Of a DNA stretch of 64,000 bases, positions 1 through 64,000 are shown one piece after another. The notes beneath the pieces were generated by a model that saw only the letters and a program-made list of their open reading frames with translations, had not been told where the DNA came from and did no database searches. The stretch spans positions 9,150-73,149 of the forward strand of contig DHGP01000018.1 in the NCBI GenBank assembly GCA_002402825.1, written 5' to 3'. The stretch's first letter is position 1. Each line of letters begins with the position of its first letter. The stretch comes from Firmicutes bacterium UBA4795 (GTDB lineage Bacteria > Bacillota > Desulfotomaculia > Desulfotomaculales > Nap2-2B). The position numbers and the translations under genes were made by a program.

Positions 1-676
1 GTTTAGCCAGGCGCATAAACTGGGGAGCGCAGGTAGGTTTTAATTCCAGGGGGATTTCCTGTTGTTTTTTTAAAATGCGGCGGAGCAAATCTTCATATTG
101 AGCGGAGCGTAAAGTGGTTTCTTCAATATTTACGGCCCGGCCGGCGGGAACCAAAAAGAAAATATGGTGGGCCACCGCTCCCATCTTAAGGGCAAAATCA
201 GTTAGGTCCTCAATTTCATGGCTGTTCCAATCCATTACGGTGGTATGAATTTGAAAAGAAAGACCTTCCTTTAAACAAGCCCGCATACCATTTACGGCAG
301 CCTGCCAGGAGCCCGGGACGGCGCGAAAATCATCATGCAAAGCAATGTTTAAGCTGTCCAAACTAATTCCTGCTACTTGAACCCCTGCCTTTTTTAAGTT
401 TTGGGCTGTTTGGCCGTCAATTAAAGTTCCGTTAGTTCCTAATACAGGTCGTAAACCTTGTTTTTTGGCCTGACGAATTAAATCGTAAATATCCGGTCGC
501 ATTAAAGGTTCCCCGCCGCTAAAAATCATGATTCGAAAGCCGGTGTGAGCAATCTCATTTATTAAATTTATCCCTTCCGGGGTGGTAAGCTCATTAGCGG
601 CTGTCCAATGGGCATCACGGTAGCAGTGTTTACAGTAAAGATTACAGGAGTTAGTAACATTCCAGGAAACCAGCAT
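1..676 (-). CDS. Radical SAM protein, NirJ/AhbC-like (tetrapyrrole modification); 3' end cut by window edge
   Basis: Absent from the ORF track because it runs off the window. Minus-strand translation from ATG 676-674 gives MLVSWNVTNSCNLYCKHCYRDA...IFSGGEPLMRPD, with a CxxxCxxC radical-SAM motif and a GGEP motif. A purine-rich GGGGGATAGGAAA lies upstream. It sits in the hem operon. Confidence 0.7.
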   Translation of the reverse strand, partial: MLVSWNVTNSCNLYCKHCYRDAHWTAANELTTPEGINLINEIAHTGFRIMIFSGGEPLMRPDIYDLIRQAKKQGLRPVLGTNGTLIDGQTAQNLKKAGVQVAGISLDSLNIALHDDFRAVPGSWQAAVNGMRACLKEGLSFQIHTTVMDWNSHEIEDLTDFALKMGAVAHHIFFLVPAGRAVNIEETTLRSAQYEDLLRRILKKQQEIPLELKPTCAPQFMRLAK

Positions 677-735
677 CAATTTCCTATCCCCCTAATTCTT
701 AATCTCTACTTTTTAAGTAACTTAATTATTTATTT

Positions 736-1713
736 TCAGGCTTTACTTAGCCACCGGGCTGCTTCAAGGGCATGGTAAGTCAGAATAAAGTCTGCCCCGG
801 CCCGCTTTATGGCCGTCAGGTTTTCTATAACCAGGCGCGGCTCGTCAATCCAACCTTTTTGCGCCGCGGCTTTAACCATGGCGTATTCCCCGCTAACGTT
901 ATAGGCAGCTACGGGATAGGGGAAGGTGTCTTTAACCAGGCGAATAATGTCCAGGTAGGCTAAAGCAGGTTTAACCATTACTATATCCGCTCCTTCTTGA
1001 AGGTCCAGGTAAACTTCCCGCAAAGCTTCAATTGCGTTAGCCGGGTCCATTTGGTAACTCTGCCGGTCACCAAACTGAGGGGTTGAGGCGGCTGCTTCCC
1101 GGAAAGGGCCGTAGTAAGCCGAGGCGTACTTGGCCGCATAGGCTAAAATAGGAACCTGGTCAAAACCAGTCTCGTCAAGCAACAATCGGATAGCTTTTAC
1201 CCGTCCGTCCATCATATCGGAAGGCGCCACCATATCGGCTCCTGCTCTTACGTGGGAAAGAGCGATTTTGGCCAGCAGTTCTAAGGTGGCATCGTTTAAA
1301 ATTTTCCCATTGGCTACCACCCCACAGTGTCCGTGGCTGGTATAGGCGCAAAGACAAACATCTGTGATAACCAAAAGGTCAGGAAACTTATCTTTAATTG
1401 CTCTTACAGCCTGGCTTACAATGCCCTCACGGGCGTAAGCTTCAGAACCTCTTTCATCCTTGACTTTAGGGAGGCCAAAAATAATAATGCCCGGAATGCC
1501 AGCTGCTTGCACTAGTTTTAACTCTTCTTGTAAAGCATCAATGGAAAAATGATGGATTCCCGGCATAGATTGAATAGGTTCACGAATTCCTTTACCATGG
1601 CATACGAAGGCCGGGTAAATCAGGTCGGTAACTTTAAGCTGGGTTTCCCTTACTAGTTGCCGGAAAGAGCTTTTAGCCCTTAACCGGCGGGGCCGGAAAA
1701 CTGGGTAATACAT
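736..1713 (-). CDS. hemB: Porphobilinogen synthase (delta-aminolevulinate dehydratase)
   Basis: 325 aa. Cys-rich Zn site [14 protein letters not shown] and the Schiff-base Lys context [10 protein letters not shown]. Confidence 0.93.
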
Positions 1714-1782
1714 TTTTGACGTCAGCCTTTCTATGGAGGACGATTCTGTTGACAGCTTACGTCAAACCCTTTTCAAGTCTGG

Positions 1783-2988
1783 TTACATTTTTTTCCTGTT
1801 TGTCAACAGAACTGTCCCCTCGTCTATTTCCTCTTCACTTAAATAACATGCCGGGTCGGAAGCCCAAAAATCACCGTAAAAAGCCTCAGCCCGGGCGCGT
1901 AAATTACCGTTGCAAAGATTAAGCCAGCCGCAACCGGCGCAGCGACCTTTTAGATATGCCCGGCGGTTCCTTAAGGCTTTCAGGACCGGGTGAGATTCGT
2001 CATTCCATATATCCCCAAAACTGCGTTCTTTGACATTGCCAAAAGAAAAGGTACGGGTAAACTGGTCTGCCAGCACAAAGCCTTTCCAATCTATGGCGCC
2101 AATAGCTATTCCCGAACGGTTACCTCCATTTTGGGCCAGTAAGGTGTAAGCCCTTTTAGCTATGGCAGGTTCTTTTTCCCTTAATTTAAGGTAAAGATAA
2201 ATTCCGTCGGCGTGGTTGTCCACCGTTAAAATTTCTTTTTCTAATCCTCGCTGCTGAAAGTCAAGTGTTTTTTTTATAATTAGGTCTAAGGCTGCCCTTG
2301 ATTGTTCATGAGTTAAGTCTTCGTTAACTAATTTAGCTCCCCGCCCGGCATAAACTAAATGATAAAAGCACACCCGGGGGATGTTTTCTGTTTCTACTAA
2401 TTTGAAGATGTTTTCAAGCTCGCCAGCATTGTAACGGTTAAGGGTAAAACGCAAACCTACCTTTTGCCCCACCGCCAGGCACTCCCTTATTCCTGCTAAG
2501 GCCTGGTCAAAAGCCCCGGGCACCCCCCGGAAAAAGTCATTCACCTCGCCTAGACCGTCTAAACTAACACCTACGTAACTAACCCCGGCTTCTTTAATTT
2601 TTTGGGCCATTTGATGGGTAATTAAAGTCCCGTTAGTGGATAAAGTAACCCTGATTCCTTTATCTACGGCGATTGAGGCAAGCTTAAAAATATCCTGGCG
2701 CAGGAGCGGCTCACCCCCGGAAAGAAGCAAAACCGGGACTTTAAAGGCAGCCAGTTCAGTAATTAACTTTTTTGCTTCAGTGCCTGTCAGTTCTTCTCCG
2801 CCCGGGTGCTGGCCGGCCCCCGCGTAACAATGCCGGCAGCGCAAGTTGCAAAGGCGGGTCATATTCCAAACCACCACCGGACCTAAGCCGGCCCCTGCGC
2901 CATGCTTTGAGCGGCGGGAGGCAGGGCTATAACGTAAAGCATCGCCGTAATTTTCCCTTCCGCCAAGAAGCTTACTAATACTAAGCAT
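1783..2988 (-). CDS. Radical SAM/SPASM protein, NirJ/AhbD-like (putative haem synthase of the sirohaem-dependent route)
   Basis: CNLRCRHCY cluster motif, SGGEPLL, and a C-terminal Cys-rich region GRCAGCGWLNLCNG (SPASM-like). Located in the hem operon. Confidence 0.65.
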   Translation of the reverse strand: MLSISKLLGGRENYGDALRYSPASRRSKHGAGAGLGPVVVWNMTRLCNLRCRHCYAGAGQHPGGEELTGTEAKKLITELAAFKVPVLLLSGGEPLLRQDIFKLASIAVDKGIRVTLSTNGTLITHQMAQKIKEAGVSYVGVSLDGLGEVNDFFRGVPGAFDQALAGIRECLAVGQKVGLRFTLNRYNAGELENIFKLVETENIPRVCFYHLVYAGRGAKLVNEDLTHEQSRAALDLIIKKTLDFQQRGLEKEILTVDNHADGIYLYLKLREKEPAIAKRAYTLLAQNGGNRSGIAIGAIDWKGFVLADQFTRTFSFGNVKERSFGDIWNDESHPVLKALRNRRAYLKGRCAGCGWLNLCNGNLRARAEAFYGDFWASDPACYLSEEEIDEGTVLLTNRKKM

Positions 2989-2997
2989 ATTTCAATT

Positions 2998-4563
2998 TCA
3001 GTCGCCGGACCTCATGACGACTATTTCCTCCTCTCTCGTAAGGCAGGCATCTTGCCTGTCCACCAGGGCTTTAACCAGTCCCTCTACGGTGTATTCCTGG
3101 GCTACAAGGTCAACCTTTAAACCGGCCTTAATTGCCGTTTGCGCGGTAACCGGTCCAATACAAGCAACAGTGACTTTGGCCAATAAATCAGCTAAATCAG
3201 AGGCGTTTAACAAAGAAATAAAATTGCGTACCGTTGAAGAACTAGTGAAGGTAATAACATGAATGTGCCCTTTGGCCAGCATAAACCGGACCAGGTCTAT
3301 ATTACCCTTATCGCCGGCTACTTGGTAAGCGGTTACTTCATCTACGTGTGTCCCTAGGTCAGTTAAGGCTGTAACCAGCACGTCTCTCGCTCCTTTTGCC
3401 CGGGGCAGTAAAACCCGTGCTCCAGGAAAAAGCCTATATTTCAGGCCGGCACTGATTTCCTCCGCCTGGTAGCTTTCCGGCACAAAGTCCACCATCAAAC
3501 CGAAATTTTCCAAAGCTTCTTTTGTGCGGGGACCTATAGCGCCCAGGTGAATATCTTTTAAGCGGCGAATATCCCCTTTTTGCTCCGCCAGCCGCCTGAA
3601 AAAAAACTTGACTCCGTTTACGCTGGTAAAAATTATCCAATCATAACTTTCTATAAAAGCAATGGCTTGATCTAAAGGGCCAAAATCATCGGGCGGGGTA
3701 ATTTTAATGGTAGGAAACTCAAAGGGCTCCCCTCCCAAAGCGGCAATCGCCCGGGATAAAGAATCGGCCTGCTCCCGGGCGCGAGTAACCATGACCCTTT
3801 TTCCAAACAAAGGTTTCTTTTCCCGCCATTTTAATTTTTCTCTTAAAGCTACTACGTCACCTACTACTACCACCACCGGGTTGGTAAGGCCTGCTACGGT
3901 TGCTTTTTGGGCAATATCAGCCAGAGTACCCACATAAGTTTGTTGTTCACTAAAAGTCCCGCAGTAGATTAGCGCGACCGGTGTTTCCGGCGCTCGTCCC
4001 GCCTGGATTATTCTGGCAGTAATTGACTTTAAATTGGCCATACCCATTAAAATTACCAGTGTTCCTACGGCTGAGGCAATTTCTTCCCAGTTAACCCCAT
4101 CCTCACCTTTATCTACGTCTTGATTGCCAGTAACAATTCCTAAACTGGAAGCATAACCCCGGTGGGTAAGCGGAATTCCCGCGTAAGCCGGTACCGCTAT
4201 GGCTGACGTAACCCCGGGTACTATTTCAAAGGTTAAATTATGCGCGGCTAAAGCTTCTGCTTCTTCGCCACCCCGGCCAAAAACGAAGGGGTCTCCTCCT
4301 TTAAGCCGGACTACCACCTTGCCTTCTTTGGCCCGGCTTACTAAAAGACGGTTAATTTCCTCTTGCCTTAAGCTGTTGCTGCCCGGTATTTTTCCTACAT
4401 AAACTAATTCGGCCTCAGGTCTGGCGTATTTAAGCAAAACCGGGTTGATTAAACGGTCGTAAATGATAACTTGCGCTTCTTGAAGACATCTTATCCCTTT
4501 TAGCGTGATCAGTCCTGGGTCGCCCGGCCCTGCACCCACCAGATAAACAATTCCTTTTAGCAC
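2998..4563 (-). CDS. cobA-hemD: Fused uroporphyrinogen-III C-methyltransferase / uroporphyrinogen-III synthase
   Basis: 521 aa. The N-terminus VGAGPGDPGLITLKG is a tetrapyrrole methylase motif. The C-terminal ~250 aa resemble HemD. Confidence 0.88.
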   Translation of the reverse strand: MLKGIVYLVGAGPGDPGLITLKGIRCLQEAQVIIYDRLINPVLLKYARPEAELVYVGKIPGSNSLRQEEINRLLVSRAKEGKVVVRLKGGDPFVFGRGGEEAEALAAHNLTFEIVPGVTSAIAVPAYAGIPLTHRGYASSLGIVTGNQDVDKGEDGVNWEEIASAVGTLVILMGMANLKSITARIIQAGRAPETPVALIYCGTFSEQQTYVGTLADIAQKATVAGLTNPVVVVVGDVVALREKLKWREKKPLFGKRVMVTRAREQADSLSRAIAALGGEPFEFPTIKITPPDDFGPLDQAIAFIESYDWIIFTSVNGVKFFFRRLAEQKGDIRRLKDIHLGAIGPRTKEALENFGLMVDFVPESYQAEEISAGLKYRLFPGARVLLPRAKGARDVLVTALTDLGTHVDEVTAYQVAGDKGNIDLVRFMLAKGHIHVITFTSSSTVRNFISLLNASDLADLLAKVTVACIGPVTAQTAIKAGLKVDLVAQEYTVEGLVKALVDRQDACLTREEEIVVMRSGD

Positions 4564-4603
4564 CTTGATTTACTCCTTTTGGTTAATCAGGACGATTGAC
4601 CTA

Positions 4604-5527
4604 TCATTTTTGCCAGGCGTATGGCCATACGCCCCTACTGTGAAATTTTTCAGCCAGTGTTTCCCCCAGCCATGTGGCTTCGGTCACCTTCCCGGTGATA
4701 GTATTCCGGACAAGTTGTTTGCCATTTTCTGAGGCCACCATACCGGTAATGGTAAGTTTATCTCCTTCAACTTCTCCTAAAACGCCAATGGGATATTGGC
4801 AGCCGACCCCCAATTTACGTAAAAAGGCTCTTTCGGCTGTAACCGTTGCGTTGGAAGAAGGATGGTTTAAAGAAAAAGCTATTTGAGCAACTCGACTGTC
4901 CCCTGCCCTTCCTTCAATACCGATTGCTCCTTGGGCCGCCGCCGGTAAACAGATAGAAAAGGGGATTATTTCGGTGATATTTTTAGCCAGCCCTAGACGT
5001 TGCAATCCAGCCACCGCTATAACAATCCCATCTAATTTTTGCTCATCCATTTTTTTAAGCCGGCGGTCAATATTCCCGCGTAAAGGGACAATTCTGAAAT
5101 CAGGCCGGTAATAAAGCAGTTGCGCGGCGCGACGCAAACTGCTGGTGCCGATAACCGCGTTTTTAGGAAGAGAGCCTAAGGCTAGACCTGTCCGTGAAAC
5201 AAGAGCGTCTGCCGCGTTTCCCCGCGGGCATACCGCCAGCAAAACTAATCCTGTTGGCAACTGGGTGGGCAGGTCTTTTAAGCTATGCACGGCCAGATCA
5301 ATTTCCCCCTTTAAAAGAGCCAGCTCTAATTCCTTAGTAAACAAACCCATGCCACCCGCTTGAACTAAGGACGCCTTTGCAAATTGGTCACCGGTAGTTT
5401 TAATTTTAACCGGCAAAAAGTCAATATCGCGGTGTTTTTCTTTCAAACACTTAATTACCCATTCTGTCTGCCAAAGAGCTAATTTACTTCCTCTGGTACC
5501 AATAAGAAGCTTCTTTTGCATCCTCAC
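4604..5527 (-). CDS. hemC: Hydroxymethylbilane synthase (porphobilinogen deaminase)
   Basis: IGTRGSKLALWQ N-terminal signature and cofactor Cys context GVGCQYPIG. It overlaps the hemA stop, so the start may be the second Met at 5521. Confidence 0.92.
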   Translation of the reverse strand: MRMQKKLLIGTRGSKLALWQTEWVIKCLKEKHRDIDFLPVKIKTTGDQFAKASLVQAGGMGLFTKELELALLKGEIDLAVHSLKDLPTQLPTGLVLLAVCPRGNAADALVSRTGLALGSLPKNAVIGTSSLRRAAQLLYYRPDFRIVPLRGNIDRRLKKMDEQKLDGIVIAVAGLQRLGLAKNITEIIPFSICLPAAAQGAIGIEGRAGDSRVAQIAFSLNHPSSNATVTAERAFLRKLGVGCQYPIGVLGEVEGDKLTITGMVASENGKQLVRNTITGKVTEATWLGETLAEKFHSRGVWPYAWQK

Positions 5528-6824
5528 TTAACACCTTGTTTTTATTTTCTTGCTCTTCAAGTATTTTTAAGTCAAATAAATTTTGTAGTATTTCCGTATA
5601 TAAGTGTCCCTCACCTGCTCCGGCATAAGCTTTTAACTGGGTAATAGGAATGTGGAGTAATTGGTTTACGATGGTGTTGGCTAGCTTAACTAGAACCTGA
5701 TGTTCTTGCTCCGAAAGGTCAGGTAAACTACGCAAGGCTTGCTGTAAGGCTTTTTGTTTAATTTCCTCTCCTTTTTGTTTTAAAAAAACAATGGTCGGCA
5801 CCATAAATTGGGTGCCCAGCCACCGCATAAACTTGACTAATTCTTCTTCAATAATAACCTCCGCTGCCGCTGCCGCTTTTTTGCGTACTTCCAGGTTAGC
5901 GTCAACCACGTTTTGCAGGTCGTCAATATCATAAAGAGATACCCCTGGTAAGGTAGCCACGGCAGGTTCAATATCCCGGGGAACAGCAATATCAATAAGA
6001 ATGAATTGCCTTTCTTCTTGCTGTCGGAGCGCATCTGCCATTTGCTGGTAATAGATAACGTAATGGGGGGCAGCTGTACAACTAATGATAATATCTATTT
6101 CCTTTAAGTGGTTATAAACTTGTGTAAATTTAATTGCTTGTCCCCCAAGCTGTCCGGCCAGCTCAACGGCCTTGGCGTAAGAACGGTTGGTAATGTATAT
6201 TTTATTAGCTTTGTTAGCTTTTAAGTAACCGGCAGTCAAGGTGGACATTTTACCGGCCCCAATAAGTAAAATTGCTTTCCCGGACAAATTTTTAAGGTTT
6301 TGGCGGGCTAGTTCAACGGCTGCGTAACTAATAGAAACAGCGTTTTGGTCAATGCCGGTTTTTTGACGCACCTTTTTGCCAACAGCCAGGGCTTTTTGGA
6401 ATAAAACATTTAGCACCTGGTTTACCGTGCCCACTTCAAAAGCCTGCTGGTAAGCCCGTTTTACCTGGCCCAAAATTTCCGTTTCCCCTAAAAGCATAGA
6501 GTCTAAGCCGGCTGCCACCCGAAAAAGGTGCCGGATAGCATCATAAAGGGTGTAAGTATAGGTATAGTTTTTAATTTCCGTGTCGTTTATACCAGATTTA
6601 TCCTTAAGAAAATCACGGGTTGCCTTTAAGCCCTGGTTTAATTCCCGGGTGGTGACGTAAATTTCCGTCCGATTACAGGTGGATAAAATCACACAACCTT
6701 CAACACCCTGGCAGTTGTATAGGTTCAAGCAAGACTTCGGTATAGAATTTGGTGTAGTAGAAAGTTTTTCCCTAAATTCTACTGGCGCCGTCCGGTGATT
6801 AATCCCTACCACCACGATAAACAA
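5484..6824 (-). CDS. hemA: Glutamyl-tRNA reductase
   Basis: VVGINHRTAPVEFREK, catalytic Cys motif LSTCNRTEIY, and Rossmann LLIGAGKMS. Confidence 0.92.
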   Translation of the reverse strand: MFIVVVGINHRTAPVEFREKLSTTPNSIPKSCLNLYNCQGVEGCVILSTCNRTEIYVTTRELNQGLKATRDFLKDKSGINDTEIKNYTYTYTLYDAIRHLFRVAAGLDSMLLGETEILGQVKRAYQQAFEVGTVNQVLNVLFQKALAVGKKVRQKTGIDQNAVSISYAAVELARQNLKNLSGKAILLIGAGKMSTLTAGYLKANKANKIYITNRSYAKAVELAGQLGGQAIKFTQVYNHLKEIDIIISCTAAPHYVIYYQQMADALRQQEERQFILIDIAVPRDIEPAVATLPGVSLYDIDDLQNVVDANLEVRKKAAAAAEVIIEEELVKFMRWLGTQFMVPTIVFLKQKGEEIKQKALQQALRSLPDLSEQEHQVLVKLANTIVNQLLHIPITQLKAYAGAGEGHLYTEILQNLFDLKILEEQENKNKVLSEDAKEASYWYQRK

Positions 6825-7464
6825 GGGTTAGCCGCTCCTTTGCTTCTTCCAGTTTTTCTTCCCGTACCAATTGTAATAACTTTAAATCCACCAAACGAGT
6901 TAGAATGGCCTGCTTTTGGTCAGATTCGGCAACTTCATTTATGGCTTTCTGCCGTATTTCCCCTAAAAAAGAGACCAGCCACTCAAAAGCCGGACCGTAT
7001 TGTATTTCCAATTCTTCTCTAATTTTTTTGGCTAAAATTGGGCTTTTACCTGTGGTAGAAACGGCAATTTGCAAAAATCCTCTTTTAACCACAGCTGGCA
7101 CAAAAAAGTTACTATATTCAGGGTCGTCAACTACATTAACCAGAATATTGTTTTTAAAACAATCTTTAGCCACCTGCCGATTTATTTCCTTTTGATTAGT
7201 TGCGGCAATTACTAAAACAACTCCGATAAGATCAGCCGGCTGGTAAGTACCTTGCCTGAAGTTGAGTCGCCCATTTTTTACCAGCTTTCTTAAATTTGGC
7301 GTTGCCTCACCAGCCACCATCTTTATCTGGGCGCCGTAATCAAGTAAAGTTAATATCTTTCGTTCGGCCACTGTTCCACCTCCCACCACCAGACATTTCT
7401 GGTTGGTTAAATTTAAAAAAAGGGGATACAGTTTCGCCGCCGGTGGTCTTACCTCAATGTTCAT
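6799..7464 (-). CDS. sirC: Precorrin-2 dehydrogenase / sirohydrochlorin ferrochelatase (CysG N-terminal type)
   Basis: 221 aa with Rossmann VVGGGTVAERK. Sits directly upstream of hemA. Confidence 0.8.
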   Translation of the reverse strand: MNIEVRPPAAKLYPLFLNLTNQKCLVVGGGTVAERKILTLLDYGAQIKMVAGEATPNLRKLVKNGRLNFRQGTYQPADLIGVVLVIAATNQKEINRQVAKDCFKNNILVNVVDDPEYSNFFVPAVVKRGFLQIAVSTTGKSPILAKKIREELEIQYGPAFEWLVSFLGEIRQKAINEVAESDQKQAILTRLVDLKLLQLVREEKLEEAKERLTLVYRGGRD

Positions 7465-7472
7465 TCTTAATT

Positions 7473-8438
7473 TTAATACTCTCTCTTACCAATATAATCA
7501 GCAATCATAGTCAGGTTTTTTTTAGCTGGTTGTTCGGGAATAAAAGCCAGTTCATTTTTAGCTTTTACCAGATAGCGCCAGGCAATTTCCTGAGCGTGGC
7601 CTATGCCCCCCGAATTTTTAATGATTTCTACCGCTTTATCAAGAATAAAAGCATCATTTTGGGTGCTTAGCAAGCTTAAAAGGTTCTTTAAGTCCTCACG
7701 CGCCGGGCTATGCTTTAAGGCATAAATCGTGGGCAGGGTAATAACTCCCTGTTGTAAATCGCTGCCCACTGGTTTACCTAATTGCTGTTCCTTAGCTACA
7801 AAGTCTAAAATATCATCGGTAATTTGAAAAGCCATCCCCACATAATGTCCGTAACGGCGTAAGGCTTCTGACAATTTACGCGGAGCTTCGCAGACCAGGG
7901 CCCCTAATTGACAGCAGGTTGCAATTAACAAAGCTGTCTTACGGCTAATTCGGGAAAAATAATCTTTTATTGGTTGGGCCCAGTTATAACCGTTTTTAAT
8001 TTGCTCTATTTCGCCGACACACATTTTTACCCCCGTGTTGGCTAATATTTTAATAATTGGTTTATCGTAATTAGAAATTAACTTTAATGATTCCGCAAAA
8101 AGATAACTTCCAACGTGTACGGATAATTTATTTCCCCATTTTGCTTTTATAGTTAGTGTTCCCCGGCGCACCAGGGCAGAATCTACTACGTCATCATGCA
8201 CTAAAGAGGCCATATGGGTAAGTTCTACAGCTGCCGCTACTGGTAAAATTTTTTCAAAATTAAAATTACCACACTTGCCGCTTAGGATACAAAAAGCAGG
8301 ACGCAAGCGTTTTCCCCCTGCTTTTAAAAGGTGGGTAGCCGCTTCCGTGACTAAAAGATCCGGTGTTTGGACAACTGAATTAAGCTTTTCTTCTACTCCG
8401 GCCATTTCAGCCTGTATTTCATAAAATAAGCTTTGCAA
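7473..8438 (-). CDS. trans-Polyprenyl diphosphate synthase (heptaprenyl/octaprenyl type)
   Basis: Two Asp-rich motifs, LVHDDVVD and ITDDILD. 321 aa. Confidence 0.85.
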   Translation of the reverse strand: MQSLFYEIQAEMAGVEEKLNSVVQTPDLLVTEAATHLLKAGGKRLRPAFCILSGKCGNFNFEKILPVAAAVELTHMASLVHDDVVDSALVRRGTLTIKAKWGNKLSVHVGSYLFAESLKLISNYDKPIIKILANTGVKMCVGEIEQIKNGYNWAQPIKDYFSRISRKTALLIATCCQLGALVCEAPRKLSEALRRYGHYVGMAFQITDDILDFVAKEQQLGKPVGSDLQQGVITLPTIYALKHSPAREDLKNLLSLLSTQNDAFILDKAVEIIKNSGGIGHAQEIAWRYLVKAKNELAFIPEQPAKKNLTMIADYIGKREY

Positions 8439-8561
8439 TATTTTAAACCACTTTACTAAAAATCCTCTATTTTATTTGGCTTAAAGCGTACCTTATTTTA
8501 AATTAAAAATCAATAGTAGTTTTTAACATGAAAAAATAAAATGTTCCTTTTTAAAGAATTA

Positions 8562-8570
8562 TGTTATAAT
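8562..8570 (+). promoter_or_regulatory. Extended -10 promoter element (TGtTATAAT) for tRNA-Sec
   Basis: TGTTATAAT lies ~44 nt upstream of the mature tRNA 5' end. There is no good -35. Confidence 0.4.
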
Positions 8571-8613
8571 CTACTTAAAACTGTTTAAAATAAAAGTTTT
8601 AGAAGTCTATAAA

Positions 8614-8711
8614 GGGGGTGGCTGGGGCCTGGTGGCCCTCCTGGTCTTCAAAACCAGCCGTGGGGCGGTGCTCCCGTCCCGGGTGAGTTCGATTCTCACC
8701 CACTCCCGCCA
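8614..8711 (+). tRNA. selC: tRNA-Sec (anticodon UCA)
   Basis: Hand-folded. The 8-bp acceptor is GGGGGTGG/CCACTCCC with one G-U. The D-stem is 6 bp (GGGGCC/GGCCCT) with a 4-nt loop TGGT. The anticodon loop is CTTCAAA. There is a long variable arm, a 5-bp T-stem GTGAG/CTCAC with a TTCGATT loop, discriminator G and encoded CCA. The 98 nt fit the bacterial 8/5 Sec architecture. Confidence 0.9.
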
Positions 8712-8782
8712 AAGATTTAATGGTATCATAAACAGGGTTTCAAAAGCGGGTGAGGGGTATAAAAAACATAGGTAAGACTTTC

Positions 8783-8811
8783 TTGACAATCAGCAAAAAT
8801 TGTGTTAAAAA
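8783..8811 (+). promoter_or_regulatory. Sigma-A-type promoter of the sucCD leader
   Basis: TTGACA (8783-8788), a 17-nt spacer, then TGtTAAAAA (8803-8811). Confidence 0.5.
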
Positions 8812-8837
8812 AAGAAAAACTAAATAATTTAATTCAT

Positions 8838-8970
8838 GTCGGGTTCCTGCAGGCATTGCAGGAAAATAGGGAACCAGGTGTAAATCTTGGAAGGTCCGGC
8901 CACTGTAAGCTGGAATTAGAAAAGAAAGGTTATCCTCTGGAATTGTTTTACTTAACCAGGTTTAATTTGC
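8838..8970 (+). promoter_or_regulatory. Cobalamin riboswitch-like aptamer
   Basis: The core AAAATAGGGAACCAGGTGTAAATCTTGGAAGGTCCGGCCACTGTAAGC (8862-8910) matches the conserved AGGGAA / GGUGxAAAUC / GCCACUG blocks. It is preceded by GGGTTCC and a CTGCA-GGCAT-TGCAG hairpin. The 3' B12-box region is atypical. Confidence 0.6.
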
Positions 8971-9037
8971 AATGGTATAATTTGAATTACGTTAATTAGC
9001 CAGATTGAGATAAACAATCAGAGGAAGAGTCGGGTCA

Positions 9038-10174
9038 GTGAGAATATTTGAGTATATAGGAAAGGAACTTTTTAACCGTTTTGGCCTGCCGGTACCAAAA
9101 GGAAAAGTGGTCTCTTGTGCTGATGAAGCAGCTTTGGCGGCTGCAGAAATTGGTCCGGTAGTAGTCAAAGCACAGATTCTTTCGGGTAAACGCGGGAAAA
9201 GCGGCGGCATTAGATTTGCAAACACACCGGCAGAGGCTAAAAGTATTGCTTTAGAATTGTTAGGCGCAAATATCCGGGGTTACCTGGTAGAAAAACTACT
9301 GGTAGAAGAAAAATTAGCTGTTGATCAGGAATTTTATTTAGCCGTTACGATTGATGAAGAAGCCAAAAGTCCAGTAATTATTGCTTCTAATCAGGGTGGC
9401 ATAGATATTGAAGAAGTACCTGAAAACCGGATTTTAAAGGTTCATACCGATGCAGAACTTGGCATGTATCCTTTTATTGCCCGTAACATTGTTCGCCGGT
9501 TGGGTCTGGATTTAGGCAGCCAGCACGGAAAAGAACTGGTTAAGGCAATTTTAGCAACTTATCAAGTGTTCCAGGAAAAAGATGCGGTACTGGTTGAGAT
9601 TAACCCGCTGGTATTTAGTGGGGAGAAAATTTTTGCTGCTGACGCCAAGGTAATTATTGATCCTGAAGCCCGGTTTAGACAAAAAGATATTCCATACGTA
9701 GAAGACCAAACCGAAACGGAAAAACTGGCCCATGACCTTGGTCTTTCTTACGTTGAACTAAAAGGGGACATTGCCGTAATGGCCAATGGGGCCGGCATTG
9801 CCATGAGTACCCTGGATATACTTATGCATTATGGCGGAACACCGGCTAATTTTTTGGATGTAGTTGGCGGAACCGATACAGAAACTATTGCTCGATCTTT
9901 AGAAATTTTACTGGCGAAGAAGCCGAAAGTTATTTTTATTAATATTTTCGGCGGTAGTACCCGCTGTGATGATGTTGCCAGAGCTTACGTGAAAGTTAAG
10001 AAGAAAGGTTCTGGCATCCAGGTACCGGTAGTAATCAGACTGGAGGGAACTAACCAGGATAAAGGAAGGCGTATTTTACAGGAGTGCGGTATCGAGGCAT
10101 ACACAGATATGGAGGAAGCAGCGGCTAAAGCAGTGGAGTTGGCCGCATGTGCGCCAGCAGGTAGTTCTAGTTAA
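9038..10174 (+). CDS. sucC: Succinate--CoA ligase (ADP-forming) beta subunit
   Basis: 378 aa with a GTG start and SD GAGGAAGAG 8 nt upstream. ATP-grasp N-terminus, and MANGAGIAMSTLD in the CoA-ligase domain. Confidence 0.9.
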   Translation: MRIFEYIGKELFNRFGLPVPKGKVVSCADEAALAAAEIGPVVVKAQILSGKRGKSGGIRFANTPAEAKSIALELLGANIRGYLVEKLLVEEKLAVDQEFYLAVTIDEEAKSPVIIASNQGGIDIEEVPENRILKVHTDAELGMYPFIARNIVRRLGLDLGSQHGKELVKAILATYQVFQEKDAVLVEINPLVFSGEKIFAADAKVIIDPEARFRQKDIPYVEDQTETEKLAHDLGLSYVELKGDIAVMANGAGIAMSTLDILMHYGGTPANFLDVVGGTDTETIARSLEILLAKKPKVIFINIFGGSTRCDDVARAYVKVKKKGSGIQVPVVIRLEGTNQDKGRRILQECGIEAYTDMEEAAAKAVELAACAPAGSSS

Positions 10175-10197
10175 AGGAATGGTTTTAATGGCTAATA

Positions 10198-11064
10198 ATG
10201 GCTATTATTGTTGATCAAAATACTAAGGTGATCGTTCAAGGCATAACCGGTAAGCAGGGTTCTTTTCATATCAGGCAAATGTTAGCTTACGGTACAAAAG
10301 TTGTTGCCGGTGTAACTCCTGGAAAAGGCGGTATAACATTTGAAGGCGTGCCGGTTTATGACACTGTACAAGCGGTTTTAGAAAACCACCAGGTTGATGC
10401 CACGGTAATCTTTATCCAAGCTGCAATAGCTAAAGATGCTGTGATGGAGGCCCTGGAAGCTGGAATCGGGATTGTGGTAGTAATTACCGAACACATTCCG
10501 ATCCACGACGAACTTGAGTTTATCTCCTACGCCCGGCGTAAAGGAGCAATTCTTATTGGTCCTAATACATTTGGCATTATTTCTTCTGGAAAGTGCAAAA
10601 TCGGTATCCCGCCCAATCAGTTTTTTATCCCTGGTCCGGTGGGGTTGGTATCCCGTAGCGGAACTTTAGCTTATGAGATTGCAAAAAAACTGGCTGCAGC
10701 TGGATTTGGACAGTCTACTGCTGTCGGTATGGGTGGGGACTGCGTAAAGGGGCTTACCTTTGTTGAGATATTAAAACTTTTTGAAGCTGATCCGGAAACC
10801 AGAGCAGTTGTATTAATTGGTGAAATTGGCGGTGATGCTGAGGAAGAAGCCTCAGTTTACATTAAAGAGATGACCAAGCCGGTGGTAGCCTATATTGCCG
10901 GTAAGAGCGCACCCCCGGAAAAGCAGATGGGCCATGCCGGAGCAATTATCAGGGGAGGGAGAGGAACCTACCAGGGTAAAGTTAAAGCTCTTTCCAAAGC
11001 TGGTGCTCTGGTAGCCGAAATGCCATCCGAGGTGCCGGAAAAAATTAGTAAACTGTTGGCTTGA
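10198..11064 (+). CDS. sucD: Succinate--CoA ligase alpha subunit
   Basis: [12 protein letters not shown] CoA-binding motif and phosphohistidine loop QMGHAGAII. Confidence 0.92.
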
Positions 11065-11081
11065 GTGACCAAAAGGAGTAC

Positions 11082-11108
11082 GGAACGTGGGGACGGTTCC
11101 TTTGTTTT
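11082..11108 (+). terminator. Weak intrinsic terminator after sucD
   Basis: GGAAC-N9-GTTCC followed by TTTGTTTT. The stem is only 5 bp. Confidence 0.3.
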
Positions 11109-11331
11109 GAAGGAAAAAACCGAAATCAAATAAGGAACTCTTTTCTCTATTATTTATGAATCGGCACAAGAATGGGCTTTGCGCTTCTTCTTCCGTCATC
11201 TTATTCGCAGAGTAGTTGACATTTTAAGCGATCACCACTTGTTTTTTAAAACGAACGGCGGAACCGTCATTAATAACAATCACTTTTAGGAATTGTCCTT
11301 GCTTATTTAGCCTTAACCATAAGTGTGGCCG

Positions 11332-11466
11332 TTAAATTATGGAAGATAAGTCTCTTTTTAAGTGAAATCTACAATACTGGTATTCTGCCTCAAAGTAATC
11401 AGCACCTTCACGAATCCAACTTGAACCATCTCCCCCAATAATAATCCTGGTGCAACTAATTATAAT
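11332..11466 (-). mobile_element. Remnant of an ISLre2/UPF0236-family transposase gene (internal fragment only)
   Basis: Minus-strand translation gives IIIGGDGSSWIREGADYFEAEYQYCRFHLKRDL, resembling the GDGAxWI...DxFHL block of that family. There is no start and only ~45 codons. Confidence 0.45.
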
Positions 11467-11520
11467 GGCCAAAGAAATTCAGACAAAAAATAAGCCTTAT
11501 TTAAGGTGTATACGAGGAGT

Positions 11521-11885
11521 ATGAGAAAGACATATACAAATAACTTTAGAACAAGAGCTGTACTGGAAATTTTTAAGGAAGAAAAATCTATATCTGAGAT
11601 TGCTTCGGAGTATGAAGTACATCCCAATCAACTAGGAAAATGGAGAAAACAAGCAATCAATGGTCTTGGCTAGTCATTCTTGCCGATGACCGTAGGAAGG
11701 AGGACAAAGAAAAAGAAGTTTTAAAGCAACAAATTAAAGATTTGTATACAGAAATTGGTGAACTTACAACCAAGCTAAACTGGCTTAAAAAAAATCTGGC
11801 CTCAAATTGGAGTAGGTCAGAACTCTTCGAGGTTCGAGGTTCGAGAGAGGTTAAAATAGACAAACGGGATAAAGACAAAATCTAA
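11521..11885 (+). mobile_element. IS3-family orfA (HTH + leucine zipper) remnant, frameshifted, no orfB
   Basis: MRKTYTNNFRTRAVLEIFKEEKSISEIASEYEVHPNQLGKWRKQAINGL stops at 11671. It continues in another frame as ILADDRRKEDKEKEVLKQQIKDLYTEIGELTTKLNWLKKNL. A vestigial A8 slippery run lies at 11789-11796. No DDE domain follows. Confidence 0.65.
11826..11846. repeat. Heptamer tandem array (TTCGAGG)x3
   Basis: TTCGAGG TTCGAGG TTCGAGA at the 3' break of the IS3 remnant. Confidence 0.8.
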
Positions 11886-11961
11886 AGTGATAAATTCCAG
11901 TTAATGTATTCTATTAATAGGATATTATGGGATTAAAACAATTAGATTGGAGGGAATAAAT

Positions 11962-12120
11962 TCACCTTATATAAAGGCGAAAAAATGTCTTGACAAAGTT
12001 AGCCGCCTTAACAAAGATATCTATAAAATGAACTGGATTATCTTTTGTTATATAATAATCGACGGCTTCCGGAAATAATGCTATCTGTTTTCGGTCAATC
12101 CCCCGGATATAGGCCTTCTT
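11962..12120 (-). mobile_element. N-terminal remnant of an IS1182/IS5-like transposase gene
   Basis: Minus-strand translation gives KKAYIRGIDRKQIALFPEAVDYYITKDNPVHFIDIFV. This resembles the conserved N-terminus (..DRxQxxLxPxxxDDxIxxDxPVRxIDxFV) of that family. It diverges and stops after ~50 codons. Confidence 0.45.
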
Positions 12121-12161
12121 TTAGCTACTTTTTGAAGTTTTTCTTGTTTAATTATACCATT

Positions 12162-12194
12162 AAAGGTATAGTAAAGGTATAGTAAAGGTAAGGT
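12162..12194. repeat. 11-bp tandem repeat (AAAGGTATAGT x2 plus a degenerate third copy) upstream of corA
   Basis: AAAGGTATAGT AAAGGTATAGT AAAGGTAAGGT, preceded by the palindrome TATACC-ATTAAA-GGTATA. Confidence 0.8.
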
Positions 12195-12227
12195 TTTCAT
12201 ACGGTCTGACAAGAAAGGATCAAATAA

Positions 12228-13289
12228 ATGAATCAGCCATCTAAGAAAAGAGTGGTAAAAGCCGGTCTTCCGCCGGGTACATTGGTTCATATAGGGCATA
12301 AAAAGACCGACCAGGTATTCATTACGGTCATCGAGTACGCTGAAGAACAATTTCAACAAAGAGAAATAAAACAAGTTGAGGAATGTTTCCCGTTAAAAGA
12401 TAAAACCACCATAACCTGGATAAATATATCCGGCATACATGAGCTTGACGTCATCGAAAAAACAGGGATACAGTTCGGCCTGCACCCGTTGACTTTAGAG
12501 GACATCGTAAATACGGAACAACGTCCAAAAATAGAAGATTATAAGGACTATATCTTTATCGTTCTAAAGGCGCTTCATTATGATGCCGATCAAAGCCTGA
12601 AAATAGAACAGATCAGCATTATTATTGGTGTAAATTATGTTATTACTATCCAGGAGAACAGAAAGGATATTTTCTGCCCCGTCAGGGAGAGGATAAAAAA
12701 TAGTACCGGCCGGATCAGGAAGATGGGGGCAGATTATCTGGTCTATGCGTTAATTGACGTTATTGTGGACAATTACTTCGTAGTTCTGGAGCAGCTTGAA
12801 GGGAAGATAGAATTTCTGGAAGAAGAGTTAATTACCAACCCCACGAAGAGAACCTTGCATTTAATCCACCAACTGAAAAGAGAAATGCTATTTATGCGTA
12901 AATCACTCTGGCCGTCAAGGGAAGTGATCAACATTCTGCAAAGGGGCGAACTGCCCTTTATTAATGAAACTACAGTTGTGCAATTAAAGGACGTTTACGA
13001 TCATACAATTCAGGTCGTTGACATAATCGAAACACTGCGGGACATCCTTTCCGAAACACTTGACATTTACCTTTCCAGTATCAGCAATAGAATAAACGAC
13101 GTGATGAAGATATTAACAATCATCACTACTATTTTTATTCCCCTGTCGTTCGTAGCGGGTATTTATGGAATGAACTTCAAATACATGCCAGAGCTCGAAT
13201 GGCGTTTTAGTTATCCTATGATACTAATTTTCATGGCGGTGGTAGCCATCGTAATGTTGTTTTTTTTCAAAAAGAAAAAATGGATTTGA
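12228..13289 (+). CDS. corA: CorA-family Mg2+/Co2+ transporter
   Basis: YGMNF signature (IYGMNFKYMPEL) followed by two C-terminal TM helices. 353 aa. Confidence 0.9.
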   Translation: MNQPSKKRVVKAGLPPGTLVHIGHKKTDQVFITVIEYAEEQFQQREIKQVEECFPLKDKTTITWINISGIHELDVIEKTGIQFGLHPLTLEDIVNTEQRPKIEDYKDYIFIVLKALHYDADQSLKIEQISIIIGVNYVITIQENRKDIFCPVRERIKNSTGRIRKMGADYLVYALIDVIVDNYFVVLEQLEGKIEFLEEELITNPTKRTLHLIHQLKREMLFMRKSLWPSREVINILQRGELPFINETTVVQLKDVYDHTIQVVDIIETLRDILSETLDIYLSSISNRINDVMKILTIITTIFIPLSFVAGIYGMNFKYMPELEWRFSYPMILIFMAVVAIVMLFFFKKKKWI

Positions 13290-13354
13290 TTTCTGGTCCA
13301 GCCGCAACCTTTCAGGGCTGTTCTTGAAGGGGTCAATCAGGAGTTTTGCGCATG

Positions 13355-13394
13355 AAAAAGGCTCAACCGACGGATGTTCGCTATTTGTTGAGCC
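13355..13394 (-). terminator. Intrinsic terminator for the minus-strand small ORF
   Basis: The 8-bp stem is GGCTCAAC/GTTGAGCC (13360-13367 / 13387-13394). On the minus strand it is followed by TTTTT and lies immediately after the ORF stop. Confidence 0.55.
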
Positions 13395-13613
13395 TTAATA
13401 ATACCTATGCGCAAAGCCTACCCGCAAAAAATTTAATTGCCCCAGAAGAATGAAGTCGCGACTACTGTCTTTAGCTATAGGGTTGTTCAAAAGGATGGTT
13501 TGTCTTAAGCGAACGGCTAAATCAATAAGCTTTTGTATTTCTTTTGCATCTTCGTGGGTTAGCGTTCCAGCTAATTCACGTAAAGATTTCCTTTTAGGAC
13601 GATCTCGTTGCAT
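13395..13613 (-). CDS. Small hypothetical protein; the N-terminal half looks like an antitoxin tail and it may be a remnant
   Basis: 72 aa. KSLRELAGTLTHEDAKEIQKLID resembles VapB-like antitoxin segments, but the rest has no recognisable fold. It has its own terminator. Confidence 0.25.
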   Translation of the reverse strand: MQRDRPKRKSLRELAGTLTHEDAKEIQKLIDLAVRLRQTILLNNPIAKDSSRDFILLGQLNFLRVGFAHRYY

Positions 13614-13681
13614 CTTGATTTTTTCCGGTTATTGATATTATGATTATATTGATCAAATTGCTCATAGGAGGACGAAAGAAA

Positions 13682-13978
13682 ATGCTGAAGAAAATATCTG
13701 CTGTTAAAGCCAGGTAAAATTTGGGTAGCGTTATGAATGAAGTTTATTTAAGGGATGATCAATACATCATTGAAAGAGATGGTAAACCTTTGGTAGCAAT
13801 TGTTCCTATATGGAAGCTGCAACAATGGGAAAAGAGGAAAGATATTTTCTTCAAGGGCGTAGAAAAAATTCAGCAAAAGTTTATAGGGCGGGATGAAGAA
13901 GAAGTGGAAAAATTTTTAGATGAGGCGGTGCAAGAAGCCAAGAAAAATTTTAATAAAGAAGGAACCAACAGTATTTAA
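13682..13978 (+). pseudogene. Phd/YefM-type antitoxin gene with an in-frame TAA at codon 12
   Basis: ATG 13682 gives MLKKISAVKAR-TAA(13715-13717)-NLGSVMNEVYLRDDQYIIERDGKPLVAIVP. This matches the ISAxEARxNL...RxGKPVAVL N-terminus across the stop. Confidence 0.6.
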
Positions 13979-14426
13979 TGATCCGGGCTGTATTAGACGC
14001 CAACCAGTTTGCCAGTGCTTTAATTAGGCCAGGTAGTAATCCTGCTCGAATTCTCGATTTTTAAAAAATAATATGTTCCAGTTGGTTATTTCGGAAAGCA
14101 TTGTAGAGGAAATTAAGCGAATTTTGTTTTATCCAAAGCTGAAAAAAATTCATGGGTTAGAAAAAGAAGAAATTGACCTTTTCCTTGATGATCTGATTGC
14201 TTTTGCTTATTTTACGCCGGAAGAATTAAAACTGGAGGCAGTTTCTAGTGACCCCATTGACAACAAATACCTGGTCTGCGCTGTTGAAGGTAAAGCGGAT
14301 TATATTATTTCTGGCGACCATCATTTGCTTACCCTGGGGATTTGGGAGGCTATAAATCTTATTACCGCAAAGGAACTTTTAGATCTGCTCTTTTTCTGCT
14401 CTTTTAATGAGCGCAAAAATTGGTAA
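13978..14426 (+). pseudogene. PIN-domain (PIN_3/TIGR00305-like) toxin gene, frameshifted in a T5A6 run
   Basis: MIRAVLDANQFASALIRPGSNPARILDF stops at 14062. The frame then changes to (L)KNNMFQLVISESIVEEIKRIL...DPIDNKYL...ISGDHHLL. The acidic PIN residues are present and the ATG overlaps the antitoxin stop (TAATG). Confidence 0.6.
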
Positions 14427-14451
14427 TTAGGTGGTCAGATTTAAGTTCTAT

Positions 14452-14479
14452 TATTCAGTATCTTCTATTCAGTATCTTC
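14452..14479. repeat. Perfect 14-bp tandem duplication TATTCAGTATCTTC x2
   Basis: Read directly from the sequence. It sits at the 5' break of the hsdR stub. Confidence 0.9.
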
Positions 14480-14955
14480 ATGACGGCAAAATCCGTTCCT
14501 TCTACCATACTTACGCAAAGATCAGGCAGCTTGCCGAGGTCATTAAAAAACCACCCTATCACCTGACCCCGGAACTTCTCTGACAGGCTTATGAAAAACT
14601 GGAAAAGTCAAAAGTAAGAGAGGCCGGCCCCCAAAAAGTGCTCACTGACATTATTTCCCTCATCCGCTTTGCCATAGGGGAAAGCGGTGTCCTTGAGCCG
14701 TTCGCCGAAACCGTAAATGAAAGATTTCACCGGTGGTTAGCAGAGCAAGAAAAGGCGGACCACAGGTTTACCCCAGAACAAGTAGACTGGCTGATCATGA
14801 TTAAAGACCACATAGCCACCAGCCTGGGCATTGAAATGGAAGATTTTGAACTGGCGCCATTTTACGAGAAAGGCGGAGCAGTAAAAGCATACCAGCTTTT
14901 CGGACCAGAATTAAATAATCTTTTAGCGGAATTAAATGAGGTGCTGGCCGCATGA
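14479..14955 (+). pseudogene. hsdR: C-terminal stub of a type I restriction R subunit (EcoEI_R_C-like domain) with an in-frame TGA
   Basis: ...KPPYHLTPELL-TGA(14581-14583)-QAYEKLEKSKVREAGPQKVLTDIISLIRFAIGE...FTPEQVDWLIMIKDHIATSLGIEMEDF...GGAVKAYQLFG...LNEVLAA. The helicase and nuclease parts are absent. Confidence 0.6.
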
Positions 14956-14965
14956 GGAAAATAAT

Positions 14966-15056
14966 GTAGGGGCGTATTGCCATACGCCCATATAAAGAAT
15001 GATAAAACATTTGATGTAGGGGCGTATTGCCATACGCCCCTACACGAATGTTTCAT
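14966..15056. repeat. REP doublet, family A (GTAGGGGCGTAT-TGCC-ATACGCCCCTAC)
   Basis: Copy 1 (14966-~14993) has a decayed 3' arm. Copy 2 (15016-15043) has a perfect 12-bp stem, and the flanking AAACATT/AATGTTT extend the stem. Confidence 0.85.
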
Positions 15057-15086
15057 ATAAGTAGTTAGTGAGGAGTCGGAAAGGGA

Positions 15087-16529
15087 ATGAACTTTGAAGG
15101 TCCCTACAAAATCCCCAGAAATTGGGTGTGGACGAGGCTGGGGGAAGTTTGTTTAGACCCTCAATATGGTTGGACAACAAGTGCAAAAGCGGAAGGGAAA
15201 CTTCACTTATTGAGGACTACCGATATAACTTCTGGAAATATCGATTGGTATACTGTTCCATTTTGCAAAAAAGAACCGCCTGAAAAAGAGAAATACTTGC
15301 TAAAAGATGGAGATATTGTTATTTCAAGGTCAGGTTCTGTTGGCCATAGTCATCTTATAACAAATCCTAAAGAAGCTATATTTGCATCGTATTTTATTCG
15401 GTTTAGACCTTTAATTAATGAAAAATATTTAGCAATTTTCTTAAAGAGCCCATCTTATTGGAACTCTATCTCAGAAAAAAGCCTTGGGATAGCTATGCCT
15501 AATGTTAACGCATCCAAGCTAAAACAAATTCCCCTCCCCCTCCCTCCCCTTGCCGAGCAGCACTGCATTGTGGCCAGGATTGAGGAACTTTTTACTAAGC
15601 TGGATGCCGGCGTGACGGCGTTAAAAAAAGTAAGGGCACAACTAAAACGTTATCGTCAGGCGGTTTTGAAATACGCCTTTGAAGGAAAATTAACTGAAGA
15701 ATGGCGGGAAAATCATAAGAATGAGCTGGAGCCTGCCGCCGTAATTTTGGAGCGGATAAAAGAAGAACGAAAAAAAACCGCTAAAGGAAAACTTAAAGAA
15801 CTGCCGCCACCGGATACGTCAGATTTAACTGAAATACCTGAAGGGTGGGTATGGACGAGGCTGGGGGAGATTGTTACCGATGTTGAAAAGATCAATCTTA
15901 AGATAGAACCGAATAAAGAGTTTATTTATTTGGATATTGCTTCAATTGATAACTGTCAACAAAAAATAACAAATCCTAAAAAACACATAGGTAAAGACGC
16001 TCCCTCTAGAGCAAGACAGCTTGTTAAGTCAGGGGATATTTTATTTTCTACCGTTAGAACCTATCTTAAAAATATTGCTATTATAAACGAAATCTATGAT
16101 GGGCAGATAGCATCTACAGGGTTTTGTATTATAAGACCTCATAGTTTATTAGATAATAAAATGGTATTTTATTGGGTTCAAACAGAGGAATTTGTAAATC
16201 CGTTAAATAAGATTCAGCGAGGCACAAGCTATCCTGCTGTACGGGATTTTGATGTTTTTACTCAGTTTATTCCCCTTCCTCCCCTTGCCGAACAACATAA
16301 AATTGTTGAAGAAATTGAACGCCGTTTTTCTATCGCTGACGAAGTTGAAAAAATCGTGGAACAAAGCCTCAAGCAGGCGGAAAGATTGCGCATGAGCATT
16401 TTAAAAAGAGCCTTTGAAGGGAAACTAGTTCTCCAGAATCCTAACGACGAGCCGGCCGAAAAATTGTTAGAGCGGATTAAATATGCAAGAGATCAAAAAT
16501 TTAAACCTATTAAATCTGACGAATACTGA
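15087..16529 (+). CDS. hsdS: Type I R-M specificity subunit, two target-recognition domains, apparently intact
   Basis: Duplicated architecture: IPRNWVWTRLGEV / IPEGWVWTRLGEI, plus conserved helices PLPPLAEQHCIVARIEELF / LPPLAEQHKIVEEIERRF. Confidence 0.88.
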   Translation: MNFEGPYKIPRNWVWTRLGEVCLDPQYGWTTSAKAEGKLHLLRTTDITSGNIDWYTVPFCKKEPPEKEKYLLKDGDIVISRSGSVGHSHLITNPKEAIFASYFIRFRPLINEKYLAIFLKSPSYWNSISEKSLGIAMPNVNASKLKQIPLPLPPLAEQHCIVARIEELFTKLDAGVTALKKVRAQLKRYRQAVLKYAFEGKLTEEWRENHKNELEPAAVILERIKEERKKTAKGKLKELPPPDTSDLTEIPEGWVWTRLGEIVTDVEKINLKIEPNKEFIYLDIASIDNCQQKITNPKKHIGKDAPSRARQLVKSGDILFSTVRTYLKNIAIINEIYDGQIASTGFCIIRPHSLLDNKMVFYWVQTEEFVNPLNKIQRGTSYPAVRDFDVFTQFIPLPPLAEQHKIVEEIERRFSIADEVEKIVEQSLKQAERLRMSILKRAFEGKLVLQNPNDEPAEKLLERIKYARDQKFKPIKSDEY

Positions 16530-16593
16530 GAGAGAATAATTTGAAAGAAATGGCTCCATAGAGGTTTTGTGACTGGAAAGGAATGGTTATAAA

Positions 16594-17184
16594 ATGAAAT
16601 TCAATAATGAAATACACCATCGAAGGTCAATTAGATTAAAGGATTATGATTATTCACGGGCAGGTGCGTATTTCGTGACAATATGCACACACAATAGGGA
16701 ATGTCTATTTGGTGAGATTTTAAGTGGGAAGATGATAATAAATGATTTTGGAAGAATTGCCTACGATGAGTGGCTTAATACATTTCAGATACGAAGCAAT
16801 GTTGAATTAGATAAATTTGTCGTGATGCCCAACCATATCCACGGCATCATGATTATAAATTGTAGGGGCGTATGGCCATACGCCCCTACATTAGGATTAC
16901 AATATAATCGCGGGATGGGTATTTCGCAATGTCACCCTACAGCGGAATTTCGGTCACCATCCCAAACGATTGGTGCAATCGTGCGAGGTTATAAGTCAGC
17001 AGTTACTAAAAAAATAAATACATTGCGAAATACACCCAAAATGCCCTTTTGGCAACGTGCTTATTACGAACATGTGATTAGAAATGAAGATGATTTAAAC
17101 CAGGTTCGAGAATACATTATAAACAATCCCCTAAAATGGGAGCTAGATCGGGAAAATCCCAGTAATATAGAAAAAAGGAAGTAG
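16594..17184 (+). CDS. REP-associated tyrosine transposase-like protein (Y1/HUH, IS200/IS605 superfamily)
   Basis: HUH motif MPNHIHGIM and C-terminal FWQRAYYEHVIRNEDDLNQVREYIINNP. 196 aa. Wedged between hsdS and hsdM. Confidence 0.8.
   Translation: MKFNNEIHHRRSIRLKDYDYSRAGAYFVTICTHNRECLFGEILSGKMIINDFGRIAYDEWLNTFQIRSNVELDKFVVMPNHIHGIMIINCRGVWPYAPTLGLQYNRGMGISQCHPTAEFRSPSQTIGAIVRGYKSAVTKKINTLRNTPKMPFWQRAYYEHVIRNEDDLNQVREYIINNPLKWELDRENPSNIEKRK
16862..16889. repeat. Family A REP, perfect 28-nt palindrome, inside the RAYT-like CDS
   Basis: GTAGGGGCGTATGG|CCATACGCCCCTAC, translated in frame as CRGVWPYAPT. Confidence 0.9.
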
Positions 17185-17192
17185 GATATAAT

Positions 17193-18648
<1,456 letters not shown>

Positions 18649-18697
18649 TACCTTGATTCTTTAATAACTTAATCCTTAACCTAAAATAATTTTTTTG

Positions 18698-18726
18698 TTG
18701 ACACAACTAACGTATCTAGATATTCT
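18698..18726 (+). promoter_or_regulatory. Putative promoter of the MoxR gene
   Basis: TTGACA, a 17-nt spacer, then TATTCT. Confidence 0.35.
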
Positions 18727-18759
18727 TTTAAGGGAATTATTATAGGGAGGATAAGAAAA

Positions 18760-19632
18760 GTGAAACCTGCCCCAACTTTTGAAAGTACCAGCAGCTATTT
18801 GGTTTCTGACGACCTCAAGGACGTGGTAAATGTAGCTATTGCCATAGGAAGACCTTTATTAATAAAAGGGGAACCGGGCACCGGTAAAACTATGCTGGCC
18901 AAAGCAATTGCTGATTCACTGGGACTGCCGCTAATTACCTGGAATATTAAATCCACCACCAAGGCTCAGGAAGGCCTTTACGTATATGATACAGTTCAAA
19001 GGCTGTACGATAGTCAATTTGGCGATCACGATGTTTCAGACATTAAACAGTACATCAAGCTGGGTAAATTAGGCGAAGCCTTTTTATCAGAGAAAAAAAC
19101 TGTTTTATTAATAGACGAAATAGATAAGGCCGACTTAGAATTCCCTAACGATTTGCTTTGGGAACTGGATATTATGAGTTTTTATATTCCAGAGATTAAG
19201 GAAACAATAGCCGCGAAACAAAGACCGGTGGTGGTAATTACCAGCAACGCTGAAAAAGAATTACCCGACGCATTTTTAAGACGCTGTGTCTTTCACTATA
19301 TTAGTTTCCCGGATGAGGAAATGATGGAAAGAATTATTCGGGTACACTTTCCGAATTTAGAAAACAAATTACTCCAGGAAAGCTTAAAGGCTTTTTATTG
19401 GGTAAGAAGTATAAGCGGCCTGCATAAAAAACCAAGTACCAGTGAGTTGTTGGATTGGATTTTAGCTTTAATCTCAGGAGGAATACGTTCGGAAAAAATT
19501 TGTGCCGAAATGCCTTTTTTAGGTGTTTTGTTAAAAAAGAATAAGGATTACGACTTGGTTTTACAAAAACTAGCAAGTTCAGGAAAACAAAAGCCTGCTG
19601 CAGCTACAGGATACGGACAAAAAAACTGGTAA
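18760..19632 (+). CDS. MoxR-like AAA+ ATPase
   Basis: Walker A GEPGTGKT and Walker B VLLIDEIDKAD. GTG start with a GGGAGGA SD. Confidence 0.8.
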   Translation: MKPAPTFESTSSYLVSDDLKDVVNVAIAIGRPLLIKGEPGTGKTMLAKAIADSLGLPLITWNIKSTTKAQEGLYVYDTVQRLYDSQFGDHDVSDIKQYIKLGKLGEAFLSEKKTVLLIDEIDKADLEFPNDLLWELDIMSFYIPEIKETIAAKQRPVVVITSNAEKELPDAFLRRCVFHYISFPDEEMMERIIRVHFPNLENKLLQESLKAFYWVRSISGLHKKPSTSELLDWILALISGGIRSEKICAEMPFLGVLLKKNKDYDLVLQKLASSGKQKPAAATGYGQKNW

Positions 19633-19775
19633 GAAAAACGATAAGGGGAGTAATCTACCTTCGTTAATGGTAGTTTTTTTCTCTTAAGATTATTAAGTGC
19701 TCCCTAGAAATATTCTATAAATATAGGAGATAGGAGCCGAAATTTTAAATCAGGCCCAGTTTAGGAGTAAGGTTA

Positions 19776-20972
19776 TTGTTTAGTGGTTTTTTTTATTTAC
19801 TTAAACAAGAAGGAGTCCCGGTTTCCCTAAATGAATGGATGATGTTAATGGAAGCCCTGGATAAAGGTCTGGCCCAAAATAGCCTTCTGGGTTTTTATTA
19901 TCTGGCGCGGGCTTTACTGGTAAAAAGCGAAGCGTATTACGACCGTTTTGACCAGGCATTTCAACAATACTTTAAGGGGATTGAAGCTTCACCTAAAATA
20001 GCCGAAAAAGTAATGAAATGGTTGGAACGTTCTTTGCCCCCATTATGGATGGACCCCGTGCAAAGGGAAAAACTTTTTTCCTGGGACCTGGACACCTGGC
20101 GTAAAAAATTAGCTGAACTTATAGCGCAGCAAACAGGGGAACATCACGGTGGTTCACGTTGGATTGGTACGGGAGGCACCTCACCCTTTGGCCATTCAGG
20201 TTATCACCCGGCCGGGGTGCGCATTGGGGGCGAATCTTTAAATCTTTCCGCCGTTAAAGTAGCTGCCCAGCGCCGCTACCGCGATTTTCGCAACGATGAA
20301 ACTTTAAATACTAGGCACTTTGAACTGGCCTTACGAAAGCTACGTACCCTTGGGCACCAGGACGAAGGGCCAAAAGATGAACTGGATCTAGAAAACACTA
20401 TTGACGCTACCTGCCGTAACGCCGGGTATTTAAAAATAATTTGGACCCGGCCGCGGAAAAACACCGTGAAATTATTAGTTTTAATGGATTCCGGTGGCTC
20501 CATGGACCCTTACGCTAGGCTTTGCGCTCAACTTTTTAATGCCGTGCACAAAGTTGGCCACTTTAAAGACCTGAAATTTTATTATTTTCATAACTGTGTT
20601 TACGAAAAGATTTACCTTGACCCATATTGCTACCGCTTTGCCTCTCTGCCTACTTTGGAGATGCTACAAAATTTGGATCAAGATTATTACTTAATTATTG
20701 TCGGCGACGCTAGCATGGCTCCCAGTGAACTGTTAATGGTGGGCGGAGTAATTGATTGGTACGACTTTAATGGTGAAACAGGGCTGTCCTGGCTGGAAAG
20801 ACTGGCGGCACACTTTCCCCGTTCGGTTTGGCTGAACCCTGTCCCCCAAAAAACTTGGACCTATGCCTGGGGGAAGGAAACAATTAAAGCAATCAGTAAG
20901 ATATTTCCAATGTTTGAGCTAACCGTGGAAGGGTTGGAACAGGCGGTAAAAAAACTTAAAGTCCGCCACTAA
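19776..20972 (+). CDS. VWA-domain protein (CoxE-like partner of MoxR ATPases)
   Basis: 398 aa with a MIDAS-like LVLMDSGGSM. Has the conserved pairing with the upstream AAA+ gene. Confidence 0.65.
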   Translation: MFSGFFYLLKQEGVPVSLNEWMMLMEALDKGLAQNSLLGFYYLARALLVKSEAYYDRFDQAFQQYFKGIEASPKIAEKVMKWLERSLPPLWMDPVQREKLFSWDLDTWRKKLAELIAQQTGEHHGGSRWIGTGGTSPFGHSGYHPAGVRIGGESLNLSAVKVAAQRRYRDFRNDETLNTRHFELALRKLRTLGHQDEGPKDELDLENTIDATCRNAGYLKIIWTRPRKNTVKLLVLMDSGGSMDPYARLCAQLFNAVHKVGHFKDLKFYYFHNCVYEKIYLDPYCYRFASLPTLEMLQNLDQDYYLIIVGDASMAPSELLMVGGVIDWYDFNGETGLSWLERLAAHFPRSVWLNPVPQKTWTYAWGKETIKAISKIFPMFELTVEGLEQAVKKLKVRH

Positions 20973-20975
20973 GCA

Positions 20976-22229
20976 ATGAAAAAAATTAAAATAAGGCTGG
21001 TTATTTTACTTTTTTTTGTTTTTATGTTTCCCCTTTTTTTAGAGGCAAGCACTACTCAAGCTCCGGATATTGATGGTGAAGCGGCTGTATTAATGGATGC
21101 CCGTAATAAGCAAATACTCTACCAAAAAAATATGCATTGTTTGATGTATCCGGCCAGCACAACAAAAATATTAACGGCTGCGGTAGCGTTAGAAAAAGGT
21201 AAGCTTGACGATACAGTTACCATACCGCGGGCAGCCTGCTTGCAAGACGGCTCGTCTATTGGCCTGCAGGAAGGAGAACAATTATCCTTAAGTGACCTCT
21301 TATATGCTTTAATGTTAGCCTCGGGCAATGATGCCGCTACAGCCTTGGCTATGCACATTTCTAAGTCAGAGGTTGAATTTGCCGCCTTAATGAACGAATG
21401 GGCGCGCTCATGCGGGGCCAAAGAAAGCAATTTTGTTAATCCCAGCGGTTTGCCCAATCCTTTACACTTCACTACCGCTTACGATTTAGCCCTTATTACG
21501 CAAAAAGCCATGCAAAATCCTATTTTTCGGCAAATAGTAGCCCGTCGACTGGCAGTAATTCAAAGACCCCTGGCTGACCGCAGTAAAGGACCGCCGCAGG
21601 AACATTTATGGAATCATAACCGGTTGCTATCTCTTTACCTTGGAGCGATTGGGGTTAAAACAGGATATACGGTGGAAGCAGGCCAATGTATTGTGGCTCA
21701 AGCCAAGCGCGGGGATAAGGAGTTAATCGCGGTGGTTTTAAAGAGCCAGGGTTCGAATGTTTACCATGACGCCATTAATTTGTTGGACTACGGTTTTAAT
21801 AATTTTGTGGTTACCCCCGTAGTTACAAAAGGAGCAAAAATATCCTCTTTGAAAGTGCGGCAAGGGAAAGAGGAAGTAAATTTAGTGGCTAAAAATTCTT
21901 TTTATCTTAATTTTCCGGCCGGGCAAAATAAAAATTTACCTGACCAATCCTTTAGCCGCCAGGTTGTCTTAAATGGAAAACTTTGTGCTCCCCTCCCCAA
22001 AGGAAAAAGGGGAGGGGAATTAATCTTCCTTCAGGAAGGACTGGAATTGGGCCGGGTAGATTTGATAACCGACCGGTCAGTAGAAAAAAAATATCCTTTC
22101 TGGTTAGGATGGTTGACCTTGCTGGTATCATTATCAATTTTTATGCGCTTTTATGTTCGCGTAAAACGAAGGCGGGCGCAAAAAAATTATATATTCCGTA
22201 ATTACCTGATTAAAAGAAATGTTCGTTAA
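20976..22229 (+). CDS. D-alanyl-D-alanine carboxypeptidase (S11 low-MW PBP) with signal peptide and C-terminal anchor
   Basis: SxxK ASTTK, SxN SGN and KTG KTGYT. It starts 3 nt after the VWA stop. Confidence 0.88.
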   Translation: MKKIKIRLVILLFFVFMFPLFLEASTTQAPDIDGEAAVLMDARNKQILYQKNMHCLMYPASTTKILTAAVALEKGKLDDTVTIPRAACLQDGSSIGLQEGEQLSLSDLLYALMLASGNDAATALAMHISKSEVEFAALMNEWARSCGAKESNFVNPSGLPNPLHFTTAYDLALITQKAMQNPIFRQIVARRLAVIQRPLADRSKGPPQEHLWNHNRLLSLYLGAIGVKTGYTVEAGQCIVAQAKRGDKELIAVVLKSQGSNVYHDAINLLDYGFNNFVVTPVVTKGAKISSLKVRQGKEEVNLVAKNSFYLNFPAGQNKNLPDQSFSRQVVLNGKLCAPLPKGKRGGELIFLQEGLELGRVDLITDRSVEKKYPFWLGWLTLLVSLSIFMRFYVRVKRRRAQKNYIFRNYLIKRNVR

Positions 22230-22256
22230 TTTTTTTAGAGTAGGGGGAAAAAAATA

Positions 22257-23333
22257 ATGGACAAACCACCACAATTTATACCAGATTGCTTGGCTACTGG
22301 AATAGGGAGCTTGCCTTTTGACCAGCCTCAGACTGCTTTAAATCTTATCCTGGAATCATTTCCCCAAGCTCCTCACTGGCCACAACTTCCCCAGCGCGGC
22401 ATTCAAGAAGGTTTTGTGTTTCAATTTTTAAATCCGCTGGTCCAAACTGGTCTTTTGGAACTAAAAGTAAACCAGGCTTTTTTTACCAATGAACACCCTG
22501 CCTGGCCGGAGCGTTTAACGGAATTTTACCGCCTTTACCTGGCAGGTGAAGCTGGGGAGCGGGCGGCGCTTAAATTTTTCTCCATTCCGCCTAGTGCGGC
22601 TACCGGTTTTTACGCCTTCATTGAAACCATAAAAGAAACAGGAACCAGCCAGGCCCTTTATTTAAAGGGGCAATTGGTGGGCCCGGTTACTCTTGGGTTG
22701 CAGGTTAAAGATGCCAATGGAAACCTGGCTTATTATGACCCCCAGCTACGTGATATACTGGTCAAGACCTTGGCGTTAAATGCCCGCTGGCAAACAGGTC
22801 AGCTAACGAGCCTGGGCCGGCCGGCCGTAATTTTTATAGACGAACCGGCGATTAGTATTTACGGCCAATCCGGTTACATCACCGTTACTAAAGAAATGAT
22901 TAAAAATGACCTGACCGAAATTATTCAAGTCATAATTACTGCCGGCGGAAGAGCGGGGGTTCATTCTTGCGCTGCCCTTGACTGGACTATTTTATTTGAA
23001 ACCCACCCGGACATTGTTAATTTAGATGCATACAATTACGGCCATTCTTTGCTTCCATACGCCAAGGAATTAAATGACTTTTTAGCCTGGGGCGGGGTAA
23101 TGGCCTGGGGAATTACCCCTACTTCTGAAAAAGCCTTTACCGAAAACACGGCCACTTTAACCGCTAAATTACAGGCCCTCTGGTCTGAATTAACCGCAAA
23201 AGGCATCAATCCGAAAGTTTTAAAAAAACAGGCTATGATTACGCCGGCTTGCGGCACCGGTTTACTTGAGCCAGCTCTTGCCCGGCACATATACCGCTTG
23301 ACCAGCTTGACCGCCGGGCAAATTAAAGGATAA
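22257..23333 (+). CDS. MetE-like / URO-D-like TIM-barrel protein of unknown function
   Basis: Putative Zn ligands in GVHSCAAL and ITPACGTG resemble cobalamin-independent methionine-synthase C-domain proteins. Confidence 0.4.
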   Translation: MDKPPQFIPDCLATGIGSLPFDQPQTALNLILESFPQAPHWPQLPQRGIQEGFVFQFLNPLVQTGLLELKVNQAFFTNEHPAWPERLTEFYRLYLAGEAGERAALKFFSIPPSAATGFYAFIETIKETGTSQALYLKGQLVGPVTLGLQVKDANGNLAYYDPQLRDILVKTLALNARWQTGQLTSLGRPAVIFIDEPAISIYGQSGYITVTKEMIKNDLTEIIQVIITAGGRAGVHSCAALDWTILFETHPDIVNLDAYNYGHSLLPYAKELNDFLAWGGVMAWGITPTSEKAFTENTATLTAKLQALWSELTAKGINPKVLKKQAMITPACGTGLLEPALARHIYRLTSLTAGQIKG

Positions 23334-23346
23334 AAGGAGTTTTACC

Positions 23347-24165
23347 TTGTTGCCTGATTATCACTTACACACCTGGCGTTGCGGCCACGCTGCAGGTCAA
23401 ATGGAGGAATACCTCAAGACAGCCCGGCAAAAAGGCTTAACCGAGGTAGGTTTTGCCGATCATATACCCATGTACTGGCTTTTACCGGAACAGCGAGATT
23501 CCTCTTTAGCCATGCGGGAAGAAGAATTAGCGCTTTATCTTGCTGAAATAAGTCGGCTGCAGGCTAAAAATCCAGATTTGACGCTTAAAGTTGGCCTGGA
23601 AGTAGATTACATCCCGGGACGGGAAAAAGAACTGGCGCTTTTTTTAAATAAATACACCTTTGATTATCTTATTGGCGCGGTACATTACTTAAATGGTTGG
23701 GGCTTTGATCAGACAACCCAGCAGGCCGCTTATGCCAATAAAGACCCTATTGCTGTTTACCACCGGTATTTCAGCCTGCTGAAAGAGGCTGCATTATCCG
23801 GTTTATTTGACATTATGGCTCACCCAGATTTAATTAAAAAGTTTAATTATCGCCTAGTCGAAGAACCCAACGCATTATATCTGGAGGCGGCAAAGGCTTT
23901 TGCCCAAGCTGGTGTTTGCGTGGAAGTAAACACAGCCGGTTTGCGCGTTCCGGCGCGCGAGATTTACCCCTGCTTGAGTTTTTTAAAGATTTGCCAGCGG
24001 TGCGGTGTTCCTGCCACCGTCGGTTCAGACGCGCACCAGCCAGATCAGGTAGGATATGGATTTAAAGAAGCCGTCCAGCATTTAAAGCTGGCGGGATATC
24101 ATGAAGTTACGCTGTACTCTAGGCGTTACCGATACACCCATAATATTGTAAATTTTAAGTGGTAA
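23347..24165 (+). CDS. PHP-family histidinol-phosphatase (HisJ/HisK type)
   Basis: DYHLHTWRCGHA N-terminal metal motif and ...GSDAH near the C-terminus. Confidence 0.7.
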   Translation: MLPDYHLHTWRCGHAAGQMEEYLKTARQKGLTEVGFADHIPMYWLLPEQRDSSLAMREEELALYLAEISRLQAKNPDLTLKVGLEVDYIPGREKELALFLNKYTFDYLIGAVHYLNGWGFDQTTQQAAYANKDPIAVYHRYFSLLKEAALSGLFDIMAHPDLIKKFNYRLVEEPNALYLEAAKAFAQAGVCVEVNTAGLRVPAREIYPCLSFLKICQRCGVPATVGSDAHQPDQVGYGFKEAVQHLKLAGYHEVTLYSRRYRYTHNIVNFKW

Positions 24166-24213
24166 ATTTTAAATCTTAAATTAAAAAATTAAAAATATAA
24201 AAACGGCAAAAAA

Positions 24214-24240
24214 AGTCAGAAAACAAATCTGGCTTTTTTT
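24214..24240 (+). terminator. Intrinsic terminator
   Basis: AGTCAGA-AAACAAA-TCTGGCT (7 bp including one G-U) followed by T7. Confidence 0.6.
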
Positions 24241-24287
24241 AATTTTTTTAATTTTAAGCAGGAATTTTTTAGACCAGCTAGAATCTA

Positions 24288-24316
24288 TAAAGTGGGGAAT
24301 AGTAGTGTAAAGTGGT
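24288..24316 (+). promoter_or_regulatory. Candidate MraZ operator (three AGTGG/AGTAG boxes at 10-bp spacing)
   Basis: AAAGTGGGGA ATAGTAGTGT AAAGTGGTAG lies 30-55 nt upstream of the mraZ start. Confidence 0.35.
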
Positions 24317-24343
24317 AGATAGGGACAAAAGGAGCTAATCCGG

Positions 24344-24769
24344 GTGTTTATTGGTGAATACCAGCATACCATTGATTGCAAGGGAAGGCTTATTATACCT
24401 GCCTGTTTTCGGGAAGGCTTAACGGAGAAATTTATTTTAACTAAAGGTCTGGATAGCTGTCTTTTTGCTTACCCACCTTCTGAATGGATAGCCCTGGAAA
24501 ACAAAATGCGTGCTTTGCCTTTAAATAAAGCTGATGCCCGTGCCTTTATCCGTTTCTTTTTTGCCGGAGCCTGTGAATGCAGCTTTGACCGTCAGGGAAG
24601 AATATTAATTCCCGCTAATCTTCGTAAATATGCCGGGCTAGAAAGGGAAGTAATGGTTACGGGCGCATCAATGCACGTGGAAATCTGGGCCAAAGACCGT
24701 TGGGACCTTTACACCACAGAAGTAGCTAATAAAATAACTCAACTGGCGGAAAGTTTAATGGAGTTTTAG
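24344..24769 (+). CDS. mraZ: Transcriptional regulator MraZ
   Basis: MFIGEY start and two DxxGR repeats (DCKGRLIIP, DRQGRILIP). Confidence 0.92.
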   Translation: MFIGEYQHTIDCKGRLIIPACFREGLTEKFILTKGLDSCLFAYPPSEWIALENKMRALPLNKADARAFIRFFFAGACECSFDRQGRILIPANLRKYAGLEREVMVTGASMHVEIWAKDRWDLYTTEVANKITQLAESLMEF

Positions 24770-24806
24770 TTTTTTTTAAAATTAAAGTTTGACAAGGGTT
24801 AGGTTA

Positions 24807-25790
24807 ATGGAGGCAAATTATAATCAGGATTATTTACACCAACCGGTTCTTTTAAAAGAAGTCTTGGATGGCTTAAATTTAAAACCTGAGGGAATATACG
24901 TTGACTGCACTGTAGGTACAGGAGGACATAGCTTGGGGATCCTACGGTCTTGCGGGCATGAAGCCAGGCTGGTTGGTTTTGACCAGGATACTTTCGCCTT
25001 AGGCGTAGCTAAACAACGCTTGTCTTTTTACAAAAAACAAGTAATCTTAGTCCAGGAAAATTACATTAACTTGGCGCAAGTTCTTAAAAAATTAAGAATT
25101 AACGAGGTAGACGGCATACTTTTTGATTTAGGTGCCAGTTCCCTCCAACTGGATGACCCCCAGCGGGGTTTTAGCTACCAGTATGAAGGACCGCTGGATA
25201 TGCGGATGAATCCGGATAAATTAGTAACGGCGGCAAACCTGGTTAATAAACTTTCGGAAAAAGAACTGGCCACAATCATTTCCCGTTTTGGTGAGGAACG
25301 CTGGGCGAGACGGGTAGCTGCTTTTATTGTTCAGGATAGAAAACGCCAACCCATTGAAACAACCACTCAACTGGCAGAAATCATTAAAAAAGCTATTCCT
25401 GCCTCAGCCAGACGAACGGGTAAACACCCGGCTAAGCGCACCTTTCAAGCTTTACGTATTGCCCTTAATAATGAACTGGAAAACTTAGCGCAGGCATTGC
25501 CAGAAGCAGTAAATTTGTTAAAACCGGGTGGGCATCTTTGCGTGCTTTCCTATCATTCCTTGGAAGACCGTCTGGTTAAAAACACTTTTAAGAATTTGGC
25601 GGCTTCTTGCGAGTGCCCCCCTGAATTTCCCCTTTGTGTATGCAACAAGACTGCTTTAATTAAACAAATCACGCCGCAACCAATTACCCCATCACCAGAA
25701 GAAATTTTTCGAAATCCCCGCTCCCGAAGCGCCCGCTTAAGAATTGCTGAAAAATTATCCCCTGTTCTAAAAAGGAAGGAGGAAGCATAA
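24807..25790 (+). CDS. rsmH: 16S rRNA (cytosine1402-N4)-methyltransferase
   Basis: [10 protein letters not shown] and [10 protein letters not shown]. The ORF is open from TTG 24789; ATG 24807 was chosen by N-terminal length. Confidence 0.9.
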
Positions 25791-25793
25791 ATT

Positions 25794-26276
25794 TTGACTA
25801 AGGCCCAAAAACATGTATTTAGGCAAGAATTACCGGAAAAAAATGAACCGTTAATTAATCGAACCAGACATTATATTTTACCAACTAAAAAATTGTTAAC
25901 GTACGCCGGTTTAATTTTTGCGGGATTTTGTTTGGGACTGCTTACTATTTTCTTTTACACCCAGGTACAGACCACAAACTACCAAATTTACTGTTTAAAG
26001 GAAAACTTGGCGGTCTTAGATATGGAAACGCAAGAACTTTCGGGAAAACTGGCCCGCTTATCCTCCTTGGAAAAGGTAGAAGCAGCGGCCACAACCAGGC
26101 TGGGAATGGTTCCTGCCGATTACAGTAACGTTTTATTAGTTAAGGTGCCGGAGGAAAAAAAGAAGTCTGTGGCCACCGAAAAAGGAAATTTACCGGGTAG
26201 AACAACTAGACTAAACCATAAGCAGGCCCAAAACTGGTTAATTCAGGCCTTTGTGAATTTAGTCAATCGTTCCTGA
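25794..26276 (+). CDS. ftsL: FtsL-like cell-division protein
   Basis: Single TM (LLTYAGLIFAGFCLGLLTIFFY) plus a coiled coil, in the position after rsmH. Confidence 0.7.
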   Translation: MTKAQKHVFRQELPEKNEPLINRTRHYILPTKKLLTYAGLIFAGFCLGLLTIFFYTQVQTTNYQIYCLKENLAVLDMETQELSGKLARLSSLEKVEAAATTRLGMVPADYSNVLLVKVPEEKKKSVATEKGNLPGRTTRLNHKQAQNWLIQAFVNLVNRS

Positions 26277-26316
26277 CCAAAATACCGCGTCAATAAATGG
26301 TAGGAAGTGAAAGTAG

Positions 26317-28518
26317 GTGCGCCATCCCCGCCTGCTTGGGCAAAAAAGATTGACCTGGCTTATTGTGCTCGCGAGCCTGGCTTTAATTTGCTTAACCGGC
26401 CGGCTGGTTTGGATTCAGTTTATTAAAAGTGATGTTTTGCAAAAAAAGGCCTTAGAAGTACGCCTGCGGAATGTTCCGGTAGCCGCTGGACGAGGTAATA
26501 TTTATGATCGGAAGGGCCGGGTTTTGGTAACTAACACCAGTACTGATTCCTTATACGTTGTTCCTTTTATGATAAAAGACCCCGAAAAAACGGCCAAAAT
26601 TTTGTCTCTCCTGGTAAATATAAAAGAAGCCGAACTTTTCCAGAGAATAACACGTCCTACCTGTTTTGAATGGATAAAACGCAAGTTAGCGAAACAAACA
26701 GCACAAAAAATAAAAGCTTTAAAGCTGCCTGGCGTATTTTTAATTACGGAAAGCAAACGCTACTATCCTTATCGCGATTTGGCTGCCCATCTTCTTGGCT
26801 TTACCGGAGTAGACAATCAAGGACTAATTGGTCTTGAAAATAGTTTTGACCGCGAGCTTCAGGGAGAACAAGGCAGGATAGTCATCGAGCAAGATGCGGC
26901 CGGCCGGGAACTGCCGGAGCCAATTCATAAATTTTTTCCGCCCCAACAGGGAAAAAATCTGACTTTAAACCTTGATGCCACCATCCAGCAATTTGTAGAG
27001 CGGGAATTAAATTTAATCGTAGAAAAGTACAATCCCCGTTTAGCGGTAATTATAGTTATGAATCCAAAAACAGGTGAGATATTAGCTATGGGCAACCGGC
27101 CCTCCTTTGATCCTAACGACTGGTTAAATACTCCCCGTCAAATCTGGGACCGCAACCCGGCTATATGGTATAATTATGAACCGGGATCAACTTTTAAGGT
27201 GGTAACGGCAAGCGCCGCTTTGGCCGAAAAAACAGTTAAAATGGATGACCCTTTCTATTGTCCAGGTTACATTAAAGTAGCTGACCGTTATATTCACTGC
27301 TGGTTGGATGGAGGCCACGGCAGCCAAAAATTTGCCGAAGTAGTAATGCACTCCTGCAACCCGGGTTTTGTTGAGGTTGGTTTACGCGTGGGCAAGGAGA
27401 GATTTTACCATTACCTTGAAAAATTTGGCTTTGGCGTTCCTACGGGAATTGCATTGCCGGGTGAAGCGGCAGGAATTGTAATTCCAAAAGATAAGGCCAC
27501 TAACTTAAACATAGCCACCATATCACTGGGTCAGTCTATTGCCGTTACCCCTATTCAGATGCTCTCGGCCGTCAGTGTCATAGCCAACGGTGGAGTTTTG
27601 TACCGTCCCCAGTTAGTAAAAAAAATTCAAAACAATTCAGGAAAAAACCTGGTTGAGTTTAAACCAGAGCCGATTTGTCAGGTGATCCCACCGGAAGCAG
27701 CCCAAAAGACAGCGTCCCTGTTGGAGAAAGTAGTTCTTAAAGGCACGGGCAGAAACGCTTTCGTGGCTGGTTACCGGGTTGCCGGTAAAACCGGCACCGC
27801 CCAAGTGGTGGGAGAAGGTGGGGGTTACGTAAGCGGGCGGTACGTAGCTTCGTTTGTTGGCTTTGCTCCGGTAAATGATCCCTGCATGGCTGCTCTGGTA
27901 ATGGTCGCCGAACCACAAGGGGGCCTTTACTACGGCAGCCAGGTTGCCGCGCCTGTTTTTGCCTCGGTAGTACGTGATACCCTTCATTATTTACGGGTGC
28001 CAGAAACACCGGGTTTAGAAAAGCCGGAACAGCCTTTTGTTTACGAAGAAGAAAGAAAGCCCGTAATTGTTCCCAACGTAATTAATTACCCTATAGAGGA
28101 AGGGACGAAAAAACTGCGGGAGGCTAATTTAAACCTTAAAACCCAAGGAGAGGGGAAGGTTATTTACGGTCAAATACCAGAAGCAGGGGCAGAAGTGATA
28201 AGTGGTACGGCGATTATTTTAAACTTAAAAAAACCATCCAAAAAACAAATAAAAGAGCAGGTAACAGTCCCGGATTTAGCAGGATTGAAGCTAACTGAGG
28301 TGGCTGATTTACTCGCCCGCATAGGTTTATTTTTAGAACCATCTGGTATAGGATGGGCATATCACCAGAATATACCGGCAGGTAGCAAAGTGCCCCAAGG
28401 TACGGTAATTTACGTAGAGTTTAGACCAGCTACAAAGAAGGACTTACTTCGAAAGGATAAAAACATACCCTCTTTCTTAAATATTACTACGCAAAAAGAA
28501 TTTATTGAATATCCGTAA
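26317..28518 (+). CDS. Class B penicillin-binding protein with C-terminal PASTA domains (FtsI/PBP2B/SpoVD family)
   Basis: STFK, SCN and KTGT motifs. 733 aa. Confidence 0.9.
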   Translation: MRHPRLLGQKRLTWLIVLASLALICLTGRLVWIQFIKSDVLQKKALEVRLRNVPVAAGRGNIYDRKGRVLVTNTSTDSLYVVPFMIKDPEKTAKILSLLVNIKEAELFQRITRPTCFEWIKRKLAKQTAQKIKALKLPGVFLITESKRYYPYRDLAAHLLGFTGVDNQGLIGLENSFDRELQGEQGRIVIEQDAAGRELPEPIHKFFPPQQGKNLTLNLDATIQQFVERELNLIVEKYNPRLAVIIVMNPKTGEILAMGNRPSFDPNDWLNTPRQIWDRNPAIWYNYEPGSTFKVVTASAALAEKTVKMDDPFYCPGYIKVADRYIHCWLDGGHGSQKFAEVVMHSCNPGFVEVGLRVGKERFYHYLEKFGFGVPTGIALPGEAAGIVIPKDKATNLNIATISLGQSIAVTPIQMLSAVSVIANGGVLYRPQLVKKIQNNSGKNLVEFKPEPICQVIPPEAAQKTASLLEKVVLKGTGRNAFVAGYRVAGKTGTAQVVGEGGGYVSGRYVASFVGFAPVNDPCMAALVMVAEPQGGLYYGSQVAAPVFASVVRDTLHYLRVPETPGLEKPEQPFVYEEERKPVIVPNVINYPIEEGTKKLREANLNLKTQGEGKVIYGQIPEAGAEVISGTAIILNLKKPSKKQIKEQVTVPDLAGLKLTEVADLLARIGLFLEPSGIGWAYHQNIPAGSKVPQGTVIYVEFRPATKKDLLRKDKNIPSFLNITTQKEFIEYP

Positions 28519-28651
28519 TGAAAATACCGGTAATAAAATTGAATAACGGTAAGACAAAAAAACCATAATATGGTTATTAGAAGTAGTAATGGTGATTACT
28601 GCAAATATTCTTGGGTATTAATACTTTTTTTAAGGCGGGAAACATGTTAAA

Positions 28652-30160
28652 ATGTATTTTAAAGAATTACTAAGGAAACAAAAAATAATTTGCGGTAGCG
28701 GTAATTACGAAATCGATATCCGGGGTTTAGCTTACGACTCACGTCAGGTAAAGCCAGGCTTTGTTTTTGTAGCTATTGAAGGTTTTAAAACTGACGGGCA
28801 TAAGTTTATCCCCCAGGCAATAGCTAACGGTGCAGTAGCCTTGGTAGGACAAAAAAAGATATCTTACCCAGCCGGGGTAATCTGGGTTCAGGTACCGGAC
28901 ACTCGCCTTGCTTTAGCTCAGATGGCGGCATGTTTTTATGACTACCCAGCGCAAAAACTAAGGTTAATTGGGGTAACAGGAACCAACGGTAAAACCACCA
29001 CGGCAAATTTAATCGCGGCTATTTACCGGGGCTTGGGCAAACAGGTAGGTCTAATAGGAACAATTGCTCATTATATTGGATCGCGCACTATAACTGGACA
29101 GCATACCACGCCTGAATCACTTGATTTGCAGCAGTTGCTGGCGAAAATGACGACTGAAAAAATAAATACCACGGTGATGGAGGTCAGCTCCCACGCTCTG
29201 GCATTAAAGCGCGTTGAGGAGTGTTTTTTTGATATAGGGATATTTACTAATCTCACCCAGGACCACCTTGATTTTCACCAGCATATGGACGATTACCTGA
29301 CGGCAAAGCAACACTTATTTGAAGTGCTGGGGAAGGGAAATAAAAAGGGTTCGTGCTTTGCTGTCGTTAACCGCGACGACCATTACGCCGAACAAATAAT
29401 TAAAGTAACGCGAGTACCGGTAATCACTTACGGAATAACTAAGCCGGCTCATGTACAGGCAAAAGAAATTCAAGTTTCACCTGCGGGGACATCCTTTGCA
29501 GTTGCCAGTCCCTGGGGAGAAGCTTTGGTAAAACTAAAACTAACCGGCCTCTTTAACGTTTATAATGCTCTGGCTGCTTTGGCCGTAGGGGGAGGAGAGG
29601 GTTTTCCTCTGTCTCAAATAGTTTTAACTTTAGAAAATATTTCTGGGGTGCGCGGCCGCTTTGAACTGGTAAACCAAGGTCAGGACTTTACGGTAGTGAT
29701 CGATTACGCTCACACCCCTGACGGCTTGGAAAACCTTTTAAAAACGGCCCGGCAAATATGCGCCTGCCGTTTAATTACGGTATTTGGCTGCGGCGGCGAC
29801 CGCGACCGGACTAAGAGACCGGTAATGGGCGAAATTGCCGCCCGTTACAGTGACCTGCCCGTAATTACTTCGGACAATCCCCGCACGGAAGATCCGGCGC
29901 AAATTATAGCGGCCATTGAAAAAGGGGTCTTAAAGGTGCTTGAAAAGGGTGACTACCTGGTTATCGTCGATAGAAGCGAGGCCATTCGCCAGGCTTTGGC
30001 GTTAGCCGGAAAAAATGACGTGGTGGTCATAGCCGGAAAAGGACACGAAGACTACCAGATAATTGGAACGCAAAAATACCCCTTTGATGATCGGTTAGAA
30101 GTAATTAAAAACTTAAAGGCTATGGGGTTTAAGCAAAAAGATGAAAATAATGACCATTGA
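28652..30160 (+). CDS. murE: UDP-MurNAc-L-Ala-D-Glu:meso-DAP ligase
   Basis: GVTGTNGKTT P-loop and the DNPR motif (meso-DAP type). Confidence 0.92.
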   Translation: MYFKELLRKQKIICGSGNYEIDIRGLAYDSRQVKPGFVFVAIEGFKTDGHKFIPQAIANGAVALVGQKKISYPAGVIWVQVPDTRLALAQMAACFYDYPAQKLRLIGVTGTNGKTTTANLIAAIYRGLGKQVGLIGTIAHYIGSRTITGQHTTPESLDLQQLLAKMTTEKINTTVMEVSSHALALKRVEECFFDIGIFTNLTQDHLDFHQHMDDYLTAKQHLFEVLGKGNKKGSCFAVVNRDDHYAEQIIKVTRVPVITYGITKPAHVQAKEIQVSPAGTSFAVASPWGEALVKLKLTGLFNVYNALAALAVGGGEGFPLSQIVLTLENISGVRGRFELVNQGQDFTVVIDYAHTPDGLENLLKTARQICACRLITVFGCGGDRDRTKRPVMGEIAARYSDLPVITSDNPRTEDPAQIIAAIEKGVLKVLEKGDYLVIVDRSEAIRQALALAGKNDVVVIAGKGHEDYQIIGTQKYPFDDRLEVIKNLKAMGFKQKDENNDH

Positions 30161-31520
30161 AGAAATAGCCCGGGTTACCGGGGCAATTCTTTTGCAGGGG
30201 GGTCCCCGGCTAGAAATAGAAAACGTATCTATTGATACCCGGCATTTAAAAAAGGAAAGTTTATTTTTTGCTTTAAAAGGAGAATGTTACGACGCCCATG
30301 ATTTTTTAGGGCAAGCTGCAGCTGCCGGTGCGGCCGGCGCAGTCGTGGCTCATTGTCCAGGCTTTAATTTATCCTCCGACCTGGCCTTATTAAAGGTGCC
30401 CGACCCAAAAGAAGCCCTGCAAAAACTGGCCCGGCATAACCGCCAAAGATGCCCGGCGCTTATTATTGGAATTACCGGCAGTACGGGAAAAACTACCACC
30501 AAGGATATTTTAGCCACTCTTCTGGCTGAAAAATTAGTTACCTTGAAAACCAGCGGCAATTTAAATAATGAAATTGGGTTACCTTTAACTTTATTAGAGT
30601 TAAATAACTCTCACCAGGTAGGCGTGGTAGAAATGGCCATGCGGGGACCGGGCGAAATTGATTTTCTCTGCCGCCTGGCATGCCCTGATGGGGCCGTTAT
30701 TACCAATATCGGCATGGCTCACTTGGAACGCTTGGGTTCTCAAGACAACCTCGCCCGAGCAAAAGGGGAAATATTAGACCATATCTCTCAAAATGGTTTT
30801 GCTGTTCTTAACGGCGAAAGCCCACATATTTACCGTGAAGCGCGCCGGACCCAGGGAAAGGTTTTATTTTTTGGTCTCCAGGGAGCAACGGATATTTTAG
30901 CCTTTAACCTTAAAACCGCTAAAAAGGGTACCCGGTTTACCGTGCGCTTAAATGACGTTGAGGTGAGCGAGACAGAAGTATATCTACCCTTACCAGGAAG
31001 GCATAATGTCCTGAATGCTTTGGCGGCCATAGGGGTAGCTAAAATTTTAGGCTTTTCCTTAGCTAAAATTAAGGCTGGTTTAGCCAAAGTAACCTTAAGT
31101 AAAATGAGGTTAGAAATTAGCGACCGAGACGGCCTTACCATTATTAACGATACTTATAACGCCAACCCGGATTCCGTACTGGCGGCCCTGGAAGTTTTAA
31201 ATGAAGTTGCCGGACAAAACCCCAAGGTAGCCGTTTTAGGCGACATGCTGGAACTTGGTTCCTACGCCTTCGAAGGTCACCTGAAAACAGGCAAGGCGGT
31301 AGCCGCCTTAAATATCCAGTACCTGGTGACTGTTGGGGAACTGGCCTTGCAAATAGCCGCTGGGGCAAGCGTGGCCGGGATGCCGGAAAAGCACATTTTT
31401 ACCTGCCGCGATAATGATGAGGCAGTAAGCTGCCTGCAAAAAATTTTAGTCCCGGGTAGCGTGGTGTTAATTAAAGGCTCGCGTTTACTAAAAATGGAGG
31501 ATATTGTTAATAAAATTTAA
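30141..31520 (+). CDS. murF: UDP-MurNAc-tripeptide:D-Ala-D-Ala ligase
   Basis: GITGSTGKTTTKD. Overlaps the murE stop. Confidence 0.9.
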   Translation: MKIMTIEEIARVTGAILLQGGPRLEIENVSIDTRHLKKESLFFALKGECYDAHDFLGQAAAAGAAGAVVAHCPGFNLSSDLALLKVPDPKEALQKLARHNRQRCPALIIGITGSTGKTTTKDILATLLAEKLVTLKTSGNLNNEIGLPLTLLELNNSHQVGVVEMAMRGPGEIDFLCRLACPDGAVITNIGMAHLERLGSQDNLARAKGEILDHISQNGFAVLNGESPHIYREARRTQGKVLFFGLQGATDILAFNLKTAKKGTRFTVRLNDVEVSETEVYLPLPGRHNVLNALAAIGVAKILGFSLAKIKAGLAKVTLSKMRLEISDRDGLTIINDTYNANPDSVLAALEVLNEVAGQNPKVAVLGDMLELGSYAFEGHLKTGKAVAALNIQYLVTVGELALQIAAGASVAGMPEKHIFTCRDNDEAVSCLQKILVPGSVVLIKGSRLLKMEDIVNKI

Positions 31521-32513
31521 ATGATTAGGTGTACTTTACTTGAAGCCGGTATAGTATCATTTGTGATTACTATACTGCTTGACCCAATAGCTATCCCTTT
31601 TTTGCACCACTTAAAATTTGGCCAAAGGGTACGCTCAGACGGTCCGGCGCGTCATTTAACCAAGACAGGTACCCCAACTATGGGAGGTCTGATTTTCTTA
31701 GTTGGGATAACCTTAAGCATTTTATGGTTTGTTCCTTTTAATCCTGAGGCAATTTTAGTGTTGGGCCTTACCTTAGGTTTTGGTTTTATTGGTTTTCTTG
31801 ACGATTTAATTAAGGTACACTGGAAAAGACCGGTAGGTTTAAGGGCCAGGGAAAAACTGGCGGGCCAAATATTGCTGAGCCTTTTATTAGGGGCCCTGTT
31901 GGTTTTAACGTTAAGCCACAAGACAGAAGTAATCGTTCCTTTTAGCGGTTTTCTATCGCCTGGAGGAATGACGCTAGATTTAAATTTGGGGGTTTTTCTT
32001 GCCCTTACTGTTCTGGTGATTGTAGGAACGGCTAATGCGGTAAACCTTACCGATGGGGTAGACGGCCTAGCCGCAGGGGTAACCTTTATTGCCGCCTTTG
32101 CTTTCTTGTATCTTGCTCTACTAAAAGGGAAAGTTGGAGTTGCCCACACCATGGCTGCCTTTATGGGGGGATGCGCTGGTTTTTTATTTTTCAACCGTCA
32201 CCCGGCTAAAATATTTATGGGCGACACAGGCTCGCTGGCTTTAGGCGGAGGGTTAGCTGCCACAGCGGTTATTACTCAAAGCGAACTTTTTTTAATTTTT
32301 TTTGGCGGTGTTTTTGTTTTGGAAACTTTATCCGTAATTATACAGGTGATTTCTTTTCAGTTTTTTAAGCGTCGCATTTTCAGAATGAGCCCTTTGCACC
32401 ATCACTTTGAGTTGGGCAACTGGAGTGAAAATAAGATTGTGTTGGTTTTTTGCAGTCTGACGATAATCTTTTCCTTATTGGGGCTGGTAGGCGGCTATAA
32501 TATATGGTGGTAA
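31521..32513 (+). CDS. mraY: Phospho-MurNAc-pentapeptide translocase
   Basis: 10-TM protein with NAVNLTDGVDGLA and MGDTGSLALGG motifs. Confidence 0.93.
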   Translation: MIRCTLLEAGIVSFVITILLDPIAIPFLHHLKFGQRVRSDGPARHLTKTGTPTMGGLIFLVGITLSILWFVPFNPEAILVLGLTLGFGFIGFLDDLIKVHWKRPVGLRAREKLAGQILLSLLLGALLVLTLSHKTEVIVPFSGFLSPGGMTLDLNLGVFLALTVLVIVGTANAVNLTDGVDGLAAGVTFIAAFAFLYLALLKGKVGVAHTMAAFMGGCAGFLFFNRHPAKIFMGDTGSLALGGGLAATAVITQSELFLIFFGGVFVLETLSVIIQVISFQFFKRRIFRMSPLHHHFELGNWSENKIVLVFCSLTIIFSLLGLVGGYNIWW

Positions 32514-32690
32514 GTCGTCAGATGTCGGACGTCGGAAGACATCTAATGTACATTTTCGCAATTGATTTCTAACGTCTGACGACTGGCGACCGAATTTACG
32601 GACGGCAGTCATCAGGGTTATATGGTAGAAATTCGCTTTAGCAAACTCTATCTATTCTGACGTCTGACGTCTAACGACTGACGACCGAAT
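32514..32690. repeat. Heptamer-array elements, family C (GACGTCA-type), three copies in the mraY-murD spacer
   Basis: C1 is 32514-32543 (GTCGTCA GATGTCG GACGTCG GAAGACA). C2 (32568-32595) and C3 (32656-32690) are in inverted orientation (TCTGACGTCTGACGTCTAACGACTGACGACCGAAT). Confidence 0.85.
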
Positions 32691-32706
32691 GGGGAGGTAA
32701 TTTAAA

Positions 32707-34089
32707 ATAGGTAAAGTATTAGTAATCGGAGCAGGTAAAACAGGTTTGGCGGTAGCCTGGTTTTTAAACCGCAAAGGCATTGAGGTAGTGCTTACAGATA
32801 AACAAAACATTGCCCCAGATAAACTGGCTGCTTTAGAGGTCGTCGGTCGCCAGACGTCAGACGTCAGGGGGGACGCTGGCGTAAAGGTACATTTTCCTGA
32901 CTACCCCATAATCAAACCTGGCGATTATTCCCTGGTAGTGGTAAGCCCGGGAGTGCCGCTGGATATACCTCCGGTAGTTCAGGCTAAAAATTTAAATATT
33001 CCGGTTATAAGCGAACTGGAACTGACTTACTGGTACGCTTTAGCTCCTATTGTGGCTATTACCGGTACTAACGGTAAAACAACCACCACTAGTTTAGTGG
33101 GGGAAATTTGTAAAGACGCCGGTTTAAATACCCTGGTGGCCGGTAATATTGGCCTGCCACTAATAGCAAAAATAGAAAACTATACCACCCATGATCTCGT
33201 TGTGGCGGAAGTAAGCAGCTTTCAACTCGAAACAACTGTTTTTTTCCGGCCCCATGTGGCCGTCATCTTAAATATTTCGTCTGATCACCTGGACCGGCAT
33301 AAAACTTTAGCTAATTATACCGCTGCCAAAACAAAAATCTTTGAAAATCAAAAGGCAGGCGATTATACCATTTTGAATTATGATGATCCTTATACCCGAA
33401 GTCTGGCGAGTTATTCACCAGGAACAGTTATATTTTTTAGCCGTCGGCGTATTTTAGAAAAAGGGGTTTTTACGCAAAATGATTGGATTATCAGTAATCT
33501 TACCGGGAAAATAGAGCCCGTTTTACCGGTAAAAGAAATTCAACTGCCCGGTGCACATAACCTGGAAAACGTCCTGGCCGCTGCGGCCAGCGCCTTGGTT
33601 TTAGAAATTGAACCTCTGAAAGTAGCTAAAACTTTACGCCTCTTTAAAGGGGTAGCTCACCGTCTGGAATTTGTGGCTGAAATTAACGGGGTGCGTTATA
33701 TAAACGATTCTAAAGGAACCAACCCGGAAGCCAGCATTAAAGCCTTGGAAGCATTTGCTGCCCCCATTATTTTACTAGCCGGCGGCAAAAACAAAGGGAA
33801 TGATTTTACTGCTTTAGCGCAAAAGATTAAAGAAAAGGTCCGGGTATTGATTACCCTGGGGGAATGTGCCGGTGAACTAGAGAAAGAAACTAAACTGGCC
33901 GGGGTAGTTAAGGTAATACGGGCGCATGATCTAAGGCAGGCAGTTTTTTCAGCCTACCAGCTGGCCCAACCAGGGGAAGTAGTTTTATTATCTCCTGCTT
34001 GCGCCAGTTGGGATATGTTTCAAGATTACGTGGAAAGAGGCAACCTATTTCGAAAAACTGTTCTGGAATTTTCCGCCAAGCAATTATAA
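32707..34089 (+). CDS. murD: UDP-MurNAc-L-Ala:D-Glu ligase; probable non-canonical ATA start
   Basis: GTNGKTTT P-loop. The N-terminal Rossmann loop VIGAGKTG lies upstream of the first canonical start (TTG 32746). An in-frame stop is at 32698-32700, and SD GGGGAGG lies 9 nt before ATA 32707. Confidence 0.85.
   Translation: MGKVLVIGAGKTGLAVAWFLNRKGIEVVLTDKQNIAPDKLAALEVVGRQTSDVRGDAGVKVHFPDYPIIKPGDYSLVVVSPGVPLDIPPVVQAKNLNIPVISELELTYWYALAPIVAITGTNGKTTTTSLVGEICKDAGLNTLVAGNIGLPLIAKIENYTTHDLVVAEVSSFQLETTVFFRPHVAVILNISSDHLDRHKTLANYTAAKTKIFENQKAGDYTILNYDDPYTRSLASYSPGTVIFFSRRRILEKGVFTQNDWIISNLTGKIEPVLPVKEIQLPGAHNLENVLAAAASALVLEIEPLKVAKTLRLFKGVAHRLEFVAEINGVRYINDSKGTNPEASIKALEAFAAPIILLAGGKNKGNDFTALAQKIKEKVRVLITLGECAGELEKETKLAGVVKVIRAHDLRQAVFSAYQLAQPGEVVLLSPACASWDMFQDYVERGNLFRKTVLEFSAKQL
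32838..32867. repeat. Family C heptamer element copy C4 inside murD, in frame
   Basis: GGTCGTC GGTCGCC AGACGTC AGACGTC AG is the reverse complement of C3 at 27/30 positions. It encodes VVGRQTSDVR. Confidence 0.85.
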
Positions 34090-34110
34090 TTTTTTGGAGT
34101 CAAGGGTGAG

Positions 34111-35220
34111 ATGAGACATATAAAACAACCATCAGATTTTATTCTTTTTCTTACCGTGCTTATACTTTTAAGTATAGGAATTGTGATGGTATTTAGCGCC
34201 AGTTGTTATTATGCTATGTTTCCTCCTTTTAATAATCCTTACTATTTTTTTACCCGCCAGCTAATTTATGCTGGCCTGGGCTTGATTGTCTTGTTTTTTT
34301 TCTGGCACTATGATTACCAGCACCTTAAAAAATGGTCTAGTTTTTTATTGATTTTAGCCTTTATTCTTTTGACGGCCGTCTTAATTCCCGGCCTTGGGGT
34401 GGAAAAACTGGGTGCCCAGCGTTGGTTAAAAATAGGGTCTTTAAGTTTTCAACCTTCTGAATTGGCCAAACTTTGTTTGGTAATTTTTATGGCTTACGGC
34501 TTATCCCGTTACCCGGAAAAGGTGTTTAATTTTTGGCGGGGAGTTTTTCCTTACTTGTTAATTTTAGGCCTTGCCGCTGGCTTAATTATGAAGCAGCCTG
34601 ATTTAGGCACCACCGTGACCCTGGCTGGAACAGTCTTTATTATGCTCTTTGTGGCGGGAGCAAGGATTAAACACCTGGCGGCCCTGGTCACCTTGGGAAT
34701 AGGGGCAGTTGCGCTGGCAATATGGCAGGAACCTTACCGGTTGAAACGTTTTCTTGCTTTTTTGAATCCCGAAAAAGACCCAACCGGCAGCGGTTGGCAT
34801 ATTTTAAATTCCTTGTTATCTTTAGGCTCAGGGGGACTTTTAGGTACCGGCTTAGGTCAGGGACGACATTCCAAGTTCCTTTATCTGCCCATCAGGGAAG
34901 CAGATTTTATTTTTGCGGTAATTGGCGAGGAATTAGGCTTTATTGGCGCTTGTTTAGTTATTATCTTATTTCTTATTTTTATTTGGCGCGGTTTCAGAAT
35001 TGCTATTATTTCTCCCGACCCCTTTGGTAGCTTGCTGACCACAGGTATTGTTGGTGGTATTGCCATCCAGGCAATTATAAACATTGGGGTAGTAACCAGC
35101 ACCCTGCCTATTACGGGCATTACCCTTCCCTTTATCAGTTTTGGCGGCACCTCGCTGGTTTTTACGTTGGCCGGGGTAGGAATTTTGCTTAATATTTCCC
35201 GGCATACAAGGAGAGTTTAA
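34111..35220 (+). CDS. ftsW: SEDS-family peptidoglycan polymerase (FtsW/SpoVE)
   Basis: 10-TM SEDS protein located between murD and murG. Confidence 0.9.
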   Translation: MRHIKQPSDFILFLTVLILLSIGIVMVFSASCYYAMFPPFNNPYYFFTRQLIYAGLGLIVLFFFWHYDYQHLKKWSSFLLILAFILLTAVLIPGLGVEKLGAQRWLKIGSLSFQPSELAKLCLVIFMAYGLSRYPEKVFNFWRGVFPYLLILGLAAGLIMKQPDLGTTVTLAGTVFIMLFVAGARIKHLAALVTLGIGAVALAIWQEPYRLKRFLAFLNPEKDPTGSGWHILNSLLSLGSGGLLGTGLGQGRHSKFLYLPIREADFIFAVIGEELGFIGACLVIILFLIFIWRGFRIAIISPDPFGSLLTTGIVGGIAIQAIINIGVVTSTLPITGITLPFISFGGTSLVFTLAGVGILLNISRHTRRV

Positions 35221-35225
35221 GTAAA

Positions 35226-36344
35226 TTGAAAACACGATTTATTGTCAGCGGCGCCGGCACAGGGGGTCATATTTACCCTGCCCTGGCCATAGCTAAAGGC
35301 TTAAAAGAAAAATATCCGGGTTCAGAGATTCTCTTTGTGGGGGGTAGTTACGGCCTGGAAGGCAAGCTGGTTCCTCAAGCCGGTTTTCAATTAAAAATTA
35401 TTTCCGCCGCAGGTTTTAAACGTAAATTTACGCTGCAGAATTTAACTATCCTGGGAAAAGCAATTATATCACTTAGTAAGGCCTGGCAAATTATTCGCCA
35501 CTTTCGACCCCAGGTGGTAGTGGGTACGGGGGGCTATGTATGTGGTCCGGTAGTTTTAGCCGCAGTGTTATGTGGTATTCCCACCCTTATCCACGAACAA
35601 AATGCCTATCCCGGCTTAACCAGCCGCATATTAGCTTATTTTGCCCGGGGAATTGCCGTAACTTTTGCGGATTCAAAAAAATATTTTCCCCGTACCAAAT
35701 GGCTTGAGGTAACCGGTTTACCCGTCCGCTCAGAATTGGTAAATATGCAAATCCAACCGGAAGAGGCGCGCCAGCGGTTAGGCCTGCCCGTAAAAAAACG
35801 GTTGATTTTATCCTTTGGAGGAAGTCAGGGGGCCCAAAGTATTAACCGGGCCATGTTGCAATTGTTAAAGATTTTTCAAGCCAATAAAGAAGAGTATTTT
35901 TTACACGTTACGGGTCCCGATCAATACAAAGATTTTATAAATCAAGCCCGACGTTTAGGATTAAAAATGACGAATAATGGTAATATTACCATTGTACCTT
36001 ATCTTAATGAAATGCCCCTGGCCATGAAGGCAGCGGATTTAGCTGTTTGCCGGGCTGGTGCGTCAACCCTGGCTGAATTAACAGCGGCAGGTTTACCGGC
36101 TATTTTAATCCCCTATCCTTACGCCACAGGTAACCACCAGGAGTACAACGCCCGTTCAATAGTTAATCAGGGAGCCGCATTTTTAGTCCGGGAACAAGAA
36201 TTAAGCGGAGCAAAGCTGGCTGAAATAATAAGGATGCTTTTTAATTCCCCAGATATTCTTAGCTCCATGGCCTGGAGCAGTAAAAAAATTGGTCGGCCTC
36301 AAGCCTTGGCTGATATTCTAGAAATGATTGCGACCTTTATTTAA
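35226..36344 (+). CDS. murG: UDP-GlcNAc:lipid I GlcNAc transferase
   Basis: SGAGTGGHIYPALA N-terminal motif. TTG start. Confidence 0.92.
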   Translation: MKTRFIVSGAGTGGHIYPALAIAKGLKEKYPGSEILFVGGSYGLEGKLVPQAGFQLKIISAAGFKRKFTLQNLTILGKAIISLSKAWQIIRHFRPQVVVGTGGYVCGPVVLAAVLCGIPTLIHEQNAYPGLTSRILAYFARGIAVTFADSKKYFPRTKWLEVTGLPVRSELVNMQIQPEEARQRLGLPVKKRLILSFGGSQGAQSINRAMLQLLKIFQANKEEYFLHVTGPDQYKDFINQARRLGLKMTNNGNITIVPYLNEMPLAMKAADLAVCRAGASTLAELTAAGLPAILIPYPYATGNHQEYNARSIVNQGAAFLVREQELSGAKLAEIIRMLFNSPDILSSMAWSSKKIGRPQALADILEMIATFI

Positions 36345-36448
36345 TTATTTAATGGACAAGCTCATAATATTACCATTTTAACTTTATTAACACCTGGTTT
36401 GAAAAAAACATAAGATATAGAGGTTAAAACAAAAGGAGAGGAAAAATA

Positions 36449-37855
36449 TTGCCGGCAAAATTTGAACCCCTCAGACACGGCAAGAATCTGGTGCACTTTA
36501 TTGGTATTGGGGGCACTGGAATGAGCGGCTTGGCTAAAATCTTACTGGAGTTGGGCTTTTCAGTATCCGGCTCAGATTTAGTAGCCACTCCGGTTACCAA
36601 GCGGCTGGAAACTCTAGGCGCTACTTGCTACATTGGGCATGAGGCTAAAAATGTAACTAACCCAAGTCTAGTGGTAGTATCATCAGCCATTAAGCCTGAT
36701 AATCCAGAGCTCAAAACGGCGCAAAAAAGGATGCTCCCGGTGATCCACCGCAGTGAATTACTGGCCTACCTGATGGAAAAACAAAAAGGTATTGCCGTTG
36801 CCGGTACGCACGGTAAGACCACCACCACTTCTATGTTAGCTCTGGTTTTGGAGAAAAATGGCCTTGATCCTACCGTGGTGGTAGGAGGAGAATTAAGCGA
36901 CCTTGGAAGCAACGCCAAATTAGGGCAAGGTGAATACTTAGTTACCGAAGCTGATGAAAGCGATGGTTCTTTCTTAAAACTAAAGCCTGTCGCTTCCATA
37001 ATTACCAATATTGAAGATGATCATCTTGATTATTACGGAAATATAAGCAAAATAAAGGATGGTTTTAGCAAATTTATCTCCCGCACTACAGATACTGCAT
37101 TTGTATGTCTAGATGATCCCCAGATAATTGAAGTTATAAATAACTGTAAGCTTCCTTTAGTTACATACGCCATTAATAATCAAAGGGCTGATTATGTCTT
37201 GAAAAACGTTCACTTGAACCCTAAAGGTTCGCGGGGAGAGGTTTTTTACCACGGTCATTTGATGGGTTTACTTGAACTGGCTATTCCCGGACAACATAAT
37301 CTGCTAAATGCTTTAGCCGCCCTGGCCGCAGCACGTTGGGTTGGCCTTGATTTTGAACGAGTCGCCCTAGCCTTGCGCCATTTTTTGGGGGTAGGACGGC
37401 GCTTTCAGTTGCTTGGCGAGGTAAGGGGAATAAAAGTAGTGGATGATTATGCACATCATCCCAGTGAAATTAAAGCAACTCTGCAGGCTGCCAGGCAAAT
37501 AAAGCCCCAAAGAATAATCAGCGTATTTCAACCTCACCGTTACACCCGAACCTTGTTCCTGAGTGAACATTTTGGTTCTGCTTTTAAGCAAAGCGATTTA
37601 GTTATTGTAAGTGAAATTTACAGTGCGGGTGAAGCCTGTTTAAACGGGGTAAACGCCCAGTTAATTGTTAAAGCTATTTTACGGCAAGGCAATAAAGAAG
37701 TAAAATATATCGCGGACAAGAAAGAAATTGTCCCTTATTTAGCCGGGGTGATTAGACCAGGAGATTTGGTGATAACCATCGGCGCCGGCGATATCTGGAC
37801 TGTTGGCGAGGCCTTGGTAAAAAAATTAGGAGAGAAGCAACATGAACGCAAGTAA
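36449..37855 (+). CDS. murC: UDP-MurNAc:L-Ala ligase
   Basis: GIGGTGMSGLA and GTHGKTTTTSM. Confidence 0.92.
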   Translation: MPAKFEPLRHGKNLVHFIGIGGTGMSGLAKILLELGFSVSGSDLVATPVTKRLETLGATCYIGHEAKNVTNPSLVVVSSAIKPDNPELKTAQKRMLPVIHRSELLAYLMEKQKGIAVAGTHGKTTTTSMLALVLEKNGLDPTVVVGGELSDLGSNAKLGQGEYLVTEADESDGSFLKLKPVASIITNIEDDHLDYYGNISKIKDGFSKFISRTTDTAFVCLDDPQIIEVINNCKLPLVTYAINNQRADYVLKNVHLNPKGSRGEVFYHGHLMGLLELAIPGQHNLLNALAALAAARWVGLDFERVALALRHFLGVGRRFQLLGEVRGIKVVDDYAHHPSEIKATLQAARQIKPQRIISVFQPHRYTRTLFLSEHFGSAFKQSDLVIVSEIYSAGEACLNGVNAQLIVKAILRQGNKEVKYIADKKEIVPYLAGVIRPGDLVITIGAGDIWTVGEALVKKLGEKQHERK

Positions 37856-38810
37856 AAGCACAAGTGCAAGTAGGGACGGTTCTTCTTGCTTGCCTAATCG
37901 GGAGTTTAAAGCTGTCTATAAAGAATTAAAGCAGCTTTTGCCTGACCAGGTGCGCATACAAGAGCCAATGTCCCAACATACTACTTTTCGTATTGGCGGA
38001 CCGGCGGATATTTTAGTTGAGCCCCGCACAATAGCTGCTTTAAGGGAAACAATTTCTTACGCTAAAGTCAAAAATATCCCTGTCTTTGTTATGGGGGCCG
38101 GTTCCAACTTACTGATCCGTGACGGTGGAATCAGGGGCATGGTAGTAAAAATAGGTCGTCACCTGGCCAGGATTAAAATAGATGGCGTTGTGGTTATGGC
38201 AGAAGCAGGAGCAACCCTGTCACACTTAGCCCTGACTTGCTGTCAAGCCAGCCTGGCCGGTTTTGAGTTTGCCGTCGGCATCCCTGGAACAGTGGGGGGT
38301 GCAGTCGTAATGAACGCTGGGGCAGAAGGTCGCGCCATGAGTGATGTAGTGCAGGAAGTTCTGGTTCTTAACCAGAAAGGTTGTTTTGATCGGCTGAAAA
38401 AAGAGGATTTGGGATTTGGCTACCGGAGCAGTAATTTATTAGATCACAATCAGATAGTGGTAGAAGTAGTTTGCCAGGGAACACCTGATCAAAAGGAACG
38501 TATTCAGGAAAGGCAAAAAAAACATCTCCACCACCGGCAGAATACCCAACCGCTTATGTACCCTAACGCCGGCAGTGTTTTTAAAAATCCTCCTGGTTTT
38601 ACCGCCGGATACCTAATTGAACAGGCAGGAGCAAAGGGACGGCAAATTGGAGCAGCTAAAGTATCGTTAAAGCACGCTAATTTTATTATTAACTTAGGTA
38701 TGGCACGGGCCAAAGAGGTGCAAGATCTTATATCCCAGGTTCAAGAAATGGTGAAGCAACGCTTTGGCATCCAATTGGCCTTAGAGATTCAAATAGTCGG
38801 AGAGGATTAA
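37842..38810 (+). CDS. murB: UDP-N-acetylenolpyruvoylglucosamine reductase
   Basis: HTTFRIGGPADILV FAD-binding N-terminus. The first ~18 codons are an atypical low-complexity extension, and an alternative TTG start lies near 37887. Confidence 0.88.
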   Translation: MNASKSTSASRDGSSCLPNREFKAVYKELKQLLPDQVRIQEPMSQHTTFRIGGPADILVEPRTIAALRETISYAKVKNIPVFVMGAGSNLLIRDGGIRGMVVKIGRHLARIKIDGVVVMAEAGATLSHLALTCCQASLAGFEFAVGIPGTVGGAVVMNAGAEGRAMSDVVQEVLVLNQKGCFDRLKKEDLGFGYRSSNLLDHNQIVVEVVCQGTPDQKERIQERQKKHLHHRQNTQPLMYPNAGSVFKNPPGFTAGYLIEQAGAKGRQIGAAKVSLKHANFIINLGMARAKEVQDLISQVQEMVKQRFGIQLALEIQIVGED

Positions 38811-38820
38811 AAACAACCTA

Positions 38821-38925
38821 GTTAAGAGGTAAGAGGTGAGCGGTTAGAAGTGAGAATTTCATATCTCATTTTTCAGTTAAGAATTTTAATTCCCACTTCT
38901 GACTTCTTACATCCCACTTCTCAGT
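38821..38925. repeat. Heptamer-array inverted repeat, family D (AAGAGGT / AGAAGTG type), filling the murB-murA spacer
   Basis: The left arm is TAAGAGG TAAGAGG TGAGCGG TTAGAAG TGAGAAT. The right arm is ATTCCCACTTCTGACTTCTTACATCCCACTTCTC. The segment 38844-38857 pairs with 38889-38902 at 13/14 positions. Confidence 0.8.
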
Positions 38926-38940
38926 TAAGAGGTGAAAAAA

Positions 38941-40188
38941 ATGGCCAAGTTTATAATTACCGGTGGTAACCGCCTAAAAGGAACTATAACCGTAAACGGC
39001 AGTAAAAATGCTACCTTGCCTATATTAGCTGCCAGCATTCTAGCCGCTGGTGAATGTATTATTCACGAAGTGCCGTATCTGCAGGACATTACTACCATGA
39101 GCAATGTGCTGGAAACTCTGGGAGCAAAAGTCAAACGGGAAGGAACTACTTTAATTATAAATACCCGTGATATTTATAGTTGGGAAGTAGGAGAAAATTT
39201 AATGCGCCAAATGCGGGCTTCTAACTTGGTCTTAGGCCCTTTATTGGGACGCTTTAAGCAGGTAAAAATTTCTTACCCTGGTGGCTGTAATATTGGTTCC
39301 CGGCCCATGAACTTACATCTAAAAGGCTTAAGGGCCTTAGGGGCCGACATAAACGAAAGATACGGCTATATTAACGTAAAGGCCAAAGACTTAAAGGGAA
39401 CCGAAATACACCTGGATGTACCAAGTGTCGGGGCTACCGAAAATATTCTGATGGCGGCGGTAATGGCTAAAGGAGTAACTATAATTAGAAACGCCGCCAG
39501 GGAACCAGAAATAGTTGATTTACAGAATTTTCTTAACTACCTGGGGGCAAAAATCAGAGGGGCCGGAACAAGTTTAATTAAAGTTGAAGGGACTACCTCC
39601 CTGCATGAGGCCGAACATACCGTTATTCCCGACCGTATTGAGGCAGGTACATATTTAATTGGGACGGCAATTACCGGCGGAGACGTTACGGTAACCAACG
39701 TTATTCCGGAACATCTGGAATCACTACTGGCCAAGTTAAAAGAGATAGGGGTTAAGGTGGAGGTTAAAGATGAGGCCATAAACATAAGCTCAACTGGTTG
39801 CTTTAAAGCTACCAACATTAAAACAATGCCTTACCCTGGTTTTCACACGGATTTGCAACCCCAAATGATGGCCTTGCTGACCCTGGCCCAGGGAACTAGT
39901 GTAATTACCGAAACAATCTTTGAAAACCGCTACCAGCACGTTAGTGAGTTAAGACGCTTGGGGGCTGAAATTACCGTAGAAGGGCAAACCGCCATCATTA
40001 AAGGAGTAAAAAAATTAAGCGGGGCATCTGTAGAAGCAACTGACTTAAGGGCTGGGGCAGCCTTATTATTGGCTGCCTTGGCCGCGGAAAACAGTACGGT
40101 CATTGAAGGGGTGGAACACATTGACCGTGGTTATGAACAAATGGAGAATAAATACAATACTTTAGGAGCTAACATTATACGTGTTTAA
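38941..40188 (+). CDS. murA: UDP-GlcNAc 1-carboxyvinyltransferase
   Basis: MAKFIITGGNRLKGTITVNGSKNA N-terminus. SD AAGAGGTGA lies 5 nt upstream of ATG 38941. Confidence 0.92.
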   Translation: MAKFIITGGNRLKGTITVNGSKNATLPILAASILAAGECIIHEVPYLQDITTMSNVLETLGAKVKREGTTLIINTRDIYSWEVGENLMRQMRASNLVLGPLLGRFKQVKISYPGGCNIGSRPMNLHLKGLRALGADINERYGYINVKAKDLKGTEIHLDVPSVGATENILMAAVMAKGVTIIRNAAREPEIVDLQNFLNYLGAKIRGAGTSLIKVEGTTSLHEAEHTVIPDRIEAGTYLIGTAITGGDVTVTNVIPEHLESLLAKLKEIGVKVEVKDEAINISSTGCFKATNIKTMPYPGFHTDLQPQMMALLTLAQGTSVITETIFENRYQHVSELRRLGAEITVEGQTAIIKGVKKLSGASVEATDLRAGAALLLAALAAENSTVIEGVEHIDRGYEQMENKYNTLGANIIRV

Positions 40189-40298
40189 AGTTAAAATTTT
40201 TTTAACCTTATCTGGGACAAGTATTGTTTTGCTTTATTTTTTAAAAAATATATGATATAAGTTGCTTATGGATAAAACTTGATTTAAATACCGGATGA

Positions 40299-41159
40299 AT
40301 GAGGTTTTCAAGGAACAAACAACTAAAAAAATTTAAGTTAAACGCGGGAGAAAGCATATTTTTTATTTTCCTGGTTATTCTGGCGGCTTATATTTTCTGG
40401 CGGTCATCTTTATTTGAAGTTAAGGAAATTTTTGTCCAGGGCAACCATTCTTTAACCACCACCGAGATTGTAGCTTTATCCCGGATTAATGAGGGGACAA
40501 ATATTTTTAAAGTTAATTTATCCCAGGCAGGCGAAAGAATTAAGGCTCTGCCGTTGGTTAAAGAAGTGCATTTAACCCGTAAATTTCCTTCCCAAATAAT
40601 TATAGAAATAAAAGAACGCTACCCGGTGGCCTTGGTCCCGGTAAAGGGTGGTTTTGCAGAAGTAGATAGAGAAGGGGTATATTTAAGGCCAGGTAAAATA
40701 AGCTCTTCAGGACTGCCGGTAATAATGGTAACCAAAGAAAAAGCATCTAATGGTAGGTCAATCAGCGGCACAGGCCAAGGGCAGGCTTCGGGAAGGCAGG
40801 ATGCCTACCCTACAAGCCTACCTTCCCTTCAGCCTGTGGTTGACAGTAAACCGGCCCAAGCTCTTAAACCAGGGCAGGTTTTTGACTTTCCCGGGTTAAA
40901 AATTGCTTTAAAAGTAATTAATGCCTTGCCCCGCGAATTAATAACCAGTCTTTCCGAAGTTTACGTGGACAAACAAGGACAAATATTCCTTTACCACTTA
41001 AGCGGGGTAGAATGTCGCTTGGGTCAACCGGTAAATATAACTAAGAAGGGGATAATCCTTAACCAACTTTTTAGCCAGCTTAAAAACACGCGCCAGTTTG
41101 AATATATTGATATTTCCCTTGCCGGTTCACCGGTGGTAAAATATAAGGATGGTAAATAA
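40299..41159 (+). CDS. ftsQ: FtsQ/DivIB cell-division protein carrying a repeat-derived insertion
   Basis: N-terminal TM, a POTRA-like region (FEVKEIFVQGNHSLTTTEI), and the position after murA. Confidence 0.8.
   Translation: MRFSRNKQLKKFKLNAGESIFFIFLVILAAYIFWRSSLFEVKEIFVQGNHSLTTTEIVALSRINEGTNIFKVNLSQAGERIKALPLVKEVHLTRKFPSQIIIEIKERYPVALVPVKGGFAEVDREGVYLRPGKISSSGLPVIMVTKEKASNGRSISGTGQGQASGRQDAYPTSLPSLQPVVDSKPAQALKPGQVFDFPGLKIALKVINALPRELITSLSEVYVDKQGQIFLYHLSGVECRLGQPVNITKKGIILNQLFSQLKNTRQFEYIDISLAGSPVVKYKDGK
40782..40836. repeat. Family B element copy B1 (32-nt core plus inverted partial copy) in frame in ftsQ
   Basis: The core is CAGGCTTCGGGAAGGCAGGATGCCTACCCTAC (40782-40813). The arm 40817-40836 pairs back to 40782-40800 (16 bp with an internal loop). 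It encodes QASGRQDAYPTSLPSLQP. Confidence 0.85.
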
Positions 41160-41868
41160 AGCTATATTTAAAAATAAAAGTATTTACTTTATAATGGCTT
41201 TTATTGCGCTAAGCCTGGGTTTTATTTTTGCTTTGCAGTTTCGCACTAATACCATGGTTAAACAAAGTCCTCCCTTACAGCAAACACAAGAATTGGCGGC
41301 GCGTTTAAAAACTGCCCGGGAGGAAAATGAGGCTTTGCAAAACCGGGTGGATAAATTACGCCGGCAATTAGACCAGGTTACCGATAGCTTTTACTTAACC
41401 ACCCTGCACCAAGAATTAAGCAAAACCCGTATTGCGGCTGGAATGACGGAATTAACCGGTCCTGGAATAGAAGTTACTCTTAGTGACAGTAATAAAAAAA
41501 TTCAGCCTGGTGAAAATCCCAATCTTTATGTCTTGCACGATGAAGATATTTTAAAGGTTATTAATGAATTAAAGGCGGCCGGCGCAGAAGCTATAGCCCT
41601 TAATGGTCAGCGTCTTTTAGCCACCAGTGAGATTCGCTGTCTTGGTCCCACCGTGCTTACTAATAAAAATCAGCGGCTTACTCCTCCCTTTGTAATTACG
41701 GCCATTGGTAATCCTGGTAATTTGGTTAACGCTTTGCAAATGCGCGGGGGAATAGTGGATCAGCTTCGTTTCTGGGAAATTCAAGTAACGATTAAGTCTA
41801 TGCCCAATATTATTATACCAGCTTATACCGGCCAGTTGCGCTTTGATTACGCCAAACCGGTAAGTTAA
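41149..41868 (+). CDS. DUF881-family division-associated membrane protein
   Basis: N-terminal TM, a coiled coil, and TGPGIEVTL...DEDILKVINELKAAGAEAIALNGQR. Confidence 0.75.
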   Translation: MVNKAIFKNKSIYFIMAFIALSLGFIFALQFRTNTMVKQSPPLQQTQELAARLKTAREENEALQNRVDKLRRQLDQVTDSFYLTTLHQELSKTRIAAGMTELTGPGIEVTLSDSNKKIQPGENPNLYVLHDEDILKVINELKAAGAEAIALNGQRLLATSEIRCLGPTVLTNKNQRLTPPFVITAIGNPGNLVNALQMRGGIVDQLRFWEIQVTIKSMPNIIIPAYTGQLRFDYAKPVS

Positions 41869-41927
41869 CCGACGATTTTCGAATAACGAATTATAAATGG
41901 TAAAAAAACTGAAAAGGTGGGAATAAT

Positions 41928-42662
41928 ATGAACCAAAAATTATACCTTTCTGTTTTTTTAGTGGCCTTAATTATAGGTTTAATGGCGGCCTTGCAGTTCC
42001 GCACCACCAACTTTATAGAGCAAGGTGTTCCCCTTGGCCGATCCCAGGAATTATCCGTTGATTTAAACCAGTTAAATGCAGAGAAAAAACAATTGGAGAC
42101 AGAAGTTAAAGATTTAACGCAAAAAATTCAGCAGACCACTAAAGGACAGGCTTCGGGCAGGCAGGATGCCTACCCTACTTTGGCAAAAGAGGTTCTAGTA
42201 GGTGAATTAAAAAAAGCCCGATTAGGTGCTGGCCTGACCGCGGTATCGGGGCCGGGTATTGAAATAACCCTGGATAATCCTTCGGCTGAACAAAACAAAG
42301 GCCTGGAAGATACCATGTTTGCTATCCGGGATGAGGATTTACTGCACCTGGTAAACGAACTAAACGGGGCCGGAGCAGAAGCAGTGTCAATTAACGGACA
42401 AAGAATTCTGGCTACCAGTGAAATCCGTTGGGCCGCTCCTTTTATTAACGTTAATTTAACCAGAATAGCCCCGCCTTACCATATACTGACGATTGGTTCA
42501 CCCAAAAATTTAACCAGCGCTTTAGAAATATCCGGTGGATTGGCTGAATATTTACAAAGCCTTGGCGCGAAGGTAAAAATTCAACCTTATGAAAATTTAA
42601 CCGTTCCTGGTTATACCGCCCCAATTGAGTTTCGCTACGCCAAACCAACAAAAGGAGAGTAG
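41928..42662 (+). CDS. DUF881-family protein (paralogue) carrying a repeat-derived insertion
   Basis: SGPGIEITL...DEDLLHLVNELNGAGAEAVSINGQR. Confidence 0.75.
   Translation: MNQKLYLSVFLVALIIGLMAALQFRTTNFIEQGVPLGRSQELSVDLNQLNAEKKQLETEVKDLTQKIQQTTKGQASGRQDAYPTLAKEVLVGELKKARLGAGLTAVSGPGIEITLDNPSAEQNKGLEDTMFAIRDEDLLHLVNELNGAGAEAVSINGQRILATSEIRWAAPFINVNLTRIAPPYHILTIGSPKNLTSALEISGGLAEYLQSLGAKVKIQPYENLTVPGYTAPIEFRYAKPTKGE
42147..42178. repeat. Family B element copy B2 in frame in the DUF881 gene
   Basis: CAGGCTTCGGGCAGGCAGGATGCCTACCCTAC is 31/32 identical to B1. It encodes QASGRQDAYPT. Confidence 0.9.
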
Positions 42663-42667
42663 GTAAA

Positions 42668-43012
42668 GTGGGGATATTAGCCTGGGTAATAATTTTAGGA
42701 GGATTAGCCATTGGAGTATTGGTAGGTCTAAACGTTCCTTTTTTAATCCCTCAGCTATACGCTAAATATTTATCGGTAGCGATCCTGGCCGCTCTTGATT
42801 CGGTTTTTGGGGGCATAAGAGCAGCCATGGAAGACAGCTACGACAACACCATTTTCCTGACGGGTTTTTTCAGCAATGCCTTGTTGGCTGCTGGTTTGGC
42901 TTTTATCGGGGAAAGACTAGGCATGGATTTATATCTGGCAGCCGTGGTTGCTTTTGGTGTTCGTCTTTTTCAAAACCTGGCCATTATCCGGCGTCATTTG
43001 CTTAAAAAATAA
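42668..43012 (+). CDS. sbp: Small basic membrane protein (Sbp/DUF1290)
   Basis: 114 aa, hydrophobic, with C-terminal RRHLLKK. Has the conserved position after the DUF881 pair. Confidence 0.65.
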   Translation: MGILAWVIILGGLAIGVLVGLNVPFLIPQLYAKYLSVAILAALDSVFGGIRAAMEDSYDNTIFLTGFFSNALLAAGLAFIGERLGMDLYLAAVVAFGVRLFQNLAIIRRHLLKK

Positions 43013-43117
43013 CTTTTCTTTAAAAAAAGGAGAAACAATATAAATATTGAAATTAAGACTTAAATTAGGGTACTCAAAAAAAGCTTAAATTAATTTAACC
43101 AAAAGGAGGCTTAAGCT

Positions 43118-44170
43118 ATGATTGATTTTGAACTTGAGACAAAACAATTTGCCAATATAAAAGTTATTGGAGTAGGAGGAGGAGGCAATAATGCGGTTAA
43201 CCGAATGATTATCGGCGGTTTAAAGGGAGTTGAATTTATCGCGGTAAATACTGACGCCCAAGCTTTACAATTAACCCAAACGTTAAATAAGGTTCAAATA
43301 GGGGCAAAATTAACCAAGGGATTGGGGGCCGGCGGTAATCCAGAAATTGGTCAAAAGGCGGCTGAGGAAAGCAAAGAGGAGCTTAATCAGATTCTAAAAG
43401 GGGCTGATATGGTCTTTGTAACCGCCGGGATGGGTGGAGGTACGGGAACCGGGGCGGCACCAGTGATTGCGGAGGTAGCTAAAGAATTGGGGGTATTAAC
43501 CGTTGGGGTGGTAACCAAGCCTTTTACTTTTGAGGGGCGCAAACGGATGAATCAGGCGGAGATAGGAATTCAAAATCTTAAAGAAAAAGTAGATACCTTA
43601 ATCACTATTCCTAATGACAGGTTATTACAGGTAATTGATAAGCATACTTCTATCGTGGAAGCTTTTCGAATTGCCGACGATGTCTTACGGCAAGGCGTCC
43701 AAGGGATTTCTGATTTAATTGCGGTACCAGGGTTAATCAATTTAGATTTTGCCGACGTCAAAACCATCATGAAAGATACTGGTTCAGCACTAATGGGAAT
43801 TGGGGTGGCCAAGGGTGAAAACAGGGCCACTGAAGCAGCTAAAATAGCCATCTCCAGTCCGTTACTGGAGACCTCAGTAGAAGGAGCCAAAGGGGTTTTA
43901 TTAAATATTACAGGCGGAACTTCCCTAACTTTATTTGAAGTTAATGGCGCCGCAGAAATTATCTTCCAGGCGGCAGACCCGGAAGCTAATATTATTTTTG
44001 GAGCAGTAATTGAAGAAAACATGGAAGAAGAAGTCCGGGTTACGGTTATTTCCACAGGCTTTGACCAAAAAAGGGTAAAAAGAGAACGCATCCTGCCAGA
44101 GCTAGAAATAAAACCTTTTACCGACCATGAAGAACTAGACATTCCGGCCTTTTTACGCCGGCGCTATTAA
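43118..44170 (+). CDS. ftsZ: Cell-division GTPase FtsZ
   Basis: [13 protein letters not shown] and the tubulin signature [10 protein letters not shown]. Confidence 0.96.
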
Positions 44171-44185
44171 AAATGATTCTTTTGT

Positions 44186-45742
44186 TTATAACTTAAGTTT
44201 TATAAAAGAACGTAAACGGTTTAAATCGTAACTGTAAATACCGCCGGTAAGATATAAAAAGATAGAATAACATAGGGCCCCAATTAGCAAAAGATTAATG
44301 GTTTTAAAATTAGCTGAACCAAAAAAAACAGGCAGAAAAAGTTTCGTTTGCCAAATAACCAGGGCCATACCGGTTGAGGCCAAAAGAGGTTTAGCTACAC
44401 AGTAATTAAAATCAAGGGGTAAACGGACTAGTGTTTTTAAGTCGTAGTAGTTTAAACCGGCCAGAATAAAGTAGCTGATTAACATAGCCAGAACAGTTCC
44501 TTTTATCCCTAGTTGAGGCAGCGCCGTCAGATAATAAATACCGGTAATTTTAAAAGCGGAGGCAATTACCAGATTTTTAAGGGGGCGGGCGGCATATCCT
44601 AAGCCCTGTAAAATACCGGTAAAAGTCTGTTGGAGATATAAAAAGGGGCCTCCTAAAGCTAAAAGACCTAAAATAGCTCCTGCTGCTTCGTAGCCGTAAA
44701 ATAAAGCGCATAATTCATCAGACAACTGGTAAAATACAGCTACGGCGGGCAAACCCGTCAGCATGGTTACCCGTAAAGATTCTTCGATACGTGTTCGGAT
44801 AAGATAATGATCATTTTGAGCCGCAGCTTCACTTACGGCTGGAATCAAAGTAGTAGCCAGGGAAGCGGTAACAATGCTGGGTATATAAAGCAAGGACTCC
44901 GCAATACCGGTAAGCTGTCCAAAAACAGCGGTAGCCTGGGAATAGGTTAAGCCCGCCGTCTGGAGTCTACCGGGGATAAGCAAAGCTTCTATAGCCGAAG
45001 ATATAGTAGAAATAAAGCGAATAAAGGTTACGGGAATTGCGAGTTGAAAAATTTGCGTCAGCACGGTAAGAAGTTTTTCCGGTAAGAAAGGAATTGTTTT
45101 TTTAAAACGAGGCCGTCGGCGAACGTAGATATACAGCATCAGTAAAAAGCCCACAAATTCACCAATAACAATTCCTATCGCCAGTCCCATCACCGTGTAT
45201 TCAACCCCGTAAGGTAGCATAAAATAAGCAATAATTAAGCCGCTGGTTACTCTGACTAACTGCTCCACCACCTGGGTAACCGCCGTAGGGGTCATTTGTT
45301 GTAACCCCTGAAAAAATCCCCGGAAAGCGGAGCACAAGGAAACGATAAGCAAAGCAGGGGTGAAGCAAAAGAAGCTGTAGATAACTTTAGGATGGGCTAA
45401 AAAGTATTTTTGTAACCAGGGTACGCTGATCAAAAATAAAACGCTAAAAAACAAGCTGCTAAAAGTTAAACAAATAAGTGAGATATATAAAACGCGGTAA
45501 GCTTCCCGCAAATTACCACAAGCCGTCTTTTCAGCCACCAGTTTAGCTACAGCTACGGGGATACCGGCCGTAGCCAGAATTAAAGCAAGGACATAAATGG
45601 GGTAAATCATATTAAATAATCCTACCCCTTCCGGTTGAATGAGACGGAGCATTATAATTTGGTAAACAAAACCAATAAAATGATTAAAAAAACTGGCTAA
45701 AAGAAGAATTAAGGTGCCGCCAAGAAATGATTGCCGGGTCAT
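44186..45742 (-). CDS. spoVB: Stage V sporulation protein B (MOP/MurJ-type flippase)
   Basis: 518 aa, ~14 TM, with N-terminus RQSFLGGTLILLLASF..GFVYQI typical of SpoVB. Confidence 0.7.
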   Translation of the reverse strand: MTRQSFLGGTLILLLASFFNHFIGFVYQIIMLRLIQPEGVGLFNMIYPIYVLALILATAGIPVAVAKLVAEKTACGNLREAYRVLYISLICLTFSSLFFSVLFLISVPWLQKYFLAHPKVIYSFFCFTPALLIVSLCSAFRGFFQGLQQMTPTAVTQVVEQLVRVTSGLIIAYFMLPYGVEYTVMGLAIGIVIGEFVGFLLMLYIYVRRRPRFKKTIPFLPEKLLTVLTQIFQLAIPVTFIRFISTISSAIEALLIPGRLQTAGLTYSQATAVFGQLTGIAESLLYIPSIVTASLATTLIPAVSEAAAQNDHYLIRTRIEESLRVTMLTGLPAVAVFYQLSDELCALFYGYEAAGAILGLLALGGPFLYLQQTFTGILQGLGYAARPLKNLVIASAFKITGIYYLTALPQLGIKGTVLAMLISYFILAGLNYYDLKTLVRLPLDFNYCVAKPLLASTGMALVIWQTKLFLPVFFGSANFKTINLLLIGALCYSIFLYLTGGIYSYDLNRLRSFIKLKL

Positions 45743-45932
45743 ATTTAAGCCACCTCTTGTTATATTTATGATATTTTACCAGCTTGTATGTGATTTAAGC
45801 CTTTAAAATTGTTTTCTCGTCAGGACAAGGAGATTAGACTTTAATGTAGAATTTGTTTAATGATTATGGTATAAAAGTTGTGACAAGTATAAGCGTATAA
45901 ATAGCCAATTATCTGAAGGAGGCATAAAAATA

Positions 45933-47981
45933 TTGAAAAATTATCCCCGCGAAAAAATTCGTAATATTGGGGTGGTTGCACACGGGGGAGCGGGCAAAAC
46001 CTCCCTGGTAGAGGCCATGCTTTATAACACGGGAGCAATTACCAGATTAGGCCGGGTAGAAGATGGGACGACCACGGCTGACTACCACCCTGAAGAAATC
46101 AACCGTAAGGTAACTATTCACCTCAGCCTGGTACCTTGTGATTGGCAGGACTGTAAACTTAATATTTTAGACACCCCCGGCTACGCTGATTTTATAGGTG
46201 AAGTATACTCGGCTTTACGGGTAGTGGATACAGCCCTTTTTGTGGTTTCAGCCGTGGACGGCGTAGAAGTACAGACGGAGGTTATATGGGAATACGCGGC
46301 CCGGGCTGGTTTACCGGCCCTGGTATTTGTAAACAAAATGGACCGGGAAAACGCTAATTTTTTTAACGTCCTAACCGAATTAAAAGATAAATTAAAGGCT
46401 AATTTTGTCCCCGTTCAGCTTCCGGTTAGTCAGGCTTTGGGCAGTCAGGATGCCCACCCTACTGATTTTACTGGTATTGTTGATCTGATTACCCAAAAGG
46501 TCTACACATATCCGGATAACGGCAAAAGCCACCAAGAAATCCCGGTGCCTGATGATTTAAAAGAAACAATGGCCAGTTACCACGAAAAGCTAGTTGAAGC
46601 AGCAGTAGAAACCAACGATGAATTAATGTTAAAGTATTTAGAAGGGGAAGAGTTAAGTAATGAAGAAATAATTTTGGGCTTAAAAAACGGTATTGCCCAA
46701 GCCAAAGTGATTCCAGTGCTGTGTGGTACAGCCACTAAAAATATGGCGGTGATAAATTTAATGGATATTATTGCTAATTATTACCCGGCTCCGGCTCCAG
46801 CTAATGATGCTCCTTTTTCGGCCCTGGTGTTTAAAACCTTAGTTGACCCTTACGTAGGAAAAATGAACTTCATCCGGGTTTATACGGGAACGCTAAAAAA
46901 CGATATGCTGGTTTACAACAGCACCAAAGAAAAAACAGAAAAAATAGGTCAAATCCTTTATGTCCGGGGTAAAAACTCAGTCCCCACGGCAGAGGTATCG
47001 GCAGGAGATATGGCCGTGTTGGTTAAACTGCAACACACCGCTACTGCTGATACCCTTTGCGAAAAAGATAAGGGTGAAATATTGGAAGGGATTACCTTCC
47101 CAAAACCGGCTCTTTCCGTGGCTATTTCCCCCAAAAGTAAAGGGGATGAAGATAAATTAGGTAATGCCTTAAACAGGCTTTTAGAAGAAGATTTGACGGT
47201 GCAAATTGAAAAAAACCTGGAAACCAAAGAAAACATCCTTACGGGAATGGGTGAGCTACACCTGGAAATTATTCTAGAAAGATTGAAAAGAAAATACGGT
47301 GTCGATGTTTCCATGGAACCACCTAAAGTACCTTACCGGGAAACAATTCGTAAGACCGTTACCATGGAAGGCAAATATAAAAAGCAAACCGGCGGCCATG
47401 GTCAGTACGGGCACGTTTGGCTGCGCCTGGAACCATTGGCAGAAGGCGAATTTGAATTTACCGAAGAAATTTTTGGGGGGGCGGTGCCCAAGCAATATAT
47501 TCCAGGGGTAGAAAAAGGGGTCCGGGAATCTCTTACCGAAGGAGTGCTGGCTGGTTACCCGGTTACAGGAGTAAAAGTAGTCTTGTACGACGGTTCCTAT
47601 CATCCGGTAGACTCTTCCGAACTGGCCTTTAAAATTGCGGCGGCCATGGCTTTTAAAAAAGGGGTGCAAAATGCCGCCCCGGTACTGTTAGAACCAATTA
47701 TGTACGTTGAAGTAACCGTACCGGAGAACTTTATGGGTGACGTAATTAGTGATTTAAACACCAAGCGCGGCCGCATCCTGGGCATGGAACCAGCAGGCAA
47801 CAAAACAGTGGTCAAGGCAATAGCTCCGCTGGCTGAGTTAACACGTTACGCTATTGACTTAAAATCAATGACCCAGGGCAGAGGGTCCTTTGAAATGAAA
47901 TTTAACAACTACGAAGAGGTTCCGGCCCGCCTGGCAGAAGAAATAATTAAAAAAGCCAAGGAGACAACCAACCAGCAGTAA
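45933..47981 (+). CDS. Elongation factor G paralogue (EF-G2-like) carrying a repeat-derived insertion
   Basis: G1 AHGGAGKTS, G3 DTPGYADF and G4 NKMD, with domains II-V present. TTG start. Confidence 0.85.
   Translation: MKNYPREKIRNIGVVAHGGAGKTSLVEAMLYNTGAITRLGRVEDGTTTADYHPEEINRKVTIHLSLVPCDWQDCKLNILDTPGYADFIGEVYSALRVVDTALFVVSAVDGVEVQTEVIWEYAARAGLPALVFVNKMDRENANFFNVLTELKDKLKANFVPVQLPVSQALGSQDAHPTDFTGIVDLITQKVYTYPDNGKSHQEIPVPDDLKETMASYHEKLVEAAVETNDELMLKYLEGEELSNEEIILGLKNGIAQAKVIPVLCGTATKNMAVINLMDIIANYYPAPAPANDAPFSALVFKTLVDPYVGKMNFIRVYTGTLKNDMLVYNSTKEKTEKIGQILYVRGKNSVPTAEVSAGDMAVLVKLQHTATADTLCEKDKGEILEGITFPKPALSVAISPKSKGDEDKLGNALNRLLEEDLTVQIEKNLETKENILTGMGELHLEIILERLKRKYGVDVSMEPPKVPYRETIRKTVTMEGKYKKQTGGHGQYGHVWLRLEPLAEGEFEFTEEIFGGAVPKQYIPGVEKGVRESLTEGVLAGYPVTGVKVVLYDGSYHPVDSSELAFKIAAAMAFKKGVQNAAPVLLEPIMYVEVTVPENFMGDVISDLNTKRGRILGMEPAGNKTVVKAIAPLAELTRYAIDLKSMTQGRGSFEMKFNNYEEVPARLAEEIIKKAKETTNQQ
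46431..46462. repeat. Family B element copy B3 (diverged) in frame in the EF-G paralogue
   Basis: CAGGCTTTGGGCAGTCAGGATGCCCACCCTAC is 29/32 identical to B2. It encodes QALGSQDAHPT in the same frame as B1 and B2. Confidence 0.8.
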
Positions 47982-48016
47982 CTACATTTTACAATAAAAA
48001 AGGATTATAAAATAAA

Positions 48017-49078
48017 ATGGTTAAAGTTGGTATAATTGGCGCTACTGGTTACACGGGAGCAGAACTGGTACGATTACTAGGTCGACACCCACAAGTGGAG
48101 TTGGTAGCTTTAACCACCCAGCAGTATGTAGGTCTACCCTTTACGGAAGTTTATCCCCACTTATCGGGTAAAGTAAACCTGGTAGGGGAAGAATTAAATA
48201 TTCCTGCTTTGGTGGCCAAGTGCGAGGCAATTTTTGTTTCCCTGCCCCATGGCCACGCGCTTCCTGTTGCTCAGGAGGTTATCCGTCAAGGGAAAAAAAT
48301 GATTGACTTAGGGGCGGATTTACGGTTAAAAGACCCGGCTGCTTACGCTAAATGGTACCAGGTTGATTTAAACCAGTCTTTAGGCCGCACAATAGTGGCG
48401 CAACTATTGGCGCAAGCCGTGTACGGCCTGCCTGAACTACACCGCCAGGAAATTAAGCAGGCTAAAGTAGTGGCTAATCCTGGTTGTTACCCAACCAGTG
48501 CGCTTTTAGGTTTAGCCCCGCTTTTAAAAAATAAAATAATTGGCCAAAACAGGATTATTATAGACGCCAAGTCGGGGGTATCCGGGGCAGGAAGAGGGCT
48601 TTCTTTAAACACCCATTACGGTGAAGTAAATGAAAATATAAAAGCGTATTGCGTAGCAAATCACCGCCATACCCCGGAAATAGAGCAGGAAGTAAGTCTT
48701 CTGGCGGGCGGGGAAATTAAAGTAACTTTTACCCCGCACTTGACGCCTATGACCAGAGGAATTCTTAGCACCATATACGCTCCCCTGACTGTTAACGCGT
48801 CGCCGCAGGAAATATTAAACTTATACCGTACTTTTTACCAGGGTGAGCATTTTATCCGGATTATGCCGTCGCACATCCTGCCCGGCACAAAAATGGTGGC
48901 CGGTTCTAATTATTGTGCCTTAGGGATAGTGGTTGACGAGCGCACAAACCAGGTTATAATTTTATCCGCCATTGATAATTTAATTAAAGGAGCTTCCGGT
49001 CAGGCCGTGCAAAATATGAATATAATGTTTGGCCTTCCAGAAACTACGGCTTTAGAAGAAGCTGGCGTTTATCCGTAG
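48017..49078 (+). CDS. argC: N-acetyl-gamma-glutamyl-phosphate reductase
   Basis: GATGYTGAEL and the active-site NPGCYPTS. Confidence 0.93.
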   Translation: MVKVGIIGATGYTGAELVRLLGRHPQVELVALTTQQYVGLPFTEVYPHLSGKVNLVGEELNIPALVAKCEAIFVSLPHGHALPVAQEVIRQGKKMIDLGADLRLKDPAAYAKWYQVDLNQSLGRTIVAQLLAQAVYGLPELHRQEIKQAKVVANPGCYPTSALLGLAPLLKNKIIGQNRIIIDAKSGVSGAGRGLSLNTHYGEVNENIKAYCVANHRHTPEIEQEVSLLAGGEIKVTFTPHLTPMTRGILSTIYAPLTVNASPQEILNLYRTFYQGEHFIRIMPSHILPGTKMVAGSNYCALGIVVDERTNQVIILSAIDNLIKGASGQAVQNMNIMFGLPETTALEEAGVYP

Positions 49079-49105
49079 GAAGTTATTGAGGGGAAGGAAA
49101 AGCTT

Positions 49106-50314
49106 TTGCCTTATAAGCATATTGCCGGCGGGGTTACCGCCCCTAAAGGATTTAAGGCCGCAGGTGTAGCTGCTGGAATTAAAGACCCCAGCCGCAAGGA
49201 GTTAGCTTTAATTTACTCGGTTGTTCCGGCCTGCGCCGCTGGCTTGTTTACGGCCAACCGGGTAAAGGCGGCTCCTCTTTACGTTACCAAAGAGCACCTG
49301 AGAGACGGGCGCGCTCAGGCAGTGGTTATTAACAGTGGCAACGCCAACGCCTGCAACGGAAGCCAGGGTCTAGAGGATGCTAAAGCCATGGCTCGTGAGG
49401 CTGCCCGCCTTTTACGCTTGTTGCCTGAAGACGTTCTGGTGGCTTCCACCGGGGTAATTGGCCAACCGTTACCTTTAGCCAAAATTATAAAAAGCCTTGG
49501 CCAGGCGGTGGTTGCTCTGAGTGAGCAAGGGGGAGGAGCAGCCGCTGAAGCAATCATGACTACGGATACCAGGCCCAAAGAAGCAGCCCTGCAATTTGAA
49601 CTGGCAGGGAAAGTAATCACGGTAGGCGGCATGGCTAAGGGAGCCGGGATGATTCACCCCCAGTTGGCCACCATGCTTTGCTTTTTAACTACTGACGTCG
49701 CAATATCCGTTCCCTGCCTGCAGGAAGTTATTCGTATGGCCGCGGCCTCCAGTTTTAATTTGCTTACGGTGGACAGAGACACCAGCACAAATGATATGCT
49801 GGTCATCTTGGCTAACGGACGGGCTGAAAATCCGGCCATAAACAAAAGGAATGCAGCTTACAATATGTTCCAAGAGGCGGTGCTTAAAGTTTGTACTGAG
49901 TTAACCATAGCTATTGCCCGTGACGGGGAAGGAGCAACCAAATTGCTTGAGGTGCGGGTGATTAACGCGGCCTCAAGGGAAGATGCGTGTTTGGCGGCCC
50001 GGGCAGTAGCCGCCTCAAATTTAGTCAAAACAGCCATATTCGGGCAGGACGCTAACTGGGGAAGAATAATTTGCGCCGTTGGTTATTCAGGCGCAAAATT
50101 TGACCCCTACCGCATAAATATATTTTTAGGCAATGAACAAGTAGCGCAAAACGGCTCAATGCTTCCTTTTAGTGAGGCTGCTGCAGTTCAGGCTTTAGCC
50201 GGCAGTAAAGTGTCCATTTTAATTGATTTTAATGAAGGTACTTATGAGGCTATGGCCTGGGGATGTGATTTAACCTATGATTATATCCGGATTAACGCCA
50301 GCTACCGGACTTAA
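49106..50314 (+). CDS. argJ: Bifunctional ornithine acetyltransferase / N-acetylglutamate synthase
   Basis: Self-cleavage site context LATMLCFLTTD. Confidence 0.92.
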   Translation: MPYKHIAGGVTAPKGFKAAGVAAGIKDPSRKELALIYSVVPACAAGLFTANRVKAAPLYVTKEHLRDGRAQAVVINSGNANACNGSQGLEDAKAMAREAARLLRLLPEDVLVASTGVIGQPLPLAKIIKSLGQAVVALSEQGGGAAAEAIMTTDTRPKEAALQFELAGKVITVGGMAKGAGMIHPQLATMLCFLTTDVAISVPCLQEVIRMAAASSFNLLTVDRDTSTNDMLVILANGRAENPAINKRNAAYNMFQEAVLKVCTELTIAIARDGEGATKLLEVRVINAASREDACLAARAVAASNLVKTAIFGQDANWGRIICAVGYSGAKFDPYRINIFLGNEQVAQNGSMLPFSEAAAVQALAGSKVSILIDFNEGTYEAMAWGCDLTYDYIRINASYRT

Positions 50315-50372
50315 GTATTTAGGATTCTTTTTTAAATAGAAATAAAAAGAGATTATCGAAAAAGTTCAAATC

Positions 50373-50421
50373 CCTTTCCCCCTAACCCCCTCCCCTTGAA
50401 GGAGGGGGTTAGGGGGAAAGG
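50373..50421. repeat. Perfect 21-bp-stem palindrome in the argJ-argB spacer
   Basis: CCTTTCCCCCTAACCCCCTCC-CCTTGAA-GGAGGGGGTTAGGGGGAAAGG. The outer TCGAAAAA/TTTTTCGA are also inverted. Confidence 0.95.
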
Positions 50422-50464
50422 TCAATAAAAGGGTTTTTCGACATTCTCAAAAAGGGGTTATCAA

Positions 50465-51343
50465 GTGAAAGGTGCTTTAACCAAAGCAGCTGTTTTAGTG
50501 GAAGCTTTACCGTATATAAAAAAATTTTACGGGAAAACGGTGGTTATTAAATACGGAGGCCACGCCATGGTGGACAAGGACTTAAAAAACGCTGTCCTTA
50601 CCGACATTGTCCTGATGAAATACGTGGGGATGAACCCGGTGGTGGTGCACGGCGGAGGACCAGAAATTACCGAAATGTTAGCCAGGCTAGGCGTAAACTC
50701 CCAATTTAGAGTGGGTCTGCGGGTAACCGATAAAGAAACCATGGAAATTGTAGAGATGGTTTTAGTAGGCAAAATTAACCGGGAAATTGTTTCGCTTGTA
50801 AACAGGATTGGAGGCCGGGCCATAGGTTTGTCCGGTAAAGACGATTGCTTTTTGCAAGCCAGAAAAAAGATGATTAATAATGGTTTTCCGGCCGGTGAAA
50901 TTGACCTTGGTTACGTAGGCGAAATTAGCCACGTAAAGTCAGGGCTTATTTTTAACCTTATCAGCCAGGGCTACATTCCGGTTATTGCCCCTGTAGCGGT
51001 AGGAAGTGAGGGGGAAAGTTATAACGTTAACGCCGACCACGCGGCTGGGGAAATCGCGGCGGTATTGGCAGCCGAAAAATTGGTGATTCTTACGGACGTG
51101 GCCGGCGTGCTGGCGGATTTAAATGACGAAGACACGCTCATTTCCACTATTAAAGTTTCCGAAATACCCGCCTTAATAGAAAGAAAAGTAATTACCAAAG
51201 GGATGATTCCTAAAATAGAATGCTGCGTGGCCGCGTTAAGCGGGGGTGTGCAAACAGCTCATATTTTGGACGGACGAATATCCCACGCCATTTTACTTGA
51301 AATATTTACTAACCAGGGTGTAGGCACCATGGTAGTACCTTAG
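50465..51343 (+). CDS. argB: Acetylglutamate kinase
   Basis: VIKYGGHAM and an amino-acid-kinase fold. Confidence 0.92.
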
Positions 51344-51355
51344 GAGGAAAAGAAA

Positions 51356-52564
51356 TTGACCAGTCAGGAAATTATTGAGCTAAGCCATAACTACCTTATG
51401 CCCACGTACAATCGTTTTCCTATTGCCCTAGTAAAGGGCAAGGGGGTTAAAGTATGGGATGCCAACGGTAAAGAATACCTGGATTTTACCGCCGGGCTGG
51501 CCGTTTGCTCCTTAGGACACTGCCACCCCGTGGTAGTTGAAGCCATTTGCCGTCAGGCTAAAGAGTTAATTCACGTGTCTAATTTATACTACATCCAACC
51601 CCAGGCCAAATTGGCCGCGTTAATAGCCCAAAATTTTAAAGGAGCCCGGGTTTTCTTTTGCAACAGCGGGGCAGAAGCCAACGAGGCCGCCTTGAAGCTA
51701 GCCCGCAAATACGCTAAAGTTAACGGTCAACCTGAAAGATACGAAGTTATTACGGCCTTACAGTCCTTTCACGGTCGAACCCTGGCTACTCTAGCCGCTA
51801 CCGGCCAATCTAAACACCAGCAAGGATTTGAACCTTTACCGTCCGGCTTTTGTCACGTACCCTTCAACGACCTTAAAGCTTTAGAGAAAGCAATTAATGA
51901 CAAAACCGGTGCGGTAATGCTGGAACCAGTTCAAGGAGAAGGCGGAGTTAACCCGGCCACCAAGGATTACTTGGTCGGTGTGCGGGAATTATGTCACCGG
52001 CACAAGCTGACCCTTATTTTTGATGAAGTGCAGTGCGGGTTAGGCCGCACGGGTAAATTTTTGGCATTTCAACACTACGGTATTGCCCCAGACGTTCTTA
52101 CCCTGGCTAAAGGTCTGGGCAGCGGGTTTCCTATTGGGGCTATGGTGGCTAAAGAAGAATTTGCCCTGGCTTTTCAGCCCGGTAGCCATGCTTCTACCTT
52201 TGGAGGTAATCCTCTGGCCTGCGCCGTTGGCCTGGCCGTGCTTGAATATATTTTAAATCATGGCCTTATTGAACATGTGGCTTCAATTGGGTATTATTTT
52301 AAGGAGCGACTGACCCTCCTGGCGCAACGTTTTCCTTTTATCCGGGAAGTGAGGGGGATGGGCTTAATGCTGGCCTTAGAATTAAACCAAGACCAAAACG
52401 GCCCTGAAATAGTCCGCCGGTGCATGGAGAAAGGGTTATTAATTAACGGTATTGAGCAGCATATTTTACGTTTCCTGCCCCCGCTTATTGTTACCTGGCC
52501 GGAGATAGACCAGGCTGTAAACATATTAAGTCAGGTTTTTTTGGAAAAGGCAAATTTAACCTGA
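51356..52564 (+). CDS. argD: Acetylornithine aminotransferase
   Basis: Class III aminotransferase with DEVQCGLGRTG and PLP-Lys TLAKGLG. Confidence 0.9.
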   Translation: MTSQEIIELSHNYLMPTYNRFPIALVKGKGVKVWDANGKEYLDFTAGLAVCSLGHCHPVVVEAICRQAKELIHVSNLYYIQPQAKLAALIAQNFKGARVFFCNSGAEANEAALKLARKYAKVNGQPERYEVITALQSFHGRTLATLAATGQSKHQQGFEPLPSGFCHVPFNDLKALEKAINDKTGAVMLEPVQGEGGVNPATKDYLVGVRELCHRHKLTLIFDEVQCGLGRTGKFLAFQHYGIAPDVLTLAKGLGSGFPIGAMVAKEEFALAFQPGSHASTFGGNPLACAVGLAVLEYILNHGLIEHVASIGYYFKERLTLLAQRFPFIREVRGMGLMLALELNQDQNGPEIVRRCMEKGLLINGIEQHILRFLPPLIVTWPEIDQAVNILSQVFLEKANLT

Positions 52565-52574
52565 AGTTAAAATT

Positions 52575-52602
52575 GTAGGGGCATATAGCTATACGCCCCT
52601 AC
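52575..52602. repeat. Family A REP between argD and argF
   Basis: GTAGGGGCATAT-AGCT-ATACGCCCCTAC with one mismatch, and an AAAATTGTAG left flank. Confidence 0.9.
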
Positions 52603-52620
52603 AGAGAAAGGAAGGACAAT

Positions 52621-53568
52621 TTGACGGTAACGCTGGTGGAAAGTTTAAAAGGAAGAGATTTGCTTTCTTTAGCGGAATTTACCCCCGCCGAAATAAAATG
52701 TATTTTGGATTTAGCTGCTGAATTAAAGCAAAAACAAAAAAGAGGAGAGCCGCAAACCTCTATTTTGGCTGGAAAAACTTTAGGGATGATTTTTCAAAAG
52801 GCTTCCACACGCACCCGGGTATCCTTTGAAGTAGCTACGTACCAGTTAGGAGGATACGCGCTTTTCCTTAACGCTAACGATTTACAGTTAGGACGAGGCG
52901 AGACCATCGCAGATACAGCCCGCGTTTTGTCCCGTTATTTAGACGGCCTGGTTATTCGCACTTACGCCCATCAAGATGTGGAAGAGCTAGCGCTTTACGC
53001 TAATATTCCTGTAATCAACGGACTTTCTGACCTGTACCATCCCTGCCAGGTATTGGCCGACTTGCAAACAATCCGGGAGCATAAAGGGAATTTAGATGAT
53101 TTAAAATTAGCTTACGTGGGGGACGGTAATAATGTTTGTCATTCTTTACTTATTGCGGCCGCTAAACTAGGTCTGCCCTTCTTTGTTGCAACTCCTGAAG
53201 AATATCCTCCCGCGGAAAAGGTAATTTCCTTGGCCAGGCAAATTGCTTGGCAAACCGGAAGCCAAATTAAAATTTTAAACTCTCCAGTGGCAGCAGTAGC
53301 GGACGCGGACGTTGTAATTACGGACGTCTGGACCAGTATGGGTCAGGAGGCAAGCTCAAAACAACGAAGAAAAGCTTTTGCTCCTTACCAGGTAAATACT
53401 GAATTAGTAAAACACGCCAGGCCGGATTTTATCTTTTTGCATTGTTTACCGGCCCACCGGGGCGAAGAGGTAACAGCCGACATTATTGACGGACCCCACG
53501 CGGTAGTGTGGGATGAGGCGGAAAATAGACTGCACGTCCAAAAAGCTATTTTAAGTCTTGTTTTGTAA
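52621..53568 (+). CDS. argF: Ornithine carbamoyltransferase
   Basis: STRTR, HPCQ and HCLP motifs. Confidence 0.93.
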   Translation: MTVTLVESLKGRDLLSLAEFTPAEIKCILDLAAELKQKQKRGEPQTSILAGKTLGMIFQKASTRTRVSFEVATYQLGGYALFLNANDLQLGRGETIADTARVLSRYLDGLVIRTYAHQDVEELALYANIPVINGLSDLYHPCQVLADLQTIREHKGNLDDLKLAYVGDGNNVCHSLLIAAAKLGLPFFVATPEEYPPAEKVISLARQIAWQTGSQIKILNSPVAAVADADVVITDVWTSMGQEASSKQRRKAFAPYQVNTELVKHARPDFIFLHCLPAHRGEEVTADIIDGPHAVVWDEAENRLHVQKAILSLVL

Positions 53569-53590
53569 AAATAAACGTTTCAAAATTGTA

Positions 53591-53618
53591 GTAGGGGCGT
53601 ATTGCTATACGCCCCTAC
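53591..53618. repeat. Family A REP between argF and argG
   Basis: GTAGGGGCGTAT-TGCT-ATACGCCCCTAC, perfect stem, with the same AAAATTGTAG left flank. Confidence 0.9.
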
Positions 53619-53638
53619 ATTGAAAGGGGTTTAAAAAA

Positions 53639-54850
53639 ATGGTTAAAAAAGTAGTTCTAGCTTATTCAGGCGGTCTGGATACCTCCATTATTATTCCCTG
53701 GCTCAAAGAAAATTACCACTGTGAGGTTATTGCCATGGTGGCAGATTTGGGCCAAGGGGAGGAACTGGCCCCTTTAAAAGAAAAAGCCTTAAAAAGTGGG
53801 GCCAGTAAAATTTACCTAGAAGATTTAAAACAAGAATTTATTGAGGAGTACATTTTTCCTACCTTACAGGCCGGGGCAGTTTACGAAGGTAAATACCTTT
53901 TAGGCACATCCATAGCCCGCCCCTTGATTGCTAAATACCTGGTCTTAACCGCCCAAAAAGAAGGGGCTGAGGCAGTTGCCCATGGCGCCACCGGCAAGGG
54001 TAACGACCAGGTCCGTTTTGAATTAAGCGTTAAAGCGCTAAACCCGAATTTAAAAATTATTGCCCCATGGCGTGAGTGGCGTATCCGCTCCCGGGAAGAA
54101 GCTATTGATTATGCGGCTGTCAGAAACATTCCTATCCCGGTAACTAAAAAAGACCCTTACAGCCGGGACCGCAATCTTTGGCACTTAAGCCATGAGGGCG
54201 GAAACCTGGAAGACGTGACTAAAGAACCACCCCCGGATTTATTGCAGCTTACCGTTCCCCCGGAAAAAGCCCCTGATTCACCTGTCTACGTGGAAATTTC
54301 CTTTGTTGAAGGCCTCCCTAGGGAAGTTAACGGTAAACAAATGCCGGCCGTGACCCTGGTGGAAGAGTTAAACCGGTTGGGTCAGGCAAACGGTATTGGA
54401 GTGGTTGATTTGTTGGAAAACCGCCTGGTAGGAATGAAATCACGCGGGGTGTACGAAACACCAGGGGGAACCATACTTTACCTGGCGCACCAAGAATTAG
54501 AATATTTAACTTTAGACCGCCAAACCATGCACTTTAAAAATATAGTGGCCCAGCGGTACGCCGAACTGGTTTACGACGGCCTATGGTTTTCCCCGCTTAA
54601 AACGGCTCTGGATGCTTTTGTAAAGGCCACCCAGCAGACAGTTACGGGAAAAGTGCGTCTGAAGCTTTACAAAGGAAACTGCATCCCGGCCGGCGCCAGC
54701 TCACCTTACTCCTTATACCATCAGGAACTAGCTACCTTTGGCCAGGATGAAATATACAGCCAGGCTGACGCCACAGGCTTTATTAATTTATTTGGATTGC
54801 CTTTAAAAGTCCAAGCCCTTTTAAGACAAAAAGGGAAGGTGGAACATTAA
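53639..54850 (+). CDS. argG: Argininosuccinate synthase
   Basis: [10 protein letters not shown]-loop. 403 aa. Confidence 0.94.
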
Positions 54851-54968
54851 TCTGAGCTTATAGCTTTAAAACGCAATCTTTAATTCTAGACAGCTGCTTT
54901 TTTCTGTGATAAGATTTTAATGTACATAGACGCTATATCGTATAATCGAAAGAAGGAAGTGGTCTATA

Positions 54969-55655
54969 TTGAAGTCTACGGCCGAAAAAGTAAGTGAACT
55001 GGAAAAGGCAATGATGGAGCTTGTTTACCAATCCAGGCTTACGGAAATGAGACTAAAACAATTAGCGGAGGAAATGATAGATTTCAAGGATGAAATGAAA
55101 GAGTTTAAGGATGAAATGAAAGAGTTTAAGGATGAAATGAAAGAGTTTAAGGATGAAATGAAAGAGTTTAAGGATGAAATGAAAGAGTTTAAGGATGAAA
55201 TGAGGGCCTCCAAGAAAGAAATGGATAAAAAATGGGGTGAATTGGCTAAAAAGATGGGCACCCTGATTGAGGATATTTTTATCCCTTCCTTAGACCTAAC
55301 CATAGAAAAATACTTTAACGTTACTCCACATGACGTAATGCCGCGCCGTAAAGTGAGAAAAAATGGTAAAAGCAAAACCATGGAAATAGATATCCTTGCC
55401 TTAGCCGATAACCAGGCCTTTGTGGTGGAAGTAAAGGCTTCACCAAACAGGTTAGAGTATGTTTATGATTTTATCGAAAAAATAAAAACCATACCTGATT
55501 TTATTCCGGAAATTAAAAACTACAAAGTAATACCCATCTATGCCGCCCTGGATATGGAAGAAAGAACCATAAGTCTCCTTACCAAAAACAATATTTACGC
55601 CATGATTTTAAGAGGAGACATTTTAGAAATAATTAATTTTAAAGACGTAAGTTAA
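54969..55655 (+). CDS. Coiled-coil protein with a C-terminal PD-(D/E)XK nuclease-like fold (DUF3782-like)
   Basis: The N-terminal heptad-repeat region includes (FKDEMKE)x6. The C-terminal EIDILA...VVEVKAS gives a D...ExK arrangement. TTG start. Confidence 0.5.
   Translation: MKSTAEKVSELEKAMMELVYQSRLTEMRLKQLAEEMIDFKDEMKEFKDEMKEFKDEMKEFKDEMKEFKDEMKEFKDEMRASKKEMDKKWGELAKKMGTLIEDIFIPSLDLTIEKYFNVTPHDVMPRRKVRKNGKSKTMEIDILALADNQAFVVEVKASPNRLEYVYDFIEKIKTIPDFIPEIKNYKVIPIYAALDMEERTISLLTKNNIYAMILRGDILEIINFKDVS
55083..55203 (+). repeat. 21-bp in-frame tandem repeat, ~5.8 copies, four of them identical
   Basis: TTYAAGGATGAAATGAAAGAG units begin at 55083, 55104, 55125, 55146, 55167 and 55188 (the last is partial). 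Confidence 0.95.
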
Positions 55656-55757
55656 TCCATGCAAAGTAGCCATAAAAAGTATGGCAAACTTCTCCAGGCT
55701 AGCTACCTAAATGCTTTTTTGAATATGGTATATAATAGCTAGAGGCGGTGAATATTA

Positions 55758-56570
55758 ATGCCCGGGTTACAAATAGCGGTATGTGTTAAATTTGTTCTCG
55801 ACCCAAAAGATGTATCTGAAGAAAGTATAGATTCTGCAACAGGCATAATAAATCGTGCTAAATACAAACTAGTCATTAATCCTTTAGACAAACATGCGCT
55901 TTTTGCCGCCCGTCAACTGCAAAAGGTAGCCGGAGGGGTAGTTACCGCAGTTAGCATGGGACCGCCTTCCATTGCTGAAGATTTAACCGAAATTTTATCC
56001 CTGGGTGCAGATCATGCTTTTTTACTTAGCGACTCGCTATTTGCCGGGGCAGATACATTAGCCACTTCTTACACCCTGGCCTGCGGCATTAAAAAGTTCA
56101 TCAGCAATTTTGATTTAATTTTATGCGGGGCCAAAAGCTTGGACGGAAGCACCGCTCAGGTAGGCCCTCAATTGGCAATTCATTTAGGGGTGCCTTGCGT
56201 AACCAACGTGTCCGCCTTAAGTTGGCAACAGAATGGATTTTTTAACCTCAGGATGAAGTTGGAAGACGGTTATTTATCTTTTACTGTCAAGCCTCCGGTG
56301 TTATTTACGGTAAACCGGAATCTTAACACGCCTCAACCACCAACGTTAATGGATATTGTTATGGCCCGAAGTAAAAAAGTTACTGTTATTTCTAACCAGG
56401 ATTTAGGCCTAGATTTAAATCATGTAGGACTAGCTGGTTCCCCTACCCGGTTTAAAGATATGTTTTACCCCCCGTCAAAGCGAAAAAGAGAGCTACTTTC
56501 AGGTTTACCGGAAGAAATGGTAAATACATTATTTCAAGAATTAAGAACGAAAGGCATTTTCGGCCAATGA
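55758..56570 (+). CDS. etfB: Electron transfer flavoprotein beta subunit
   Basis: DLILCGAKSLDGSTAQVGPQLA resembles the DGDTAQVG type seen in bifurcating Etfs (inference). Confidence 0.85.
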   Translation: MPGLQIAVCVKFVLDPKDVSEESIDSATGIINRAKYKLVINPLDKHALFAARQLQKVAGGVVTAVSMGPPSIAEDLTEILSLGADHAFLLSDSLFAGADTLATSYTLACGIKKFISNFDLILCGAKSLDGSTAQVGPQLAIHLGVPCVTNVSALSWQQNGFFNLRMKLEDGYLSFTVKPPVLFTVNRNLNTPQPPTLMDIVMARSKKVTVISNQDLGLDLNHVGLAGSPTRFKDMFYPPSKRKRELLSGLPEEMVNTLFQELRTKGIFGQ

Positions 56571-57550
56571 AACCTGAAATCTGGGTATTTATAGAAACAC
56601 GTTGGGGAGAAATAATGGCGGTAAGTATAGAGTTAATCGGCCAGGCGCGTAAGTTGGCCTTACAAAACTACGAGGTCGCAGCTATTTTAACGGGAGATAA
56701 CCTAAATCCCTTTTTTAGTCCGCTTTTTGAGGCCGGGGCTGATAAAATCTATGCCTTTGCCCATCCCGCTTTAGCCAGTTACCGCAACGACTTATATCCT
56801 AACCTTATCGTACAGTTAGCCAATAAATACAAGCCAGCCGTAATTTTTGTGGGTGCTACTACTGTAGGCCGGGACTTGGCCCCAGCAGTTGCGGCACTAT
56901 TAAACACGGGTTGTGTAGCTGATTGTTGCCAAGTATACTTTGACGCCAAGGGGGAATTGCTTCAAATTGTACCTGCTTTTGGTATCCATGCCATGGCTAC
57001 CATTGTCACTCCCAATCACTGGCCTAAGATAGCTACCGTACGCCCTGGTGTTTTTCCTAAACTAAAGGATGTTTCACGTACCGGTAAAATAGAATATTTG
57101 TCCCTTAGCTTACCTCCTGAAAGATTAATTTTTCATGAAGCTACACGCGAGACAATTTATCATTCCTCCTTAGTTGAGGCAAGCGTTGTTGTTGCTGGAG
57201 GCAGTGGTATAGGCAGTCAAGAAGGGTGGGACATGCTGCAAGAATTAGCCATGCTCCTGCATGGCGCTTTAGGAGGCACCCGTCCTGCCGTTGATGATGG
57301 CTGGATTCCGGAAAGTCAAATGATTGGGCAAAGTGGGCAAATTATTCGTCCGGATTTATATATTGCGGTAGGTATTTCTGGAGATATGCAGCATATGGTC
57401 GGGGCCCAAGATGCAAAGGTGATTGTGGCTATTAATAAAGATAAGCGGGCCCCTATTTTTCAACAAGCAGATTATGGTATAGTAGGTGATTATAAAGTAA
57501 TTATACCTCTTATGCTTAATTTTCTTAAAAATAAAGAGGAGGTTTTTTAA
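56567..57550 (+). CDS. etfA: Electron transfer flavoprotein alpha subunit
   Basis: C-terminal FAD domain PDLYIAVGISGDMQHMVG. Overlaps the etfB stop. Confidence 0.88.
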   Translation: MKPEIWVFIETRWGEIMAVSIELIGQARKLALQNYEVAAILTGDNLNPFFSPLFEAGADKIYAFAHPALASYRNDLYPNLIVQLANKYKPAVIFVGATTVGRDLAPAVAALLNTGCVADCCQVYFDAKGELLQIVPAFGIHAMATIVTPNHWPKIATVRPGVFPKLKDVSRTGKIEYLSLSLPPERLIFHEATRETIYHSSLVEASVVVAGGSGIGSQEGWDMLQELAMLLHGALGGTRPAVDDGWIPESQMIGQSGQIIRPDLYIAVGISGDMQHMVGAQDAKVIVAINKDKRAPIFQQADYGIVGDYKVIIPLMLNFLKNKEEVF

Positions 57551-57551
57551 G

Positions 57552-58697
57552 GTGAATTTTCAATTTACCGCCGAACAAGAACTATTACGTAAAGCAGTAA
57601 GAGAATTTGCGGAAACCCAAATTGCTCCTTTAGTAGATGAAATGGAACGAACAGACGAAATGCCCATGGAGTTGATTAAAAAAATGGCCAACCAGGGCTA
57701 TTATGGCGTCACGATTCCCCAAGCTTATGGAGGATCGAATCTGGGTCATGTGGCCCGGCTTATTATCCTGGAGGAAATTGGCCGAATTTCCGCCGCCGTA
57801 AGTATGTCCTTGCAGTGCCTTCAATTTGGCGGGGGTTGCCTTAATAGTTCAGGAAATGAGGCGCAAAAACAAAAATATATTCTTGATTTTGTCCAAGGGA
57901 AAAATATTGCTGCTGCTGCTATTACTGAAGCTACGGGAGGATCTGACCCTTCAGCCACTGCCACAGAAGCAATTGAGCATAAGGATTATTATCTTCTTAA
58001 CGGACGCAAGGTCTTTATTACTAATTCTAATATTGCCAACATGGCCGTTGTCTTGGCCAAAACAAAAGACGAACCCAAAAAAGAATTTAGTGCTTTTATT
58101 GTAGATAAAAGCATGGCTGGTTTTCGGGCCGGGCGAGTTGAAAACAAAATTGGTTTTAAAGGTTGTGGAACTGGTGAGCTAATTTTTGAAAACTGTAAAG
58201 TGCCCAAAGAAAATCTTTTAGGCAAACCCGGTCAAGGGTTAGCTATTGCCTTAAAAGGAATTAGCGAATACGGCCGGGTTGGTATTATTGGAGTGGCATT
58301 AGGAATAATGCGGGCTTCTTATGATGCGGCCTTAAAATTTTCTCGCGAACGGGTGATGTATGGAAAACCAATCAGCAACCTTCCTGCCGTTTATTACCGC
58401 ATTGCGGAAATGTACGCTGACCTTGAAGCCAGCAGGCTATTGGCTTACCGGGCCGTTTGGCTGCTTGACCAGGAAAAAAATGCCGATGTTGAAATAGCTG
58501 CAGCAAAATTTTTTGTTACGGAAGCTGCACTACGCTGCACACGTAAAGCAATGGACATCCACGGTGGTTATGGTTGCGTTAAAGAATACGCAGTAGAAAG
58601 GTACTGCCGTGATGCTCAGCTTTTAATTCCTGCTGACGGAACTAATGATATTCAACGGATGGTGGTTGGCCGCACTCTTACGGCCAGTAAAAAATAA
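57552..58697 (+). CDS. Acyl-CoA dehydrogenase family protein (catalytic-base position is Asp)
   Basis: 381 aa ACAD. The C-terminal AVERYCRDAQLLIPADGTNDIQRMVVGR aligns without gaps to PVERxxRDAKIxxIYEGTxEIQRxxI. Confidence 0.85.
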   Translation: MNFQFTAEQELLRKAVREFAETQIAPLVDEMERTDEMPMELIKKMANQGYYGVTIPQAYGGSNLGHVARLIILEEIGRISAAVSMSLQCLQFGGGCLNSSGNEAQKQKYILDFVQGKNIAAAAITEATGGSDPSATATEAIEHKDYYLLNGRKVFITNSNIANMAVVLAKTKDEPKKEFSAFIVDKSMAGFRAGRVENKIGFKGCGTGELIFENCKVPKENLLGKPGQGLAIALKGISEYGRVGIIGVALGIMRASYDAALKFSRERVMYGKPISNLPAVYYRIAEMYADLEASRLLAYRAVWLLDQEKNADVEIAAAKFFVTEAALRCTRKAMDIHGGYGCVKEYAVERYCRDAQLLIPADGTNDIQRMVVGRTLTASKK

Positions 58698-58735
58698 TTT
58701 AAAAAATAAATATTCAGAACCAGAATAATATTTAA

Positions 58736-58763
58736 TTGACAACAAAAAACTTAATGGTAAAAT
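58736..58763 (+). promoter_or_regulatory. Sigma-A-type promoter
   Basis: TTGACA, a 16-nt spacer, then TGgTAAAAT. Confidence 0.5.
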
Positions 58764-58822
58764 ACTTGTAATATCATCTTACCGAATTTTTGAAAGTCTT
58801 AAGTAAAAGAGGGGATAAAAAT

Positions 58823-59299
58823 ATGATTCCCGTTAGTGTAAAAGGAATTGCTTACGATGCTTCCGGCAATCCGGTGGTTCTTTTAATTGACCAAAAAGAA
58901 GAGCGGGTTTTACCTATTTGGATAGGTCCGCTAGAGGCCCACGCCATTGCCGTAGCTTTGGAGAAGGTAAACTTACCCCGCCCTTTAACCCATGATTTAT
59001 TGAAAAACGTTTGTGATCGTTTAAGTGCTCAGGTATCCCAAGTAATAATTAGTGACTTACTGGATAATACTTTTTACGCTGAAGTTCACCTGGTGTTACC
59101 AAAAGAAGAAATGATTTTAGACGCCCGGCCAAGTGATGCTATAGCTTTAGCCCTGCGTGCCACTTCACCTGTTTTTTTAAGCGATAAACTTACCAGTCAT
59201 ATGTTAAACATTAAAGATTTATTTGACGAAGAAGCCCAGGCTGAATTGCAAAAAATACTAAACACCAGCGAAGAAGAGGAAAAAAAGTTGCTGCACTAA
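58823..59299 (+). CDS. Bifunctional nuclease (BFN/DUF151) family protein
   Basis: MIPVSVKGIAYD...VLPIWIGPLEAHAIA...RPLTHDLL. ATG 58823 has an AGAGGGG SD. Confidence 0.75.
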   Translation: MIPVSVKGIAYDASGNPVVLLIDQKEERVLPIWIGPLEAHAIAVALEKVNLPRPLTHDLLKNVCDRLSAQVSQVIISDLLDNTFYAEVHLVLPKEEMILDARPSDAIALALRATSPVFLSDKLTSHMLNIKDLFDEEAQAELQKILNTSEEEEKKLLH

Positions 59300-60162
59300 C
59301 ATTGGTGCTCAGGATAAGAACCTAATATTCGTAACGAAAGAGTATGTTTTATTATTTCGTCCAGTGCTTCATGCACGTTTTTATCTAAACGATGGCCTAA
59401 AAAATCAATAAAAAACAAATAATCTCCCAATTTACGTTTGGCAGGACGGGATTCGATACGGGTTAAGTTAATGTTGCGCCGGGCAAACTCGGCTAAAATA
59501 CTGTAAAGCGCTCCGGGACGATCCTTAATTGTAACTATAACGGACGTCTTGCAACCAGGGACTTGTTCATTATCTTCCAATCCAACAACGATAAAGCGGG
59601 TAGCATTATCGGGATAATCATTTATATTACTAGCCAATATCTGTAAGCCATTATTTTCAGCTGCCAAAGTTGTTCCAATAGCTGCCCAAGGCTCATGGCT
59701 GCCGGCCACTAAAGCGGCAGCACTAGTAGTACTGCTTGTTTCTATGGTCTCTACGTCAGGAAAATTTTGTTCAATATAGTTCCTGCACTGAGCTAATGCC
59801 TGGGGATGAGAGATAATTTGCTTTAGGCTGGACGGCTTAGTACCAGGACGGACTAATAAGTGATGTATTACCGCTAGAATTATTTCTTTTTGGAAATATA
59901 TTTTAAAAAAGTTATGGGCCAGTAAGTCCAGGGTTTGGTTAACTGCTCCTTCTACCGAATTTTCTAAGGGCACTATTCCTGCCGTCACGATCCCTTTCTC
60001 CACGGCTAACAGCACTTTTTGCAGAGACGAAAAGGGAGTGAGCACAGCTTCTTCATGGTGCTTATTTTCAGACATTTCTTTTTTTATCTTTTCTTCAATA
60101 TAATAACGGGCTGCCAATTCAGAAAAGGTACCCGCCGGGCCAAGGTAGCCAATATTTAGCAT
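59296..60162 (-). CDS. pheA: Prephenate dehydratase with ACT domain
   Basis: NATRFIVV and TRIESRPAK motifs. Confidence 0.9.
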   Translation of the reverse strand: MLNIGYLGPAGTFSELAARYYIEEKIKKEMSENKHHEEAVLTPFSSLQKVLLAVEKGIVTAGIVPLENSVEGAVNQTLDLLAHNFFKIYFQKEIILAVIHHLLVRPGTKPSSLKQIISHPQALAQCRNYIEQNFPDVETIETSSTTSAAALVAGSHEPWAAIGTTLAAENNGLQILASNINDYPDNATRFIVVGLEDNEQVPGCKTSVIVTIKDRPGALYSILAEFARRNINLTRIESRPAKRKLGDYLFFIDFLGHRLDKNVHEALDEIIKHTLSLRILGSYPEHQC

Positions 60163-60202
60163 TATTATCTCCTTCCTAAAAAATACTGCTTCCCTTAAAA
60201 AT

Positions 60203-61144
60203 TTATTTTTTTGTTTTATTTTTTCGTTCTATTTCCTGATGGTACTTTTTAGCCGCGGTGGCTGCTATAGCACCATCAGCAACTGCCGTTACAATTTGAC
60301 GTAAGTTCTTTTTTCGCACATCACCAGCCGCAAATAACCCTGGACATTTGGTCCTCATTTCCTCGTCAGTAACAACATACCCTTGCTCGTCTAATGTTGC
60401 CAGGTCTTTTACCAGTTCAGAATTGGGCTGTGTCCCACCATAAACAAAAACTCCTGCCACCTCAAGATGCCGGCTTTCACCGGTACGCACATCTTTAACC
60501 TTAATTCCTGTTACCACTTCATCTCCGTGTATTTCCTTAACGGTATGATTTAAAATAAATTCTATCTTAGGATTTTCCTTGGCCCGGAGCAAGTTGATTA
60601 TTGCTGCTTGTAGTTCTTCTCTTTTATGGATAAGATACACCTTAGCTGCAAAGTTAGTCAAAAACAAAGCTTCTTCAACCGCGGCGTCGCTACCGCCAAC
60701 CACCGCAATATGCTTATCCCGAAAAAAGGCGCCGTCACAAGTAGCACAATAAGAAACCCCCCGGCCACGAAAATCATGTTCTCCTTTTACTTTTAGCAGC
60801 TTTGGTTGTGTGCCGGTAGCCAGGATGACGGTCTGCCCCTTTATTTCCTCGCTGCTTGTATTAACCATAAAGATACCGTTAGCCCAAGTTAGGGATTGTA
60901 CTTGGTCAATAATAAATTTTACCCCAAAGTGATGGGCCTGCTTTTCCATTTGCGCCATCAGCTCAGGACCGCTAATCCCATCTGCAAAGCCAGGGTAATT
61001 TTCAACCAGGTATGCGGTTGCCGCTGTTCCGCCAGGGACTCCTCTTTCAATTATAACGACGTCTAGATTAGCCCGGGCGGCGTAAATTCCTGCGGCCAAA
61101 CCTGCGGGTCCGCCGCCAATAATGATGAGTTCTCTTTTTTCCAT
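60203..61144 (-). CDS. trxB: Thioredoxin-disulfide reductase
   Basis: GGGPAG, redox CATCDG and GGSDAA. Confidence 0.92.
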   Translation of the reverse strand: MEKRELIIIGGGPAGLAAGIYAARANLDVVIIERGVPGGTAATAYLVENYPGFADGISGPELMAQMEKQAHHFGVKFIIDQVQSLTWANGIFMVNTSSEEIKGQTVILATGTQPKLLKVKGEHDFRGRGVSYCATCDGAFFRDKHIAVVGGSDAAVEEALFLTNFAAKVYLIHKREELQAAIINLLRAKENPKIEFILNHTVKEIHGDEVVTGIKVKDVRTGESRHLEVAGVFVYGGTQPNSELVKDLATLDEQGYVVTDEEMRTKCPGLFAAGDVRKKNLRQIVTAVADGAIAATAAKKYHQEIERKNKTKK

Positions 61145-61172
61145 CTTGTTTTTACCTCCGCATATTTTGTTT

Positions 61173-62078
61173 TTATTGTTTAACTTCTAAAGCCCTTGCT
61201 CCTGTCAGGCTAGGTTCCAAAACCATGGTCTTAGCTGGCACCCCATTTTCTTTAAAGGTTTCTTTCATCACCTGGGCAATATGTTCTGGATTACTATCAA
61301 CAAAAGCAGCTATAGCTGGGCCTGCTCCACTTAAGGTTACCCCTCGCGCTCCGGCCAGGCGAGCCGCAGCAAAAATTTTTTTCATTCCCGGAATAAGTTG
61401 GGCCCGGTAAGGCTGGTGAAGGCGGTCTTCCATAGCTGTAGCCAAAAAACTTAAATCTCCCTGGTGCAAGGCAGCTACTAACAAGGCTAACCGGCCCAAA
61501 TTAAAAACCGCATCCTGTAAACTTACCTGTTGGGGTAACGCTTCACGTGATTTTTTCGTTGCTAAGGGATAACCAGGAATGCCAATGATCACTCTTAACC
61601 CGGGAGGAGGTGAAATCTTCAGGCATTTTATTTCACTATCTACCGGAACAGAAACTAAAATTCCTCCGTAAATAGCCGGCGCCACGTTATCTGGGTGCCC
61701 TTCCATGTTTGCCGCCAGGGTAAGAATATCTTTTAAAGATAGCTTGCCGCCAGATAACGTATTGGCGCCAATTAAACCACCTACAATAGCGGCCGCGCTG
61801 CTTCCCAATCCCCTGGTCACCGGAATATGATTAATTAACTTTATTTTAAGACCGTTAAGGGGATAGTTTATTTGCTTAAACAAGCGCCATACTGCCTGGT
61901 AGACAATGTTTCTTTCATCACGGGCTATTTCTTTTGCTCCTTCACCAATCACTTCTATGGAAATGCCCGCGGCTTGTTGTTCTAGTTCAATAATATTATA
62001 AAGCTTAAGCGCCATTCCCAGGCAATCTAAACCGGGTCCAAGGTTAGCTGTGGTAGCAGGAACCTGGACGCGGACCAT
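61173..62078 (-). CDS. thrB: Homoserine kinase
   Basis: GHMP motif PVTRGLGSSAA. Confidence 0.92.
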   Translation of the reverse strand: MVRVQVPATTANLGPGLDCLGMALKLYNIIELEQQAAGISIEVIGEGAKEIARDERNIVYQAVWRLFKQINYPLNGLKIKLINHIPVTRGLGSSAAAIVGGLIGANTLSGGKLSLKDILTLAANMEGHPDNVAPAIYGGILVSVPVDSEIKCLKISPPPGLRVIIGIPGYPLATKKSREALPQQVSLQDAVFNLGRLALLVAALHQGDLSFLATAMEDRLHQPYRAQLIPGMKKIFAAARLAGARGVTLSGAGPAIAAFVDSNPEHIAQVMKETFKENGVPAKTMVLEPSLTGARALEVKQ

Positions 62079-62092
62079 AAAAATCCCCCATT

Positions 62093-63394
62093 TTAAACTT
62101 CTTCCCCTTCTACCCTAATAAAATTACATACTTCTTTAACTGCTGACAACTGGTTTATCAGATTTAGGGCTGCGCGGAAATTTTGTTCCTTAACCCGGTG
62201 GGTAACCAAAACAATTTCAGCCTGCTGGTCAAGGTTAAGCTTTTGAATTACGGAAGCCAGACTAACCCTTTTATCCCCAAAAGCATAAGCTATGGAAGCC
62301 AATACTCCAGGACGGTCATCCACTATTAAGCGTAAATAATACTTACATTCAACTTCTTCTATTGGTTTGATTTGTTTTTGAGCGTAACAGGTACACTTAA
62401 TAATTCCCGGTACTTTATACAAACGGTGGCGAGCAGCGTCCATAATATCCGCAACCACTGCACTGCCTGTTGGTAACGCTCCGGCTCCCTGCCCGTAAAA
62501 CATTGTATCCCCCGCCGCATCACCCCTGATGAAAATAGCGTTAAACACTTCATTAACCGCCGCTAAAGGATGACTTTGGGGTATAAGAGCCGGATGTACC
62601 CGTACTTCCACCCCTTCCGGAGTTTCTTTGGCCATCCCCAACAACTTAATGACATAGTTCAGTTCCCGGGCGTAATTAATGTCCCTGGCGGTTATACGGG
62701 TGATCCCCTCAACATATACATCGTTAATTGACACGCGGGTATTAAAAGCAATAGAAGCTAAAATAGCAATTTTACGTGCTGCATCCAACCCTTCAATATC
62801 AGCTGTCGGATCTCTTTCTGCGTAACCTAACTCTTGTGCCTCGGATAAAGCGTTGGTAAAATTAACCCCCTGATAGCTCATTTTAGTTAAAATGTAATTG
62901 GTCGTACCGTTAATAATCCCAATAACCTCTTTAATCTGGTTTGCCGCCAGACATTGCTTTAAGGGACGAATAATCGGAATACCGCCAGCTACACTGCCTT
63001 CAAAAAACAAATCTGCCTTCCCTGCGGCGGCAGCTTCAAAAAGTTCTTTTCCGTGTAAAGCAAGCAAATCTTTATTAGCGGTAACTACACTTTTACCACG
63101 TTCTAAAGCTGAAAGCACGTAATTTAAGGCCGGGTCTAGACCGCCTATTAACTCCACCACAATTTCTATTTCAGGATCTTCTAAAATATCACGATAATCT
63201 TTGGTTAAAAGGGCCGGTTCAAGCTCCAGACCCCTGTTTTTCGCTAAATCACGCACTAAAATACGGGTTACTTTAATTTCCGCCCCTACTTTTTGCGTAA
63301 GATTGTCTTTATTACCCGTCAGAATACGGTAAGTTCCTTGTCCTACAGTTCCTAAGCCCAATAAGCCTAATTTTATTATTGGAAACAAGCACAT
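62093..63394 (-). CDS. hom: Homoserine dehydrogenase with C-terminal ACT domain
   Basis: LGLLGLGTVG. The start is ambiguous: ATG 63394, or TTG 63388 which is better spaced from the AAGGAG SD. Confidence 0.9.
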   Translation of the reverse strand: MCLFPIIKLGLLGLGTVGQGTYRILTGNKDNLTQKVGAEIKVTRILVRDLAKNRGLELEPALLTKDYRDILEDPEIEIVVELIGGLDPALNYVLSALERGKSVVTANKDLLALHGKELFEAAAAGKADLFFEGSVAGGIPIIRPLKQCLAANQIKEVIGIINGTTNYILTKMSYQGVNFTNALSEAQELGYAERDPTADIEGLDAARKIAILASIAFNTRVSINDVYVEGITRITARDINYARELNYVIKLLGMAKETPEGVEVRVHPALIPQSHPLAAVNEVFNAIFIRGDAAGDTMFYGQGAGALPTGSAVVADIMDAARHRLYKVPGIIKCTCYAQKQIKPIEEVECKYYLRLIVDDRPGVLASIAYAFGDKRVSLASVIQKLNLDQQAEIVLVTHRVKEQNFRAALNLINQLSAVKEVCNFIRVEGEEV

Positions 63395-63502
63395 TACTCC
63401 TTTTACCAAAAAAAACTTAATGTGCTTATTATTATAACATTAAAGAATTTTAGAGGCAATGTTAGCTAATCAAAAATTCAATTAATTTATAAAGCTCAAT
63501 AA

Positions 63503-64000
63503 TTATATAATAATACAAATTATACCACCACCCTCGTTAACAATACGCTGCATAGTTTCTTGCAGTTTATATTGGGTATTTTCCGGTATCCGGTATAGTT
63601 TATTTTGAATACCCTCCCGCACTAGATCATGCAAGGATTTACCGAATATTTCTGACTGCCAGATTTTTTGGGGGTTTTCTTCAAATTCAGTCATCATGTA
63701 GCGCACCAATTCTTCACATTGTTTTTCCGTTCCAAAAATAGGAGTAATTTCAGTATCAATATTGGCCTTAATCAAGTGAATTGATGGGGCACTGGCTTTA
63801 AGTTTTACTCCAAAACGACTACCCTGTCTCATTAATTGGGGTTCTTCTAAAATCAATTCGTCTATACCAGGAATAACCACTCCGTAGCCGGATTCTTTCA
63901 CCTCCTCCAAGGCGCCGGCCACTTTATCGTACGCTCTTTTAGCCCCGGTCAATTCCTTAAATAAACGGTATAGCGAACGTTCATCATCCACCCGAAAGCC
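63503..64000 (-). CDS. spoIVA: Stage IV sporulation protein A, C-terminal part (5' end outside window)
   Basis: ...GYGVVIPGIDELILEEPQLMRQGSRFGVKLKASAPSIHLIKANIDTEITPI...NEGGGIICIII is the characteristic SpoIVA C-terminus. The ORF is open to the window edge. Confidence 0.85.
   Translation of the reverse strand, partial: GFRVDDERSLYRLFKELTGAKRAYDKVAGALEEVKESGYGVVIPGIDELILEEPQLMRQGSRFGVKLKASAPSIHLIKANIDTEITPIFGTEKQCEELVRYMMTEFEENPQKIWQSEIFGKSLHDLVREGIQNKLYRIPENTQYKLQETMQRIVNEGGGIICIII

Follow-up and report, generated by a model that had tools for sequence, protein, structure and literature searches.

The RAYTs, or TnpA_REP transposases, of subclass 2.4 are the closest described relatives of the system considered here. 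This subclass, described by Quentin, Siguier, Chandler, and Fichant (2018, BMC Genomics 19:475, PMC6006769), is the same as RAYT group 4 of Bertels et al. 2017 (PMC5581495), and its signature consists of NH[IFV]H, WQ, and YIxNNP motifs, a length of about 194 aa, and the lack of a C-terminal extension (Table 1, PMC6006769). Its REPs are long, or “double foot”, elements of the form GT[AG]G...C[TC]AC with three G-C pairs at the stem base, and in-frame REPs inside the gene are a predominant feature (PMC6006769). An insertion of eight residues where helix alpha-B ends is a further trait of the subclass. RAYTs in general are characterized by a single gene per genome, by a cognate REP family spread over that genome, and by binding and cleavage of the REP as single-stranded DNA. 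In E. coli, TnpA_REP (4ER8; Messing et al. 2012, PMC3479197; Ton-Hoang et al. 2012) is a member of subclass 2.2 (group 2) with the HUH/Y1 fold, and its substrate is the tetranucleotide GTAG at a hairpin foot; the REPs of its REPtron only flank the gene and have a single foot and bulged stems. The transposases of the IS200/IS605 family (e.g., IS608 TnpA and ISDra2) share this fold and recognize single-strand DNA hairpins, which are the ends of a gene-carrying mobile element. In-frame palindromic repeats that are tolerated in proteins have also been found as Rickettsia palindromic elements and as GTAG/CGTC REPs inside ORFs (Di Nocera et al. 2013, PMC3733652), and these elements hit unrelated genes sporadically.

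The gene described here is located at 16594..17184 on the forward strand of the window (i.e., the whole 64,000-nucleotide stretch of DNA that was analyzed) and is the only RAYT gene copy in these 64 kb. The intact ORF encodes 196 aa and ends approximately 17 residues past its YIINNP sequence, so that it is near the 194 aa of subclass 2.4 without the conserved C-terminal extension domain. The protein has more than 7,900 homologues and matches the Pfam family Y1_Tnp (PF01797) with 28.5 bits, above the cut-off, and the best PDB fold for its model in Foldseek is 4ER8_A (E 2.9e-6, target TM 0.62). Its score against the NCBIfam model REP_Tyr_transpos (NF047646) is 75.7 bits for a cut-off of 80, just below the threshold because the inserted REP-encoded loop splits the profile match into two stretches. 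The HUH motif H81-I-H83, within MPNHIHGI (16834..16842, forward strand), provides the NH[IFV]H signature as N80-H81-I82-H83 and is aligned to H59-M-H61 of 4ER8, and both histidines are invariant in our alignment A1. The WQ motif is W153-Q154 in FWQRAYYEH, of which W153 is invariant in A1, and the YIxNNP motif is Y174-I-I-N-N-P, of which Y174, I175, and N178 are all invariant in A1. The catalytic tyrosine Y174 (17113..17115, forward strand) aligns with Y115 of E. coli TnpA_REP, and the concern raised in the original prediction, that the ORF may be a pseudogene lacking this residue, is thus not borne out. The gene with its in-gene REP is almost certainly a member of the published subclass 2.4 (RAYT group 4).

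Six residues past the HUH motif, the gene contains a perfect double-foot palindrome at 16861..16890 (REP copy 1), consisting of TGTAGGGGCGTATGG followed directly by CCATACGCCCCTACA. Its two 15-nt arms (16861-16875 and 16876-16890) are 100% complementary with zero spacer. The loopless 28-nt core originally noticed at 16862-16889 is correct, and the full perfect palindrome is 30 nt, or exactly 10 codons, which are read in frame as CRGVWPYAPT (C90-R-G-V-W-P-Y-A-P-T99 of ORF 16594-17184). The element is composed of a GTAG foot and a stem opening with GGGC, followed by their mirror image, resulting in GTAG-GGGC...GCCC-CTAC at 16862-16889, and the dispersed copies in the window have the same double-foot form. 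As had been claimed, the in-gene REP is the most perfect copy and indeed the sole fully perfect one within the window. The core of the original prediction therefore stands, namely that a RAYT-like gene includes, in the linker following the HUH motif, an in-frame and perfect copy of the REP presumed to be its substrate; the novelty implied by the prediction does not, since this arrangement was published in 2018 for subclass 2.4. Likewise, the statement that RAYTs are flanked and not interrupted by REPs holds for the E. coli and Pseudomonas groups but not for subclass 2.4/group 4 (PMC6006769).

The variable linker comprises residues 90-120 (16861..16953, forward strand) and connects strand beta-3, with the HUH motif, to helix alpha-C. 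The AlphaFold2 model assigns residues 92-120 pLDDT values below 50 and no secondary structure, with a strand (81-88) before and a helix (126-145) after, and the REP-encoded insert falls in this predicted disordered surface loop. The distance from HUH to W is 70 residues, compared with 33 in E. coli TnpA_REP (4ER8, 19% sequence identity), giving about 37 extra residues, close to the approximately 35 that had been estimated. H83 and Y174 are 91 residues apart, and the length of the HUH-Y region differs among homologues.

A half-site, CACCCTAC, was also predicted in this linker and is present at 16933-16940, within a segment at 16917..16940 (GGGTATTTCGCAATGTCACCCTAC) that encodes GISQCHPT. Local alignment of the DNA gave a score of 20, compared with 15.2 +/- 2.2 (maximum 26) for shuffled sequences, and was not significant by itself; it is solely because of the homologous second in-gene REP of a related gene, L162 (GGGTATATCGCAATACGCCCCTAC), with which 20/24 bases are equal, that the segment is read as a decayed second REP copy (copy 2). 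The peptides aligned at this position are GISQCHPT in the window, GISQYAPT in P0005, and DISRCHHT in P0002. A further candidate remnant at 16662-16693, in the conserved GAYFVTICT region, also scored 20 versus 15.2 +/- 2.2 for shuffles, and this non-significant match was discarded. A perfect copy 1 stands beside a decayed copy 2 in three genes (those of the window, L081, and L162), and these three lineages, at 63-76% amino-acid identity, have kept copy 1 perfectly palindromic. Between the window and L081, the sole difference in copy 1 is a mirrored pair (TGGCCA versus TTGCAA), which looks like the outcome of constraint or self-correction.

A search with the 14-mer arm, allowing up to 3 mismatches, found 12 matches in the window against 4.3 expected, and 12 were reached in 0/100 shuffles. 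Besides the in-gene REP, the window holds at least five further copies, recognized by arm matches and all intergenic or at a gene end. Among them, one (4611..4638) has the TGGCCA center of the in-gene copy and a 5' arm that is degraded, two lie between an hsdR stub and hsdS (14965-14994 and 15015-15044), and two are intergenic with the centers TAGCTA (52574..52603) and TTGCTA (53591..53618). The gene and its family do not form a typical REPtron, in which REPs lie within approximately 1 kb of the gene. The nearest outside copies, at 14965-15044, are 1.55 kb upstream, beyond hsdS, and downstream of the RAYT gene there is no REP copy within 35 kb.

Compared with the published members of subclass 2.4, the locus shows the same double-foot REP, in-frame REPs between HuH and Y, and membership in a group with a patchy phylum distribution (PMC6006769), and nothing about it is unlike them in kind. 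The differences are that the host, which comes from hydrocarbon or oil-field samples, is an uncultured bacterium of the Peptococcaceae (Bacillota), that the nearest outside REP is 1.5 kb away, and that the gene is situated within a type I restriction-modification (R-M) operon; PMC6006769 never uses the word “restriction” (0 occurrences). The hsdS gene for the specificity subunit (15087..16529, forward strand; Pfam Methylase_S) is directly upstream. The hsdM gene (17193..18648, forward strand; Pfam HsdM_N and N6_Mtase on both pieces) starts 8 nt past the RAYT stop and is split into two ORFs by frameshifts; in related strains, hsdM has one extra A after 17978 and another after 18180. Subclass 2.4 RAYT genes occur inside type I R-M operons surprisingly often. 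A sister strain appeared to have an empty site, with a joint from 16481 to 17192 connecting hsdS and hsdM without the RAYT gene; this candidate was rejected because 511 other letters lie between, so that the segment has been replaced and is not absent. In relation to the other systems mentioned above, the enzyme shares the HUH/Y1 fold and the position of the catalytic tyrosine with E. coli TnpA_REP, and its substrate is presumed to be the GTAG at a hairpin foot. Recognition of single-strand DNA hairpins, as by IS200/IS605 transposases, is likewise presumed, but the hairpin is a free-standing short repeat with one copy in the coding sequence instead of an element end. In contrast to the Rickettsia elements and the GTAG/CGTC REPs, the host gene here encodes the presumed mover enzyme, and the same loop is occupied in most members of the subclass.

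The sample for a survey of homologous genes consisted of 154 genes with their flanks, comprising 99 kb of RAYT genes and 1.59 Mb of flanking DNA. A hairpin of at least 10 pairs was found between HUH and WQ in 111/154 genes (72%), compared with 5/154 for an N-terminal and 1/154 for a C-terminal control region, and with a limit of at least 8 pairs the linker was occupied in 140/154 genes; thus, 111-140 of the 154 homologues, like the gene of the window, have an in-frame REP between HuH and Y. When hairpins of at least 10 pairs were counted, occupancy was 72% for the linker, 33% for the upstream 200 nt, and 23% for the downstream 200 nt, and it was 3-6% at a distance of 2 kb, so a flanking REP is frequent and not universal. 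Double-foot elements numbered 83 inside genes and 59 in the flanks, which corresponds to an approximately 23-fold higher density inside genes. Across the subclass, a gene's own REP type is found in the linker far more often than anywhere else. That the in-gene hairpin is cognate is indicated by its exact 12-nt inner arm, which was also found outside the gene in 34/111 loci, whereas 0.6 were expected when arms were swapped between loci. Genes having a common hairpin interior showed 59% core identity versus 48%, a value reached in 0/300 permutations.

The subclass is spread patchily over many phyla (also PMC6006769), and RAYTs of only 53-61% identity, from Peptococcaceae, Dehalococcoidia, Atribacteria, and Zixibacteria, have identical palindromes of 28-30 nt. 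L002 (Dehalococcoidia) and L003 (Atribacteria) carry such a palindrome, identical to copy 1, in this linker, and L003 reads it in another frame. In the RGxxxxAPT motif, the codons GGC, GCC, and CCT were each used in 15/15 cases, compared with a background use of 20-27%, and the interior varied only by mirror-image codon pairs (VLQY, TACR, GSRT, and MACH). Homologues do not show the diverged, non-palindromic codons that would be expected of a conserved protein region. In divergent gene pairs, the codons of the REP stay the same and those of the remaining gene do not. Between the window and L002, for example, 7/8 codons of the REP were the same versus 28/92 in the rest of the gene, and the corresponding values were 10/10 versus 44/87 for L036/L026 and 10/10 versus 34/79 for L055/L111. 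Conservation of the palindrome is at the level of the DNA and not of the peptide. By reading frame, GT[AG]GGG encoded VG in 97 cases, xRG in 27, and TAG in 0; only the two stop-free frames are used, and the complete avoidance of the TAG frame indicates purifying selection on the ORF. Tandem and partial REP copies are common, P0002/L081 has one extra REP elsewhere in the gene, and the position, frame, stem sequence, and copy number (0 to >10) of the linker REPs differ between close relatives.

Several explanations of the in-gene REP can be weighed against these data. That RGVxxYAPT is an ordinary conserved protein motif, palindromic by accident, or that the palindrome arose by chance, is barely credible. 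The peptide RGVLQYAPT does recur in many homologues, but its codons are invariant despite the four to six synonyms allowed, the interior residues change only as mirror-image codon pairs, the same DNA is intergenic in the same loci, and the region is predicted to be disordered; recurrence outside genes and the fixed codons refute this reading. It is also very improbable that a REP insertion has broken the gene and left a dead remnant, or that the palindrome junction is an assembly artefact. In favor of this reading, the adjoining hsdM and hsdR show degradation, the NCBIfam score narrowly misses the cut-off, and assemblers break at the REP palindrome: in at least four runs, public metagenome unitigs end exactly at 16861/16889. 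These breaks, together with a word depth that peaks approximately 10- to 100-fold at the palindrome, to which other organisms may contribute, are what a multi-copy repeat would produce. The low profile score comes from the loop, which splits the match, and the unitigs on either side overlap by 29 nt, the gene halves having equal depth in each run (14.1/19.3, 7.41/7.94, and 4.7/4.3). Moreover, a sister-strain contig (X2, record 14) spans the site, and homologues have the same layout. With a full-length ORF, all catalytic residues, and matched unitig depth, the pseudogene reading was rejected.

The in-gene REP might alternatively be a selected cis-regulator, either as an mRNA hairpin limiting translation or mRNA life or as a site at which the enzyme binds or cuts its own single-stranded gene, in both cases keeping a potentially harmful nuclease low. 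IS200 uses mRNA hairpins to limit its own transposase, and REPs close to stop codons are reported to affect translation (Liang et al. 2015, cited in PMC6006769). The RNA of copy 1 is predicted to form a GC-rich 13-bp stem with a GGCC loop that dominates the local RNA structure (161 nt around the copy, -55.6 kcal/mol, z -3.9), and the near-universal presence of a linker hairpin, its DNA-level conservation across phyla, and the retention of copy 1 beside a decaying copy 2 would agree with a regulatory role. This explanation nevertheless appears unlikely, as the variation in loop position, frame, copy number, and stem sequence between close relatives is not anticipated for a tuned regulator, the 14/154 genes without a hairpin of at least 8 pairs look intact, and the gene of the window was found in no RNA run. 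Another proposal is that of a protected master copy, which, being inside the ORF, would be inseparable from the enzyme by recombination or deletion, travel with it on horizontal transfer, and seed a REP family in a naive genome. The patchy distribution of the subclass, the identical palindromes beside diverged RAYTs in four groups, and a REP density that is highest inside the gene and drops with distance are consistent with this proposal, as are the sole perfect copy in the window being the in-gene one and its TGGCCA center being shared by 4611-4638. However, most dispersed copies in the window have other centers (TTGCCA, TAGCTA, and TTGCTA), and this proposal is considered improbable as well. 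That the in-gene copy is the most perfect holds for this window but is not a rule across loci (66/83 perfect in genes versus 41/59 outside, chi-square p ~0.17), which counts against both proposals; as in-gene copies are not measurably more perfect than outside ones, nothing in this comparison points to a constraint specific to the in-gene copy.

The most likely explanation is that a live cognate REP resides in a permissive loop and is kept by DNA-level turnover. The in-gene element would be a live, putative cognate substrate of the RAYT enzyme. REP insertions may be frequent at and around the enzyme's own gene, and the disordered loop may be the one spot in the protein able to bear ten or more added residues. 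Once present, an in-gene REP would be hard to lose, because only a precise in-frame loss would leave a working gene, and it would probably be renewed by further insertion or exchange at the same site. Such renewal would account for tandem copies, for a perfect copy with a decayed neighbor, and for related genes that read one REP in different frames. Of the three possibilities in the original prediction, autoregulation and a master copy agree with the data no better than does tolerated invasion, when the latter is combined with continual renewal. The overall interpretation, in which a subclass 2.4 member carries a live and renewed REP in a disordered loop, is held with moderate confidence, and that the REP is tolerated and renewed with no dedicated function needed is, with some caution, taken to be probable. 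Counted against tolerance and renewal are the excess occupancy of the linker, the retention of copy 1 while copy 2 decayed, the mirrored-pair change, and the distance of 1.5 kb to the nearest outside REP. In particular, an occupancy 2-3 times that of adjacent non-coding DNA, though one frame in three is lethal, requires either that loss is strongly disfavored or that retention is selected. A more tentative and rather doubtful possibility is that the system maintains the in-gene REP as one of its parts, an enzyme-inseparable substrate that seeds or re-seeds the genomic REP family after transfer and might also damp expression via an mRNA or ssDNA hairpin. It is allowed by the peak of occupancy in coding sequence (72% versus 23-33%), by the identical palindromes across phyla, and by the preservation of copy 1 beside a decaying copy 2.

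The RAYT gene with its own REP described here is a fresh example of a known oddity and matters little in itself; it aids annotation, in which REP-derived peptides such as RGVLQYAPT and VGAxxxxPL should not be taken as protein motifs. The survey sharpens the question of how REP-RAYT systems persist, given that the substrate is commonest inside the gene of its enzyme and is conserved there as DNA.

The RAYT ORF (16594-17184, + strand) encodes a REP-associated tyrosine transposase of 196 amino acids, which exceeds the cut-off of the Pfam profile Y1_Tnp (PF01797; 28.5 bits, cut-off 23) and scores slightly below that of the NCBIfam profile REP_Tyr_transpos (75.7 bits, cut-off 80). The NCBIfam match falls into two stretches, as the central part of the protein does not fit the profile. 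In an AlphaFold2 model built on a 27-sequence alignment (mean pLDDT 78), the core is confident, and residues 92-120, which follow the HUH strand (81-88) and precede a long helix (126-145), form a disordered loop with pLDDT values below 50 and no secondary structure. The top PDB structural match of the model is E. coli TnpA_REP with its REP hairpin bound (4ER8_A, E 2.9e-6), followed by the IS608 and ISDra2 transposases. The E. coli and window enzymes thus share the same fold, and in the sequence alignment Y174 (in YIINNP) coincides with the catalytic Y115 of 4ER8; in contrast, the HUH-to-W spacing is 70 residues in the window RAYT and 33 in the E. coli protein, so that the estimate of about 35 extra residues in the linker was right. 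H81, H83, W153 and Y174 are invariant among the 27 aligned homologues. The gene is therefore not a pseudogene devoid of the catalytic Tyr and, judged from its sequence, looks functional; it is the only RAYT gene in the 64-kb window. It agrees with subclass 2.4 in the signature NH[IFV]H / WQ / YIxNNP, the length (median 194 aa) and correspondence to RAYT group 4, as given in Table 1 of Quentin et al. (PMC6006769). The REPs of this subclass are described as a “double foot”, bounded by GT[AG]G on the 5′ side and the complementary sequence on the 3′ side (PMC6006769).

The REP palindrome predicted within the RAYT gene proved to be real and well above chance. This element, copy 1 (16861-16890; TGTAGGGGCGTATGG|CCATACGCCCCTACA), is a perfect 30-nt palindrome of 15 + 15 nt without a spacer. 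As predicted, it is read in frame as CRGVWPYAPT in the linker between the HUH and WQ motifs, comprising exactly ten codons that begin six residues past H81 and H83. The REP arm is enriched in the window, with 12 matches at up to 3 mismatches versus 4.3 expected, a number reached in 0/100 shuffles. The same repeat is dispersed at 4611-4638, 14965-14994, 15015-15044, 52574-52603 and 53591-53618, in each case intergenic or at a gene end, and these copies diverge from the in-gene copy chiefly at the four to six bases in the centre. In several independent public metagenome runs of hydrocarbon and oil-facility samples, unitigs stop exactly at 16861 and 16889, the depth is equal on either side of copy 1, and the word depth is sharply peaked on the palindrome, which fits a multi-copy repeat and speaks against a chimeric join. 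MurA encoded in the window shares 93% identity with its counterpart in Peptococcaceae bacterium SCADC1_2_3, which makes the host an uncultured representative of the Peptococcaceae (Bacillota). The dispersed copies at 14965-15044 and 53591-53618 have a non-palindromic centre, TTGCCA or TTGCTA. TTGCCA combines the left half of TTGCAA, the type found at the homologous loci L081 and L001, with the right half of the in-gene TGGCCA type of the window; half-site exchange between REP variants would fit this centre, and point mutation fits equally well. The longest perfect inverted repeat of the window (50373-50421; CCTTTCCCCCTAACCCCCTCC, 7-nt spacer, GGAGGGGGTTAGGGGGAAAGG; 21-bp arms) separates two ORFs of the + strand; it bears no relation to the GTAG family and could be a terminator or belong to another repeat family.

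Regarding the half-site at 16933-16940, alignment with the homologous protein P0005 revealed that it is part of a decayed second REP, copy 2 (16917-16940; GGGTATTTCGCAATGTCACCCTAC). Its peptide GISQCHPT aligns with GISQYAPT of P0005, the DNA of which is GGGTATATCGCAATACGCCCCTAC at this position, clearly a REP whose left arm is worn. In the nearest relative, the L081 gene (76% identical), copy 2 is even more worn. Two linker REPs were thus already present in the common ancestor of the three genes, and copy 2 has been decaying. All three have a perfectly palindromic copy 1, the sole difference of which between the window and L081 is a mirrored pair, TGGCCA versus TTGCAA. The L081 gene (protein P0002) contains another near-perfect REP elsewhere (1215-1244; AATAGGGGCGTATTGCAATACGCCCCTACT), which is read in frame as GAYCNTPLL ahead of the RNTPK motif, at the place occupied by NTL in the window. 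N- or C-terminal extensions built of REP-derived peptides were also observed in several homologues (P0013, P0015, P0021, P0022).

Over 7,900 homologues of the RAYT protein were found, and among the 120 best, almost all contain linker peptides such as RGVLQYAPT, VGAxCxxPL, VGATRRVAPT or tandem versions thereof, which are the two stop-free frames of GTAGGGGC...GCCCCTAC palindromes; tandem arrays reach as many as 11 units (P0080). From about 161 homologous loci (80 from reference genomes of many phyla, 80 from metagenomes and two found via exact protein look-up), 154 RAYT ORFs were parsed. Of the 154 genes, 111 have a hairpin of 10 or more pairs between HUH and WQ, versus 5 and 1 in equal-length N-terminal and C-terminal controls, and 140 have one of 8 or more pairs there. 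As for cognate identity, the exact 12-nt inner arm of the in-gene hairpin is found again outside the gene at 34 of the 111 loci, versus 0.6 with arms swapped between loci. Double-foot elements are about 23-fold denser in RAYT genes (83 per 99 kb) than in the flanks (59 per 1.59 Mb), and hairpin occupancy is 72% in the linker, 33% within 200 nt upstream, 23% within 200 nt downstream and 3-6% at a distance of 2 kb. Perfect palindromes account for 66/83 in-gene and 41/59 outside elements, with no clear difference between the two. Core identity is 59% for genes with the same hairpin interior versus 48%, which was matched by 0/300 permutations. A Dehalococcoidia gene (protein 57% identical) has the 28-30-nt palindrome of the window in its linker, and so does, read in the other frame, an Atribacteria gene (53% identical).

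Diverged, non-palindromic codons, the mark of a merely conserved protein segment, were not found in xRGxxxxAPT: Gly is GGC, Ala is GCC and Pro is CCT in 15/15 cases each, versus a background use of 20-27%, and the four interior residues change solely as mirror-image codon pairs. In gene pairs with only 30-57% of codons shared at other identical residues, 7/8 to 10/10 REP codons are shared. Codon comparison of this kind shows conservation of the DNA, not of the protein. Among the GT[AG]GGG motifs of the homologous RAYT genes, the frame is GTA-GGG in 97 cases and xGT-AGG in 27, and TAG is in frame in none, which therefore indicates purifying selection on the RAYT ORFs.

The window RAYT gene sits between hsdS (15087-16529) and hsdM (17193-18648), which adjoin it upstream and downstream, in a degraded type I restriction-modification (R-M) system. 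hsdS looks intact, only a C-terminal stub of hsdR remains (14638-14955; EcoEI_R_C part), and hsdM is split by two frameshifts, single-base deletions absent from related strains, which in public runs have an additional A after 17978 and after 18180. In a more abundant sister strain (runs X2, X3, X5), 511 unrelated letters replace 710 bases of the window at 16481-17192, namely the hsdS end and the entire RAYT gene; therefore, the slot content differs among close strains. In a Pfam census of the nearest gene on each side of homologous loci, R-M families rank top both upstream (120 neighbours: Methylase_S 6, N6_Mtase 4) and downstream (114 neighbours: ResIII 9, N6_Mtase 6, HsdM_N 6, Methylase_S 5, HSDR_N 5). 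HsdM or HsdS directly adjoins RAYT at 18/142 loci (L006, L008, L010, L027, L028, L040, L051, L054, L055, L058, L081, L091, L092, L101, L107, L127, L137, L142), including 10/73 of a phylogenetically diverse genome set (iterated HMM search). The gene order varies: L107 and L127 are orthologous operons (HsdM 83% identical) whose RAYT occupies the same position but belongs to another clade, and L101 is a related operon with RAYT at another position. As some loci share ancestry, independent events number fewer than 18. Location of subclass-2.4 RAYT genes in or beside type I R-M genes is surprisingly frequent, beyond chance expectation, and is not mentioned by Quentin et al. (PMC6006769), Bertels et al. 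(PMC5581495) or the literature searched. Across L001-L161, the nearest neighbours lie on the RAYT strand in about 109/120 cases upstream and 84/114 downstream, frequently with very short spacers, implying that RAYT genes are typically operon-embedded rather than stand-alone.

E. coli TnpA_REP recognizes GTAG together with the hairpin in single-stranded DNA, which it cleaves and rejoins. By analogy, the window enzyme would act on its in-gene element and, as this has a foot at each end, could do so on either strand. REP density falls off steeply away from the gene, which suggests that most new copies arise near the site of enzyme production, and the loop may be the sole part of the protein able to accommodate them. 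The tandem arrays, the partial duplicates, the reading of one REP in two frames, the additional REP at another place in the L081 gene and the decayed copy next to a perfect one indicate what is probably ongoing turnover at the linker, as opposed to a single ancient insertion that has stayed frozen.

An in-gene REP that serves as a regulatory hairpin would be backed mainly by the excess linker occupancy and the persistence of copy 1, as would one that serves as a protected master copy. Loss within an ORF would have to be precise, which intergenic loss need not be, and this alone could lift linker occupancy above that of the flanks. Template-switch correction of quasi-palindromes is an established mutational process, through which perfect palindromy might be kept without selection. 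The regulatory role seems unlikely, and the master copy equally so; a REP that is tolerated, hard to lose and repeatedly renewed is the somewhat favored explanation. The interpretation in the original prediction stands in substance and not in novelty: GTAG REPs within ORFs of other genes were listed in 2013 by Di Nocera et al. (PMC3733652), and the in-gene REP of subclass 2.4 was described in 2018 (PMC6006769). The window gene is a new member of that subclass, from an uncultured oil-field Peptococcaceae genome.

Follow-up and report, generated by a model that had tools for sequence, protein, structure and literature searches.

Two kinds of small element in the dcw cluster of a Peptococcaceae-like Firmicute: in-frame REPs in cell-wall and division genes and heptamer-built hairpins in the spacers between them

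The window, the whole 64-kb stretch of DNA analyzed here, holds a dcw cluster in and around which short repeats lie at the mraY|murD, murC|murB, and murB|murA junctions and within murD, ftsQ, the second of the DUF881 genes, and an EF-G paralogue. It also carries a RAYT (TnpAREP) gene, with further repeats at hemC, near hsdS, and between arg genes. The host is an uncultured Peptococcaceae-like Firmicute of the Clostridia class. By MurA, its closest genomes are Peptococcaceae bacterium SCADC1_2_3 and Firmicutes UBA2203 (93% identity), and nucleotide identity to the window is ~92% and ~88%, respectively. SCADC1_2_3 is a single-cell genome that was assembled separately from the window. When 21 kb was compared with the relatives, at least 11 of the ~14 indels of 9 nt or longer proved to be repeat elements. 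Copy number was judged from contig depth in metagenome runs X1 to X3 plus a fourth run, and run X9 represents more distant relatives. Every copy of families B, C, and D named in the earlier note was found in the window.

Family B is represented by three plus-strand matches to a 32-mer (40782-40813, 42147-42178, and 46431-46462; ≤3 mismatches), against 0 expected in shuffles. As the earlier note had claimed, all three lie in open reading frames (ORFs), in one frame and one orientation; they are translated as GQASGRQDAYPT, GQASGRQDAYPT, and SQALGSQDAHPT. The unit is 27 nt long, exactly 9 codons, with its GTAG head on the minus strand, where the core at 42151..42177 reads GTAG-GGTAGGCA-TCC-TGCCTGCC. 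Taken as a minus-strand REP, GTAGGGTAGGCATCCTGCCTGCCC, it has three G-C pairs at the base of a 9-bp stem that contains one conserved C·A mismatch. In 125 copies of this REP class from metagenomes, stem position 5 covaries (G-C in 50, A-T in 47) and the C·A mismatch is retained in 97.

Comparison with the two relatives revealed both empty and filled sites. In ftsQ, the long form (40775..40825, minus strand) is a 51-nt in-frame insertion that encodes QGQASGRQDAYPTSLPS, folds as a nested double hairpin (-15.9 kcal/mol), and occurs in the window only, being missing in SCADC1_2_3 and UBA2203; independent Logan and JGI contigs span it. The core in the second DUF881 gene (42151..42177, minus strand; hairpin, -8.2 kcal/mol) is a 27-nt, 9-codon in-frame insertion giving an SGRQDAYPT stretch, again unique to the window and missing in both relatives and in seven outgroups. 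The copy in the EF-G paralogue (46431..46462, minus strand) is a net 24-nt insertion (LGSQDAHP) present in the window and SCADC1_2_3 and not in UBA2203; it is older, with a stem that has decayed in the window, and at the PIG…F(T/S)GI loop the protein exceeds solved EF-G structures by 8 residues. SCADC1_2_3 alone has a 27-nt family B insertion at the 3′ end of murD, and FtsK of another relative contains a B-like insertion of 27 nt. The 27-nt unit recurs with identical ends in four genes and three genomes. At the left junction, CAGGC(T) is common to target and element in FtsQ, DUF881, and EF-G, and the resolvable insertions lie directly 3′ of CA(G/A)GC or CCGC, two of them at the identical heptamer ACAGGCT. 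In-frame insertion is proven by the empty sites in congeneric genomes, which bears out the proposal that palindromes had entered housekeeping genes here in the manner of Rickettsia palindromic elements (RPEs). The presence/absence differences at FtsQ, DUF881, the EF-G paralogue, and the murD 3′ end are recent RPE-style insertions.

Contig depth at the family B core was 35 to 47 times that of single-copy flanks (41 to 47 times at the DUF881 copy), with values of 810 versus 17.5 in X1 and 351 versus ~7.5 in X2; in both runs, dozens of contigs with differing flanks carry the core. The k-mer depth suggests ~30 to 45 copies per genome equivalent, a maximum estimate, since relatives that co-occur in these metagenomes have family B as well. 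One copy elsewhere in the genome adjoins a heptamer array. Three copies within 5.7 kb, compared with ~40 in an assumed genome of 3 to 4 Mb, are suggestive of a hotspot (estimated P of ~0.02 to 0.05). The idea that family B colonizes coding DNA draws on five or six events, the majority from the vicinity of a single locus. In every B copy, the GTAG head lies on the strand that, by positive GC skew, serves as leading-strand template; lagging-strand targeting would not predict this placement, although selection against TAG in coding sequence could explain it.

The RAYT gene (16594..17184, plus strand) was assigned to subclass 2.4 (Bertels Group 4) by PF01797, NF047646, and its motifs. It matches Pfam PF01797 and, in two stretches, NCBIfam NF047646 (75.7 bits, below the cutoff of 80). 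The HUH motif NHIHG (H81, H83), the WQ in FWQRAYYEH, and the catalytic tyrosine Y174 in EYIINNP, which aligns to catalytic Y115 of TnpAREP 4ER8, agree with Table 1 of PMC6006769. Family A has the double-foot form GTAG…CTAC (GTAGGGGCGTAT..ATACGCCCCTAC), and 10 half-sites in six REPs were found in the 64-kb window, versus 0.54 expected. One double-foot copy, GTAGGGGCGTATGGCCATACGCCCCTAC (16861..16891), lies in frame within the RAYT ORF itself, where it encodes CRGVWPYAPT (residues 90 to 99) and has a DNA hairpin of -14.5 kcal/mol (z, -5.8); the peptide RGV[LW][QP]YAPT is kept in RAYT homologues of several phyla. Another, with its second foot decayed (4611..4640), covers the last ~12 codons and stop region of hemC on the minus strand (4604-4640; …SRGVWPYAWQK*). 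With these two copies, the view that the outer operons carry repeats only between genes had to be given up. Two copies (14965..15045) lie 1.5 kb upstream of the RAYT gene, between an hsdR fragment and hsdS, and one lies in each of the argD|argF (52574..52603) and argF|argG (53591..53620) spacers; depth at the last was 7 to 17 times single copy, an upper bound since relatives co-occur. No REPs flank the RAYT gene as in a REPtron, the nearest being those at 14965-15045, beyond hsdS, with none downstream before 52574. No RAYT specific for family B was found, and the window RAYT is physically tied to family A.

Family C occupies the mraY|murD spacer as three degenerate (TCTGACG)n blocks (32514-32550, 32569-32593, and 32656-32688; plus strand), the first two of which pair as a hairpin. 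A further unit within murD (32836..32868, plus strand) is a 33-nt in-frame insertion encoding VVGRQTSDVRG, so the described family C copies, including one in a coding sequence, are indeed there. With ≤1 mismatch, GACGTCTGACG has eight matches, all in 32516-32865, versus 0.11 expected, and TRF reports period 7 at 32656-32683 (4 copies) and 32851-32867. The murD unit is present in the window and SCADC1_2_3 and not in UBA2203, and domain 1 of MurD is 13 residues longer than in E. coli MurD. The unit is complementary to 32657-32686 (30 nt, 90%), so that the pair brackets the murD ribosome binding site (RBS) and start, and the whole family C region folds (z, -6.4). Since the murD unit is common to SCADC1_2_3 and the spacer blocks are not, we infer that the upstream blocks would be later, inverted copies of the murD unit. 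Family C contigs had single-copy depth and came from their own locus only (X1 to X3); more distant relatives (X9) have C-like arrays at further loci. SCADC1_2_3 and UBA2203 have other hairpins in this spacer. Family C was also considered as a CGTC-REP and rejected, as it does not match the definition of that type (8- to 9-bp stem starting with AT, 4- to 5-nt loop, and CCA tail).

At murB|murA, family D is a hairpin insertion of ~92 nt plus an 11-bp duplication (38831..38933, plus strand) of the target AGTTAAGAGGT. The direct duplication, at 38820-38830 and 38923-38933, includes the murA RBS. TRF places a period-7 array at 38823-38848, in agreement with the array first described there. This array and its inverted partner form a 130-nt spacer hairpin (-36 kcal/mol; z, -3.7) with imperfect arms. 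Family D is missing in SCADC1_2_3, in UBA2203, and in a co-occurring strain (joint 38810>38938), and by contig depth it is single copy in all four metagenome runs. By depth, B and, at 7 to 17 times, A are multicopy, whereas C and D are not genome wide in this organism. The CAAGT patch at the murC stop and murB start (37845..37875, plus strand) had been listed as a further repeat array. It is not a structured or dispersed repeat and consists of low-complexity N-terminal murB codons: no structure was predicted (z, -0.16), TRF gives no array there, and the patch exceeds its counterparts in the relatives by just a few codons.

In families C and D, the hairpin arms consist of degenerate tandem 7-nt units, and there is neither a GTAG nor a CTAC head. 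At mraY|murD, each of three genomes has a different hairpin at the same site, and argJ|argB, too, harbors three different elements. In the relatives, hairpins of the GGCACAAAG and GGAGGTT types are dispersed and multicopy with defined ends, some with target duplications. The relatives' GGCACAAAG element has the terminal inverted repeats (TIRs), target-site duplication, and multiple copies of a MITE: it is ~300 bp long, with 40-nt TIRs composed of 8-nt repeats and with target duplications of ~8 bp, and it carries the first 58 codons (5′ half) of a PF05635 four-helix-bundle gene. It sits in the same kinds of spacer as the C and D hairpins. Neither a PF05635 remnant nor such an element was detectable in the window, and Rfam gave no match for the hairpins.

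The STRR heptamer arrays of cyanobacteria, and small dispersed repeats, are reported to have been described by Mazel in 1990 and by Elhai et al. in 2008, work cited in PMC5861425 and PMC4692102. Like them, C and D and the hairpins of the relatives are intergenic degenerate 7-nt arrays that differ in length and sequence among close relatives and sometimes lie beside very small mobile repeats, but the phylum is another one, the arrays here are inverted pairs that form intercistronic hairpins, and they are confined to a single locus rather than genome wide. The relatives' MITE, in turn, has a layout of long stem and ORF reminiscent of the PF05635-containing intervening sequence (IVS) cassettes of 23S rRNA, although no rRNA insertion is involved, the window has no detectable element of this kind, and D, with its 11-bp duplication, is single copy.

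For families A and B, the closest precedents are the REPs of subclass 2.4, which have the head GT[AG]G and come in two types, double-foot and canonical long, the latter with three G-C pairs at the stem base (Quentin et al. 2018, PMC6006769). According to PMC6006769 and Bertels et al. 2017 (bioRxiv 10.1101/119735), Group 4 is frequent among Cyanobacteria, Bacteroidetes, Chlorobia, and Caldilineae and occurs sporadically in other taxa. Shared with that subclass are the NH[IFV]H, WQ, and YIxNNP motifs of the RAYT, the occurrence of both REP types, and the REP in frame inside the RAYT gene, a published trait (PMC6006769). On sequence grounds, we class family A as the double-foot type and family B as the canonical long type of this subclass. 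What differs is the host, a Clostridia-class Firmicute, the lack of REPs directly flanking the RAYT gene, and the placement of B, in the region sampled, mainly inside essential genes. Intragenic GTAG and CGTC REPs have also been described, mostly in DNA replication and repair genes of Proteobacteria, Verrucomicrobia, and Rickettsia; RPE-4 and RPE-6 are CGTC tagged, and RPE-1 is a considerably longer element (Di Nocera et al. 2013, PMC3733652). As in those cases, in-frame palindromic repeats in housekeeping genes add 8 to 30 residues, are tolerated in loops, and vary in presence between related genomes, whereas here a GTAG REP whose unit measures 27 nt lies in Firmicute genes for the cell wall, division, and translation. 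The word Firmicutes is absent from the main text of PMC3733652 and PMC6006769. Since GTAG and CGTC REPs in genes were already known (PMC3733652), the novelty first accorded to intragenic palindromes was overstated; REP insertion in these cell-division genes extends a phenomenon known from other phyla and is not a new one.

Taken together, the dcw cluster probably holds two unrelated kinds of small element, REPs (A and B) and heptamer-built hairpins (C and D). A and B would belong to a RAYT/TnpAREP subclass 2.4 (Group 4) system. B copies would have entered coding DNA recently and independently of each other, and the survivors would be those that add whole codons, are oriented so as to avoid the TAG of GTAG, are translated for the most part in the hydrophilic frame (S)GRQDA(Y/H)PT, and lie at loops or linkers within FtsQ, DUF881, the EF-G paralogue, and MurD. 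By analogy with its family, the RAYT may mobilize B through single-stranded DNA. C and D would be fast-turnover intercistronic hairpins, restricted in this genome to this locus, with one 33-nt C unit having become the in-frame insertion in murD.

It is possible, if on balance unlikely, that the C and D hairpins are immobile, i.e., selected RNA structures that each lineage built locally from its own spacer for intercistronic processing, stability, or translational coupling. D is unique in four metagenomes, and the murA RBS target duplicated at both its ends is similar to its heptamers (TAAGAGG…); C is at one locus, with an arm that pairs with the murD copy around the RBS; and the elements at mraY|murD and argJ|argB differ from genome to genome. 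However, the GGCACAAAG- and GGAGGTT-type hairpins of the relatives are dispersed, and since they are multicopy with defined ends, at least part of the hairpin class is mobile.

An improbable explanation of the B insertions is replication template switching without a transposase, in which a nascent CAGGC end mispairs with CAGGC in a B copy elsewhere, copies ~27 nt, and returns. The CAGGC(T) shared by target and element in FtsQ, DUF881, and EF-G, the varying insert lengths (24, 27, and 51 nt), and the upstream C blocks, which as inverted matches of the murD unit look like typical template-switch products, are all in its favor; yet the return microhomology is only 1 to 2 nt, the ends of the 27-nt unit are constant across four genes and three genomes, the same REP class accompanies subclass 2.4 RAYTs across phyla, and Y1 enzymes of the IS200/IS605 type are known to insert 3′ of a fixed 4- to 5-nt target (PMC6006769). 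The junction pattern fits such sequence-specific targeting, typical of Y1 HUH enzymes, and would fit microhomology equally.

We consider it very unlikely that A, B, C, D, and the CAAGT patch are a single diversified REP lineage moved by the window RAYT. All of the elements are short, hairpin prone, and colocated, and the B copy next to a heptamer array shows that REPs and such arrays can be neighbors. Nevertheless, C and D lack a GTAG or CTAC head, are made of 7-nt tandem units, and are single locus where B is 40-fold; C does not fit the published definition of CGTC-REPs; the relatives' TIR elements, with their ~8-bp target duplications, do not fit a Y1 HUH signature; and the CAAGT patch is unstructured. 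Of the single REP/RAYT system proposed in the earlier note, A and B are retained (GTAG hairpins and a subclass 2.4 RAYT), and membership of C and D, given also the relatives' unrelated hairpins and MITE, is not supported; nor is that of the CAAGT patch. Least credible of all is misjoining of repeats into genes by a metagenome assembler: Logan contigs do break at the B core, so the repeat confuses assemblers, but JGI contigs from three samples give identical translations, Logan contigs span the FtsQ insertion and a 1,681-nt contig of X2 spans both B copies, reading frames are intact through all insertions, and the EF-G and murD copies are common to the separately assembled SCADC1_2_3.

Under the preferred reading, of REPs and heptamer-built hairpins as separate kinds of element, the C and D hairpins likely affect mRNA processing or stability within the operon. 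A bolder and rather doubtful proposal is that the intercistronic junctions of essential operons in this lineage are served by an unrecognized class of hairpins with short-tandem-repeat stems; candidate junctions are mraY|murD, murD|ftsW, murB|murA, and argJ|argB, where the unit would be species specific at the same site and some of the hairpins carry a fragment of a PF05635 gene (four-helix bundle of the 23S IVS type). If so, the class would be either a mobile cassette akin to rRNA intervening sequences and directed by site or structure or the product of an in situ hairpin-generating process, and either origin would shape expression of the division operon.

A Firmicute-type dcw cluster occupies positions 24.3 to 47.9 kb of the window, flanked by a haem operon and, at its other end, by an arginine operon. 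The gene order is mraZ, mraW, ftsL, PBP, murE, murF, mraY, murD, ftsW, murG, murC, murB, murA, ftsQ, two DUF881 genes, DUF1290, ftsZ, a murJ-like gene (opposite strand), and an EF-G paralogue. The window sequence was found in metagenomes only, in JGI contigs from three samples and in Logan contigs of hydrocarbon and oil-facility runs. The nearest genomes are L005 (the single-cell assembly "Peptococcaceae bacterium SCADC1_2_3") and L025 ("Firmicutes bacterium UBA2203"); MurA is 93% identical in both, and relatives beyond these two have MurA identities of 66 to 70%. Because nucleotide identity to the window over 21 kb of colinear DNA is ~92% for L005 and ~88% for L025, we take the tree to be ((window, L005), L025). 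Elsewhere in the window, a tRNA-Sec gene and a cobalamin riboswitch (8614-8711 and 8823-8955) lie in the spacer 5′ of succinyl-CoA-ligase-like genes, and a 21-nt in-frame tandem repeat (55067-55203; 6.5 copies, 96% matches) inside an open reading frame (ORF) at 54969-55655 codes for recurring KEFKDEM heptads of a coiled-coil-like protein.

All the repeats listed in the earlier note are present and far above chance. The three family B copies are on the plus strand, in ftsQ (40782-40813), the second DUF881 gene (42147-42178), and the EF-G paralogue (46431-46462), and share one reading frame (…GRQDAYPT or …GSQDAHPT). The stem of family B has GGG/CCC at its base, and the minus strand reads GTAG-GGTAGGCA-TCC-TGCCTGCC. 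Its 27-nt unit, TTCGGGCAGGCAGGATGCCTACCCTAC, equals nine codons; in ftsQ an outer stem is added, and the predicted fold is a nested hairpin (-15.9 kcal/mol).

Empty and filled sites were called from three-way alignments of the window, L005, and L025. An insertion of 51 nt (17 codons) in ftsQ is present in the window and absent from L005 and L025, and one of 27 nt in the second DUF881 gene is present in the window and absent from L005, L025, and seven outgroups. The EF-G paralogue insertion (net 24 nt) is shared by the window and L005 and absent from L025, while 27 nt at the 3′ end of murD (…SASSRQDAYPTKQL-stop) are present in L005 and absent from the window and L025. A 27-nt B-like insertion also occurs in FtsK of a more distant relative (L210 2066-2092; YEQAGSLPY, HSYEQAGSL); it falls within an N-terminal membrane-domain loop, in a frame that differs from that of the window copies. 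B copies in genes are therefore recent, codon-exact insertions that are polymorphic between species, and the clean empty sites in relatives bear out the earlier comparison with the in-frame insertion of Rickettsia palindromic elements (RPEs) into housekeeping genes.

The insertions lie in places that can tolerate extra residues. At the PIG…F(T/S)GI loop the EF-G paralogue exceeds solved EF-G structures by 8 residues, domain 1 of MurD is 13 residues longer than that of E. coli MurD, and the FtsQ and DUF881 insertions lie within low-complexity linkers. The bias in frame and orientation may be due to selection: with B reversed, the TAG of GTAG falls in two of three frames, and the preferred frame is hydrophilic and rich in Gly and Pro. 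In every B copy the strand with GTAG serves as template for leading-strand synthesis, given the positive GC skew, and this placement speaks against a simple lagging-strand model; for the in-gene copies, selection against TAG would force the observed orientation regardless.

The resolvable left-junction targets, each ending at the junction, are ACAGGC, ACAGGC, TCA(A/G)GC, and TCCGC. Y1 enzymes typically have a fixed target of 4 to 5 nt, and by analogy the CAGGC-like left junctions could represent such a target. They could instead reflect microhomology, given that CAGGC is found both at the targets and inside the B element itself. B insertion may be directed 3′ of CAGGC. The intact-looking subclass-2.4 RAYT present in the window may catalyse single-strand mobilisation of B (and of A).

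This RAYT gene (16594-17184) encodes a Y1 HUH transposase that matches PF01797 and, in two stretches, the NCBIfam model "REP-associated tyrosine transposase" (75.7 bits). Its Y174 is aligned with Y115, the catalytic residue of E. coli TnpAREP, and its NHIH, WQ, and YIINNP motifs agree with the tabulated motifs of TnpAREP subclass 2.4, the equivalent of Bertels Group 4 (PMC6006769). Two REP types are described for this subclass, a "double foot" type (5′ GT[AG]G and 3′ C[TC]AC) and a canonical long type with three G-C pairs at the stem base (PMC6006769). Family A (REP-A) forms a perfect double-foot hairpin (-14.5 kcal/mol; z, -5.8) whose depth in Logan contigs is 7 to 17 times single copy. The proposed tie to a REP/RAYT system thus holds for A and B, which both fit subclass-2.4 REP types.

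One REP-A copy lies in frame inside the RAYT gene itself and codes for CRGVWPYAPT (residues 90 to 99). Because RAYT homologues with names from Anabaena, Nitrospirae, Deltaproteobacteria, and others retain the REP-encoded RGV(L/W)(Q/P)YAPT, the embedded REP is an old, published family trait and not a recent event. Another copy, in the same frame, supplies the last ~12 codons of hemC (4604-4640; …SRGVWPYAWQK-stop). With these two copies in coding sequence, the statement that the flanking operons carry repeats between genes only was inexact. No A or B copy was found in 10 kb of extra DNA beyond the left end of the window. The RAYT gene is located within a decayed type I restriction-modification locus (14073-18648) in which hsdR is reduced to a C-terminal fragment (14638-14955), hsdS is intact (15087-16529), and hsdM is split into two ORFs (17193-18035 and 18193-18648); a PIN-domain gene is present at 14073-14426.

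B copy number was estimated from Logan contig depth in three metagenome runs (X1 to X3). Summed B-core depth was 810 versus 17.5 in X1, 351 versus ~7.5 in X2, and 266 versus ~6.5 in X3, spread over 22 to 32 contigs with differing flanks; with the ftsQ copy as the reference, the values were 596 and 287. A related strain is also present in X1 at ~7x depth, seen as a joint that skips family D. Over window positions 39819 to 41430, the window-allele contig in X1 has a depth of ~8.4 to 8.9, versus ~17 elsewhere, which suggests that a second strain differs across murA-ftsQ. Allowing for the co-occurring X1 strain, B is present at roughly 30 to 45 copies per genome equivalent.

The B core is not confined to this lineage. 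A metagenome contig scan returned at least 120 stretches from unrelated organisms, and the window's own genome was not among the matches listed; the B REP class spans phyla. Among 125 distinct metagenomic copies, stem position 5 covaries (G-C in 50, A-T in 47) and a C·A mismatch at stem position 4 is retained in 97, a pattern that would be expected of an enzyme-recognised structure. A protein search with a 53-amino-acid concatenate of B-encoded peptides gave no scoring match at E values up to 10. In a crude survey of stop-free spans, 42 of the 125 copies lay within stretches of 200 codons or more, and the QDA(H/Y)PT frame was used by 17 of 29 same-orientation copies inside long open stretches; this is suggestive at most, since high-GC DNA yields long spurious open frames. 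At several loci of unrelated organisms (L098, L154, L185, L196, L095, L096, L107, and L125), a larger inverted repeat (TAGACATCTCC AAAAATC … TTTTTGGAGATGTCTA) encloses the REP core, at times with units of 31 or 43 nt arrayed in tandem, forming a composite REP-bearing element. Window positions 11450-11850 hold an IS3-type OrfA fragment and, after it, a (TTCGAGG)x3 array (11826-11845); a B copy elsewhere in the genome adjoins a complementary (CGAACCT)n array.

If 40 B copies are assumed in a genome of 3 to 4 Mb (relatives' genomes are 3.0 to 4.9 Mb; PMC6776889), we calculate that ~0.7 copies would be expected in 64 kb versus the three seen (Poisson P of ~0.04 under these assumptions) and that finding all three inside 5.7 kb has a P of ~0.02, given three in 64 kb. 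At least 11 of ~14 indels of ≥9 nt among the three genomes over 21 kb were repeat-borne, all of them between mraY and the EF-G/argC junction and none in murE-murF-mraY. These data are suggestive, though not proof, of a hotspot in the dcw region, for relatives sampled around murA.

Families C and D had been proposed to belong to the same REP/RAYT system. This proposal is not supported: both lack the GTAG head and consist of inverted arms of degenerate 7-nt units (TCTGACG in C; TAAGAGG/GTGAGAA in D). Because their contigs map to their own locus only in X1 to X3, they are not dispersed families in the window organism. C-like arrays are multicopy in other community members (metagenome run X9) and also occur 5′ of murC in three relatives' loci (L008 to L010). 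Family C is limited to 32514-32868, with three blocks in the mraY-murD spacer and one inverted block in murD. Family D, a period-7 array with an inverted partner in the murB-murA spacer, is a ~92-nt insertion between 11-bp duplications of AGTTAAGAGGT (murA RBS region) and is absent from L005, L025, and the co-occurring strain. The CAAGT array reported near murB does contain three CAAGT in 30 nt but is weak as a repeat, with no predicted structure (z, -0.16); the patch forms N-terminal codons of murB, and the relatives' version is shorter by a few codons only.

At the mraY-murD junction, right after the stop codon, three genomes carry three different hairpins: (TCTGACG)n in the window, (GGCACAAA)3…(TTTGCCAC)3 in L005, and (GGAGGTT)n…(AACCTCC)n in L025. 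A second GGAGGTT hairpin of L025 lies at murD-ftsW, the spot of the L005 B copy. The C unit of 33 nt within murD (VVGRQTSDVRG) is common to the window and L005 and missing in L025, and the upstream C blocks, found in the window only, are inverted matches of it. Since the murD unit is shared with L005, we infer that the upstream blocks are later inverted copies of that unit. In the window, the murD unit and its upstream matches are predicted to form a 30-nt pairing that brackets the RBS and start of murD (z for the whole region, -6.4). We rejected this long-range helix as a conserved regulator, as L005 has the murD copy and not the upstream arm. Family C falls outside the published definition of a CGTC-REP (PMC3733652). 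The start of murD (32691-32748) lacks a canonical start codon. Its Rossmann motif VLVIGAGKTG (aligned to E. coli MurD residues 8 to 17) is located 5′ of position 32746, where the first TTG occurs; there is a stop in frame at 32698, and an ATA at 32707, 9 nt past the RBS GGGGAGG, is kept in L005 and L025; murD likely starts at AUA.

In the argJ-argB spacer, too, three strains carry three different elements: the window a perfect 21-bp G/C-rich hairpin (CCTTTCCCCCTAACCCCCTCC and its complement; 50373-50421), the relative L205 a MITE, and the co-occurring strain REP-A. Intercistronic spacers of long operons are thus places where hairpins of several classes repeatedly land or are built. The GGCACAAAG-type arms in relatives are terminal inverted repeats of a ~300-bp MITE (ends GTAACTA(T/C)TCAGG…CCTGAGTAGTTAC; ~8-bp target duplications in some copies) that in every case holds codons 1 to 58 of a gene for a PF05635 four-helix-bundle (23S-IVS) protein. 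Besides argJ-argB, the MITE occupies ftsZ-murJ in L005, murG-murC and the junction between both DUF881 genes in L025, and sites elsewhere. A tblastn search found no PF05635 remnant in the window, the C spacer included, with matches in L005 and L025 only. A window-only 46-nt stretch at the EF-G 3′ end and argC spacer (47963-48008), which alters the EF-G C terminus, includes GTAACTAC, a sequence that forms the tip of the terminal repeat in the relatives' MITE.

No Rfam family matched any of the hairpins. C and D are local hairpins with rapid turnover, and the spacer hairpins may act at the mRNA level. Cyanobacterial genomes carry STRR arrays and small dispersed repeats, which the heptamer-arm hairpins resemble; these hairpins are also MITE-like, and neither likeness amounts to a firm assignment. 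These hairpins are the part most likely to conceal something new.

The in-frame B insertions belong to an already known phenomenon, because genes with in-frame GTAG and CGTC REPs have been documented for Opitutus, Thauera, Xanthomonas, and Rickettsia (RPE-4 and RPE-6) (PMC3733652) and were noted too by Quentin et al. (PMC6006769). The earlier note, whose author was not aware of an equivalent description for Clostridia, overstates the novelty. "Firmicutes" does not appear in the main text of either paper (PMC3733652, PMC6006769). Cyanobacteria, Bacteroidetes, Chlorobia, and Caldilineae are the groups in which Group 4 (subclass 2.4) is described as common, with a scattered presence elsewhere (PMC6006769).

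The worth of the finding lies in an unusually clear series of empty and filled sites in essential division genes, with a defined 27-nt unit. It is a natural experiment in which whole-codon REP insertions distinguish genomes at FtsQ, DUF881, EF-G, MurD, and FtsK; the 27-nt unit and the candidate CAGGC target provide substrates for RAYT assays. The repeats also give rise to breaks in the annotation and assembly of metagenome-assembled genomes of hydrocarbon-degrading Peptococcaceae. A subclass-2.4 REP system has been recently active in a Firmicute, whose essential division proteins tolerate 8 to 17 added residues, and the quick turnover of hairpins in the dcw and arg spacers, which is less understood, could bear on the tuning of operon mRNAs.

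Follow-up and report, generated by a model that had tools for sequence, protein, structure and literature searches.

The FtsQ open reading frame of Firmicutes bacterium UBA4795 (positions 40299–41159, + strand, of the 64,000-nucleotide stretch analyzed here, hereafter the window; Pfam POTRA_1 and FtsQ_DivIB_C) contains the peptide GQASGRQDAYPTSLPSLQP, and the letters of the 32-mer at 40782–40813 match the sequence quoted in an earlier note on this DNA exactly. Using a pattern scan, we found a nested palindrome of 70 nt at 40769–40838 (+), with an outer stem formed by CACAGGC (40769–40775) and GCCTGTG (40832–40838) that corresponds to the arms of a REP-type hairpin, family C. Together with the flanking GCGG and GTTGAC, the element covers 40765–40844 and encodes FtsQ residues ~157–182. 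Based on DNA and protein alignments, the insert itself spans 51 nt, or 17 codons, at 40776–40826 (+; the GQASGRQDAYPTSLPSL region) and is composed of middle arms resembling a further repeat, family D, and of a core of the repeat studied here, family B. This core lies at 40790–40813 (+) and consists of the hairpin GGGAAGGCA-GGA-TGCCTACCC followed by TAC.

The predicted DNA fold had a free energy of −16.6 kcal/mol (z = −2.26) for an 81-nt ftsQ region and −19.3 kcal/mol, with three nested stems, for the 80-nt element, which bears out the earlier proposal of a hairpin inside the ftsQ ORF. The same note had described a 55-nt palindrome inserted in frame; the in-frame insertion stands, but the palindrome measures 70 nt and the insert relative to the closest orthologues 51 nt. 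What had been taken for an inverted partial copy of the core (40817–40836) proved to be the right-hand arms of the two enclosing hairpins, which also look like CAGGCTTCGGGAAGG in inverted form. Pairing in the outer stem is kept through compensatory changes (four of eight pairs; 92.9% of cells are paired, a value that none of 500 shuffles reached), and its T.G wobble pairs permit pairing only on the CTAC (sense) strand and not on the GTAG strand. The ftsQ core deviates from the consensus once (GGGAAGG), and this deviation is mirrored in the right arm by CCTTCCC. Without any filling, the outer family C hairpin was found at the orthologous site in two relatives (L114 and L115) and also at two other places (L003:1633 and L110:103).

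Copies in four genes of the window and in other genomes

When the window was searched for the 32-mer with up to three mismatches, a match was recovered at 42147–42178 (31/32 identical; 0 expected from 100 shuffles), and the copy at 46431–46462 differs from the ftsQ 32-mer at 4 of 32 positions, so that both copies first noted at 31/32 and 28/32 identity were recovered as described. The 19-nt core matched four times compared to 0.04 expected, the fourth match being at 3038–3056 (−). All four copies are intragenic, co-oriented with the host gene and read ...RQDA(Y/H/C)(P/L)T. Besides ftsQ, the hosts are a DUF881 ORF (41928–42662, +; Pfam DUF881), a paralogue of the EF-G family (45933–47981, +; Pfam) and a TP_methylase–HEM4 fusion (2998–4563, −; Pfam), that is, a uroporphyrinogen methyltransferase/synthase. 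Alignment delimited the insertion in the second DUF881 gene as 27 nt in frame (42151–42177, +), adding SGRQDAYPT(L) after K-G-Q-A with a core (42155–42178) that equals the clade consensus exactly, and the insertion in the EF-G paralogue as 24 nt in frame (46435–46458, +), with two mismatches to the consensus in its core (46439–46462). The diverged copy GGACAGGCAAGATGCCTGCCTTAC at 3038–3061 (−), near the C-terminus of the fusion protein, reads VDRQDACLT and agrees with the other copies in relative frame and orientation.

Six-frame analysis of the element revealed that all three forward frames are open compared to one of the three reverse frames. Seven of ten intragenic copies use frame c (binomial p ~0.02) and all are forward (p ~0.06), statistics that rest on ~10 events and on relatives compared over one genomic region. 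At least 24 copies with up to two mismatches were present in the examined blocks of Peptococcaceae SCADC1_2_3 and UBA4053, and the exact 19-mer core was found at >113 loci in several phyla, being common to Cyanobacteria, Acidobacteria, Planctomycetes, Verrucomicrobia and this Firmicute. The existence of further genomic copies, on which the earlier reading of the element depended, is thereby confirmed. In a related genome, ~85% of family B copies fall outside convincing ORFs, compared to none of the four in the window, and in metagenome contigs the depth was 7- to 9-fold higher over the cores. The encoded peptide also recurs in unrelated proteins (EF-G paralogue, tetrapyrrole enzyme, a DUF1285 protein and a methylase).

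Filled and empty sites in close relatives

To describe the sites in related genomes, we compared syntenic DNA from five relatives, 88–92% identical, site by site. At the ftsQ site the window carries an additional 51 nt and relative L116 an additional 24 nt in another frame, and the site is empty in L114, L115, L117 and L119. L116 contains the same DNA core but reads it in frame b rather than in frame c as in the window, yielding the peptide GFGQAGCLPYEPG; this one position therefore exists in three allelic states, namely a hairpin without filling, one filled by the core and one with a nested core read in a different frame. The DUF881 insertion (+27 nt) occurs in the window only and is absent from the five relatives, the EF-G insertion (+24 nt) is shared by the window and L114 and absent from L117/L118, and the 3' end of murD carries an additional 27 nt in relatives and is empty in the window. 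All length differences between filled and empty forms at the four sites are multiples of 3 nt. At least five insertion events occurred within 14 kb among genomes that are 88–92% identical, and the filled and empty alleles substantiate the view of the element as DNA that moves or recombines.

In every case the left junction comes after a GCY triplet, which is part of CAGGCT in ftsQ and the DUF881 gene. Junctions are otherwise heterogeneous (+24, +27 and +51 nt, with neighboring substitutions), and none of the four sites showed a target duplication when filled and empty forms were aligned. Because of these heterogeneous, duplication-free junctions, a single precise cut-and-paste unit cannot be defined. 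The two frames and structures in which ftsQ is filled, together with the empty state of the sister lineage L114/L115, favor independent hits. Local gene conversion between just ftsQ and the DUF881 gene was rejected, as both copies match the genome-wide consensus. The filled ftsQ form was recovered with 0 differences on a 936-nt contig (run X1, covering 40495–41430) and a 933-nt contig (run X3) from metagenome runs of different studies and years (2014 and 2025). No excision variants or joints were seen among the assembled contigs of public DNA runs.

Position of the inserts in their host proteins

The closest FtsQ orthologues (75–81% identical) lack the peptide, the linker is missing altogether from five distant homologues, and 149 further representatives of the family contained the peptide in no frame. 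The peptide-free orthologues and the change of frame at the same site in L116 exclude a conserved protein motif, in agreement with the earlier note. Its estimate of ~45 extra FtsQ residues was somewhat too high: the excess is about 36–40 residues relative to distant homologues (median of 250 versus 286 aa), of which 17 are genome specific. In a structure model, pLDDT was <50 for residues 147–184, between segments at ~90, which places the insert in a predicted disordered loop or linker between the POTRA and C-terminal domains, consistent with the surface loop originally suggested. Relative to Thermus EF-G, the insert in the EF-G paralogue amounts to eight residues at QLPI-GRED-TFSG, and the DUF881 insert is N-terminal to the region aligning with the solved DUF881 domain 3gmg; both are outside conserved or solved cores. 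Tryptic peptides spanning an insert include, for example, QDAYPTSLPSLQPVVDSK.

Family B shows features of a GTAG-tagged REP

The consensus of the family B core is GGGCAGGCA-GGA-TGCCTACCC-TAC; the complementary strand has GTAG and then a hairpin. In GGGCAGGCA-GGA-TGCCTACCC, eight of nine positions are paired around a 3-nt loop, with a folding energy of −6.4 to −6.9 kcal/mol (DNA). The minus strand begins with GTAG-GGTAGGCATCCTGCC… at 40813 and at 42178, and nearly every copy keeps CTAC unchanged. We identify the core as a REP because of the GTAG and 8-bp hairpin on the opposite strand, and it displays two hallmarks of GTAG-tagged REPs, namely a short palindromic stem-loop and GT[AG]G at the 5' foot. 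Family C forms the hairpin GTGG-CACAGGCT-TCC-AGCCTGTG; empty C and D hairpins are dispersed repeats, and many family B copies lie inside their loops.

In-frame intragenic REPs have already been described (Rickettsia RPEs; Di Nocera 2013; Quentin 2018), and family B is a new member of that kind. A close precedent is that of Di Nocera, De Gregorio & Rocco (2013; PMC3733652), who reported intragenic GTAG REPs, some of them nested in small target palindromes. Like the repeats here, these are imperfect palindromes of 20–40 nt with GTAG at one foot. They have many dispersed copies, as family B probably does (mostly intergenic ones in the related genome), and, as in family B, some copies lie wholly within ORFs and keep the frame. 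Nesting in target palindromes, described for GTAG-23 of T. roseum and GTAG-15 of A. variabilis, is likewise seen here, and the GTGG tag variants of that paper have a counterpart in family C. The two cases differ in their hosts (Proteobacteria, Cyanobacteria, Chloroflexi and the PVC group, and not Firmicutes, are named in the text of PMC3733652, whereas ours is a Peptococcaceae lineage), in the genes that are emphasized (DNA repair there, cell division and translation here) and in the three allelic states at one codon position, a feature of the present case.

Rickettsia RPEs (Ogata et al. 2000, cited in PMC3733652) are similarly selfish in-frame palindromes that add surface or loop peptides to functional proteins. 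According to PMC3733652, R. conorii RPEs end in CGTC, whereas the tag of family B is GTAG/CTAC and its host a relative of the Peptococcaceae. Given this tag and a host outside the Rickettsiales, family B resembles RPEs in mode only and is not one of them. RPE-1 inserts, found in an alphaproteobacterium with an obligately intracellular lifestyle, are also longer (about 100–150 nt). Family B is not a MITE either, having no target-site duplication, no IS-type terminal repeats and a unit of just 24–51 nt. The ftsQ element, in which the core and an inverted partial copy form one long hairpin, recalls REPINs (Bertels & Rainey 2011, PMC3116915). REPINs, however, are two inverted copies of one REP that are set apart by a short spacer and move together, whereas the arms in ftsQ are unequal and better described as three nested hairpins (C, D-like and B); the copies in the DUF881, EF-G and cobA-hemD genes are singlets, unlike REPIN doublets. 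An Rfam scan of 38–48 kb at E values up to 1 gave no relevant match.

A RAYT gene in the window is associated with another family

The window contains a RAYT/TnpA_REP gene at 16594–17184 (+; 196 aa), flanked by hsdS and hsdM in a type I restriction–modification locus, with an HUH motif PNHIHG, FWQR and a Tyr motif REYIINNP. This ORF scored 28.5 bits with Pfam Y1_Tnp (cut-off 23) and 75.7 bits with NCBIfam REP_Tyr_transpos (NF047646; cut-off 80), the latter match being split into two stretches by an insert, and it has >7993 homologues, many of which are named RayT. Located in frame inside the gene is the double-foot REP GTAGGGGCGTATGGCCATACGCCCCTAC of family A (16862–16889, +), which is read as RGVWPYAPT; other family A copies are at 4611–4638 (−), 14966–14993, 15016–15043, 52575–52602 and 53591–53618. 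Genes of tnpA_REP subclass 2.4 carry in-frame REPs (Quentin et al. 2018, PMC6006769). All motifs of this subclass (NH[IFV]H, WQ and YIxNNP) are found in the window RAYT, and, as in PMC6006769, a double-foot REP (GTAG…CTAC) lies between its HuH and Tyr motifs. This description fits family A, whereas family B is single footed and none of its copies was found within or beside a RAYT gene. A RAYT gene typically has its cognate REP on its flanks, an arrangement called a REPtron. The observation that the element begins with GTAGGG on the opposite strand is upheld, and a RAYT is present, but the conjecture that the same enzyme mobilizes both families is borne out only in part, as this RAYT carries family A. 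The window RAYT is a candidate mobilizing enzyme, and nothing ties it directly to family B.

Several searches were made for an enzyme belonging to family B. Using tblastn, the window RAYT had no match outside the window among all loci of relatives examined, and a motif search with a positive control over ~0.8 Mb of loci flanking family B recovered only the window RAYT as a RAYT-like ORF. With a chimeric query carrying GQASGRQDAYPT in the HuH–Tyr loop of the RAYT, the B peptide was present in 0 of the best 120 matches. A metagenome scan for B-type hairpins 12–42 nt from HUH codons gave 0 matches, as did the control 29-mer GCTTCGGGCAGGCAGGATGCCTACCCTAC; since this 29-mer is common in SCADC1_2_3, the clade evidently lies outside the collection and the null result is uninformative. 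At locus L110, an ORF with LPHW…YFITFR adjoins B and C copies; the longer ORF there had no Pfam match and a 45-aa fragment no NCBIfam match.

Discussion

Taken together, these results make it probable that family B is a short, non-autonomous GTAG-tagged REP that inserts into coding DNA; the phenomenon itself is real and recently active. In ftsQ, its core probably landed in the loop of an older family C REP-type hairpin that was already in frame in the lineage-specific linker between the POTRA and C-terminal domains, giving rise to the three-level nested palindrome. The core presumably moves as single-stranded hairpin DNA, with a transposase of the Y1 HUH class (RAYT/TnpA_REP type) making the cuts and rejoining the ends, a route suggested by the model for E. 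coli REPs and IS200/IS605, with GTAG as the guide and cleavage at CT. Such roles of GTAG and CT, with some cross-activity, are described in PMC8266576. IS200/IS605 elements likewise involve a Y1 HUH enzyme that recognizes hairpins, a short specific insertion sequence and no target-site duplication, as proposed here; family B differs in that it encodes nothing, is about 24–29 nt long and has junctions less precise than those of IS608. Purifying selection would then retain frame-preserving, stop-free copies in loops, linkers or tails, and the frame of the pre-existing CAG-GCT (Gln-Ala) target would explain why most copies read GRQDAYPT. The peptide is probably a tolerated, harmless-looking passenger rather than a functional motif. 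Several observations run against this reading: the searches above tied no transposase to family B, the junctions are not uniform, the frame and orientation statistics are small, and the GTAG strand is the expected RAYT substrate, yet the T.G wobbles pair on the CTAC strand only.

Several other explanations have to be weighed. REPs could instead be copied with no dedicated transposase, by hairpin-driven template switching or short-patch gene conversion through microhomology (GGCT/CT), the nested palindromes and compensatory stem changes being products of intrastrand templated synthesis. Heterogeneous junctions with adjacent substitutions and no target-site duplication (+24, +27 and +51 nt), the mirroring of GGGAAGG by CCTTCCC and the lack of a cognate RAYT found for family B all point this way, as does the GCY/CAGGCT that left junctions share with the element's own left arm, which microhomology predicts. 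We nevertheless consider templated repair unlikely, because GTAG tags and hairpin geometry define RAYT substrates, the genome encodes a RAYT and an identical 19-nt core across phyla is easier to obtain from a sequence-specific enzyme than from generic slippage. The chances are lower again that the hairpins are kept as nucleic-acid signals in the division and cell-wall operon (an mRNA stabilizer, RNase target, attenuator or gyrase/IHF site) with the peptide as a by-product. Effects of REPs on mRNA stability and termination have been reported (PMC3733652, PMC6006769), all intragenic copies are sense oriented and so produce mRNA with the CTAC-strand hairpin, the strand whose folding alone suits the T.G stem wobbles, and the EF-G copy has been kept ever since the lineages of the window and L114 separated. 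Against this, close relatives with the same operon structure are polymorphic at these sites, meaning that no hairpin is required; stop codons in the reverse frames fully explain the orientation bias; and Rfam gave no match.

That the peptide (…GRQDAYPT…) is a recruited module, such as a flexible spacer or an interaction tag of divisome proteins, appears very improbable and is already largely refuted. The dcw cluster does contain three of the hosts (murD in relatives, ftsQ and the DUF881 gene), but this clustering reflects the region that could be compared; frame c is also over-represented (7/10 intragenic copies). Against a module, L116 reads this DNA in a different frame at the shared ftsQ position. 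The peptide is moreover missing from the nearest orthologues and the 149 other FtsQ representatives, occurs in unrelated proteins and is predicted to be disordered. Finally, an assembly or chimera artifact of this metagenome-derived sequence can be practically dismissed. Repeats do break assemblies, with contigs terminating at the DUF881 copy and a 7- to 9-fold rise in depth over cores; even so, the contigs from X1 (936 nt) and X3 (933 nt) run through the ftsQ element with 0 differences, the frames are open in all four genes and comparable inserts occupy these sites in relatives.

Returning to insertion of a GTAG-tagged REP as the preferred reading, a bolder version can be offered only tentatively: family B may be an active, site-directed unit aimed at the loops of REP hairpins and at CAGGCT look-alikes in genes, one that struck a single ftsQ codon separately in sister lineages and builds nested palindromes, and its partner may be of a Y1 class other than the family A RAYT, with the LPHW…YFITFR ORF of L110 as a lead. 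If true, such a partner might explain the identical 19-nt core across phyla, and the clade would provide natural before-and-after pairs for the rules of REP/RAYT integration (target, strand and junction). To our knowledge, no organism has yet allowed direct observation of these rules, and experimental documentation of REP insertion is still poor. The three ftsQ states, at least five events in 14 kb and the shared left-junction sequence constitute unusually clear comparative evidence of recent, targeted REP insertion, and the present material could guide biochemical tests of integration by RAYTs. For annotation, peptides such as GRQDAYPT, GQAGCLPY, RAGRMPTL and RGVWPYAPT mark repeat insertions in several phyla and not motifs or domain boundaries. 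More broadly, the essential division and translation genes of this Firmicute, a strict anaerobe, can be colonized by REP-type selfish DNA and stay intact, the route being disordered linkers combined with stop-free orientations and frames.

Family B copies in the window

The family B 32-mer in ftsQ (40782-40813, +) reads CAGGCTTCGGGAAGGCAGGATGCCTACCCTAC and lies, as the earlier note had it, in an FtsQ/DivIB gene (40299..41159, +; Pfam POTRA_1 and FtsQ_DivIB_C). Tolerating up to three mismatches, we found one further copy in the window, at 42147-42178 (+) in a DUF881 gene (1 mismatch, 31/32), compared to 0 expected from 100 shuffles, and a repeat finder placed another at 46426-46462 (+) in an EF-G family gene (28/32 over the 32-mer); both had been noticed before. 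The 19-nt core matched four times versus 0.04 expected, adding a weaker copy (3038-3056, -) in a uroporphyrinogen methyltransferase/synthase fusion (cobA-hemD). All four copies fall inside long Pfam-supported ORFs, in the direction of the host gene and in an identical relative frame, and read GRQDAYPT in ftsQ and DUF881, GSQDAHPT in EF-G and DRQDACLT in the fusion. The ftsQ element had been described as a 55-nt palindrome; its hairpin is borne out (-16.6 kcal/mol, z = -2.26), but the palindromic unit spans 70 nt (40769-40838, +).

The window also holds a different repeat (32515-32867) of GACGTC/GTCGTC-rich units (for example, CTGACGTCTGACGTCTAACGACTGACGACC), arranged as inverted repeats ahead of murD; one of the arms (32838-32867) falls within the murD 5' coding region, where it reads VVGRQTSDVRGD, and may represent another type of palindromic element within genes. 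At 55035-55244, seven tandem copies of a 21-nt unit encode (KEFKDEM)n in a 228-aa ORF of unassigned function (54969..55655, +).

Distribution and nested structure

Using an exact-match scan of one genome per species, we located the 19-mer GGCAGGATGCCTACCCTAC at no fewer than 113 loci, in line with the earlier expectation of further genomic copies beyond chance. The matches listed include many contigs of Firmicutes UBA4053 and of Peptococcaceae bacterium SCADC1_2_3, whose contig 2 is 94% identical to the right end of the window, as well as many Cyanobacteria, Holophagae/Terriglobia, Planctomycetes and Verrucomicrobia and a Sphingobacteriales MAG. Public runs containing window sequence are hydrocarbon and oil-facility metagenomes. 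The majority of copies in the Firmicute relatives lie outside convincing ORFs; both copy number and intragenic fraction are estimates from biased fetched blocks. In cyanobacterial loci (for example, L011, L028, L033 and L059), a longer palindrome of another type, TAGACATCTCC…AAAGGCAGGCAGGATGCCTACCCTAC…GGAGATGTCTA, encloses the identical core. Tandem arrays of the core occur in Cyanobacteria (periods 28-45 nt; L005, L035, L073, L081, L107), and near-copies form tandem arrays in Holophagae and Planctomycetes (L004, L087, L097).

The commonest form in the Firmicute relatives is (A)ACCACAGGCTTC-GGGCAGGCAGGATGCCTACCC-TAC-GAGCCTGTGCCAC, an inner hairpin plus TAC inside an outer stem CACAGGCT/AGCCTGTG. 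Read on the other strand, this inner hairpin unit is GTAG with an 8-bp stem and 3-nt loop immediately after it; a GTAG foot with a hairpin is the architecture of GTAG-tagged REPs (PMC3733652; PMC6006769). Family B is structurally such a REP, does not fit the definitions of a Rickettsia palindromic element (RPE) or a MITE, and compares ambiguously with REPINs.

Family C, the empty ftsQ hairpin GTGG-CACAGGCT-TCC-AGCCTGTG, was also found at L003:1633 and L110:103 and is thus a short, dispersed repeat of REP type in its own right, tagged GTGG. Family D (GAGCAGGCT-GGA-AGCCTGCCC-TAC) is empty in L062, L043 and L094, and its loop is occupied by the B core in L002, L006 and L094. From outermost to innermost, the window ftsQ element comprises a C stem, D-like arms and the B core, resembling the T. 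roseum and A. variabilis REPs that sit inside small target palindromes (Di Nocera et al. 2013, PMC3733652). Across 14 hand-picked composite copies, whose inner stem is invariant through the choice of search pattern, 92.9% of outer-stem cells are paired despite sequence change; four of the eight pairs changed on both sides, and 0/500 shuffles reached the observed covariation.

Filled and empty sites

Aligning the window FtsQ protein with the 10 homologues found, as had been proposed, we observed that 17 residues around GQASGRQDAYPTSLPSL are missing from the three closest orthologues (270 aa, 75-81% identity) and that five distant homologues lack the whole linker (~40 residues), while homologue P0003 carries GFGQAGCLPYEPG at the insert site, the same DNA core in a different frame. 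A sensitive search of 1.8 billion representatives yielded 9338 FtsQ-family proteins, and none of the best 149 (P0003 excluded; median length 250 aa) contained the insert peptide in any frame version. Because the peptide occurs in none of these 149, no distant orthologue among them encodes it with diverged codons, and the earlier argument against a conserved protein motif holds.

We then aligned syntenic DNA of five relatives (murD…ftsQ-DUF881-DUF881-DUF1290-ftsZ-murJ-like-EF-G; loci L114-L119). At ftsQ, L114 and L115 have an empty, perfect 8-bp hairpin (GGCACAGGC-TTC-CAGCCTGTGGTTGAC), decayed in L117 and L119; L116 has a clean extra 24 nt (GGGCAGGCAGGATGCCTACCCTAC) in the loop of a hairpin of this type, and the window has an extra 51 nt (40776-40826, +). 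The DUF881 site is empty in all five relatives (GGACAGG/CTGAGGC) and filled in the window (+27 nt). At the EF-G paralogue, L117 and L118 are empty (GGTCAAG/CCAATGAT) and the window and L114 are filled (+24 nt); since both share the variant CCCACCC, this insert is counted as one older event. The murD 3' end is empty in the window (…EFSAKQL-stop) and filled in L114 and L115 (+27 nt, …ELSASSRQDAYPTK(QL)-stop). These alleles bear out the earlier view of mobile or recombining DNA.

A neighbour-joining tree of the ftsQ-ftsZ region (88-92% pairwise identity) gave (window,(L114,L115)), L116, (L117,L119). As the window's sister lineage (L114/L115) is empty at ftsQ and the two filled forms share neither structure nor frame, it is more parsimonious to assume two independent insertions into the same hairpin loop than one gain and several precise losses. 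By site count, the ~14 kb that the comparison covers has seen at least five events within this small clade.

Two other features were seen in these loci. Where L114 and L115 have family B, the murD 3' end/intergenic region of L117 (1545-1680) contains tandem repeats of unrelated sequence that together form a palindrome, (GGAGGTT)n preceding the inverted complement (AACCTCT/AACCTCC)n. The first DUF881 gene, a single gene of 234-239 aa in relatives, is called as two ORFs (122 and 94 aa, no Pfam match) in L115 (8429-9047), an SCADC metagenome contig, possibly through a frameshift or assembly error.

Tolerance of intragenic copies

In the forward orientation, none of the element's three frames contains a stop (RAGRMPTL, GQAGCLPY, GRQDAYPT); in reverse, TAG stops interrupt two of the three. 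Counting only events with verified ORF and Pfam context, we obtained 10: four in the window, murD in L114/L115, ftsQ in L116, a DUF1285 protein and an alpha/beta-hydrolase in L089, the AroK-AroB linker in L069 and a D-type copy in a DNA methylase in L062. All 10 are forward and seven are in frame c (GRQDAYPT); in this small, non-random sample, the frame c excess has a binomial p of ~0.02 and the forward bias a p of ~0.06, assuming survival of stop-free frames only.

An AlphaFold2 model of FtsQ from a 10-sequence alignment had a mean pLDDT of 77.5, with ~90 either side of the insert. Because residues 147-184 had pLDDT <50 and no secondary structure, the element-encoded residues (~157-182) are predicted to lie in a disordered linker, in keeping with the loop location raised earlier. 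Compared with Thermus EF-G, the EF-G insert adds eight residues within QLPI-GRED-TFSG, the DUF881 insert is N-terminal to the part aligning with solved domain 3gmg, and the murD and fourth window (3038-3056) copies are close to C-termini. Overall, the peptide looks like a passenger that the host proteins tolerate in their loops, linkers and tails.

In L069 (SCADC1_2_3 contig 34, minus strand, reverse-complement position 4857), the core is read as RAGRMPTL in the linker of one 575-codon stop-to-stop frame joining a shikimate kinase domain and 3-dehydroquinate synthase; the repeat may bridge, or have created, this AroK-AroB fusion.

Junctions and candidate mechanisms

In four of four filled/empty comparisons, a GCY triplet precedes the left junction (ftsQ and DUF881, CAGGCT; EF-G, CAAGCC; murD, TCCGCC), which always reads GCT-TCG/TTG… in filled alleles, although placement depends on alignments with short shared bases. 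No target-site duplication was found in the four comparisons, added length varies (24, 27 or 51 nt) and junction-adjacent bases are often substituted. The pattern fits insertion beside a preferred short motif, the mode of IS200/IS605-type single-strand transposition, and agrees with the reported CT cleavage site of TnpA_REP (PMC8266576). By analogy with established TnpA_REP and IS200/IS605 behaviour, the mobilising enzyme would be a RAYT acting on single-stranded hairpins. Microhomology-guided copying is kept as the main rival because the same junctions, with their GCY triplet, variable length, substitutions and lack of duplication, are equally compatible with it. The target's own frame could also set that of the insert: CAG-GCT (Gln-Ala) would give frame c, and NCA-GGC-T, as in the ftsQ hairpin, frame b (GQAGCLPY), an explanation of the frame bias drawn from three sites.

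The window does contain a RAYT ORF (16594..17184, +), flanked by the hsdS and hsdM genes of a type I R-M locus. It scored 28.5 bits to Pfam Y1_Tnp (cut-off 23) and 75.7 to NCBIfam REP_Tyr_transpos (cut-off 80, in two stretches), has >7993 homologues, many named RayT, and carries the motifs NHIH, WQ and YIINNP of subclass 2.4 (Quentin et al. 2018, PMC6006769). A family A double-foot REP (GTAGGGGCGTATGGCCATACGCCCCTAC; 16862-16889, +) lies in frame between its HuH and Tyr motifs, reading RGVWPYAPT, a peculiarity already known, since Quentin et al. report it for subclass 2.4 tnpA_REP genes (PMC6006769). This in-frame REP makes family A the cognate repeat of this RAYT. Whereas a tnpA_REP is usually tied to a single REP family (PMC6006769), E. 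coli TnpA_REP shows some cross-activity given a shared GTAG and a few shared structural features (PMC8266576). The B peptide was in none of the best 120 homologues to a chimeric RAYT query, and no RAYT-like ORF was found in B-flanking loci, where a positive control worked; metagenome scans for a B-linked RAYT gave 0 matches, and their control showed them to be uninformative. The earlier suggestion that the same RAYT-type enzyme may mobilise both families is only partly supported: the window has a RAYT gene, and the repeat that this gene carries is family A.

Among RAYT homologues from many phyla, the equivalent peptide RGVLQYAPT is almost invariant, and some have additional partial copies or copies in a different frame (GAYCNTPL). 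The R-M locus (14638-18035) comprises an hsdR C-terminal fragment (14638-14955), two family A REPs (14966-15043), hsdS (15087-16529) and hsdM (from 17193), whose 280-aa ORF aligns to the N6_Mtase profile over positions 2-138 of 311 and may be truncated or frameshifted. The 3' end of hemC (4604..5527, -), which encodes porphobilinogen deaminase, runs into another family A REP (4611-4638, -), so that the protein ends in the REP-encoded tail …HSRGVWPYAWQK.

In L110 (Firmicutes UBA4053, DFZP01000076.1, 1-591, minus strand), one ORF takes in a B core, a C hairpin and then …YKRNLPHWEAPGNIYFITFRT…, a stretch resembling the N-terminus of another Y1-transposase class. This ORF reaches the edge of the fetched block with …EFRTYKRNLPHWEAPGNIYFITFRTVKGLTLPE, and the fetched part had no HMM match; it may encode the beginning of a further Y1-type transposase beside its REPs. 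Its upstream part encodes another REP-like peptide, STGKMPVPP.

Relation to known systems

In-frame palindromic gene insertions were first described for Rickettsia RPEs; Di Nocera et al. (2013) extended them to REPs of several phyla with GTAG and CGTC tags, and also recorded GTGG variants of the tag and REPs nested in target palindromes (PMC3733652); Quentin et al. (2018) added in-frame REPs inside RAYT genes (PMC6006769). What this case adds is modest. Its host belongs to the Peptococcaceae, and Firmicutes are not named in the text of either paper. New are the genes hit (ftsQ, DUF881, an EF-G paralogue and cobA-hemD, with murD in relatives), three allelic states at one position and evidence of recent, repeated and seemingly targeted insertion.
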